The notes beneath the pieces are model-generated. The model saw nothing but the letters and a program-made list of their open reading frames with translations. It did no database searches and was not told the DNA's origin. A program made the translations under genes and the position numbers. This document shows, piece by piece, positions 1 through 64,000 of a DNA stretch of 64,000 nucleotides. Source of the stretch: Eledone cirrhosa. Lineage: Eukaryota. How positions within the stretch are numbered: position 1 is the stretch's first letter; the number at the start of each line of letters is the position of its first letter. The DNA lies in NCBI GenBank assembly GCA_964016885.1, contig OZ024740.1, positions 40,548,001-40,612,000 on the forward strand. Direction: 5' to 3'.

Positions 1-80
1 TGTCTGAGTAAAATATTCAATTTACAGAAAATTAACCTCAGAAGTTAAGAATAAAAAATTAAAAGATTTTATTATCTTAC

Positions 81-114
81 TGATAGTTGTATTTTCCTTT
101 AATGTCGATCACAT
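81..114 (-). other. Exon-like cassette d (34 nt), canonical AG/GT; unit-1 copy, repeated in every unit
   Basis: Minus strand: tgtgtttctgtgtttcatttattggcag|ATGTGATCGACATTAAAGGAAAATACAACTATCA|gtaagat. The only open frame reads xVIDIKGKYNY(Q/H). Confidence 0.65.
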
Positions 115-248
115 CTGCCAATAAATGAAACACAGAAACACACACACAAACTCATTTTTAACACAAAGTTAAGCTAGGAAACACTTGTGAGAAATATATT
201 CAAATCTAAAGAATTATGGTTTTTATGTAGAAATTAGAATACACTTAC

Positions 249-274
249 ATTAATTTTTCCAACTAGTCCAATAC
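249..274 (-). other. Exon-like cassette a (26 nt), canonical AG/GT
   Basis: tttttttttgtctctacaactgattcatttaag|GTATTGGACTAGTTGGAAAAATTAAT|gtaagtgt. Perfect GTAAGT donor. Paralogous to 1300-1325. Confidence 0.6.
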
Positions 275-448
275 CTTAAATGAATCAGTTGTAGAGACAA
301 AAAAAAATATCCATAACCTTTACAGTTATGTATTGACAATATATTCTGTATTTACTAAACGATTACAAAACTATGGTTTAAATATTCCTTAAACTATCAA
401 TTTAACATTACAAAAGACCAACAGAAAATAGAAATGAAGATGTCTTAT

Positions 449-493
449 CTGATGGAAATATTCTACTTTGCCCTTTTCATGTCAGCATTATAT
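449..493 (-). other. Exon-like cassette b (45 nt), good acceptor, degenerate donor (AG|ataag)
   Basis: tgtgtaattttttatccttggcag|ATATAATGCTGACATGAAAAGGGCAAAGTAGAATATTTCCATCAG|ataagac. Stops in all three frames. Same length as its paralogue at 1493-1537. Confidence 0.45.
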
Positions 494-663
494 CTGCCAA
501 GGATAAAAAATTACACAAACACACACACATATGCAGTCAAAAAGGCTACATCAATTTTAATGCACAGAAAAGCAATTTCATGTTATATTAAAATTGTTTA
601 TCATTTTACATTCCATGTTCAAGTTATACTGACATTCACTAAAGTTGGAAAACAGTTTCATAC

Positions 664-730
664 CAGCACAATTTCAATCTTTCTGCCTTGAATCCACATC
701 ATTTCTCTAAACACTTTCCATTTTCAGTAC
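664..730 (-). other. Exon-like cassette c (67 nt; 78 nt if the acceptor at 742-744 is used), donor GTATGA
   Basis: tctatttgtttcacag aaaaggtttag|GTACTGAAAATGG...GATTGAAATTGTGCTG|gtatgaa. Stops in all three frames. Paralogous to 1670-1732. Confidence 0.5.
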
Positions 731-810
731 CTAAACCTTTTCTGTGAAACAAATAGAGCATGTTTTCCGAAACACTACAAACTAGTTGAAAGGAAAGAAA
801 TCTTTCTTAC

Positions 811-846
811 ACTACAATATTCAAATATATTATTTCAACAACAAAC
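811..846 (-). other. Exon-like cassette e (36 nt), GTAAGA donor, weak acceptor
   Basis: attatacatgtag|GTTTGTTGTTGAAATAATATATTTGAATATTGTAGT|gtaagaaag. One open symmetric frame, FVVEIIY(L/F)NIVV. An 80-nt intron-like gap separates it from cassette c. Confidence 0.4.
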
Positions 847-1102
847 CTACATGTATAATATAATACATATCAAGAGTCATTCTATACAGATAATATCTAT
901 ACTACAATGAGACACAAAATGTTTATGTTATAATTACAGAAGCATGTTATTTTAAGATGAAAATGTTTAATCTGAAATTAATTTACATCAATGAAAAATA
1001 GAAATTCACAATCACAGAATCAAAATTTATCATACATATTAATCATGCAAGAAATGTGAAGTAAAAAAAAAATTAATTCACAAAAACAAATATTTAGCTT
1101 AT

Positions 1103-1146
1103 CTTTGTTGGCTTTCATGTATTTTGTGTTATATTGTTGATCACAT
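1103..1146 (-). other. Exon-like cassette d' (44 nt), strong acceptor, degenerate donor (AG|ataag)
   Basis: (tg)n tctgtttctctctattttgtttcttgacag|ATGTGATCAACAATATAACACAAAATACATGAAAGCCAACAAAG|ataagct. Shares cagATGTGATC with cassette d. Confidence 0.5.
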
Positions 1147-1163
1147 CTGTCAAGAAACAAAAT

Positions 1164-1215
1164 AGAGAGAAACAGACACACACACACACACACACACATA
1201 CATATATATATATAT
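1164..1215. repeat. Compound microsatellite (AG)n-(AC)n-(AT)n, one per unit, length-variable
   Basis: agagaga aacag (ac)11 atac (at)n in unit 1. Length changes here explain most unit-length differences (2018, 2006, 2010, 2014). Confidence 0.95.
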
Positions 1216-1299
1216 TTTAAACATTCTTATAATGAATGTGAATTATATCTAAAATGTTAAGAATTATAACTTTCAAGTAGAAAACTGAAAAACACTTAC

Positions 1300-1325
1300 A
1301 GTAAACTTTCAAACTACTCCAATTC
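1300..1325 (-). other. Exon-like cassette a' (26 nt), canonical AG/GT
   Basis: aaattattctcatttaag|GAATTGGAGTAGTTTGAAAGTTTACT|gtaagtgt. The only open frame reads NWSSLKV(Y/S). Confidence 0.6.
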
Positions 1326-1492
1326 CTTAAATGAGAATAATTTAGGAGGAAAACAATCTTATAACCTACATACGTAGAAAAGAATTAGGAAATTTGTTTT
1401 TTTCACATATCGATCAAGGACATTATATAAAATATTTACTTTAACACACCAAAAGACCAATAGTTAATAGAGAGGAAGGAAAAACATCTTAG

Positions 1493-1537
1493 CTTAGTGA
1501 ACGGTTCTATCTGATCTCCTGTATGTCATCTTTACAT
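1493..1537 (-). other. Exon-like cassette b' (45 nt), degenerate donor (AG|ctaag)
   Basis: tttctatcattagcag|ATGTAAAGATGACATACAGGAGATCAGATAGAACCGTTCACTAAG|ctaagat. Stops in all three frames. Confidence 0.45.
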
Positions 1538-1669
1538 CTGCTAATGATAGAAACTTACATACATAGCCAGAAAATAATAATATACTTAGAAGTCAATAAT
1601 TTCACTGTTATATTGATATTATATATTATTTGGCATTCACACATACTAATAGAAAAGAATTGATCATAC

Positions 1670-1732
1670 CGCACAATTTCAATGCTTCTATCTTCAATCC
1701 ATTGGATCTTGAAAAACTGCCATTATTATTGC
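1670..1732 (-). other. Exon-like cassette c' (63 nt, symmetric phase 1-1, open frame), canonical AG/GT
   Basis: tgctttgttttacccaaaatatttag|GCAATAATAATGGCAGTTTTTCAAGATCCAATGGATTGAAGATAGAAGCATTGAAATTGTGCG|gtatgat. Reads (G)NNNGSFSRSNGLKIEALKLC. Confidence 0.6.
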
Positions 1733-1815
1733 CTAAATATTTTGGGTAAAACAAAGCATGTTTTCCTAAGCACTGCATCTTATATATCAACTGATAAGTA
1801 AAACTTGCTACTTAC

Positions 1816-1843
1816 AGAGTAATATTCACCTTAGTTTTGTATG
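1816..1843 (-). other. Exon-like cassette e' (28 nt), canonical AG/GT
   Basis: tttggcttgttttgtaaacactttaattccag|CATACAAAACTAAGGTGAATATTACTCT|gtaagtag. An 83-nt intron-like gap separates it from cassette c'. Confidence 0.55.
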
Positions 1844-4800
1844 CTGGAATTAAAGTGTTTACAAAACAAGCCAAAATTGATGATGTGCAACACATGACAA
1901 CTACTAATTTGTCTTGTTAATTATATATATTACCATACCAACATTCTCATTACAGTGATATTATCAAAATCTTGAAACATAAGAAAATGCTATATACTAA
2001 ATTGAAATTTCATTTCATTGTCTGAGTAAAATATTCAATTTACAGAAAATTAACCTCAGAAGTTAAGAATAAAAAATTAAAAGATTTTATTATCTTACTG
2101 ATAGTTGTATTTTCCTTTAATGTTGATCACATCTGCCAATAAATGAAACACAGAAACACACACACAAACTCATTTTTAACACAAAGTTAAGCTAGGAAAC
2201 ACTTGTGAGAAATATATTCAAATCTAAAGAATTATGGTTTTTATGTAGAAATTAGAATACACTTACATTAATTTTTCCAACTAGTCCAATACCTTAAATG
2301 AATCAGTTGTAGAGACAAAAAAAAATATCCATAACCTTTACAGTTATGTATTGACAATATATTCTGTATTTACTAAACGATTACAAAACTATGGTTTAAA
2401 TATTCCTTAAACTATCAATTTAACATTTCAAAAGACCAACAGAAAATAGAAATGAAGATGTCTTATCTGATGGAAATATTCTACTTTGCCCTTTTCATGT
2501 CAGCATTATATCTGCCAAGGATAAAAAATTACACAAACACACACACATATGCAGTCAAAAAGGCTACATCAATTTTAATGCACAGAAAAGCAATTTCATG
2601 TAATATCAAAATTGTTTATCATTTTACATTCCATGTTCAAGTTATACTGACATTCACTAAAGTTGGAAAACAGTTTCATACCAGCACAATTTCAATCTTT
2701 CTGCCTTGAATTCACATCATTTCTCTAAACACTTTCCATTTTCAGTACCTAAACCTTTTCTGTGAAACAAATAGAGCAGGTTTTCCGAAACACTACAAAC
2801 TAGTTGAAAGGAAAGAATTCTTTCTTACACTACAATATTAAAATATATTATTTCAACAACAAACCTACATGTATAATATAATACATATCAAGAGTCATTC
2901 TATACAGATAATATCTATACTACAATGAGACACAAAATGTTTATGTTATAATTACAGAAGCATGTTATTTTAAGAAGAAAATGTTTAATCTGAAATTAAT
3001 TTACATCAATGAAAAATAGAAATTCACAATCACAGAATCAAAATTTATCATACATATTAATCATGCAAGAAATGTGAAGTAAAAAAAAAATTAATTCACA
3101 AAAACAAATATTTAGCTTATCTTTGTTGGCTTTCATGTATTTTGTGTTATATTGTTGATCACATCTGTCAAGAAACAAAATAGAGAGAAACAGACACACA
3201 CACACACACACACATACATATATATATTTTAAACATTCTTATAATGAATGTGAATTATATCTAAAATGTTAAGAATTATAACTTTCAAGTAGAAAACTGA
3301 AAAACACTTACAGGAAACTTTCAAACTACTCCAATTCCTTAAATGAGAATAATTTAGGAGAAAAACAATCTTATAACCTACATACGTAGAAAAGAATTAG
3401 GAAATTTGTTTTTTTCACATATCGATCAAGGACATTATATAAAATATTTACTTTAACACACCAAAAGACCAATAGTTAATAGAGAGGAAGGAAAAACATC
3501 TTAGCTTAGTGAACGGTTCTATCTGATCTCCTGTATGTCATCTTTACATCTGCTAATGATAGAAACTTACATACATAGCCAGAAAATAATAATATACTTA
3601 GAAGTCAATAATTTCACTGTTATATTGATATTATATATTATTTGGCATTCACACATACTAATAGAAAAGAATTGATCATACCGCACAATTTCAATGCTTC
3701 TATCTTCAATCCATTGGATCTTGAAAAACTGCCATTATTATTGCCTAAATATTTTGGGTAAAACAAAGCATGTTTTCCTAAGCACTGCATCTTATATATC
3801 AACTGATAAGTAAAACTTGCTACTTACAGAGTAATATTCACCTTAGTTTTGTATGCTGGAATTAAAGTGTTTACAAAACAAGCCAAAATTGATGATGTGC
3901 AACACATGACAACTACTAATTTGTCTTGTTAATTATATATATTACCATACCAACATTCTCATTACAGTGATATTATCAAAATCTTGAAACATAAGAAAAT
4001 GCTATATACTAAATTGAAATTTCATTTCATCGTCTGAGTAAAATATTCAATTTACAGAAAATTAACCTCAGAAGTTAAGAATAAAAAATTAAAAGATTTT
4101 ATTATCTTACTGATAGTTGTATTTTCCTTTAATGTCGATCACATCTGCCAATAAATGAAACACAGAAACACACACACAAACTCATTTTTAACACAAAGTT
4201 AAGCTAGGAAACACTTGTGAGAAATATATTCAAATCTAAAGAATTATGGTTTTTATGTAGAAATTAGAATACACTTACATTAATTTTTCCAACTAGTCCA
4301 ATACCTTAAATGAATCAGTTGTAGAGACAAAAAAAAATATCCATAACCTTTACAGTTATGTATTGACAATATATTCTGTATTTACTAAACGATTACAAAA
4401 CTATGGTTTAAATATTCCTTAAACTATCAATTTAACATTTCAAAAGACCAACAGAAAATAGAAATGAAGATGTCTTATCTGATGGAAATATTCTACTTTG
4501 CCCTTTTCATGTCAGCATTATATCTGCCAAGGATAAAAAATTACACAAACACACACACATATGCAGTCAAAAAGGCTACATCAATTTTAATGCACAGAAA
4601 AGCAATTTCATGTTATATCAAAATTGTTTATCATTTTACATTCCATGTTCAAGTTATACTGACATTCACTAAAGTTGGAAAACAGTTTCATACCAGCACA
4701 ATTTCAATCTTTCTGCCTTGAATTCACATCATTTCTCTAAACACTTTCCATTTTCAGTACCTAAACCTTTTCTGTGAAACAAATAGAGCAGGTTTTCCGA

Positions 4801-7800
4801 AACACTACAAACTAGTTGAAAGGAAAGAATTCTTTCTTACACTACAATATTAAAATATATTATTTCAACAACAAACCTACATGTATAATATAATACATAT
4901 CAAGAGTCATTCTATACAGATAATATCTATACTACAATGAGACACAAAATGTTTATGTTATAATTACAGAAGCATGTTATTTTAAGAAGAAACTGTTTAA
5001 TCTGAAATTAATTTACATCAATGAAAAATAGAAATTCACAATCACAGAATCAAAATTTATCATACATATTAATCATGCAAGAAATGTGAAGTAAAAAAAA
5101 AATTAATTCACAACATCTTTGTTGGCTTTCATGTATTTTGTGTTATATTGTTGATCACATCTGTCAAGAAACAAAATAGAGAGAAACACACACACACACA
5201 CACACATACATATATATATTTTAAACATTCTTATAATGAATGTGAATTATATCTAAAATGTTAAGAATTATAACTTTCAAGTAGAAAACTGAAAAACACT
5301 TACAGGAAACTTTCAAACTACTCCAATTCCTTAAATGAGAATAATTTAGGAGAAAAACAATCTTATAACCTACATACGTAGAAAAGAATTAGGAAATTTG
5401 TTTTTTTCACATATCTATCAAGGACATTATATAAAATATTTACTTTAACACACCAAAAGACCAATAGTTAATAGAGAGGAAGGAAAAACATCTTAGCTTA
5501 GTGAACGGTTCTATCTGATCTCCTGTATGTCATCTTTACATCTGCTAATGATAGAAACTTACATACATAGCCAGAAAATAATAATATACTTAGAAGTCAA
5601 TAATTTCACTGTTATATTGATATTATATATTATTTGGCATTCACACATACTAATAGAAAAGAATTGATCATACCGCACAATTTCAATGCTTCTATCTTCA
5701 ATCCATTGGATCTTGAAAAACTGCCATTATTATTGCCTAAATATTTTGGGTAAAACAAAGCATGTTTTCCTAAGCACTGCATCTTATATATCAACTGATA
5801 AGTAAAACTTGCTACTTACAGAGTAATATTCACCTTAGTTTTGTATGCTGGAATTAAAGTGTTTACAAAACAAGCCAAAATTGATGATGTGCAACACATG
5901 ACAACTACTAATTTGTCTTGTTAATTATATATATTACCATACCAACATTCTCATTACAGTGATATTATCAAAATCTTGAAACATAAGAAAATGCTATATA
6001 CTAAATTGAAATTTCATTTCATTGTCTGAGTAAAATATTCAATTTACAGAAAATTAACCTCAGAAGTTAAGAATAAAAAATTAAAAGATTTTATTATCTT
6101 ACTGATAGTTGTATTTTCCTTTAATGTCGATCACATCTGCCAATAAATGAAACACAGAAACACACACACAAACTCATTTTTAACACAAAGTTAAGCTAGG
6201 AAACACTTGTGAGAAATATATTCAAATCTAAAGAATTATGGTTTTTATGTAGAAATTAGAATACACTTACATTAATTTTTCCAACTAGTCCAATACCTTA
6301 AATGAATCAGTTGTAGAGACAAAAAAAAATATCCATAACCTTTACAGTTATGTATTGACAATATATTCTGTATTTACTAAACGATTACAAAACTATGGTT
6401 TAAATATTCCTTAAACTATCAATTTAACATTTCAAAAGACCAACAGAAAATAGAAATGAAGATGTCTTATCTGATGGAAATATTCTACTTTGCCCTTTTC
6501 ATGTCAGCATTATATCTGCCAAGGATAAAAAATTACACAAACACACACACATATGCAGTCAAAAAGGCTACATCAATTTTAATGCACAGAAAAGCAATTT
6601 CATGTTATATCAAAATTGTTTATCATTTTACATTCCATGTTCAAGTTATACTGACATTCACTAAAGTTGGAAAACAGTTTCATACCAGCACAATTTCAAT
6701 CTTTCTGCCTTGAATTCACATCATTTCTCTAAACACTTTCCATTTTCAGTACCTAAACCTTTTCTGTGAAACAAATAGAGCAGGTTTTCCGAAACACTAC
6801 AAACTAGTTGAAAGGAAAGAATTCTTTCTTACACTACAATATTAAAATATATTATTTCAACAACAAACCTACATGTATAATATAATACATATCAAGAGTC
6901 ATTCTATACAGATAATATCTATACTACAATGAGACACAAAATGTTTATGTTATAATTACAGAAGCATGTTATTTTAAGAAGAAAATGTTTAATCTGAAAT
7001 TAATTTACATCAATGAAAAATAGAAATTCACAATCACAGAATCAAAATTTATCATACATATTAATCATGCAAGAAATGTGAAGTAAAAAAAAAATTAATT
7101 CACAAAAACAAATATTTAGCTTATCTTTGTTGGCTTTCATGTATTTTGTGTTATATTGTTGATCACATCTGTCAAGAAACAAAATAGAGAGAAACAGACA
7201 CACACACACACATACATATATATATTTTAAACATTCTTATAATGAATGTGAATTATATCTAAAATGTTAAGAATTATAACTTTCAAGTAGAAAACTGAAA
7301 AACACTTACAGTAAACTTTCAAACTACTCCAATTCCTTAAATGAGAATAATTTAGGAGAAAAACAATCTTATAACCTACATACGTAGAAAAGAATTAGGA
7401 AATTTGTTTTTTTCACATATCGATCAAGGACATTATATAAAATATTTACTTTAACACACCAAAAGACCAATAGTTAATAGAGAGGAAGGAAAAACATCTT
7501 AGCTTAGTGAACGGTTCTATCTGATCTCCTGTATGTCATCTTTACATCTGCTAATGATAGAAACTTACATACATAGCCAGAAAATAATAATATACTTAGA
7601 AGTCAATAATTTCACTGTTATATTGATATTATATATTATTTGGCATTCACACATACTAATAGAAAAGAATTGATCATACCGCACAATTTCAATGCTTCTA
7701 TCTTCAATCCATTGGATCTTGAAAAACTGCCATTATTATTGCCTAAATATTTTGGGTAAAACAAAGCATGTTTTCCTAAGCACTGCATCTTATATATCAA

Positions 7801-10800
7801 CTGATAAGTAAAACTTGCTACTTACAGAGTAATATTCACCTTAGTTTTGTATGCTGGAATTAAAGTGTTTACAAAACAAGCCAAAATTGATGATGTGCAA
7901 CACATGACAACTACTAATTTGTCTTGTTAATTATATATATTACCATACCAACATTCTCATTACAGTGATATTATCAAAATCTTGAAACATAAGAAAATGC
8001 TATATACTAAATTGAAATTTCATTTCATTGTGTGAGTAAAATATTCAATTTACAGAAAATTAACCTCAGAAGTTAAGAATAAAAAATTAAAAGATTTTAT
8101 TATCTTACTGATAGTTGTATTTTCCTTTAATGTCGATCACATCTGCCAATAAATGAAACACAGAAACACACACACAAACTCATTTTTAACACAAAGTTAA
8201 GCTAGGAAACACTTGTGAGAAATATATTCAAATCTAAAGAATTATGGTTTTTATGTAGAAATTAGAATACACTTACATTAATTTTTCCAACTAGTCCAAT
8301 ACCTTAAATGAATCAGTTGTAGAGACAAAAAAAAATATCCATAACCTTTACAGTTATGTATTGACAATATATTCTGCATTTACTAAACGATTACAAAACT
8401 ATGGTTTAAATATTCCTTAAACTATCAATTTAACATTTCAAAAGACCAACAGAAAATAGAAATGAAGATGTCTTATCTGATGGAAATATTCTACTTTGCC
8501 CTTTTCATGTCAGCATTATATCTGCCAAGGATAAAAAATTACACAAACACACACACATATGCAGTCAAAAAAGGCTACATCAATTTTAATGCACAGAAAA
8601 GCAATTTCATGTTATATTAAAATTGTTTATCATTTTACATTCCATGTTCAAGTTATACTGACATTCACTAAAGTTGGAAAACAGTTTCATACCAGCACAA
8701 TTTCAATCTTTCTGCCTTGAATTCACATCATTTCTCTAAACACTTTCCATTTTCAGTACCTAAACCTTTTCTGTGAAACAAATAGAGCAGGTTTTCCGAA
8801 ACACTACAAACTAGTTGAAAGGAAAGAATTCTTTCTTACACTACAATATTAAAATATATTATTTCAACAACAAACCTACATGTATAATATAATACATATC
8901 AAGAGTCATTCTATACAGATAATATCTATACTACAATGAGACACAAAATGTTTATGTTATAATTACAGAAGCATGTTATTTTAAGAAGAAACTGTTTAAT
9001 CTGAAATTAATTTACATCAATGAAAAATAGAAATTCACAATCACAGAATCAAAATTTATCATACATATTAATCATGCAAGAAATGTGAAGTAAAAAAAAA
9101 ATTAATTCACAAAAACAAATATTTAGCTTATCTTTGTTGGCTTTCATGTATTTTGTGTTATATTGTTGATCACATCTGTCAAGAAACAAAATAGAGAGAA
9201 ACACACACACACACACACACATACATATATATATTTTAAACATTCTTATAATGAATGTGAATTATATCTAAAATGTTAAGAATTATAACTTTCAAGTAGA
9301 AAACTGAAAAACACTTACAGGAAACTTTCAAACTACTCCAATTCCTTAAATGAGAATAATTTAGGAGAAAAACAATCTTATAACCTACATACGTAGAAAA
9401 GAATTAGGAAATTTGTTTTTTTCACATATCTATCAAGGACATTATATAAAATATTTACTTTAACACACCAAAAGACCAATAGTTAATAGAGAGGAAGGAA
9501 AAACATCTTAGCTTAGTGAACGGTTCTATCTGATCTCCTGTATGTCATCTTTACATCTGCTAATGATAGAAACTTACATACATAGCCAGAAAATAATAAT
9601 ATACTTAGAAGTCAATAATTTCACTGTTATATTGATATTATATATTATTTGGCATTCACACATACTAATAGAAAAGAATTGATCATACCGCACAATTTCA
9701 ATGCTTCTATCTTCAATCCATTGGATCTTGAAAAACTGCCATTATTATTGCCTAAATATTTTGGGTAAAACAAAGCATGTTTTCCTAAGCACTGCATCTT
9801 ATATATCAACTGATAAGTAAAACTTGCTACTTACAGAGTAATATTCACCTTAGTTTTGTATGCTGGAATTAAAGTGTTTACAAAACAAGCCAAAATTGAT
9901 GATGTGCAACACATGACAACTACTAATTTGTCTTGTTAATTATATATATTACCATACCAACATTCTCATTACAGTGATATTATCAAAATCTTGAAACATA
10001 AGAAAATGCTATATACTAAATTGAAATTTCATTTCATTGTCTGAGTAAAATATTCAATTTACAGAAAATTAACCTCAGAAGTTAAGAATAAAAAATTAAA
10101 AGATTTTATTATCTTACTGATAGTTGTATTTTCCTTTAATGTCGATCACATCTGCCAATAAATGAAACACAGAAACACACACACAAACTCATTTTTAACA
10201 CAAAGTTAAGCTAGGAAACACTTGTGAGAAATATATTCAAATCTAAAGAATTATGGTTTTTATGTAGAAATTAGAATACACTTACATTAATTTTTCCAAC
10301 TAGTCCAATACCTTAAATGAATCAGTTGTAGAGACAAAAAAAAATATCCATAACCTTTACAGTTATGTATTGACAATATATTCTGTATTTACTAAACGAT
10401 TACAAAACTATGGTTTAAATATTCCTTAAACTATCAATTTAACATTTCAAAAGACCAACAGAAAATAGAAATGAAGATGTCTTATCTGATGGAAATATTC
10501 TACTTTGCCCTTTTCATGTCAGCATTATATCTGCCAAGGATAAAAAATTACACAAACACACACACATATGCAGTCAAAAAGGCTACATCAATTTTAATGC
10601 ACAGAAAAGCAATTTCATGTTATATCAAAATTGTTTATCATTTTACATTCCATGTTCAAGTTATACTGACATTCACTAAAGTTGGAAAACAGTTTCATAC
10701 CAGCACAATTTCAATCTTTCTGCCTTGAATTCACATCATTTCTCTAAACACTTTCCATTTTCAGTACCTAAACCTTTTCTGTGAAACAAATAGAGCAGGT

Positions 10801-13800
10801 TTTCCGAAACACTACAAACTAGTTGAAAGGAAAGAATTCTTTCTTACACTACAATATTAAAATATATTATTTCAACAACAAACCTACATGTATAATATAA
10901 TACATATCAAGAGTCATTCTATACAGATAATATCTATACTACAATGAGACACAAAATGTTTATGTTATAATTACAGAAGCATGTTATTTTAAGAAGAAAA
11001 TGTTTAATCTGAAATTAATTTACATCAATGAAAAATAGAAATTCACAATCACAGAATCAAAATTTATCATACATATTAATCATGCAAGAAATGTGAAGTA
11101 AAAAAAAAATTAATTCACAAAAACAAATATTTAGCTTATCTTTGTTGGCTTTCATGTATTTTGTGTTATATTGTTGATCACATCTGTCAAGAAACAAAAT
11201 AGAGAGAAACAGACACACACACACACACACACATACATATATATATTTTAAACATTCTTATAATGAATGTGAATTATATCTAAAATGTTAAGAATTATAA
11301 CTTTCAAGTAGAAAACTGAAAAACACTTACAGTAAACTTTCAAACTACTCCAATTCCTTAAATGAGAATAATTTAGGAGAAAAACAATCTTATAACCTAC
11401 ATACGTAGAAAAGAATTAGGAAATTTGTTTTTTTCACATATCGATCAAGGACATTATATAAAATATTTACTTTAACACACCAAAAGACCAATAGTTAATA
11501 GAGAGGAAGGAAAAACATCTTAGCTTAGTGAACGGTTCTATCTGATCTCCTGTATGTCATCTTTACATCTGCTAATGATAGAAACTTACATACATAGCCA
11601 GAAAATAATAATATACTTAGAAGTCAATAATTTCACTGTTATATTGATATTATATATTATTTGGCATTCACACATACTAATAGAAAAGAATTGATCATAC
11701 CGCACAATTTCAATGCTTCTATCTTCAATCCATTGGATCTTGAAAAACTGCCATTATTATTGCCTAAATATTTTGGGTAAAACAAAGCATGTTTTCCTAA
11801 GCACTGCATCTTATATATCAACTGATAAGTAAAACTTGCTACTTACAGAGTAATATTCACCTTAGTTTTGTATGCTGGAATTAAAGTGTTTACAAAACAA
11901 GCCAAAATTGATGATGTGCAACACATGACAACTACTAATTTGTCTTGTTAATTATATATATTACCATACCAACATTCTCATTACAGTGATATTATCAAAA
12001 TCTTGAAACATAAGAAAATGCTATATACTAAATTGAAATTTCATTTCATTGTCTGAGTAAAATATTCAATTTACAGAAAATTAACCTCAGAAGTTAAGAA
12101 TAAAAAATTAAAAGATTTTATTATCTTACTGATAGTTGTATTTTCCTTTAATGTCGATCACATCTGCCAATAAATGAAACACAGAAACACACACACAAAC
12201 TCATTTTTAACACAAAGTTAAGCTAGGAAACACTTGTGAGAAATATATTCAAATCTAAAGAATTATGGTTTTTATGTAGAAATTAGAATACACTTACATT
12301 AATTTTTCCAACTAGTCCAATACCTTAAATGAATCAGTTGTAGAGACAAAAAAAAATATCCATAACCTTTACAGTTATGTATTGACAATATATTCTGTAT
12401 TTACTAAACGATTACAAAACTATGGTTTAAATATTCCTTAAACTATCAATTTAACATTTCAAAAGACCAACAGAAAATAGAAATGAAGATGTCTTATCTG
12501 ATGGAAATATTCTACTTTGCCCTTTTCATGTCAGCATTATATCTGCCAAGGATAAAAAATTACACAAACACACACACATATGCAGTCAAAAAGGCTACAT
12601 CAATTTTAATGCACAGAAAAGCAATTTCATGTTATATCAAAATTGTTTATCATTTTACATTCCATGTTCAAGTTATACTGACATTCACTAAAGTTGGAAA
12701 ACAGTTTCATACCAGCACAATTTCAATCTTTCTGCCTTGAATTCACATCATTTCTCTAAACACTTTCCATTTTCAGTACCTAAACCTTTTCTGTGAAACA
12801 AATAGAGCAGGTTTTCCGAAACACTACAAACTAGTTGAAAGGAAAGAATTCTTTCTTACACTACAATATTAAAATATATTATTTCAACAACAAACCTACA
12901 TGTATAATATAATACATATCAAGAGTCATTCTATACAGATAATATCTATACTACAATGAGACACAAAATGTTTATGTTATAATTACAGAAGCATGTTATT
13001 TTAAGAAGAAAATGTTTAATCTGAAATTAATTTACATCAATGAAAAATAGAAATTCACAATCACAGAATCAAAATTTATCATACATATTAATCATGCAAG
13101 AAATGTGAAGTAAAAAAAAAATTAATTCACAAAAACAAATATTTAGCTTATCTTTGTTGGCTTTCATGTATTTTGTGTTATATTGTTGATCACATCTGTC
13201 AAGAAACAAAATAGAGAGAAACAGACACACACACACACACACACATACATATATATATTTTAAACATTCTTATAATGAATGTGAATTATATCTAAAATGT
13301 TAAGAATTATAACTTTCAAGTAGAAAACTGAAAAACACTTACAGTAAACTTTCAAACTACTCCAATTCCTTAAATGAGAATAATTTAGGAGAAAAACAAT
13401 CTTATAACCTACATACGTAGAAAAGAATTAGGAAATTTGTTTTTTTCACATATCGATCAAGGACATTATATAAAATATTTACTTTAACACACCAAAAGAC
13501 CAATAGTTAATAGAGAGGAAGGAAAAACATCTTAGCTTAGTGAACGGTTCTATCTGATCTCCTGTATGTCATCTTTACATCTGCTAATGATAGAAACTTA
13601 CATACATAGCCAGAAAATAATAATATACTTAGAAGTCAATAATTTCACTGTTATATTGATATTATATATTATTTGGCATTCACACATACTAATAGAAAAG
13701 AATTGATCATACCGCACAATTTCAATGCTTCTATCTTCAATCCATTGGATCTTGAAAAACTGCCATTATTATTGCCTAAATATTTTGGGTAAAACAAAGC

Positions 13801-16800
13801 ATGTTTTCCTAAGCACTGCATCTTATATATCAACTGATAAGTAAAACTTGCTACTTACAGAGTAATATTCACCTTAGTTTTGTATGCTGGAATTAAAGTG
13901 TTTACAAAACAAGCCAAAATTGATGATGTGCAACACATGACAACTACTAATTTGTCTTGTTAATTATATATATTACCATACCAACATTCTCATTACAGTG
14001 ATATTATCAAAATCTTGAAACATAAGAAAATGCTATATACTAAATTGAAATTTCATTTCATTGTCTGAGTAAAATATTCAATTTACAGAAAATTAACCTC
14101 AGAAGTTAAGAATAAAAAATTAAAAGATTTTATTATCTTACTGATAGTTGTATTTTCCTTTAATGTCGATCACATCTGCCAATAAATGAAACACAGAAAC
14201 ACACACACAAACTCATTTTTAACACAAAGTTAAGCTAGGAAACACTTGTGAGAAATATATTCAAATCTAAAGAATTATGGTTTTTATGTAGAAATTAGAA
14301 TACACTTACATTAATTTTTCCAACTAGTCCAATACCTTAAATGAATCAGTTGTAGAGACAAAAAAAAATATCCATAACCTTTACAGTTATGTATTGACAA
14401 TATATTCTGTATTTACTAAACGATTACAAAACTATGGTTTAAATATTCCTTAAACTATCAATTTAACATTTCAAAAGACCAACAGAAAATAGAAATGAAG
14501 ATGTCTTATCTGATGGAAATATTCTACTTTGCCCTTTTCATGTCAGCATTATATCTGCCAAGGATAAAAAATTACACAAACACACACACATATGCAGTCA
14601 AAAAGGCTACATCAATTTTAATGCACAGAAAAGCAATTTCATGTTATATCAAAATTGTTTATCATTTTACATTCCATGTTCAAGTTATACTGACATTCAC
14701 TAAAGTTGGAAAACAGTTTCATACCAGCACAATTTCAATCTTTCTGCCTTGAATTCACATCATTTCTCTAAACACTTTCCATTTTCAGTACCTAAACCTT
14801 TTCTGTGAAACAAATAGAGCAGGTTTTCCGAAACACTACAAACTAGTTGAAAGGAAAGAATTCTTTCTTACACTACAATATTAAAATATATTATTTCAAC
14901 AACAAACCTACATGTATAATATAATACATATCAAGAGTCATTCTATACAGATAATATCTATACTACAATGAGACACAAAATGTTTATGTTATAATTACAG
15001 AAGCATGTTATTTTAAGAAGAAAATGTTTAATCTGAAATTAATTTACATCAATGAAAAATAGAAATTCACAATCACAGAATCAAAATTTATCATACATAT
15101 TAATCATGCAAGAAATGTGAAGTAAAAAAAAAATTAATTCACAAAAACAAATATTTAGCTTATCTTTGTTGGCTTTCATGTATTTTGTGTTATATTGTTG
15201 ATCACATCTGTCAAGAAACAAAATAGAGAGAAACAGACACACACACACACACACACATACATATATATATTTTAAACATTCTTATAATGAATGTGAATTA
15301 TATCTAAAATGTTAAGAATTATAACTTTCAAGTAGAAAACTGAAAAACACTTACAGTAAACTTTCAAACTACTCCAATTCCTTAAATGAGAATAATTTAG
15401 GAGAAAAACAATCTTATAACCTACATACGTAGAAAAGAATTAGGAAATTTGTTTTTTTCACATATCGATCAAGGACATTATATAAAATATTTACTTTAAC
15501 ACACCAAAAGACCAATAGTTAATAGAGAGGAAGGAAAAACATCTTAGCTTAGTGAACGGTTCTATCTGATCTCCTGTATGTCATCTTTACATCTGCTAAT
15601 GATAGAAACTTACATACATAGCCAGAAAATAATAATATACTTAGAAGTCAATAATTTCACTGTTATATTGATATTATATATTATTTGGCATTCACACATA
15701 CTAATAGAAAAGAATTGATCATACCGCACAATTTCAATGCTTCTATCTTCAATCCATTGGATCTTGAAAAACTGCCATTATTATTGCCTAAATATTTTGG
15801 GTAAAACAAAGCATGTTTTCCTAAGCACTGCATCTTATATATCAACTGATAAGTAAAACTTGCTACTTACAGAGTAATATTCACCTTAGTTTTGTATGCT
15901 GGAATTAAAGTGTTTACAAAACAAGCCAAAATTGATGATGTGCAACACATGACAACTACTAATTTGTCTTGTTAATTATATATATTACCATACCAACATT
16001 CTCATTACAGTGATATTATCAAAATCTTGAAACATAAGAAAATGCTATATACTAAATTGAAATTTCATTTCATTGTCTGAGTAAAATATTCAATTTACAG
16101 AAAATTAACCTCAGAAGTTAAGAATAAAAAATTAAAAGATTTTATTATCTTACTGATAGTTGTATTTTCCTTTAATGTCGATCACATCTGCCAATAAATG
16201 AAACACAGAAACACACACACAAACTCATTTTTAACACAAAGTTAAGCTAGGAAACACTTGTGAGAAATATATTCAAATCTAAAGAATTATGGTTTTTATG
16301 TAGAAATTAGAATACACTTACATTAATTTTTCCAACTAGTCCAATACCTTAAATGAATCAGTTGTAGAGACAAAAAAAAATATCCATAACCTTTACAGTT
16401 ATGTATTGACAATATATTCTGTATTTACTAAACGATTACAAAACTATGGTTTAAATATTCCTTAAACTATCAATTTAACATTTCAAAAGACCAACAGAAA
16501 ATAGAAATGAAGATGTCTTATCTGATGGAAATATTCTACTTTGCCCTTTTCATGTCAGCATTATATCTGCCAAGGATAAAAAATTACACAAACACACACA
16601 CATATGCAGTCAAAAAGGCTACATCAATTTTAATGCACAGAAAAGCAATTTCATGTTATATCAAAATTGTTTATCATTTTACATTCCATGTTCAAGTTAT
16701 ACTGACATTCACTAAAGTTGGAAAACAGTTTCATACCAGCACAATTTCAATCTTTCTGCCTTGAATTCACATCATTTCTCTAAACACTTTCCATTTTCAG

Positions 16801-19800
16801 TACCTAAACCTTTTCTGTGAAACAAATAGAGCAGGTTTTCCGAAACACTACAAACTAGTTGAAAGGAAAGAATTCTTTCTTACACTACAATATTAAAATA
16901 TATTATTTCAACAACAAACCTACATGTATAATATAATACATATCAAGAGTCATTCTATACAGATAATATCTATACTACAATGAGACACAAAATGTTTATG
17001 TTATAATTACAGAAGCATGTTATTTTAAGAAGAAAATGTTTAATCTGAAATTAATTTACATCAATGAAAAATAGAAATTCACAATCACAGAATCAAAATT
17101 TATCATACATATTAATCATGCAAGAAATGTGAAGTAAAAAAAAAATTAATTCACAAAAACAAATATTTAGCTTATCTTTGTTGGCTTTCATGTATTTTGT
17201 GTTATATTGTTGATCACATCTGTCAAGAAACAAAATAGAGAGAAACAGACACACACACACACACACACATACATATATATATTTTAAACATTCTTATAAT
17301 GAATGTGAATTATATCTAAAATGTTAAGAATTATAACTTTCAAGTAGAAAACTGAAAAACACTTACAGTAAACTTTCAAACTACTCCAATTCCTTAAATG
17401 AGAATAATTTAGGAGAAAAACAATCTTATAACCTACATACGTAGAAAAGAATTAGGAAATTTGTTTTTTTCACATATCGATCAAGGACATTATATAAAAT
17501 ATTTACTTTAACACACCAAAAGACCAATAGTTAATAGAGAGGAAGGAAAAACATCTTAGCTTAGTGAACGGTTCTATCTGATCTCCTGTATGTCATCTTT
17601 ACATCTGCTAATGATAGAAACTTACATACATAGCCAGAAAATAATAATATACTTAGAAGTCAATAATTTCACTGTTATATTGATATTATATATTATTTGG
17701 CATTCACACATACTAATAGAAAAGAATTGATCATACCGCACAATTTCAATGCTTCTATCTTCAATCCATTGGATCTTGAAAAACTGCCATTATTATTGCC
17801 TAAATATTTTGGGTAAAACAAAGCATGTTTTCCTAAGCACTGCATCTTATATATCAACTGATAAGTAAAACTTGCTACTTACAGAGTAATATTCACCTTA
17901 GTTTTGTATGCTGGAATTAAAGTGTTTACAAAACAAGCCAAAATTGATGATGTGCAACACATGACAACTACTAATTTGTCTTGTTAATTATATATATTAC
18001 CATACCAACATTCTCATTACAGTGATATTATCAAAATCTTGAAACATAAGAAAATGCTATATACTAAATTGAAATTTCATTTCATTGTCTGAGTAAAATA
18101 TTCAATTTACAGAAAATTAACCTCAGAAGTTAAGAATAAAAAATTAAAAGATTTTATTATCTTACTGATAGTTGTATTTTCCTTTAATGTCGATCACATC
18201 TGCCAATAAATGAAACACAGAAACACACACACAAACTCATTTTTAACACAAAGTTAAGCTAGGAAACACTTGTGAGAAATATATTCAAATCTAAAGAATT
18301 ATGGTTTTTATGTAGAAATTAGAATACACTTACATTAATTTTTCCAACTAGTCCAATACCTTAAATGAATCAGTTGTAGAGACAAAAAAAAATATCCATA
18401 ACCTTTACAGTTATGTATTGACAATATATTCTGTATTTACTAAACGATTACAAAACTATGGTTTAAATATTCCTTAAACTATCAATTTAACATTACAAAA
18501 GACCAACAGAAAATAGAAATGAAGATGTCTTATCTGATGGAAATATTCTACTTTGCCCTTTTCATGTCAGCATTATATCTGCCAAGGATAAAAAATTACA
18601 CAAACACACACACATATGCAGTCAAAAAGGCTACATCAATTTTAATGCACAGAAAAGCAATTTCATGTTATATTAAAATTGTTTATCATTTTACATTCCA
18701 TGTTCAAGTTATACTGACATTCACTAAAGTTGGAAAACAGTTTCATACCAGCACAATTTCAATCTTTCTGCCTTGAATCCACATCATTTCTCTAAACACT
18801 TTCCATTTTCAGTACCTAAACCTTTTCTGTGAAACAAATAGAGCATGTTTTCCGAAACACTACAAACTAGTTGAAAGGAAAGAAATCTTTCTTACACTAC
18901 AATATTCAAATATATTATTTCAACAACAAACCTACATGTATAATATAATACATATCAAGAGTCATTCTATACAGATAATATCTATACTACAATGAGACAC
19001 AAAATGTTTATGTTATAATTACAGAAGCATGTTATTTTAAGATGAAAATGTTTAATCTGAAATTAATTTACATCAATGAAAAATAGAAATTCACAATCAC
19101 AGAATCAAAATTTATCATACATATTAATCATGCAAGAAATGTGAAGTAAAAAAAAAATTAATTCACAAAAACAAATATTTAGCTTATCTTTGTTGGCTTT
19201 CATGTATTTTGTGTTATATTGTTGATCACATCTGTCAAGAAACAAAATAGAGAGAAACAGACACACACACACACACACACATACATATATATATTTTAAA
19301 CATTCTTATAATGAATGTGAATTATATCTAAAATGTTAAGAATTATAACTTTCAAGTAGAAAACTGAAAAACACTTACAGTAAACTTTCAAACTACTCCA
19401 ATTCCTTAAATGAGAATAATTTAGGAGAAAAACAATCTTATAACCTACATACGTAGAAAAGAATTAGGAAATTTGTTTTTTTCACATATCGATCAAGGAC
19501 ATTATATAAAATATTTACTTTAACACACCAAAAGACCAATAGTTAATAGAGAGGAAGGAAAAACATCTTAGCTTAGTGAACGGTTCTATCTGATCTCCTG
19601 TATGTCATCTTTACATCTGCTAATGATAGAAACTTACATACATAGCCAGAAAATAATAATATACTTAGAAGTCAATAATTTCACTGTTATATTGATATTA
19701 TATATTATTTGGCATTCACACATACTAATAGAAAAGAATTGATCATACCGCACAATTTCAATGCTTCTATCTTCAATCCATTGGATCTTGAAAAACTGCC

Positions 19801-22800
19801 ATTATTATTGCCTAAATATTTTGGGTAAAACAAAGCATGTTTTCCTAAGCACTGCATCTTATATATCAACTGATAAGTAAAACTTGCTACTTACAGAGTA
19901 ATATTCACCTTAGTTTTGTATGCTGGAATTAAAGTGTTTACAAAACAAGCCAAAATTGATGATGTGCAACACATGACAACTACTAATTTGTCTTGTTAAT
20001 TATATATATTACCATACCAACATTCTCATTACAGTGATATTATCAAAATCTTGAAACATAAGAAAATGCTATATACTAAATTGAAATTTCATTTCATTGT
20101 CTGAGTAAAATATTCAATTTACAGAAAATTAACCTCAGAAGTTAAGAATAAAAAATTAAAAGATTTTATTATCTTACTGATAGTTGTATTTTCCTTTAAT
20201 GTCGATCACATCTGCCAATAAATGAAACACAGAAACACACACACAAACTCATTTTTAACACAAAGTTAAGCTAGGAAACACTTGTGAGAAATATATTCAA
20301 ATCTAAAGAATTATGGTTTTTATGTAGAAATTAGAATACACTTACATTAATTTTTCCAACTAGTCCAATACCTTAAATGAATCAGTTGTAGAGACAAAAA
20401 AAAATATCCATAACCTTTACAGTTATGTATTGACAATATATTCTGTATTTACTAAACGATTACAAAACTATGGTTTAAATATTCCTTAAACTATCAATTT
20501 AACATTACAAAAGACCAACAGAAAATAGAAATGAAGATGTCTTATCTGATGGAAATATTCTACTTTGCCCTTTTCATGTCAGCATTATATCTGCCAAGGA
20601 TAAAAAATTACACAAACACACACACATATGCAGTCAAAAAGGCTACATCAATTTTAATGCACAGAAAAGCAATTTCATGTTATATTAAAATTGTTTATCA
20701 TTTTACATTCCATGTTCAAGTTATACTGACATTCACTAAAGTTGGAAAACAGTTTCATACCAGCACAATTTCAATCTTTCTGCCTTGAATCCACATCATT
20801 TCTCTAAACACTTTCCATTTTCAGTACCTAAACCTTTTCTGTGAAACAAATAGAGCATGTTTTCCGAAACACTACAAACTAGTTGAAAGGAAAGAAATCT
20901 TTCTTACACTACAATATTCAAATATATTATTTCAACAACAAACCTACATGTATAATATAATACATATCAAGAGTCATTCTATACAGATAATATCTATACT
21001 ACAATGAGACACAAAATGTTTATGTTATAATTACAGAAGCATGTTATTTTAAGATGAAAATGTTTAATCTGAAATTAATTTACATCAATGAAAAATAGAA
21101 ATTCACAATCACAGAATCAAAATTTATCATACATATTAATCATGCAAGAAATGTGAAGTAAAAAAAAAATTAATTCACAAAAACAAATATTTAGCTTATC
21201 TTTGTTGGCTTTCATGTATTTTGTGTTATATTGTTGATCACATCTGTCAAGAAACAAAATAGAGAGAAACAGACACACACACACACACACACATACATAT
21301 ATATATTTTAAACATTCTTATAATGAATGTGAATTATATCTAAAATGTTAAGAATTATAACTTTCAAGTAGAAAACTGAAAAACACTTACAGTAAACTTT
21401 CAAACTACTCCAATTCCTTAAATGAGAATAATTTAGGAGAAAAACAATCTTATAACCTACATACGTAGAAAAGAATTAGGAAATTTGTTTTTTTCACATA
21501 TCGATCAAGGACATTATATAAAATATTTACTTTAACACACCAAAAGACCAATAGTTAATAGAGAGGAAGGAAAAACATCTTAGCTTAGTGAACGGTTCTA
21601 TCTGATCTCCTGTATGTCATCTTTACATCTGCTAATGATAGAAACTTACATACATAGCCAGAAAATAATAATATACTTAGAAGTCAATAATTTCACTGTT
21701 ATATTGATATTATATATTATTTGGCATTCACACATACTAATAGAAAAGAATTGATCATACCGCACAATTTCAATGCTTCTATCTTCAATCCATTGGATCT
21801 TGAAAAACTGCCATTATTATTGCCTAAATATTTTGGGTAAAACAAAGCATGTTTTCCTAAGCACTGCATCTTATATATCAACTGATAAGTAAAACTTGCT
21901 ACTTACAGAGTAATATTCACCTTAGTTTTGTATGCTGGAATTAAAGTGTTTACAAAACAAGCCAAAATTGATGATGTGCAACACATGACAACTACTAATT
22001 TGTCTTGTTAATTATATATATTACCATACCAACATTCTCATTACAGTGATATTATCAAAATCTTGAAACATAAGAAAATGCTATATACTAAATTGAAATT
22101 TCATTTCATTGTCTGAGTAAAATATTCAATTTACAGAAAATTAACCTCAGAAGTTAAGAATAAAAAATTAAAAGATTTTATTATCTTACTGATAGTTGTA
22201 TTTTCCTTTAATGTCGATCACATCTGCCAATAAATGAAACACAGAAACACACACACAAACTCATTTTTAACACAAAGTTAAGCTAGGAAACACTTGTGAG
22301 AAATATATTCAAATCTAAAGAATTATGGTTTTTATGTAGAAATTAGAATACACTTACATTAATTTTTCCAACTAGTCCAATACCTTAAATGAATCAGTTG
22401 TAGAGACAAAAAAAAATATCCATAACCTTTACAGTTATGTATTGACAATATATTCTGTATTTACTAAACGATTACAAAACTATGGTTTAAATATTCCTTA
22501 AACTATCAATTTAACATTTCAAAAGACCAACAGAAAATAGAAATGAAGATGTCTTATCTGATGGAAATATTCTACTTTGCCCTTTTCATGTCAGCATTAT
22601 ATCTGCCAAGGATAAAAAATTACACAAACACACACACATATGCAGTCAAAAAGGCTACATCAATTTTAATGCACAGAAAAGCAATTTCATGTTATATCAA
22701 AATTGTTTATCATTTTACATTCCATGTTCAAGTTATACTGACATTCACTAAAGTTGGAAAACAGTTTCATGCCAGCACAATTTCAATCTTTCTGCCTTGA

Positions 22801-25800
22801 ATTCACATCATTTCTCTAAACACTTTCCATTTTCAGTACCTAAACCTTTTCTGTGAAACAAATAGAGCAGGTTTTCCGAAACACTACAAACTAGTTGAAA
22901 GGAAAGAATTCTTTCTTACACTACAATATTAAAATATATTATTTCAACAACAAACCTACATGTATAATATAATACATATCAAGAGTCATTCTATACAGAT
23001 AATATCTATACTACAATGAGACACAAAATGTTTATGTTATAATTACAGAAGCATGTTATTTTAAGAAGAAAATGTTTAATCTGAAATTAATTTACATCAA
23101 TGAAAAATAGAAATTCACAATCACAGAATCAAAATTTATCATACATATTAATCATGCAAGAAATGTGAAGTAAAAAAAAATTAATTCACAAAAACAAATA
23201 TTTAGCTTATCTTTGTTGGCTTTCATGTATTTTGTGTTATATTGTTGATCACATCTGTCAAGAAACAAAATAGAGAGAAACAGACACACACACACACACA
23301 CACATACATATATATATTTTAAACATTCTTATAATGAATGTGAATTATATCTAAAATGTTAAGAATTATAACTTTCAAGTAGAAAACTGAAAAACACTTA
23401 CAGTAAACTTTCAAACTACTCCAATTCCTTAAATGAGAATAATTTAGGAGAAAAACAATCTTATAACCTACATACGTAGAAAAGAATTAGGAAATTTGTT
23501 TTTTTCACATATCGATCAAGGACATTATATAAAATATTTACTTTAACACACCAAAAGACCAATAGTTAATAGAGAGGAAGGAAAAACATCTTAGCTTAGT
23601 GAACGGTTCTATCTGATCTCCTGTATGTCATCTTTACATCTGCTAATGATAGAAACTTACATACATAGCCAGAAAATAATAATATACTTAGAAGTCAATA
23701 ATTTCACTGTTATATTGATATTATATATTATTTGGCATTCACACATACTAATAGAAAAGAATTGATCATACCGCACAATTTCAATGCTTCTATCTTCAAT
23801 CCATTGGATCTTGAAAAACTGCCATTATTATTGCCTAAATATTTTGGGTAAAACAAAGCATGTTTTCCTAAGCACTGCATCTTATATATCAACTGATAAG
23901 TAAAACTTGCTACTTACAGAGTAATATTCACCTTAGTTTTGTATGCTGGAATTAAAGTGTTTACAAAACAAGCCAAAATTGATGATGTGCAACACATGAC
24001 AACTACTAATTTGTCTTGTTAATTATATATATTACCATACCAACATTCTAATTACAGTGATATTATCAAAATCTTGAAACATAAGAAAATGCTATATACT
24101 AAATTGAAATTTCATTTCATTGTCTGAGTAAAATATTCAATTTACAGAAAATTAACCTCAGAAGTTAAGAATAAAAAATTAAAAGATTTTATTATCTTAC
24201 TGATAGTTGTATTTTCCTTTAATGTCGATCACATCTGCCAATAAATGAAACACAGAAACACACACACAAACTCATTTTTAACACAAAGTTAAGCTAGGAA
24301 ACACTTGTGAGAAATATATTCAAATCTAAAGAATTATGGTTTTTATGTAGAAATTAGAATACACTTACATTAATTTTTCCAACTAGTCCAATACCTTAAA
24401 TGAATCAGTTGTAGAGACAAAAAAAAATATCCATAACCTTTACAGTTATGTATTGACAATATATTCTGTATTTACTAAACGATTACAAAACTATGGTTTA
24501 AATATTCCTTAAACTATCAATTTAACATTACAAAAGACCAACAGAAAATAGAAATGAAGATGTCTTATCTGATGGAAATATTCTACTTTGCCCTTTTCAT
24601 GTCAGCATTATATCTGCCAAGGATAAAAAATTACACAAACACACACACATATGCAGTCAAAAAGGCTACATCAATTTTAATGCACAGAAAAGCAATTTCA
24701 TGTTATATTAAAATTGTTTATCATTTTACATTCCATGTTCAAGTTATACTGACATTCACTAAAGTTGGAAAACAGTTTCATACCAGCACAATTTCAATCT
24801 TTCTGCCTTGAATCCACATCATTTCTCTAAACACTTTCCATTTTCAGTACCTAAACCTTTTCTGTGAAACAAATAGAGCATGTTTTCCGAAACACTACAA
24901 ACTAGTTGAAAGGAAAGAAATCTTTCTTACACTACAATATTCAAATATATTATTTCAACAACAAACCTACATGTATAATATAATACATATCAAGAGTCAT
25001 TCTATACAGATAATATCTATACTACAATGAGACACAAAATGTTTATGTTATAATTACAGAAGCATGTTATTTTAAGATGAAAATGTTTAATCTGAAATTA
25101 ATTTACATCAATGAAAAATAGAAATTCACAATCACAGAATCAAAATTTATCATACATATTAATCATGCAAGAAATGTGAAGTAAAAAAAAAATTAATTCA
25201 CAAAAACAAATATTTAGCTTATCTTTGTTGGCTTTCATGTATTTTGTGTTATATTGTTGATCACATCTGTCAAGAAACAAAATAGAGAGAAACAGACACA
25301 CACACACACACACACATACATATATATATTTTAAACATTCTTATAATGAATGTGAATTATATCTAAAATGTTAAGAATTATAACTTTCAAGTAGAAAACT
25401 GAAAAACACTTACAGTAAACTTTCAAACTACTCCAATTCCTTAAATGAGAATAATTTAGGAGAAAAACAATCTTATAACCTACATACGTAGAAAAGAATT
25501 AGGAAATTTGTTTTTTTCACATATCTATCAAGGACATTATATAAAATATTTACTTTAACACACCAAAAGACCAATAGTTAATAGAGAGGAAGGAAAAACA
25601 TCTTAGCTTAGTGAACGGTTCTATCTGATCTCCTGTATGTCATCTTTACATCTGCTAATGATAGAAACTTACATACATAGCCAGAAAATAATAATATACT
25701 TAGAAGTCAATAATTTCACTGTTATATTGATATTATATATTATTTGGCATTCACACATACTAATAGAAAAGAATTGATCATACCGCACAATTTCAATGCT

Positions 25801-28800
25801 TCTATCTTCAATCCATTGGATCTTGAAAAACTGCCATTATTATTGCCTAAATATTTTGGGTAAAACAAAGCATGTTTTCCTAAGCACTGCATCTTATATA
25901 TCAACTGATAAGTAAAACTTGCTACTTACAGAGTAATATTCACCTTAGTTTTGTATGCTGGAATTAAAGTGTTTACAAAACAAGCCAAAATTGATGATGT
26001 GCAACACATGACAACTACTAATTTGTCTTGTTAATTATATATATTACCATACCAACATTCTCATTACAGTGATATTATCAAAATCTTGAAACATAAGAAA
26101 ATGCTATATACTAAATTGAAATTTCATTTCATTGTCTGAGTAAAATATTCAATTTACAGAAAATTAACCTCAGAAGTTAAGAATAAAAAATTAAAAGATT
26201 TTATTATCTTACTGATAGTTGTATTTTCCTTTAATGTCGATCACATCTGCCAATAAATGAAACACAGAAACACACACACAAACTCATTTTTAACACAAAG
26301 TTAAGCTAGGAAACACTTGTGAGAAATATATTCAAATCTAAAGAATTATGGTTTTTATGTAGAAATTAGAATACACTTACATTAATTTTTCCAACTAGTC
26401 CAATACCTTAAATGAATCAGTTGTAGAGACAAAAAAAAATATCCATAACCTTTACAGTTATGTATTGACAATATATTCTGTATTTACTAAACGATTACAA
26501 AACTATGGTTTAAATATTCCTTAAACTATCAATTTAACATTTCAAAAGACCAACAGAAAATAGAAATGAAGATGTCTTATCTGATGGAAATATTCTACTT
26601 TGCCCTTTTCATGTCAGCATTATATCTGCCAAGGATAAAAAATTACACAAACACACACACATATGCAGTCAAAAAGGCTACATCAATTTTAATGCACAGA
26701 AAAGCAATTTCATGTTATATTAAAATTGTTTATCATTTTACATTCCATGTTCAAGTTATACTGACATTCACTAAAGTTGGAAAACAGTTTCATACCAGCA
26801 CAATTTCAATCTTTCTGCCTTGAATCCACATCATTTCTCTAAACACTTTCCATTTTCAGTACCTAAACCTTTTCTGTGAAACAAATAGAGCATGTTTTCC
26901 GAAACACTACAAACTAGTTGAAAGGAAAGAATTCTTTCTTACACTACAATATTCAAATATATTATTTCAACAACAAACCTACATGTATAATATAATACAT
27001 ATCAAGAGTCATTCTATACAGATAATATCTATACTACAATGAGACACAAAATGTTTATGTTATAATTACAGAAGCATGTTATTTTAAGATGAAAATGTTT
27101 AATCTGAAATTAATTTACATCAATGAAAAATAGAAATTCACAATCACAGAATCAAAATTTATCATACATATTAATCATGCAAGAAATGTGAAGTAAAAAA
27201 AAAATTAATTCACAAAAACAAATATTTAGCTTATCTTTGTTGGCTTTCATGTATTTTGTGTTATATTGTTGATCACATCTGTCAAGAAACAAAATAGAGA
27301 GAAACACACACACACACACACACACATACATATATATATTTTAAACATTCTTATAATGAATGTGAATTATATCTAAAATGTTAAGAATTATAACTTTCAA
27401 GTAGAAAACTGAAAAACACTTACAGGAAACTTTCAAACTACTCCAATTCCTTAAATGAGAATAATTTAGGAGAAAAACAATCTTATAACCTACATACGTA
27501 GAAAAGAATTAGGAAATTTGTTTTTTTCACATATCTATCAAGGACATTATATAAAATATTTACTTTAACACACCAAAAGACCAATAGTTAATAGAGAGGA
27601 AGGAAAAACATCTTAGCTTAGTGAACGGTTCTATCTGATCTCCTGTATGTCATCTTTACATCTGCTAATGATAGAAACTTACATACATAGCCAGAAAATA
27701 ATAATATACTTAGAAGTCAATAATTTCACTGTTATATTGATATTATATATTATTTGGCATTCACACATACTAATAGAAAAGAATTGATCATACCGCACAA
27801 TTTCAATGCTTCTATCTTCAATCCATTGGATCTTGAAAAACTGCCATTATTATTGCCTAAATATTTTGGGTAAAACAAAGCATGTTTTCCTAAGCACTGC
27901 ATCTTATATATCAACTGATAAGTAAAACTTGCTACTTACAGAGTAATATTCACCTTAGTTTTGTATGCTGGAATTAAAGTGTTTACAAAACAAGCCAAAA
28001 TTGATGATGTGCAACACATGACAACTACTAATTTGTCTTGTTAATTATATATATTACCATACCAACATTCTCATTACAGTGATATTATCAAAATCTTGAA
28101 ACATAAGAAAATGCTATATACTAAATTGAAATTTCATTTCATTGTCTGAGTAAAATATTCAATTTACAGAAAATTAACCTCAGAAGTTAAGAATAAAAAA
28201 TTAAAAGATTTTATTATCTTACTGATAGTTGTATTTTCCTTTAATGTCGATCACATCTGCCAATAAATGAAACACAGAAACACACACACAAACTCATTTT
28301 TAACACAAAGTTAAGCTAGGAAACACTTGTGAGAAATATATTCAAATCTAAAGAATTATGGTTTTTATGTAGAAATTAGAATACACTTACATTAATTTTT
28401 CCAACTAGTCCAATACCTTAAATGAATCAGTTGTAGAGACAAAAAAAAATATCCATAACCTTTACAGTTATGTATTGACAATATATTCTGTATTTACTAA
28501 ACGATTACAAAACTATGGTTTAAATATTCCTTAAACTATCAATTTAACATTTCAAAAGACCAACAGAAAATAGAAATGAAGATGTCTTATCTGATGGAAA
28601 TATTCTACTTTGCCCTTTTCATGTCAGCATTATATCTGCCAAGGATAAAAAATTACACAAACACACACACATATGCAGTCAAAAAGGCTACATCAATTTT
28701 AATGCACAGAAAAGCAATTTCATGTTATATTAAAATTGTTTATCATTTTACATTCCATGTTCAAGTTATACTGACATTCACTAAAGTTGGAAAACAGTTT

Positions 28801-31800
28801 CATACCAGCACAATTTCAATCTTTCTGCCTTGAATCCACATCATTTCTCTAAACACTTTCCATTTTCAGTACCTAAACCTTTTCTGTGAAACAAATAGAG
28901 CATGTTTTCCGAAACACTACAAACTAGTTGAAAGGAAAGAATTCTTTCTTACACTACAATATTCAAATATATTATTTCAACAACAAACCTACATGTATAA
29001 TATAATACATATCAAGAGTCATTCTATACAGATAATATCTATACTACAATGAGACACAAAATGTTTATGTTATAATTACAGAAGCATGTTATTTTAAGAT
29101 GAAAATGTTTAATCTGAAATTAATTTACATCAATGAAAAATAGAAATTCACAATCACAGAATCAAAATTTATCATACATATTAATCATGCAAGAAATGTG
29201 AAGTAAAAAAAAAATTAATTCACAAAAACAAATATTTAGCTTATCTTTGTTGGCTTTCATGTATTTTGTGTTATATTGTTGATCACATCTGTCAAGAAAC
29301 AAAATAGAGAGAAACACACACACACACACACACACATACATATATATATTTTAAACATTCTTATAATGAATGTGAATTATATCTAAAATGTTAAGAATTA
29401 TAACTTTCAAGTAGAAAACTGAAAAACACTTACAGGAAACTTTCAAACTACTCCAATTCCTTAAATGAGAATAATTTAGGAGAAAAACAATCTTATAACC
29501 TACATACGTAGAAAAGAATTAGGAAATTTGTTTTTTTCACATATCTATCAAGGACATTATATAAAATATTTACTTTAACACACCAAAAGACCAATAGTTA
29601 ATAGAGAGGAAGGAAAAACATCTTAGCTTAGTGAACGGTTCTATCTGATCTCCTGTATGTCATCTTTACATCTGCTAATGATAGAAACTTACATACATAG
29701 CCAGAAAATAATAATATACTTAGAAGTCAATAATTTCACTGTTATATTGATATTATATATTATTTGGCATTCACACATACTAATAGAAAAGAATTGATCA
29801 TACCGCACAATTTCAATGCTTCTATCTTCAATCCATTGGATCTTGAAAAACTGCCATTATTATTGCCTAAATATTTTGGGTAAAACAAAGCATGTTTTCC
29901 TAAGCACTGCATCTTATATATCAACTGATAAGTAAAACTTGCTACTTACAGAGTAATATTCACCTTAGTTTTGTATGCTGGAATTAAAGTGTTTACAAAA
30001 CAAGCCAAAATTGATGATGTGCAACACATGACAACTACTAATTTGTCTTGTTAATTATATATATTACCATACCAACATTCTCATTACAGTGATATTATCA
30101 AAATCTTGAAACATAAGAAAATGCTATATACTAAATTGAAATTTCATTTCATTGTCTGAGTAAAATATTCAATTTACAGAAAATTAACCTCAGAAGTTAA
30201 GAATAAAAAATTAAAAGATTTTATTATCTTACTGATAGTTGTATTTTCCTTTAATGTCGATCACATCTGCCAATAAATGAAACACAGAAACACACACACA
30301 AACTCATTTTTAACACAAAGTTAAGCTAGGAAACACTTGTGAGAAATATATTCAAATCTAAAGAATTATGGTTTTTATGTAGAAATTAGAATACACTTAC
30401 ATTAATTTTTCCAACTAGTCCAATACCTTAAATGAATCAGTTGTAGAGACAAAAAAAAATATCCATAACCTTTACAGTTATGTATTGACAATATATTCTG
30501 TATTTACTAAACGATTACAAAACTATGGTTTAAATATTCCTTAAACTATCAATTTAACATTTCAAAAGACCAACAGAAAATAGAAATGAAGATGTCTTAT
30601 CTGATGGAAATATTCTACTTTGCCCTTTTCATGTCAGCATTATATCTGCCAAGGATAAAAAATTACACAAACACACACACATATGCAGTCAAAAAGGCTA
30701 CATCAATTTTAATGCACAGAAAAGCAATTTCATGTTATATCAAAATTGTTTATCATTTTACATTCCATGTTCAAGTTATACTGACATTCACTAAAGTTGG
30801 AAAACAGTTTCATACCAGCACAATTTCAATCTTTCTGCCTTGAATTCACATCATTTCTCTAAACACTTTCCATTTTCAGTACCTAAACCTTTTCTGTGAA
30901 ACAAATAGAGCAGGTTTTCCGAAACACTACAAACTAGTTGAAAGGAAAGAATTCTTTCTTACACTACAATATTAAAATATATTATTTCAACAACAAACCT
31001 ACATGTATAATATAATACATATCAAGAGTCATTCTATACAGATAATATCTATACTACAATGAGACACAAAATGTTTATGTTATAATTACAGAAGCATGTT
31101 ATTTTAAGAAGAAAATGTTTAATCTGAAATTAATTTACATCAATGAAAAATAGAAATTCACAATCACAGAATCAAAATTTATCATACATATTAATCATGC
31201 AAGAAATGTGAAGTAAAAAAAAAATTAATTCACAAAAACAAATATTTAGCTTATCTTTGTTGGCTTTCATGTATTTTGTGTTATATTGTTGATCACATCT
31301 GTCAAGAAACAAAATAGAGAGAAACAGACACACACACACACACACACACATACATATATATATTTTAAACATTCTTATAATGAATGTGAATTATATCTAA
31401 AATGTTAAGAATTATAACTTTCAAGTAGAAAACTGAAAAACACTTACAGTAAACTTTCAAACTACTCCAATTCCTTAAATGAGAATAATTTAGGAGAAAA
31501 ACAATCTTATAACCTACATACGTAGAAAAGAATTAGGAAATTTGTTTTTTTCACATATCGATCAAGGACATTATATAAAATATTTACTTTAACACACCAA
31601 AAGACCAATAGTTAATAGAGAGGAAGGAAAAACATCTTAGCTTAGTGAACGGTTCTATCTGATCTCCTGTATGTCATCTTTACATCTGCTAATGATAGAA
31701 ACTTACATACATAGCCAGAAAATAATAATATACTTAGAAGTCAATAATTTCACTGTTATATTGATATTATATATTATTTGGCATTCACACATACTAATAG

Positions 31801-32166
31801 AAAAGAATTGATCATACCGCACAATTTCAATGCTTCTATCTTCAATCCATTGGATCTTGAAAAACTGCCATTATTATTGCCTAAATATTTTGGGTAAAAC
31901 AAAGCATGTTTTCCTAAGCACTGCATCTTATATATCAACTGATAAGTAAAACTTGCTACTTACAGAGTAATATTCACCTTAGTTTTGTATGCTGGAATTA
32001 AAGTGTTTACAAAACAAGCCAAAATTGATGATGTGCAACACATGACAACTACTAATTTGTCTTGTTAATTATATATATTACCATACCAACATTCTCATTA
32101 CAGTGATATTATCAAAATCTTGAAACATAAGAAAATGCTATATACTAAATTGAAATTTCATTTCAT

Positions 32167-35100
32167 TGTCTGAGTAAAATATTCAATTTACAGAAAATTA
32201 ACCTCAGAAGTTAAGAATAAAAAATTAAAAGATTTTATTATCTTACTGATAGTTGTATTTTCCTTTAATGTCGATCACATCTGCCAATAAATGAAACACA
32301 GAAACACACACACAAACTCATTTTTAACACAAAGTTAAGCTAGGAAACACTTGTGAGAAATATATTCAAATCTAAAGAATTATGGTTTTTATGTAGAAAT
32401 TAGAATACACTTACATTAATTTTTCCAACTAGTCCAATACCTTAAATGAATCAGTTGTAGAGACAAAAAAAAATATCCATAACCTTTACAGTTATGTATT
32501 GACAATATATTCTGTATTTACTAAACGATTACAAAACTATGGTTTAAATATTCCTTAAACTATCAATTTAACATTTCAAAAGACCAACAGAAAATAGAAA
32601 TGAAGATGTCTTATCTGATGGAAATATTCTACTTTGCCCTTTTCATGTCAGCATTATATCTGCCAAGGATAAAAAATTACACAAACACACACACATATGC
32701 AGTCAAAAAGGCTACATCAATTTTAATGCACAGAAAAGCAATTTCATGTTATATTAAAATTGTTTATCATTTTACATTCCATGTTCAAGTTATACTGACA
32801 TTCACTAAAGTTGGAAAACAGTTTCATACCAGCACAATTTCAATCTTTCTGCCTTGAATCCACATCATTTCTCTAAACACTTTCCATTTTCAGTACCTAA
32901 ACCTTTTCTGTGAAACAAATAGAGCATGTTTTCCGAAACACTACAAACTAGTTGAAAGGAAAGAATTCTTTCTTACACTACAATATTAAAATATATTATT
33001 TCAACAACAAACCTACATGTATAATATAATACATATCAAGAGTCATTCTATACAGATAATATCTATACTACAATGAGACACAAAATGTTTATGTTATAAT
33101 TACAGAAGCATGTTATTTTAAGAAGAAAATGTTTAATCTGAAATTAATTTACATCAATGAAAAATAGAAATTCACAATCACAGAATCAAAATTTATCATA
33201 CATATTAATCATGCAAGAAATGTGAAGTAAAAAAAAAATTAATTCACAAAAACAAATATTTAGCTTATCTTTGTTGGCTTTCATGTATTTTGTGTTATAT
33301 TGTTGATCACATCTGTCAAGAAACAAAATAGAGAGAAACAGACACACACACACACACACACATACATATATATATTTTAAACATTCTTATAATGAATGTG
33401 AATTATATCTAAAATGTTAAGAATTATAACTTTCAAGTAGAAAACTGAAAAACACTTACAGTAAACTTTCAAACTACTCCAATTCCTTAAATGAGAATAA
33501 TTTAGGAGAAAAACAATCTTATAACCTACATACGTAGAAAAGAATTAGGAAATTTGTTTTTTTCACATATCGATCAAGGACATTATATAAAATATTTACT
33601 TTAACACACCAAAAGACCAATAGTTAATAGAGAGGAAGGAAAAACATCTTAGCTTAGTGAACGGTTCTATCTGATCTCCTGTATGTCATCTTTACATCTG
33701 CTAATGATAGAAACTTACATACATAGCCAGAAAATAATAATATACTTAGAAGTCAATAATTTCACTGTTATATTGATATTATATATTATTTGGCATTCAC
33801 ACATACTAATAGAAAAGAATTGATCATACCGCACAATTTCAATGCTTCTATCTTCAATCCATTGGATCTTGAAAAACTGCCATTATTATTGCCTAAATAT
33901 TTTGGGTAAAACAAAGCATGTTTTCCTAAGCACTGCATCTTATATATCAACTGATAAGTAAAACTTGCTACTTACAGAGTAATATTCACCTTAGTTTTGT
34001 ATGCTGGAATTAAAGTGTTTACAAAACAAGCCAAAATTGATGATGTGCAACACATGACAACTACTAATTTGTCTTGTTAATTATATATATTACCATACCA
34101 ACATTCTCATTACAGTGATATTATCAAAATCTTGAAACATAAGAAAATGCTATATACTAAATTGAAATTTCATTTCATTGTCTGAGTAAAATATTCAATT
34201 TACAGAAAATTAACCTCAGAAGTTAAGAATAAAAAATTAAAAGATTTTATTATCTTACTGATAGTTGTATTTTCCTTTAATGTCGATCACATCTGCCAAT
34301 AAATGAAACACAGAAACACACACACAAACTCATTTTTAACACAAAGTTAAGCTAGGAAACACTTGTGAGAAATATATTCAAATCTAAAGAATTATGGTTT
34401 TTATGTAGAAATTAGAATACACTTACATTAATTTTTCCAACTAGTCCAATACCTTAAATGAATCAGTTGTAGAGACAAAAAAAAATATCCATAACCTTTA
34501 CAGTTATGTATTGACAATATATTCTGTATTTACTAAACGATTACAAAACTATGGTTTAAATATTCCTTAAACTATCAATTTAACATTACAAAAGACCAAC
34601 AGAAAATAGAAATGAAGATGTCTTATCTGATGGAAATATTCTACTTTGCCCTTTTCATGTCAGCATTATATCTGCCAAGGATAAAAAATTACACAAACAC
34701 ACACACATATGCAGTCAAAAAGGCTACATCAATTTTAATGCACAGAAAAGCAATTTCATGTTATATTAAAATTGTTTATCATTTTACATTCCATGTTCAA
34801 GTTATACTGACATTCACTAAAGTTGGAAAACAGTTTCATACCAGCACAATTTCAATCTTTCTGCCTTGAATCCACATCATTTCTCTAAACACTTTCCATT
34901 TTCAGTACCTAAACCTTTTCTGTGAAACAAATAGAGCATGTTTTCCGAAACACTACAAACTAGTTGAAAGGAAAGAAATCTTTCTTACACTACAATATTC
35001 AAATATATTATTTCAACAACAAACCTACATGTATAATATAATACATATCAAGAGTCATTCTATACAGATAATATCTATACTACAATGAGACACAAAATGT

Positions 35101-38100
35101 TTATGTTATAATTACAGAAGCATGTTATTTTAAGATGAAAATGTTTAATCTGAAATTAATTTACATCAATGAAAAATAGAAATTCACAATCACAGAATCA
35201 AAATTTATCATACATATTAATCATGCAAGAAATGTGAAGTAAAAAAAAAATTAATTCACAAAAACAAATATTTAGCTTATCTTTGTTGGCTTTCATGTAT
35301 TTTGTGTTATATTGTTGATCACATCTGTCAAGAAACAAAATAGAGAGAAACAGACACACACACACACACACACATACATATATATATTTTAAACATTCTT
35401 ATAATGAATGTGAATTATATCTAAAATGTTAAGAATTATAACTTTCAAGTAGAAAACTGAAAAACACTTACAGTAAACTTTCAAACTACTCCAATTCCTT
35501 AAATGAGAATAATTTAGGAGAAAAACAATCTTATAACCTACATACGTAGAAAAGAATTAGGAAATTTGTTTTTTTCACATATCGATCAAGGACATTATAT
35601 AAAATATTTACTTTAACACACCAAAAGACCAATAGTTAATAGAGAGGAAGGAAAAACATCTTAGCTTAGTGAACGGTTCTATCTGATCTCCTGTATGTCA
35701 TCTTTACATCTGCTAATGATAGAAACTTACATACATAGCCAGAAAATAATAATATACTTAGAAGTCAATAATTTCACTGTTATATTGATATTATATATTA
35801 TTTGGCATTCACACATACTAATAGAAAAGAATTGATCATACCGCACAATTTCAATGCTTCTATCTTCAATCCATTGGATCTTGAAAAACTGCCATTATTA
35901 TTGCCTAAATATTTTGGGTAAAACAAAGCATGTTTTCCTAAGCACTGCATCTTATATATCAACTGATAAGTAAAACTTGCTACTTACAGAGTAATATTCA
36001 CCTTAGTTTTGTATGCTGGAATTAAAGTGTTTACAAAACAAGCCAAAATTGATGATGTGCAACACATGACAACTACTAATTTGTCTTGTTAATTATATAT
36101 ATTACCATACCAACATTCTCATTACAGTGATATTATCAAAATCTTGAAACATAAGAAAATGCTATATACTAAATTGAAATTTCATTTCATTGTCTGAGTA
36201 AAATATTCAATTTACAGAAAATTAACCTCAGAAGTTAAGAATAAAAAATTAAAAGATTTTATTATCTTACTGATAGTTGTATTTTCCTTTAATGTCGATC
36301 ACATCTGCCAATAAATGAAACACAGAAACACACACACAAACTCATTTTTAACACAAAGTTAAGCTAGGAAACACTTGTGAGAAATATATTCAAATCTAAA
36401 GAATTATGGTTTTTATGTAGAAATTAGAATACACTTACATTAATTTTTCCAACTAGTCCAATACCTTAAATGAATCAGTTGTAGAGACAAAAAAAAATAT
36501 CCATAACCTTTACAGTTATGTATTGACAATATATTCTGTATTTACTAAACGATTACAAAACTATGGTTTAAATATTCCTTAAACTATCAATTTAACATTA
36601 CAAAAGACCAACAGAAAATAGAAATGAAGATGTCTTATCTGATGGAAATATTCTACTTTGCCCTTTTCATGTCAGCATTATATCTGCCAAGGATAAAAAA
36701 TTACACAAACACACACACATATGCAGTCAAAAAGGCTACATCAATTTTAATGCACAGAAAAGCAATTTCATGTTATATTAAAATTGTTTATCATTTTACA
36801 TTCCATGTTCAAGTTATACTGACATTCACTAAAGTTGGAAAACAGTTTCATACCAGCACAATTTCAATCTTTCTGCCTTGAATCCACATCATTTCTCTAA
36901 ACACTTTCCATTTTCAGTACCTAAACCTTTTCTGTGAAACAAATAGAGCATGTTTTCCGAAACACTACAAACTAGTTGAAAGGAAAGAAATCTTTCTTAC
37001 ACTACAATATTCAAATATATTATTTCAACAACAAACCTACATGTATAATATAATACATATCAAGAGTCATTCTATACAGATAATATCTATACTACAATGA
37101 GACACAAAATGTTTATGTTATAATTACAGAAGCATGTTATTTTAAGATGAAAATGTTTAATCTGAAATTAATTTACATCAATGAAAAATAGAAATTCACA
37201 ATCACAGAATCAAAATTTATCATACATATTAATCATGCAAGAAATGTGAAGTAAAAAAAAAATTAATTCACAAAAACAAATATTTAGCTTATCTTTGTTG
37301 GCTTTCATGTATTTTGTGTTATATTGTTGATCACATCTGTCAAGAAACAAAATAGAGAGAAACAGACACACACACACACACACACATACATATATATATT
37401 TTAAACATTCTTATAATGAATGTGAATTATATCTAAAATGTTAAGAATTATAACTTTCAAGTAGAAAACTGAAAAACACTTACAGTAAACTTTCAAACTA
37501 CTCCAATTCCTTAAATGAGAATAATTTAGGAGAAAAACAATCTTATAACCTACATACGTAGAAAAGAATTAGGAAATTTGTTTTTTTCACATATCGATCA
37601 AGGACATTATATAAAATATTTACTTTAACACACCAAAAGACCAATAGTTAATAGAGAGGAAGGAAAAACATCTTAGCTTAGTGAACGGTTCTATCTGATC
37701 TCCTGTATGTCATCTTTACATCTGCTAATGATAGAAACTTACATACATAGCCAGAAAATAATAATATACTTAGAAGTCAATAATTTCACTGTTATATTGA
37801 TATTATATATTATTTGGCATTCACACATACTAATAGAAAAGAATTGATCATACCGCACAATTTCAATGCTTCTATCTTCAATCCATTGGATCTTGAAAAA
37901 CTGCCATTATTATTGCCTAAATATTTTGGGTAAAACAAAGCATGTTTTCCTAAGCACTGCATCTTATATATCAACTGATAAGTAAAACTTGCTACTTACA
38001 GAGTAATATTCACCTTAGTTTTGTATGCTGGAATTAAAGTGTTTACAAAACAAGCCAAAATTGATGATGTGCAACACATGACAACTACTAATTTGTCTTG

Positions 38101-41100
38101 TTAATTATATATATTACCATACCAACATTCTCATTACAGTGATATTATCAAAATCTTGAAACATAAGAAAATGCTATATACTAAATTGAAATTTCATTTC
38201 ATTGTCTGAGTAAAATATTCAATTTACAGAAAATTAACCTCAGAAGTTAAGAATAAAAAATTAAAAGATTTTATTATCTTACTGATAGTTGTATTTTCCT
38301 TTAATGTCGATCACATCTGCCAATAAATGAAACACAGAAACACACACACAAACTCATTTTTAACACAAAGTTAAGCTAGGAAACACTTGTGAGAAATATA
38401 TTCAAATCTAAAGAATTATGGTTTTTATGTAGAAATTAGAATACACTTACATTAATTTTTCCAACTAGTCCAATACCTTAAATGAATCAGTTGTAGAGAC
38501 AAAAAAAAATATCCATAACCTTTACAGTTATGTATTGACAATATATTCTGTATTTACTAAACGATTACAAAACTATGGTTTAAATATTCCTTAAACTATC
38601 AATTTAACATTTCAAAAGACCAACAGAAAATAGAAATGAAGATGTCTTATCTGATGGAAATATTCTACTTTGCCCTTTTCATGTCAGCATTATATCTGCC
38701 AAGGATAAAAAATTACACAAACACACACACATATGCAGTCAAAAAGGCTACATCAATTTTAATGCACAGAAAAGCAATTTCATGTTATATTAAAATTGTT
38801 TATCATTTTACATTCCATGTTCAAGTTATACTGACATTCACTAAAGTTGGAAAACAGTTTCATACCAGCACAATTTCAATCTTTCTGCCTTGAATCCACA
38901 TCATTTCTCTAAACACTTTCCATTTTCAGTACCTAAACCTTTTCTGTGAAACAAATAGAGCAGGTTTTCCGAAACACTACAAACTAGTTGAAAGGAAAGA
39001 ATTCTTTCTTACACTACAATATTCAAATATATTATTTCAACAACAAACCTACATGTATAATATAATACATATCAAGAGTCATTCTATACAGATAATATCT
39101 ATACTACAATGAGACACAAAATGTTTATGTTATAATTACAGAAGCATGTTATTTTAAGATGAAAATGTTTAATCTGAAATTAATTTACATCAATGAAAAA
39201 TAGAAATTCACAATCACAGAATCAAAATTTATCATACATATTAATCATGCAAGAAATGTGAAGTAAAAAAAAAATTAATTCACAAAAACAAATATTTAGC
39301 TTATCTTTGTTGGCTTTCATGTATTTTGTGTTATATTGTTGATCACATCTGTCAAGAAACAAAATAGAGAGAAACACACACACACACACACACACACATA
39401 CATATATATATTTTAAACATTCTTATAATGAATGTGAATTATATCTAAAATGTTAAGAATTATAACTTTCAAGTAGAAAACTGAAAAACACTTACAGGAA
39501 ACTTTCAAACTACTCCAATTCCTTAAATGAGAATAATTTAGGAGAAAAACAATCTTATAACCTACATACGTAGAAAAGAATTAGGAAATTTGTTTTTTTC
39601 ACATATCTATCAAGGACATTATATAAAATATTTACTTTAACACACCAAAAGACCAATAGTTAATAGAGAGGAAGGAAAAACATCTTAGCTTAGTGAACGG
39701 TTCTATCTGATCTCCTGTATGTCATCTTTACATCTGCTAATGATAGAAACTTACATACATAGCCAGAAAATAATAATATACTTAGAAGTCAATAATTTCA
39801 CTGTTATATTGATATTATATATTATTTGGCATTCACACATACTAATAGAAAAGAATTGATCATACCGCACAATTTCAATGCTTCTATCTTCAATCCATTG
39901 GATCTTGAAAAACTGCCATTATTATTGCCTAAATATTTTGGGTAAAACAAAGCATGTTTTCCTAAGCACTGCATCTTATATATCAACTGATAAGTAAAAC
40001 TTGCTACTTACAGAGTAATATTCACCTTAGTTTTGTATGCTGGAATTAAAGTGTTTACAAAACAAGCCAAAATTGATGATGTGCAACACATGACAACTAC
40101 TAATTTGTCTTGTTAATTATATATATTACCATACCAACATTCTCATTACAGTGATATTATCAAAATCTTGAAACATAAGAAAATGCTATATACTAAATTG
40201 AAATTTCATTTCATTGTCTGAGTAAAATATTCAATTTACAGAAAATTAACCTCAGAAGTTAAGAATAAAAAATTAAAAGATTTTATTATCTTACTGATAG
40301 TTGTATTTTCCTTTAATGTCGATCACATCTGCCAATAAATGAAACACAGAAACACACACACAAACTCATTTTTAACACAAAGTTAAGCTAGGAAACACTT
40401 GTGAGAAATATATTCAAATCTAAAGAATTATGGTTTTTATGTAGAAATTAGAATACACTTACATTAATTTTTCCAACTAGTCCAATACCTTAAATGAATC
40501 AGTTGTAGAGACAAAAAAAAATATCCATAACCTTTACAGTTATGTATTGACAATATATTCTGTATTTACTAAACGATTACAAAACTATGGTTTAAATATT
40601 CCTTAAACTATCAATTTAACATTACAAAAGACCAACAGAAAATAGAAATGAAGATGTCTTATCTGATGGAAATATTCTACTTTGCCCTTTTCATGTCAGC
40701 ATTATATCTGCCAAGGATAAAAAATTACACAAACACACACACATATGCAGTCAAAAAGGCTACATCAATTTTAATGCACAGAAAAGCAATTTCATGTTAT
40801 ATTAAAATTGTTTATCATTTTACATTCCATGTTCAAGTTATACTGACATTCACTAAAGTTGGAAAACAGTTTCATACCAGCACAATTTCAATCTTTCTGC
40901 CTTGAATCCACATCATTTCTCTAAACACTTTCCATTTTCAGTACCTAAACCTTTTCTGTGAAACAAATAGAGCATGTTTTCCGAAACACTACAAACTAGT
41001 TGAAAGGAAAGAAATCTTTCTTACACTACAATATTCAAATATATTATTTCAACAACAAACCTACATGTATAATATAATACATATCAAGAGTCATTCTATA

Positions 41101-44100
41101 CAGATAATATCTATACTACAATGAGACACAAAATGTTTATGTTATAATTACAGAAGCATGTTATTTTAAGATGAAAATGTTTAATCTGAAATTAATTTAC
41201 ATCAATGAAAAATAGAAATTCACAATCACAGAATCAAAATTTATCATACATATTAATCATGCAAGAAATGTGAAGTAAAAAAAAAATTAATTCACAAAAA
41301 CAAATATTTAGCTTATCTTTGTTGGCTTTCATGTATTTTGTGTTATATTGTTGATCACATCTGTCAAGAAACAAAATAGAGAGAAACAGACACACACACA
41401 CACACACACATACATATATATATTTTAAACATTCTTATAATGAATGTGAATTATATCTAAAATGTTAAGAATTATAACTTTCAAGTAGAAAACTGAAAAA
41501 CACTTACAGTAAACTTTCAAACTACTCCAATTCCTTAAATGAGAATAATTTAGGAGAAAAACAATCTTATAACCTACATACGTAGAAAAGAATTAGGAAA
41601 TTTGTTTTTTTCACATATCGATCAAGGACATTATATAAAATATTTACTTTAACACACCAAAAGACCAATAGTTAATAGAGAGGAAGGAAAAACATCTTAG
41701 CTTAGTGAACGGTTCTATCTGATCTCCTGTATGTCATCTTTACATCTGCTAATGATAGAAACTTACATACATAGCCAGAAAATAATAATATACTTAGAAG
41801 TCAATAATTTCACTGTTATATTGATATTATATATTATTTGGCATTCACACATACTAATAGAAAAGAATTGATCATACCGCACAATTTCAATGCTTCTATC
41901 TTCAATCCATTGGATCTTGAAAAACTGCCATTATTATTGCCTAAATATTTTGGGTAAAACAAAGCATGTTTTCCTAAGCACTGCATCTTATATATCAACT
42001 GATAAGTAAAACTTGCTACTTACAGAGTAATATTCACCTTAGTTTTGTATGCTGGAATTAAAGTGTTTACAAAACAAGCCAAAATTGATGATGTGCAACA
42101 CATGACAACTACTAATTTGTCTTGTTAATTATATATATTACCATACCAACATTCTCATTACAGTGATATTATCAAAATCTTGAAACATAAGAAAATGCTA
42201 TATACTAAATTGAAATTTCATTTCATTGTCTGAGTAAAATATTCAATTTACAGAAAATTAACCTCAGAAGTTAAGAATAAAAAATTAAAAGATTTTATTA
42301 TCTTACTGATAGTTGTATTTTCCTTTAATGTCGATCACATCTGCCAATAAATGAAACACAGAAACACACACACAAACTCATTTTTAACACAAAGTTAAGC
42401 TAGGAAACACTTGTGAGAAATATATTCAAATCTAAAGAATTATGGTTTTTATGTAGAAATTAGAATACACTTACATTAATTTTTCCAACTAGTCCAATAC
42501 CTTAAATGAATCAGTTGTAGAGACAAAAAAAAATATCCATAACCTTTACAGTTATGTATTGACAATATATTCTGTATTTACTAAACGATTACAAAACTAT
42601 GGTTTAAATATTCCTTAAACTATCAATTTAACATTTCAAAAGACCAACAGAAAATAGAAATGAAGATGTCTTATCTGATGGAAATATTCTACTTTGCCCT
42701 TTTCATGTCAGCATTATATCTGCCAAGGATAAAAAATTACACAAACACACACACATATGCAGTCAAAAAGGCTACATCAATTTTAATGCACAGAAAAGCA
42801 ATTTCATGTTATATTAAAATTGTTTATCATTTTACATTCCATGTTCAAGTTATACTGACATTCACTAAAGTTGGAAAACAGTTTCATACCAGCACAATTT
42901 CAATCTTTCTGCCTTGAATCCACATCATTTCTCTAAACACTTTCCATTTTCAGTACCTAAACCTTTTCTGTGAAACAAATAGAGCATGTTTTCCGAAACA
43001 CTACAAACTAGTTGAAAGGAAAGAATTCTTTCTTACACTACAATATTCAAATATATTATTTCAACAACAAACCTACATGTATAATATAATACATATCAAG
43101 AGTCATTCTATACAGATAATATCTATACTACAATGAGACACAAAATGTTTATGTTATAATTACAGAAGCATGTTATTTTAAGATGAAAATGTTTAATCTG
43201 AAATTAATTTACATCAATGAAAAATAGAAATTCACAATCACAGAATCAAAATTTATCATACATATTAATCATGCAAGAAATGTGAAGTAAAAAAAAAATT
43301 AATTCACAAAAACAAATATTTAGCTTATCTTTGTTGGCTTTCATGTATTTTGTGTTATATTGTTGATCACATCTGTCAAGAAACAAAATAGAGAGAAACA
43401 CACACACACACACACACACACATACATATATATATTTTAAACATTCTTATAATGAATGTGAATTATATCTAAAATGTTAAGAATTATAACTTTCAAGTAG
43501 AAAACTGAAAAACACTTACAGGAAACTTTCAAACTACTCCAATTCCTTAAATGAGAATAATTTAGGAGAAAAACAATCTTATAACCTACATACGTAGAAA
43601 AGAATTAGGAAATTTGTTTTTTTCACATATCTATCAAGGACATTATATAAAATATTTACTTTAACACACCAAAAGACCAATAGTTAATAGAGAGGAAGGA
43701 AAAACATCTTAGCTTAGTGAACGGTTCTATCTGATCTCCTGTATGTCATCTTTACATCTGCTAATGATAGAAACTTACATACATAGCCAGAAAATAATAA
43801 TATACTTAGAAGTCAATAATTTCACTGTTATATTGATATTATATATTATTTGGCATTCACACATACTAATAGAAAAGAATTGATCATACCGCACAATTTC
43901 AATGCTTCTATCTTCAATCCATTGGATCTTGAAAAACTGCCATTATTATTGCCTAAATATTTTGGGTAAAACAAAGCATGTTTTCCTAAGCACTGCATCT
44001 TATATATCAACTGATAAGTAAAACTTGCTACTTACAGAGTAATATTCACCTTAGTTTTGTATGCTGGAATTAAAGTGTTTACAAAACAAGCCAAAATTGA

Positions 44101-47100
44101 TGATGTGCAACACATGACAACTACTAATTTGTCTTGTTAATTATATATATTACCATACCAACATTCTCATTACAGTGATATTATCAAAATCTTGAAACAT
44201 AAGAAAATGCTATATACTAAATTGAAATTTCATTTCATTGTCTGAGTAAAATATTCAATTTACAGAAAATTAACCTCAGAAGTTAAGAATAAAAAATTAA
44301 AAGATTTTATTATCTTACTGATAGTTGTATTTTCCTTTAATGTCGATCACATCTGCCAATAAATGAAACACAGAAACACACACACAAACTCATTTTTAAC
44401 ACAAAGTTAAGCTAGGAAACACTTGTGAGAAATATATTCAAATCTAAAGAATTATGGTTTTTATGTAGAAATTAGAATACACTTACATTAATTTTTCCAA
44501 CTAGTCCAATACCTTAAATGAATCAGTTGTAGAGACAAAAAAAAATATCCATAACCTTTACAGTTATGTATTGACAATATATTCTGTATTTACTAAACGA
44601 TTACAAAACTATGGTTTAAATATTCCTTAAACTATCAATTTAACATTACAAAAGACCAACAGAAAATAGAAATGAAGATGTCTTATCTGATGGAAATATT
44701 CTACTTTGCCCTTTTCATGTCAGCATTATATCTGCCAAGGATAAAAAATTACACAAACACACACACATATGCAGTCAAAAAGGCTACATCAATTTTAATG
44801 CACAGAAAAGCAATTTCATGTTATATTAAAATTGTTTATCATTTTACATTCCATGTTCAAGTTATACTGACATTCACTAAAGTTGGAAAACAGTTTCATA
44901 CCAGCACAATTTCAATCTTTCTGCCTTGAATCCACATCATTTCTCTAAACACTTTCCATTTTCAGTACCTAAACCTTTTCTGTGAAACAAATAGAGCATG
45001 TTTTCCGAAACACTACAAACTAGTTGAAAGGAAAGAAATCTTTCTTACACTACAATATTCAAATATATTATTTCAACAACAAACCTACATGTATAATATA
45101 ATACATATCAAGAGTCATTCTATACAGATAATATCTATACTACAATGAGACACAAAATGTTTATGTTATAATTACAGAAGCATGTTATTTTAAGATGAAA
45201 ATGTTTAATCTGAAATTAATTTACATCAATGAAAAATAGAAATTCACAATCACAGAATCAAAATTTATCATACATATTAATCATGCAAGAAATGTGAAGT
45301 AAAAAAAAAATTAATTCACAAAAACAAATATTTAGCTTATCTTTGTTGGCTTTCATGTATTTTGTGTTATATTGTTGATCACATCTGTCAAGAAACAAAA
45401 TAGAGAGAAACAGACACACACACACACACACACATACATATATATATTTTAAACATTCTTATAATGAATGTGAATTATATCTAAAATGTTAAGAATTATA
45501 ACTTTCAAGTAGAAAACTGAAAAACACTTACAGTAAACTTTCAAACTACTCCAATTCCTTAAATGAGAATAATTTAGGAGAAAAACAATCTTATAACCTA
45601 CATACGTAGAAAAGAATTAGGAAATTTGTTTTTTTCACATATCGATCAAGGACATTATATAAAATATTTACTTTAACACACCAAAAGACCAATAGTTAAT
45701 AGAGAGGAAGGAAAAACATCTTAGCTTAGTGAACGGTTCTATCTGATCTCCTGTATGTCATCTTTACATCTGCTAATGATAGAAACTTACATACATAGCC
45801 AGAAAATAATAATATACTTAGAAGTCAATAATTTCACTGTTATATTGATATTATATATTATTTGGCATTCACACATACTAATAGAAAAGAATTGATCATA
45901 CCGCACAATTTCAATGCTTCTATCTTCAATCCATTGGATCTTGAAAAACTGCCATTATTATTGCCTAAATATTTTGGGTAAAACAAAGCATGTTTTCCTA
46001 AGCACTGCATCTTATATATCAACTGATAAGTAAAACTTGCTACTTACAGAGTAATATTCACCTTAGTTTTGTATGCTGGAATTAAAGTGTTTACAAAACA
46101 AGCCAAAATTGATGATGTGCAACACATGACAACTACTAATTTGTCTTGTTAATTATATATATTACCATACCAACATTCTCATTACAGTGATATTATCAAA
46201 ATCTTGAAACATAAGAAAATGCTATATACTAAATTGAAATTTCATTTCATTGTCTGAGTAAAATATTCAATTTACAGAAAATTAACCTCAGAAGTTAAGA
46301 ATAAAAAATTAAAAGATTTTATTATCTTACTGATAGTTGTATTTTCCTTTAATGTCGATCACATCTGCCAATAAATGAAACACAGAAACACACACACAAA
46401 CTCATTTTTAACACAAAGTTAAGCTAGGAAACACTTGTGAGAAATATATTCAAATCTAAAGAATTATGGTTTTTATGTAGAAATTAGAATACACTTACAT
46501 TAATTTTTCCAACTAGTCCAATACCTTAAATGAATCAGTTGTAGAGACAAAAAAAAATATCCATAACCTTTACAGTTATGTATTGACAATATATTCTGTA
46601 TTTACTAAACGATTACAAAACTATGGTTTAAATATTCCTTAAACTATCAATTTAACATTTCAAAAGACCAACAGAAAATAGAAATGAAGATGTCTTATCT
46701 GATGGAAATATTCTACTTTGCCCTTTTCATGTCAGCATTATATCTGCCAAGGATAAAAAATTACACAAACACACACACATATGCAGTCAAAAAGGCTACA
46801 TCAATTTTAATGCACAGAAAAGCAATTTCATGTTATATTAAAATTGTTTATCATTTTACATTCCATGTTCAAGTTATACTGACATTCACTAAAGTTGGAA
46901 AACAGTTTCATACCAGCACAATTTCAATCTTTCTGCCTTGAATCCACATCATTTCTCTAAACACTTTCCATTTTCAGTACCTAAACCTTTTCTGTGAAAC
47001 AAATAGAGCATGTTTTCCGAAACACTACAAACTAGTTGAAAGGAAAGAATTCTTTCTTACACTACAATATTAAAATATATTATTTCAACAACAAACCTAC

Positions 47101-50100
47101 ATGTATAATATAATACATATCAAGAGTCATTCTATACAGATAATATCTATACTACAATGAGACACAAAATGTTTATGTTATAATTACAGAAGCATGTTAT
47201 TTTAAGAAGAAAATGTTTAATCTGAAATTAATTTACATCAATGAAAAATAGAAATTCACAATCACAGAATCAAAATTTATCATACATATTAATCATGCAA
47301 GAAATGTGAAGTAAAAAAAAAATTAATTCACAAAAACAAATATTTAGCTTATCTTTGTTGGCTTTCATGTATTTTGTGTTATATTGTTGATCACATCTGT
47401 CAAGAAACAAAATAGAGAGAAACAGACACACACACACACACACACATACATATATATATTTTAAACATTCTTATAATGAATGTGAATTATATCTAAAATG
47501 TTAAGAATTATAACTTTCAAGTAGAAAACTGAAAAACACTTACAGTAAACTTTCAAACTACTCCAATTCCTTAAATGAGAATAATTTAGGAGAAAAACAA
47601 TCTTATAACCTACATACGTAGAAAAGAATTAGGAAATTTGTTTTTTTCACATATCGATCAAGGACATTATATAAAATATTTACTTTAACACACCAAAAGA
47701 CCAATAGTTAATAGAGAGGAAGGAAAAACATCTTAGCTTAGTGAACGGTTCTATCTGATCTCCTGTATGTCATCTTTACATCTGCTAATGATAGAAACTT
47801 ACATACATAGCCAGAAAATAATAATATACTTAGAAGTCAATAATTTCACTGTTATATTGATATTATATATTATTTGGCATTCACACATACTAATAGAAAA
47901 GAATTGATCATACCGCACAATTTCAATGCTTCTATCTTCAATCCATTGGATCTTGAAAAACTGCCATTATTATTGCCTAAATATTTTGGGTAAAACAAAG
48001 CATGTTTTCCTAAGCACTGCATCTTATATATCAACTGATAAGTAAAACTTGCTACTTACAGAGTAATATTCACCTTAGTTTTGTATGCTGGAATTAAAGT
48101 GTTTACAAAACAAGCCAAAATTGATGATGTGCAACACATGACAACTACTAATTTGTCTTGTTAATTATATATATTACCATACCAACATTCTCATTACAGT
48201 GATATTATCAAAATCTTGAAACATAAGAAAATGCTATATACTAAATTGAAATTTCATTTCATTGTCTGAGTAAAATATTCAATTTACAGAAAATTAACCT
48301 CAGAAGTTAAGAATAAAAAATTAAAAGATTTTATTATCTTACTGATAGTTGTATTTTCCTTTAATGTCGATCACATCTGCCAATAAATGAAACACAGAAA
48401 CACACACACAAACTCATTTTTAACACAAAGTTAAGCTAGGAAACACTTGTGAGAAATATATTCAAATCTAAAGAATTATGGTTTTTATGTAGAAATTAGA
48501 ATACACTTACATTAATTTTTCCAACTAGTCCAATACCTTAAATGAATCAGTTGTAGAGACAAAAAAAAATATCCATAACCTTTACAGTTATGTATTGACA
48601 ATATATTCTGTATTTACTAAACGATTACAAAACTATGGTTTAAATATTCCTTAAACTATCAATTTAACATTACAAAAGACCAACAGAAAATAGAAATGAA
48701 GATGTCTTATCTGATGGAAATATTCTACTTTGCCCTTTTCATGTCAGCATTATATCTGCCAAGGATAAAAAATTACACAAACACACACACATATGCAGTC
48801 AAAAAGGCTACATCAATTTTAATGCACAGAAAAGCAATTTCATGTTATATTAAAATTGTTTATCATTTTACATTCCATGTTCAAGTTATACTGACATTCA
48901 CTAAAGTTGGAAAACAGTTTCATACCAGCACAATTTCAATCTTTCTGCCTTGAATCCACATCATTTCTCTAAACACTTTCCATTTTCAGTACCTAAACCT
49001 TTTCTGTGAAACAAATAGAGCATGTTTTCCGAAACACTACAAACTAGTTGAAAGGAAAGAAATCTTTCTTACACTACAATATTCAAATATATTATTTCAA
49101 CAACAAACCTACATGTATAATATAATACATATCAAGAGTCATTCTATACAGATAATATCTATACTACAATGAGACACAAAATGTTTATGTTATAATTACA
49201 GAAGCATGTTATTTTAAGATGAAAATGTTTAATCTGAAATTAATTTACATCAATGAAAAATAGAAATTCACAATCACAGAATCAAAATTTATCATACATA
49301 TTAATCATGCAAGAAATGTGAAGTAAAAAAAAAATTAATTCACAAAAACAAATATTTAGCTTATCTTTGTTGGCTTTCATGTATTTTGTGTTATATTGTT
49401 GATCACATCTGTCAAGAAACAAAATAGAGAGAAACAGACACACACACACACACACACATACATATATATATTTTAAACATTCTTATAATGAATGTGAATT
49501 ATATCTAAAATGTTAAGAATTATAACTTTCAAGTAGAAAACTGAAAAACACTTACAGTAAACTTTCAAACTACTCCAATTCCTTAAATGAGAATAATTTA
49601 GGAGAAAAACAATCTTATAACCTACATACGTAGAAAAGAATTAGGAAATTTGTTTTTTTCACATATCGATCAAGGACATTATATAAAATATTTACTTTAA
49701 CACACCAAAAGACCAATAGTTAATAGAGAGGAAGGAAAAACATCTTAGCTTAGTGAACGGTTCTATCTGATCTCCTGTATGTCATCTTTACATCTGCTAA
49801 TGATAGAAACTTACATACATAGCCAGAAAATAATAATATACTTAGAAGTCAATAATTTCACTGTTATATTGATATTATATATTATTTGGCATTCACACAT
49901 ACTAATAGAAAAGAATTGATCATACCGCACAATTTCAATGCTTCTATCTTCAATCCATTGGATCTTGAAAAACTGCCATTATTATTGCCTAAATATTTTG
50001 GGTAAAACAAAGCATGTTTTCCTAAGCACTGCATCTTATATATCAACTGATAAGTAAAACTTGCTACTTACAGAGTAATATTCACCTTAGTTTTGTATGC

Positions 50101-52286
50101 TGGAATTAAAGTGTTTACAAAACAAGCCAAAATTGATGATGTGCAACACATGACAACTACTAATTTGTCTTGTTAATTATATATATTACCATACCAACAT
50201 TCTCATTACAGTGATATTATCAAAATCTTGAAACATAAGAAAATGCTATATACTAAATTGAAATTTCATTTCATTGTCTGAGTAAAATATTCAATTTACA
50301 GAAAATTAACCTCAGAAGTTAAGAATAAAAAATTAAAAGATTTTATTATCTTACTGATAGTTGTATTTTCCTTTAATGTCGATCACATCTGCCAATAAAT
50401 GAAACACAGAAACACACACACAAACTCATTTTTAACACAAAGTTAAGCTAGGAAACACTTGTGAGAAATATATTCAAATCTAAAGAATTATGGTTTTTAT
50501 GTAGAAATTAGAATACACTTACATTAATTTTTCCAACTAGTCCAATACCTTAAATGAATCAGTTGTAGAGACAAAAAAAAATATCCATAACCTTTACAGT
50601 TATGTATTGACAATATATTCTGTATTTACTAAACGATTACAAAACTATGGTTTAAATATTCCTTAAACTATCAATTTAACATTTCAAAAGACCAACAGAA
50701 AATAGAAATGAAGATGTCTTATCTGATGGAAATATTCTACTTTGCCCTTTTCATGTCAGCATTATATCTGCCAAGGATAAAAAATTACACAAACACACAC
50801 ACATATGCAGTCAAAAAGGCTACATCAATTTTAATGCACAGAAAAGCAATTTCATGTTATATTAAAATTGTTTATCATTTTACATTCCATGTTCAAGTTA
50901 TACTGACATTCACTAAAGTTGGAAAACAGTTTCATACCAGCACAATTTCAATCTTTCTGCCTTGAATCCACATCATTTCTCTAAACACTTTCCATTTTCA
51001 GTACCTAAACCTTTTCTGTGAAACAAATAGAGCAGGTTTTCCGAAACACTACAAACTAGTTGAAAGGAAAGAATTCTTTCTTACACTACAATATTCAAAT
51101 ATATTATTTCAACAACAAACCTACATGTATAATATAATACATATCAAGAGTCATTCTATACAGATAATATCTATACTACAATGAGACACAAAATGTTTAT
51201 GTTATAATTACAGAAGCATGTTATTTTAAGATGAAAATGTTTAATCTGAAATTAATTTACATCAATGAAAAATAGAAATTCACAATCACAGAATCAAAAT
51301 TTATCATACATATTAATCATGCAAGAAATGTGAAGTAAAAAAAAAATTAATTCACAAAAACAAATATTTAGCTTATCTTTGTTGGCTTTCATGTATTTTG
51401 TGTTATATTGTTGATCACATCTGTCAAGAAACAAAATAGAGAGAAACACACACACACACACACACACACATACATATATATATTTTAAACATTCTTATAA
51501 TGAATGTGAATTATATCTAAAATGTTAAGAATTATAACTTTCAAGTAGAAAACTGAAAAACACTTACAGGAAACTTTCAAACTACTCCAATTCCTTAAAT
51601 GAGAATAATTTAGGAGAAAAACAATCTTATAACCTACATACGTAGAAAAGAATTAGGAAATTTGTTTTTTTCACATATCTATCAAGGACATTATATAAAA
51701 TATTTACTTTAACACACCAAAAGACCAATAGTTAATAGAGAGGAAGGAAAAACATCTTAGCTTAGTGAACGGTTCTATCTGATCTCCTGTATGTCATCTT
51801 TACATCTGCTAATGATAGAAACTTACATACATAGCCAGAAAATAATAATATACTTAGAAGTCAATAATTTCACTGTTATATTGATATTATATATTATTTG
51901 GCATTCACACATACTAATAGAAAAGAATTGATCATACCGCACAATTTCAATGCTTCTATCTTCAATCCATTGGATCTTGAAAAACTGCCATTATTATTGC
52001 CTAAATATTTTGGGTAAAACAAAGCATGTTTTCCTAAGCACTGCATCTTATATATCAACTGATAAGTAAAACTTGCTACTTACAGAGTAATATTCACCTT
52101 AGTTTTGTATGCTGGAATTAAAGTGTTTACAAAACAAGCCAAAATTGATGATGTGCAACACATGACAACTACTAATTTGTCTTGTTAATTATATATATTA
52201 CCATACCAACATTCTCATTACAGTGATATTATCAAAATCTTGAAACATAAGAAAATGCTATATACTAAATTGAAATTTCATTTCAT
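32167..52286. repeat. Higher-order repeat block of 10 units (20,120 bp), haplotype order D-A-A-C'-A-C-A-D-A-C'
   Basis: SNP haplotypes of units 17-22 (D A A C' A C) recur in the same order in units 27-32, 20,120 bp downstream. Confidence 0.75.
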
Positions 52287-55200
52287 TGTCTGAGTAAAAT
52301 ATTCAATTTACAGAAAATTAACCTCAGAAGTTAAGAATAAAAAATTAAAAGATTTTATTATCTTACTGATAGTTGTATTTTCCTTTAATGTCGATCACAT
52401 CTGCCAATAAATGAAACACAGAAACACACACACAAACTCATTTTTAACACAAAGTTAAGCTAGGAAACACTTGTGAGAAATATATTCAAATCTAAAGAAT
52501 TATGGTTTTTATGTAGAAATTAGAATACACTTACATTAATTTTTCCAACTAGTCCAATACCTTAAATGAATCAGTTGTAGAGACAAAAAAAAATATCCAT
52601 AACCTTTACAGTTATGTATTGACAATATATTCTGTATTTACTAAACGATTACAAAACTATGGTTTAAATATTCCTTAAACTATCAATTTAACATTTCAAA
52701 AGACCAACAGAAAATAGAAATGAAGATGTCTTATCTGATGGAAATATTCTACTTTGCCCTTTTCATGTCAGCATTATATCTGCCAAGGATAAAAAATTAC
52801 ACAAACACACACACATATGCAGTCAAAAAGGCTACATCAATTTTAATGCACAGAAAAGCAATTTCATGTTATATTAAAATTGTTTATCATTTTACATTCC
52901 ATGTTCAAGTTATACTGACATTCACTAAAGTTGGAAAACAGTTTCATACCAGCACAATTTCAATCTTTCTGCCTTGAATCCACATCATTTCTCTAAACAC
53001 TTTCCATTTTCAGTACCTAAACCTTTTCTGTGAAACAAATAGAGCATGTTTTCCGAAACACTACAAACTAGTTGAAAGGAAAGAATTCTTTCTTACACTA
53101 CAATATTAAAATATATTATTTCAACAACAAACCTACATGTATAATATAATACATATCAAGAGTCATTCTATACAGATAATATCTATACTACAATGAGACA
53201 CAAAATGTTTATGTTATAATTACAGAAGCATGTTATTTTAAGAAGAAAATGTTTAATCTGAAATTAATTTACATCAATGAAAAATAGAAATTCACAATCA
53301 CAGAATCAAAATTTATCATACATATTAATCATGCAAGAAATGTGAAGTAAAAAAAAAATTAATTCACAAAAACAAATATTTAGCTTATCTTTGTTGGCTT
53401 TCATGTATTTTGTGTTATATTGTTGATCACATCTGTCAAGAAACAAAATAGAGAGAAACAGACACACACACACACACACACATACATATATATATTTTAA
53501 ACATTCTTATAATGAATGTGAATTATATCTAAAATGTTAAGAATTATAACTTTCAAGTAGAAAACTGAAAAACACTTACAGTAAACTTTCAAACTACTCC
53601 AATTCCTTAAATGAGAATAATTTAGGAGAAAAACAATCTTATAACCTACATACGTAGAAAAGAATTAGGAAATTTGTTTTTTTCACATATCGATCAAGGA
53701 CATTATATAAAATATTTACTTTAACACACCAAAAGACCAATAGTTAATAGAGAGGAAGGAAAAACATCTTAGCTTAGTGAACGGTTCTATCTGATCTCCT
53801 GTATGTCATCTTTACATCTGCTAATGATAGAAACTTACATACATAGCCAGAAAATAATAATATACTTAGAAGTCAATAATTTCACTGTTATATTGATATT
53901 ATATATTATTTGGCATTCACACATACTAATAGAAAAGAATTGATCATACCGCACAATTTCAATGCTTCTATCTTCAATCCATTGGATCTTGAAAAACTGC
54001 CATTATTATTGCCTAAATATTTTGGGTAAAACAAAGCATGTTTTCCTAAGCACTGCATCTTATATATCAACTGATAAGTAAAACTTGCTACTTACAGAGT
54101 AATATTCACCTTAGTTTTGTATGCTGGAATTAAAGTGTTTACAAAACAAGCCAAAATTGATGATGTGCAACACATGACAACTACTAATTTGTCTTGTTAA
54201 TTATATATATTACCATACCAACATTCTCATTACAGTGATATTATCAAAATCTTGAAACATAAGAAAATGCTATATACTAAATTGAAATTTCATTTCATTG
54301 TCTGAGTAAAATATTCAATTTACAGAAAATTAACCTCAGAAGTTAAGAATAAAAAATTAAAAGATTTTATTATCTTACTGATAGTTGTATTTTCCTTTAA
54401 TGTCGATCACATCTGCCAATAAATGAAACACAGAAACACACACACAAACTCATTTTTAACACAAAGTTAAGCTAGGAAACACTTGTGAGAAATATATTCA
54501 AATCTAAAGAATTATGGTTTTTATGTAGAAATTAGAATACACTTACATTAATTTTTCCAACTAGTCCAATACCTTAAATGAATCAGTTGTAGAGACAAAA
54601 AAAAATATCCATAACCTTTACAGTTATGTATTGACAATATATTCTGTATTTACTAAACGATTACAAAACTATGGTTTAAATATTCCTTAAACTATCAATT
54701 TAACATTACAAAAGACCAACAGAAAATAGAAATGAAGATGTCTTATCTGATGGAAATATTCTACTTTGCCCTTTTCATGTCAGCATTATATCTGCCAAGG
54801 ATAAAAAATTACACAAACACACACACATATGCAGTCAAAAAGGCTACATCAATTTTAATGCACAGAAAAGCAATTTCATGTTATATTAAAATTGTTTATC
54901 ATTTTACATTCCATGTTCAAGTTATACTGACATTCACTAAAGTTGGAAAACAGTTTCATACCAGCACAATTTCAATCTTTCTGCCTTGAATCCACATCAT
55001 TTCTCTAAACACTTTCCATTTTCAGTACCTAAACCTTTTCTGTGAAACAAATAGAGCATGTTTTCCGAAACACTACAAACTAGTTGAAAGGAAAGAAATC
55101 TTTCTTACACTACAATATTCAAATATATTATTTCAACAACAAACCTACATGTATAATATAATACATATCAAGAGTCATTCTATACAGATAATATCTATAC

Positions 55201-58200
55201 TACAATGAGACACAAAATGTTTATGTTATAATTACAGAAGCATGTTATTTTAAGATGAAAATGTTTAATCTGAAATTAATTTACATCAATGAAAAATAGA
55301 AATTCACAATCACAGAATCAAAATTTATCATACATATTAATCATGCAAGAAATGTGAAGTAAAAAAAAAATTAATTCACAAAAACAAATATTTAGCTTAT
55401 CTTTGTTGGCTTTCATGTATTTTGTGTTATATTGTTGATCACATCTGTCAAGAAACAAAATAGAGAGAAACAGACACACACACACACACACACATACATA
55501 TATATATTTTAAACATTCTTATAATGAATGTGAATTATATCTAAAATGTTAAGAATTATAACTTTCAAGTAGAAAACTGAAAAACACTTACAGTAAACTT
55601 TCAAACTACTCCAATTCCTTAAATGAGAATAATTTAGGAGAAAAACAATCTTATAACCTACATACGTAGAAAAGAATTAGGAAATTTGTTTTTTTCACAT
55701 ATCGATCAAGGACATTATATAAAATATTTACTTTAACACACCAAAAGACCAATAGTTAATAGAGAGGAAGGAAAAACATCTTAGCTTAGTGAACGGTTCT
55801 ATCTGATCTCCTGTATGTCATCTTTACATCTGCTAATGATAGAAACTTACATACATAGCCAGAAAATAATAATATACTTAGAAGTCAATAATTTCACTGT
55901 TATATTGATATTATATATTATTTGGCATTCACACATACTAATAGAAAAGAATTGATCATACCGCACAATTTCAATGCTTCTATCTTCAATCCATTGGATC
56001 TTGAAAAACTGCCATTATTATTGCCTAAATATTTTGGGTAAAACAAAGCATGTTTTCCTAAGCACTGCATCTTATATATCAACTGATAAGTAAAACTTGC
56101 TACTTACAGAGTAATATTCACCTTAGTTTTGTATGCTGGAATTAAAGTGTTTACAAAACAAGCCAAAATTGATGATGTGCAACACATGACAACTACTAAT
56201 TTGTCTTGTTAATTATATATATTACCATACCAACATTCTCATTACAGTGATATTATCAAAATCTTGAAACATAAGAAAATGCTATATACTAAATTGAAAT
56301 TTCATTTCATTGTCTGAGTAAAATATTCAATTTACAGAAAATTAACCTCAGAAGTTAAGAATAAAAAATTAAAAGATTTTATTATCTTACTGATAGTTGT
56401 ATTTTCCTTTAATGTCGATCACATCTGCCAATAAATGAAACACAGAAACACACACACAAACTCATTTTTAACACAAAGTTAAGCTAGGAAACACTTGTGA
56501 GAAATATATTCAAATCTAAAGAATTATGGTTTTTATGTAGAAATTAGAATACACTTACATTAATTTTTCCAACTAGTCCAATACCTTAAATGAATCAGTT
56601 GTAGAGACAAAAAAAAATATCCATAACCTTTACAGTTATGTATTGACAATATATTCTGTATTTACTAAACGATTACAAAACTATGGTTTAAATATTCCTT
56701 AAACTATCAATTTAACATTACAAAAGACCAACAGAAAATAGAAATGAAGATGTCTTATCTGATGGAAATATTCTACTTTGCCCTTTTCATGTCAGCATTA
56801 TATCTGCCAAGGATAAAAAATTACACAAACACACACACATATGCAGTCAAAAAGGCTACATCAATTTTAATGCACAGAAAAGCAATTTCATGTTATATTA
56901 AAATTGTTTATCATTTTACATTCCATGTTCAAGTTATACTGACATTCACTAAAGTTGGAAAACAGTTTCATACCAGCACAATTTCAATCTTTCTGCCTTG
57001 AATCCACATCATTTCTCTAAACACTTTCCATTTTCAGTACCTAAACCTTTTCTGTGAAACAAATAGAGCATGTTTTCCGAAACACTACAAACTAGTTGAA
57101 AGGAAAGAAATCTTTCTTACACTACAATATTCAAATATATTATTTCAACAACAAACCTACATGTATAATATAATACATATCAAGAGTCATTCTATACAGA
57201 TAATATCTATACTACAATGAGACACAAAATGTTTATGTTATAATTACAGAAGCATGTTATTTTAAGATGAAAATGTTTAATCTGAAATTAATTTACATCA
57301 ATGAAAAATAGAAATTCACAATCACAGAATCAAAATTTATCATACATATTAATCATGCAAGAAATGTGAAGTAAAAAAAAAATTAATTCACAAAAACAAA
57401 TATTTAGCTTATCTTTGTTGGCTTTCATGTATTTTGTGTTATATTGTTGATCACATCTGTCAAGAAACAAAATAGAGAGAAACAGACACACACACACACA
57501 CACACATACATATATATATTTTAAACATTCTTATAATGAATGTGAATTATATCTAAAATGTTAAGAATTATAACTTTCAAGTAGAAAACTGAAAAACACT
57601 TACAGTAAACTTTCAAACTACTCCAATTCCTTAAATGAGAATAATTTAGGAGAAAAACAATCTTATAACCTACATACGTAGAAAAGAATTAGGAAATTTG
57701 TTTTTTTCACATATCGATCAAGGACATTATATAAAATATTTACTTTAACACACCAAAAGACCAATAGTTAATAGAGAGGAAGGAAAAACATCTTAGCTTA
57801 GTGAACGGTTCTATCTGATCTCCTGTATGTCATCTTTACATCTGCTAATGATAGAAACTTACATACATAGCCAGAAAATAATAATATACTTAGAAGTCAA
57901 TAATTTCACTGTTATATTGATATTATATATTATTTGGCATTCACACATACTAATAGAAAAGAATTGATCATACCGCACAATTTCAATGCTTCTATCTTCA
58001 ATCCATTGGATCTTGAAAAACTGCCATTATTATTGCCTAAATATTTTGGGTAAAACAAAGCATGTTTTCCTAAGCACTGCATCTTATATATCAACTGATA
58101 AGTAAAACTTGCTACTTACAGAGTAATATTCACCTTAGTTTTGTATGCTGGAATTAAAGTGTTTACAAAACAAGCCAAAATTGATGATGTGCAACACATG

Positions 58201-61200
58201 ACAACTACTAATTTGTCTTGTTAATTATATATATTACCATACCAACATTCTCATTACAGTGATATTATCAAAATCTTGAAACATAAGAAAATGCTATATA
58301 CTAAATTGAAATTTCATTTCATTGTCTGAGTAAAATATTCAATTTACAGAAAATTAACCTCAGAAGTTAAGAATAAAAAATTAAAAGATTTTATTATCTT
58401 ACTGATAGTTGTATTTTCCTTTAATGTCGATCACATCTGCCAATAAATGAAACACAGAAACACACACACAAACTCATTTTTAACACAAAGTTAAGCTAGG
58501 AAACACTTGTGAGAAATATATTCAAATCTAAAGAATTATGGTTTTTATGTAGAAATTAGAATACACTTACATTAATTTTTCCAACTAGTCCAATACCTTA
58601 AATGAATCAGTTGTAGAGACAAAAAAAAATATCCATAACCTTTACAGTTATGTATTGACAATATATTCTGTATTTACTAAACGATTACAAAACTATGGTT
58701 TAAATATTCCTTAAACTATCAATTTAACATTTCAAAAGACCAACAGAAAATAGAAATGAAGATGTCTTATCTGATGGAAATATTCTACTTTGCCCTTTTC
58801 ATGTCAGCATTATATCTGCCAAGGATAAAAAATTACACAAACACACACACATATGCAGTCAAAAAGGCTACATCAATTTTAATGCACAGAAAAGCAATTT
58901 CATGTTATATTAAAATTGTTTATCATTTTACATTCCATGTTCAAGTTATACTGACATTCACTAAAGTTGGAAAACAGTTTCATACCAGCACAATTTCAAT
59001 CTTTCTGCCTTGAATCCACATCATTTCTCTAAACACTTTCCATTTTCAGTACCTAAACCTTTTCTGTGAAACAAATAGAGCAGGTTTTCCGAAACACTAC
59101 AAACTAGTTGAAAGGAAAGAATTCTTTCTTACACTACAATATTCAAATATATTATTTCAACAACAAACCTACATGTATAATATAATACATATCAAGAGTC
59201 ATTCTATACAGATAATATCTATACTACAATGAGACACAAAATGTTTATGTTATAATTACAGAAGCATGTTATTTTAAGATGAAAATGTTTAATCTGAAAT
59301 TAATTTACATCAATGAAAAATAGAAATTCACAATCACAGAATCAAAATTTATCATACATATTAATCATGCAAGAAATGTGAAGTAAAAAAAAAATTAATT
59401 CACAAAAACAAATATTTAGCTTATCTTTGTTGGCTTTCATGTATTTTGTGTTATATTGTTGATCACATCTGTCAAGAAACAAAATAGAGAGAAACACACA
59501 CACACACACACACACACATACATATATATATTTTAAACATTCTTATAATGAATGTGAATTATATCTAAAATGTTAAGAATTATAACTTTCAAGTAGAAAA
59601 CTGAAAAACACTTACAGGAAACTTTCAAACTACTCCAATTCCTTAAATGAGAATAATTTAGGAGAAAAACAATCTTATAACCTACATACGTAGAAAAGAA
59701 TTAGGAAATTTGTTTTTTTCACATATCTATCAAGGACATTATATAAAATATTTACTTTAACACACCAAAAGACCAATAGTTAATAGAGAGGAAGGAAAAA
59801 CATCTTAGCTTAGTGAACGGTTCTATCTGATCTCCTGTATGTCATCTTTACATCTGCTAATGATAGAAACTTACATACATAGCCAGAAAATAATAATATA
59901 CTTAGAAGTCAATAATTTCACTGTTATATTGATATTATATATTATTTGGCATTCACACATACTAATAGAAAAGAATTGATCATACCGCACAATTTCAATG
60001 CTTCTATCTTCAATCCATTGGATCTTGAAAAACTGCCATTATTATTGCCTAAATATTTTGGGTAAAACAAAGCATGTTTTCCTAAGCACTGCATCTTATA
60101 TATCAACTGATAAGTAAAACTTGCTACTTACAGAGTAATATTCACCTTAGTTTTGTATGCTGGAATTAAAGTGTTTACAAAACAAGCCAAAATTGATGAT
60201 GTGCAACACATGACAACTACTAATTTGTCTTGTTAATTATATATATTACCATACCAACATTCTCATTACAGTGATATTATCAAAATCTTGAAACATAAGA
60301 AAATGCTATATACTAAATTGAAATTTCATTTCATTGTCTGAGTAAAATATTCAATTTACAGAAAATTAACCTCAGAAGTTAAGAATAAAAAATTAAAAGA
60401 TTTTATTATCTTACTGATAGTTGTATTTTCCTTTAATGTCGATCACATCTGCCAATAAATGAAACACAGAAACACACACACAAACTCATTTTTAACACAA
60501 AGTTAAGCTAGGAAACACTTGTGAGAAATATATTCAAATCTAAAGAATTATGGTTTTTATGTAGAAATTAGAATACACTTACATTAATTTTTCCAACTAG
60601 TCCAATACCTTAAATGAATCAGTTGTAGAGACAAAAAAAAATATCCATAACCTTTACAGTTATGTATTGACAATATATTCTGTATTTACTAAACGATTAC
60701 AAAACTATGGTTTAAATATTCCTTAAACTATCAATTTAACATTACAAAAGACCAACAGAAAATAGAAATGAAGATGTCTTATCTGATGGAAATATTCTAC
60801 TTTGCCCTTTTCATGTCAGCATTATATCTGCCAAGGATAAAAAATTACACAAACACACACACATATGCAGTCAAAAAGGCTACATCAATTTTAATGCACA
60901 GAAAAGCAATTTCATGTTATATTAAAATTGTTTATCATTTTACATTCCATGTTCAAGTTATACTGACATTCACTAAAGTTGGAAAACAGTTTCATACCAG
61001 CACAATTTCAATCTTTCTGCCTTGAATCCACATCATTTCTCTAAACACTTTCCATTTTCAGTACCTAAACCTTTTCTGTGAAACAAATAGAGCATGTTTT
61101 CCGAAACACTACAAACTAGTTGAAAGGAAAGAAATCTTTCTTACACTACAATATTCAAATATATTATTTCAACAACAAACCTACATGTATAATATAATAC

Positions 61201-64000
61201 ATATCAAGAGTCATTCTATACAGATAATATCTATACTACAATGAGACACAAAATGTTTATGTTATAATTACAGAAGCATGTTATTTTAAGATGAAAATGT
61301 TTAATCTGAAATTAATTTACATCAATGAAAAATAGAAATTCACAATCACAGAATCAAAATTTATCATACATATTAATCATGCAAGAAATGTGAAGTAAAA
61401 AAAAAATTAATTCACAAAAACAAATATTTAGCTTATCTTTGTTGGCTTTCATGTATTTTGTGTTATATTGTTGATCACATCTGTCAAGAAACAAAATAGA
61501 GAGAAACAGACACACACACACACACACACATACATATATATATTTTAAACATTCTTATAATGAATGTGAATTATATCTAAAATGTTAAGAATTATAACTT
61601 TCAAGTAGAAAACTGAAAAACACTTACAGTAAACTTTCAAACTACTCCAATTCCTTAAATGAGAATAATTTAGGAGAAAAACAATCTTATAACCTACATA
61701 CGTAGAAAAGAATTAGGAAATTTGTTTTTTTCACATATCGATCAAGGACATTATATAAAATATTTACTTTAACACACCAAAAGACCAATAGTTAATAGAG
61801 AGGAAGGAAAAACATCTTAGCTTAGTGAACGGTTCTATCTGATCTCCTGTATGTCATCTTTACATCTGCTAATGATAGAAACTTACATACATAGCCAGAA
61901 AATAATAATATACTTAGAAGTCAATAATTTCACTGTTATATTGATATTATATATTATTTGGCATTCACACATACTAATAGAAAAGAATTGATCATACCGC
62001 ACAATTTCAATGCTTCTATCTTCAATCCATTGGATCTTGAAAAACTGCCATTATTATTGCCTAAATATTTTGGGTAAAACAAAGCATGTTTTCCTAAGCA
62101 CTGCATCTTATATATCAACTGATAAGTAAAACTTGCTACTTACAGAGTAATATTCACCTTAGTTTTGTATGCTGGAATTAAAGTGTTTACAAAACAAGCC
62201 AAAATTGATGATGTGCAACACATGACAACTACTAATTTGTCTTGTTAATTATATATATTACCATACCAACATTCTCATTACAGTGATATTATCAAAATCT
62301 TGAAACATAAGAAAATGCTATATACTAAATTGAAATTTCATTTCATTGTCTGAGTAAAATATTCAATTTACAGAAAATTAACCTCAGAAGTTAAGAATAA
62401 AAAATTAAAAGATTTTATTATCTTACTGATAGTTGTATTTTCCTTTAATGTCGATCACATCTGCCAATAAATGAAACACAGAAACACACACACAAACTCA
62501 TTTTTAACACAAAGTTAAGCTAGGAAACACTTGTGAGAAATATATTCAAATCTAAAGAATTATGGTTTTTATGTAGAAATTAGAATACACTTACATTAAT
62601 TTTTCCAACTAGTCCAATACCTTAAATGAATCAGTTGTAGAGACAAAAAAAAATATCCATAACCTTTACAGTTATGTATTGACAATATATTCTGTATTTA
62701 CTAAACGATTACAAAACTATGGTTTAAATATTCCTTAAACTATCAATTTAACATTTCAAAAGACCAACAGAAAATAGAAATGAAGATGTCTTATCTGATG
62801 GAAATATTCTACTTTGCCCTTTTCATGTCAGCATTATATCTGCCAAGGATAAAAAATTACACAAACACACACACATATGCAGTCAAAAAGGCTACATCAA
62901 TTTTAATGCACAGAAAAGCAATTTCATGTTATATTAAAATTGTTTATCATTTTACATTCCATGTTCAAGTTATACTGACATTCACTAAAGTTGGAAAACA
63001 GTTTCATACCAGCACAATTTCAATCTTTCTGCCTTGAATCCACATCATTTCTCTAAACACTTTCCATTTTCAGTACCTAAACCTTTTCTGTGAAACAAAT
63101 AGAGCATGTTTTCCGAAACACTACAAACTAGTTGAAAGGAAAGAATTCTTTCTTACACTACAATATTCAAATATATTATTTCAACAACAAACCTACATGT
63201 ATAATATAATACATATCAAGAGTCATTCTATACAGATAATATCTATACTACAATGAGACACAAAATGTTTATGTTATAATTACAGAAGCATGTTATTTTA
63301 AGATGAAAATGTTTAATCTGAAATTAATTTACATCAATGAAAAATAGAAATTCACAATCACAGAATCAAAATTTATCATACATATTAATCATGCAAGAAA
63401 TGTGAAGTAAAAAAAAAATTAATTCACAAAAACAAATATTTAGCTTATCTTTGTTGGCTTTCATGTATTTTGTGTTATATTGTTGATCACATCTGTCAAG
63501 AAACAAAATAGAGAGAAACACACACACACACACACACACACATACATATATATATTTTAAACATTCTTATAATGAATGTGAATTATATCTAAAATGTTAA
63601 GAATTATAACTTTCAAGTAGAAAACTGAAAAACACTTACAGGAAACTTTCAAACTACTCCAATTCCTTAAATGAGAATAATTTAGGAGAAAAACAATCTT
63701 ATAACCTACATACGTAGAAAAGAATTAGGAAATTTGTTTTTTTCACATATCTATCAAGGACATTATATAAAATATTTACTTTAACACACCAAAAGACCAA
63801 TAGTTAATAGAGAGGAAGGAAAAACATCTTAGCTTAGTGAACGGTTCTATCTGATCTCCTGTATGTCATCTTTACATCTGCTAATGATAGAAACTTACAT
63901 ACATAGCCAGAAAATAATAATATACTTAGAAGTCAATAATTTCACTGTTATATTGATATTATATATTATTTGGCATTCACACATACTAATAGAAAAGAAT
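52287..64000. repeat. Second, partial copy of the higher-order block (D-A-A-C'-A-C), cut by the window end
   Basis: All ten diagnostic sites in each of six consecutive units match those from 32167 onward. Confidence 0.75.

Follow-up and report, generated by a model that had tools for sequence, protein, structure and literature searches.

A 2-kb tandem array of exon-like cassettes that may derive from a minus-strand spliced gene

Results

The window, by which we mean the whole stretch of 64,000 nucleotides analysed, is filled from end to end (1..64000) by a tandem array of 27% GC. A sequence-only reading of this DNA had proposed a unit of about 2,012 bp repeated at least 32-fold, and our count bears this out: there are 32 unit starts, corresponding to 31 full units and a 1,636-bp partial one. 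The full units are 1,992-2,018 bp long and mostly 2,012 bp (n=31), and copies are 0-13 substitutions apart, an identity above 99%. CpG is depleted in the array sequence, which suggests a vertebrate-like host. Each unit had also been described as holding ten minus-strand segments, here called cassettes, separated by gaps of 80-260 nt. All ten lie where they had been placed and have the lengths given, and the measured gaps are 80-256 nt. The features, with positions for the first unit in the order in which a minus-strand transcript would meet the cassettes, are as follows.

1..64000, no strand assigned: tandem array, 32 unit starts, 27% GC
19..2036, minus strand: unit 1, 2,018 bp against a typical 2,012 bp; a dimer, with ~72% identity over aligned columns between its ~1-kb halves
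1816..1843, minus strand: cassette e', 28 nt; AG acceptor; GTAAGT donor; internal alternative GT site at 1829
1670..1732, minus strand: cassette c', 63 nt; AG acceptor; GTATGA donor; multiple of three, stop-free in phase 1
1493..1537, minus strand: cassette b', 45 nt; AG acceptor; end AG/CTAAG, without GT donor
1300..1325, minus strand: cassette a', 26 nt; AG acceptor; GTAAGT donor
1172..1210, plus strand: (AC)n/(AT)n microsatellite that accounts for the length variation of the unit, reading (TG)n upstream of the d' acceptor
1103..1146, minus strand: cassette d', 44 nt; strongest acceptor, behind the (TG)n tract; end AG/ATAAG, without GT donor
811..846, minus strand: cassette e, 36 nt; AG acceptor; GTAAGA donor; multiple of three, stop-free in phase 2
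664..730, minus strand: cassette c, 67 nt; AG acceptor; GTATGA donor (GC in unit 12)
449..493, minus strand: cassette b, 45 nt; AG acceptor behind a TG-rich tract; end AG/ATAAG, without GT donor
249..274, minus strand: cassette a, 26 nt; AG acceptor; GTAAGT donor, the best-scoring
81..114, minus strand: cassette d, 34 nt; AG acceptor behind a TG-rich tract; GTAAGA donor; AATAAA starts at 73

An AG precedes every cassette copy in the window (318 of 318), and seven cassette types end in GTAAG or GTATG as had been claimed. However, the description of the array as more than 300 splice-signal-bounded segments stands for the acceptors only: just 221 of the 318 copies have AG on one side and GT on the other, since b and d' finish with AG/ATAAG and b' with AG/CTAAG. 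With three donors in ten lacking GT, the idea of ten working exons per unit is not supported. Moreover, cassette copies are more than 99% identical, and the "300" are therefore ten sequences in five paralog pairs, probably of two ancestral types. Of the 21 substitution sites found across the 31 full copies, 4 lie inside cassettes, against 4.3 expected; no constraint on cassettes was seen among array copies, in a comparison of low power. The donor of cassette c in unit 12 has changed from GT to GC, and the d' end is lost in one unit copy. Private variants are concentrated in units 1-5, and the left end of the array may lie nearby. The motif of U12 donors is absent from the unit.

Repeats are nested inside the unit, with periods of ~390 bp and ~1 kb. 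A four-copy internal repeat with spacings of 379, 653 and 391 covers the b/d acceptors, and the grouping of a, c and e is weak.

Composition and paired sites set the cassettes apart from their surroundings. Purines make up 61% of cassette sequence, compared with 49% of random AG-started segments (reached in 1 of 20,000 draws; P about 5e-5), and T makes up 28% compared with 40% (0 of 20,000 draws). The purine excess holds in each unit half alone (P 0.010 and 0.00025). The cassettes had originally been picked by eye, a choice that may have favoured purine-rich ones. On the minus strand the spacers carry more T than A and more G than C, with skews of 0.12 and 0.12 when microsatellites and acceptor tracts are excluded, and this is the expectation for introns on the sense strand. 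Identity between the unit halves is highest, at 87%, in the 8 nt that follow the cassettes, and falls to 77% ahead of the acceptors, 72% within the cassettes and 70% in deep spacer. Donor-like sites lie at matching places in both halves three times on the minus strand versus 0.41-0.54 expected from simulations, in which three paired donors were reached by 1, 3 and 1 of 150, and the plus strand has no donors paired between the halves. Under a stricter acceptor rule, only one cassette is paired between halves. Unit 1 contains 13 GTAWGW motifs on the minus strand and a single one on the plus strand.

Splice sites were scored with approximate weight matrices, and counts were compared with those in 300 shuffles. 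At thresholds of 5/4 these approximate matrices gave 10 donors versus 6.5 in shuffles (34 of 300 reached 10), 14 acceptors versus 7.3 (2 of 300 reached 14) and 4 predicted cassettes versus 1.3 (20 of 300 reached 4), whereas at the strictest threshold they gave no excess over shuffles. The enrichment in site counts is thus modest. Alternative GT sites at 1829, 1558 and 850 score equal to the chosen donors.

No protein emerges when the cassettes are joined in order: there are 36-56 stops per ~550 codons, and the longest open run is 38 codons with all ten cassettes and 31 codons with the seven GT cassettes. Four cassette lengths in ten are divisible by three, and only two cassettes, c' in phase 1 and e in phase 2, are open when self-joined. 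Stops are slightly rarer than expected (8 of 128 in phase 1 and 8 of 131 in phase 2, versus ~12), and the indels between c and c' preserve frame through the middle. Comparisons between cassettes showed no synonymous bias, with 0-2 synonymous changes per comparison in every frame.

Searches yielded no credible match to a known family among proteins, Pfam, PDB or Rfam; the homology queries were short and mainly the phase-1 reading of c and c', which makes this a weak test of known-family homology. A word-based search of longer proteins with c' plus flanks gave three candidates, none at E 10 or better. The HMMER profile of c' and c had a sole match in 1.84 billion proteins, P0001, which we rejected: its E of 8e-6 sums six weak matches, the best single one reaching 10.7 bits, and the protein is an unrelated repeat protein. 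The ESM Atlas gave no usable match, nothing reached the Pfam cut-off among 12 ORFs, and cassettes d and c' had no PDB match at E 10. A possible likeness of cassette d to TCR-gamma hinge exons, the peptides of TRGC exon 2, is unsupported by that last search. An antigen-receptor J-segment cluster was also rejected; neither strand carries a recombination signal heptamer or nonamer.

Contigs were compared from sequencing runs X1, X2, X5, X6 and X7, five of the ten listed. The ratio of contig depths suggests ~28-40 copies of the unit in the array, depth being no proper measure of copy number. Relatives of the unit, ~88% identical, occur at single-copy-like depth with a different cassette order; a diverged contig runs a, d, a', without e', c' and b'. 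In that contig, 7 of 60 cassette sites and 21 of 154 spacer sites have changed, an equal pace. None of its 12 donor positions and neither of its AGs has been lost, which fits continued selection but is not significant at ~13% divergence. Because the copy number is ~28-40 and the diverged relatives have single-copy depth and another cassette order, the data suggest that the array is a local expansion and not a megabase satellite. Runs of organisms B, C and D contained only short near-identical pieces and were left out as relatives; the pieces could be contamination, reduced-representation data or close relatives. In run X4 (88 million letters), 0.86 of words are present; since just 124 of the 1,982 31-mers lie wholly inside cassettes, so high a share means unspliced sequence for any type of library. 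A metagenome pattern match, L001, was discarded as a 23-nt chance match in a contig of 43% GC.

Discussion

We suggest that the unit is probably a fragment of an old minus-strand spliced gene, non-coding or decayed, and that unequal crossing-over probably multiplied it in recent times to some 30-40 nearly identical copies. The "gene fragment" rests on sequence statistics, since the source gene was not found. The earlier proposal that the unit came from an exon-intron block of a minus-strand gene, amplified at least 32-fold, appears likely on the strength of composition, paired donors, strand skew and diverged relatives with the same cassettes. The history could have started with a two-exon module of ~390 bp, consisting of an a/c/e-type exon with a GT donor and a b/d-type exon of ~45 nt behind a TG-rich acceptor. 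Duplication of this module would have given the ~1-kb block, and duplication of the block the 2-kb unit, with splice donors still under selection, after which the b/d-type donor may have lost its GT. Last, the 2-kb unit would have been expanded by unequal crossing-over and homogenised. Any host transcript through the array would skip or read through b, b' and d', and splicing the remaining cassettes in order would yield a stop-ridden RNA; the array would be a passenger of its locus, encoding no product.

A more active role is possible, if doubtful: the array could make up the functional body of a spliced lncRNA, with the seven GT cassettes, perhaps together with b, b' and d' through downstream or non-canonical donors, joined into a repetitive RNA that serves as a multivalent scaffold or a small-RNA precursor. 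A spliced transcript that does not code would be expected to retain its donors while the letters of its exons drift, and all signals, including the GTAWGW sites, lie on one strand; against this, three of the ten donors lack GT, copies of the array show no constraint (at low power), Rfam gave no match above E 1.8, and no stable hairpin was seen, the lowest energy being -20.3 kcal/mol per 90 nt and the best minus-strand z -2.9 in 68 windows. We think it unlikely that the locus is a living lineage-specific gene with a body of ~70 kb, whose 300 or more micro-exon cassettes undergo combinatorial splicing to yield a long repetitive RNA and whose three b/d-type paralogs with an AG/(A or C)TAAG end would keep it as a non-canonical donor or splicing decoy. 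An equally slim chance goes to a plain AT-rich satellite or transposon-derived repeat whose splice-like motifs arose by chance and were copied by internal duplications. AG and GTA(A/T)G are indeed common in AT-rich DNA, the enrichment in site counts is weak, and there are just five paralog pairs, perhaps of two ancestral types. However, the contrast in purines and T is tied to the cassettes, donor pairing exceeds simulation and has no plus-strand counterpart, and the copy number is modest, with rearranged diverged relatives.

Selective splicing into a repeat protein, for example of c' alone from each unit (21 residues x ~32) in the manner of DAZ exon 7, seems very unlikely. Cassette c' does have 63 nt between AG and GT and is stop-free in phase 1 when self-joined, as e is in phase 2, and the c/c' indels keep frame through the middle, but nine cassettes per unit, some with better sites, would have to be skipped; the paralog c carries a stop and an extra base, and neither synonymous bias nor a credible protein match was found. 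We give the least credence to a small-RNA host array like SNHG14 or C19MC, whose short introns would carry snoRNAs or microRNAs and whose exons would be spacers. Repeated short non-coding exons with introns of 130-260 nt suit that architecture, and Rfam returned a match to the mir-297 model at 22 bits. That match is far under the 90-bit cut-off (E 1.8) and rests on the TG tract, however, and box C RTGATGA is absent from both strands, as are strong hairpins.

If the gene-fragment reading is true, the array is a clean case in which an exon-intron block gave rise to a macrosatellite, three duplication layers being legible in one unit, and it would be useful for understanding how gene fragments become satellites. 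If instead splicing does take place, a single transcript would set hundreds of near-identical splice sites in competition, and the array would offer a dense natural test bed for the definition of micro-exons, for acceptors behind TG tracts and for donors other than GT.

Amplification of exon blocks is already known from DAZ, NBPF and ANKRD36, and generic literature searches found no description of this 2-kb array. In DAZ, every ~2.4-kb unit carries a single in-frame coding exon, exon 7. The exon-7 arrays of the human Y are intragenic tandem exon-bearing units whose copy number is shaped by duplications and deletions (PMC13252187). Our array is likewise a tandem array, of a unit with exon-like segments, but one with ten cassettes per unit, no frame and three cassettes without GT. 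SNHG14 and C19MC have repeated non-coding exons on one strand; unlike them, the unit showed no intronic snoRNA boxes or miRNA hairpins. In ANKRD36 and ANKRD30A, micro-exon pairs lie in AT-rich introns, are coding and have paired lengths that sum to a multiple of three. Both are listed with other genes that have long internal repeats (PMC4079513), and both are absent from the protein-search matches of the array cassettes. Schistosome MEG genes share the many very short exons, but most of their exons have lengths divisible by three, their introns span 0.1-5 kb and they encode a signal peptide (PMC10526429), whereas here four cassettes in ten are multiples of three and two are open when self-joined. 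The HLS triplets of NBPF/Olduvai are exon doublets in an expanded higher-order block, with a first exon of ~52 nt, small introns and purine-rich exons (PMC9313022). Each Olduvai doublet codes for a domain and has a second exon of more than ~140 nt. Our cassettes differ in being 26-67 nt long and stop-ridden, with no Pfam match above cut-off. Of the traits of the coding exon-block class (DAZ, NBPF, ANKRD36), neither an open frame, which only skipping to c' alone or e alone would give, nor, with short queries, a family homology was found, whereas a tandem, homogeneous, exon-like unit with a nested history was, and NBPF/Olduvai is the closest architectural match, sharing the nested progression from doublet to block to array.

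Results

The whole window is a single tandem array with a GC content of 27% throughout, in which an anchor search found 32 unit starts and 31 full units (1,992-2,018 bp, mostly 2,012). The full units lie 0-13 substitutions apart (mean 5.2 over the 31 copies), and ten shared variant sites define ten haplotypes, the commonest being carried by 11 of the 31 copies. The left edge of the array appears to be close by, because rare substitutions are confined to units 1-5 and 12. Haplotypes follow the order ABCDEDDDDAADFGGDHAAIAJAHAIHAAIA; in units 17-31 (32185-62364), which have zero rare substitutions, the commonest type takes turns with others, so that a 4,024-bp period is partly visible. CpG is depleted (7 observed, 35 expected) and TG and CA are overrepresented, a pattern that suggests a CpG-methylating, vertebrate-like genome.

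All ten minus-strand segments per unit lie exactly where the sequence-only reading had placed them. Across the window, AG directly precedes 318 of 318 cassette copies, and 221 of the 318 also have GT behind. The claim of more than 300 bounded segments therefore narrows to ten sequences, only seven of them bounded on both sides, because three cassettes lack the GT:

Cassette ends without GT (hyphen, end of cassette; each unit has the equivalent positions)
Window 444-450, minus strand: end of b, AG-ATAAG
Window 1098-1104, minus strand: end of d', AG-ATAAG
Window 1488-1494, minus strand: end of b', AG-CTAAG

These are the only minus-strand AGHTAAG sites in the unit; the plus strand has two. The three cassettes, which are paralogous, retain both flanks of the consensus donor without its first G, which points either to one early loss, with flanks surprisingly intact, or to the same position being hit repeatedly. 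The end of d, CA-GTAAG, is readable as the same motif minus one base with GT intact, on an alignment that is ambiguous there. The AG-(A/C)TAAG end that these three share is worth following. Spacer blocks downstream of b and b' (400-440 and 1440-1478, minus strand) are 79% identical between the halves of the unit, and both stop at a GT (411 and 1449), possibly an alternative donor that would give b 82 nt and b' 88 nt.

Splice sites were scored with approximate weight matrices (thresholds 5/4, 300 shuffles). The minus strand has 10 donors (6.5 in shuffles; 34 of 300 reach 10), 14 acceptors (7.3; 2 of 300 reach 14) and 4 cassettes (1.3; 20 of 300 reach 4), a modest surplus; on the plus strand no donor reaches this level. 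At the strictest threshold no site type exceeds shuffles with these matrices.

Composition and paired-donor conservation are stronger evidence than site counts. Purines make up 61% of cassette bases and T 28%, against 49% and 40% in length-matched random segments starting after AG; draws as extreme numbered 1 in 20,000 for purine and 0 in 20,000 for T (purine P per half, 0.010 and 0.00025). The two halves of the dimeric unit, ~1 kb each, are identical at 72% of aligned columns. By region, identity is 87% across the 8 nt that follow a cassette, 77% ahead of acceptors, 72% within the cassettes and 70% in deep spacer; this scale is compressed, because shuffled controls with the same gap costs align at up to 66%. 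Three minus-strand donor-like sites are paired between halves, against 0.41-0.54 in simulated pairs of like divergence (three were reached in 1, 3 and 1 of 150 simulations); none is paired on the plus strand. A strict pyrimidine rule for acceptors left only one paired cassette, because several acceptors are A-rich. Minus-strand spacers have T>A and G>C, also after removal of microsatellites and acceptor tracts. Composition, half conservation and spacer skew lead us to read the minus strand, from sequence, as having a genuine exon-intron structure.

Seven public runs contain the unit or part of it, none recorded as RNA; the four with at least half of its words are all labelled organism A. In two runs of one sample, array contig depth is 540-634 and 444-491, and that of two ~88%-identical diverged contigs 16-19 and 13-15 (ratios 28-40). 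If the latter are single-copy, the array would comprise about 30-40 units (60-80 kb), mostly inside the window, contig depth being a rough guide. The first diverged contig has the order a, d, a' without e', c' and b'; the second retains d', e and the c acceptor and has a 36-nt insertion. Among the 33 listed of the 36 differences that the first shows in this stretch, changes affect 7 of 60 cassette, 21 of 154 spacer, 5 of 27 acceptor-tract and 0 of 12 donor sites, and both AGs are retained. Runs X5, X6 and X7, labelled as three other organisms, contain short pieces at 98-100% identity to the unit at window 18104-20115, one 151-nt contig fusing two unit parts in opposite orientation; these pieces could stem from contamination, from the library type or from close relatives.

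Discussion

On balance we lean towards an old exon-intron block of a minus-strand gene, non-coding or decayed, that was recently amplified and homogenised; the array itself is most likely a non-coding, exon-derived macrosatellite. An internal four-copy repeat (spacing 379/653/391) spans the TG-rich acceptors of d, b, d' and b', and the 3' ends of a, c, e and their primed copies before GTA(A/T)G are weakly, loosely alike. The unit probably began as a ~390-bp two-exon module, which grew into a five-cassette block, then a dimer and finally the array. A spliced gene would have been enlarged by repeated exon-pair duplication, its donors under selection during part of that growth; the b/d-type donor would have lost its GT, and a single 2-kb block would then have been amplified and homogenised through unequal exchange. 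A transcript running through the array would be a stop-ridden RNA, with b, b' and d' either skipped or read through.

A functional spliced lncRNA is a doubtful alternative, compatible with the paired donors. Of the 21 sites with substitutions in the 31 array copies, 4 lie inside cassettes (4.3 expected); one donor is changed to GC and one copy is missing the d' end. That the array is a plain satellite with splice-like motifs by chance is unlikely: the weak excess in site counts would fit it, and composition and paired donors speak against it.

A repeat protein made through selective splicing is highly improbable. Self-joining leaves an open frame only for c' (phase 1) and e (phase 2), and the cassettes are not coding: joined in order, the ten have 36-56 stops per ~550 codons and a longest open run of 38, and the seven with GT reach 31. 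Stops by phase are 16/135, 8/128 and 8/131 (about 12 expected), and comparing paralog pairs yields 0-2 synonymous changes each time, whatever the frame. Word-based protein search, ESM Atlas and PDB, and Pfam with 12 ORFs gave no credible match. P0001, the only match of the HMMER profile search (c'/c), was rejected as a spurious summed match; this 516-aa protein, unrelated to the window, matches UQ_con weakly at 73-100, continues in repeats of ~59 residues and looks like read-through of a tandemly amplified ubiquitin-conjugating-enzyme gene piece. Least probable of all is a small-RNA host. The single Rfam match is mir-297, below cut-off at 22 bits on a TG tract; box C is absent, none of the 68 segments of 90 nt per strand has a folding energy lower than -20.3 kcal/mol, and no small RNA is evident. 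The lowest folding z-scores, -3.6 and -3.4 (window 1729-1818 and 1339-1428, plus strand; 25 shuffles each, 68 windows), have weak energies and are probably chance.

Generic literature queries returned no account of the array, a weak negative. The array is neither a schistosome-type micro-exon gene (PMC10526429) nor, by motif and PDB searches, a receptor J or hinge cluster (PMC7349638). The searches run gave no homology to DAZ, NBPF or ANKRD36/ANKRD30A. The array lacks the in-frame product that defines these systems, but it resembles them in intragenic expansion: of exon 7 in DAZ (PMC13252187), of exon doublets and triplets in NBPF (PMC9313022), and in ANKRD36/ANKRD30A (PMC4079513).
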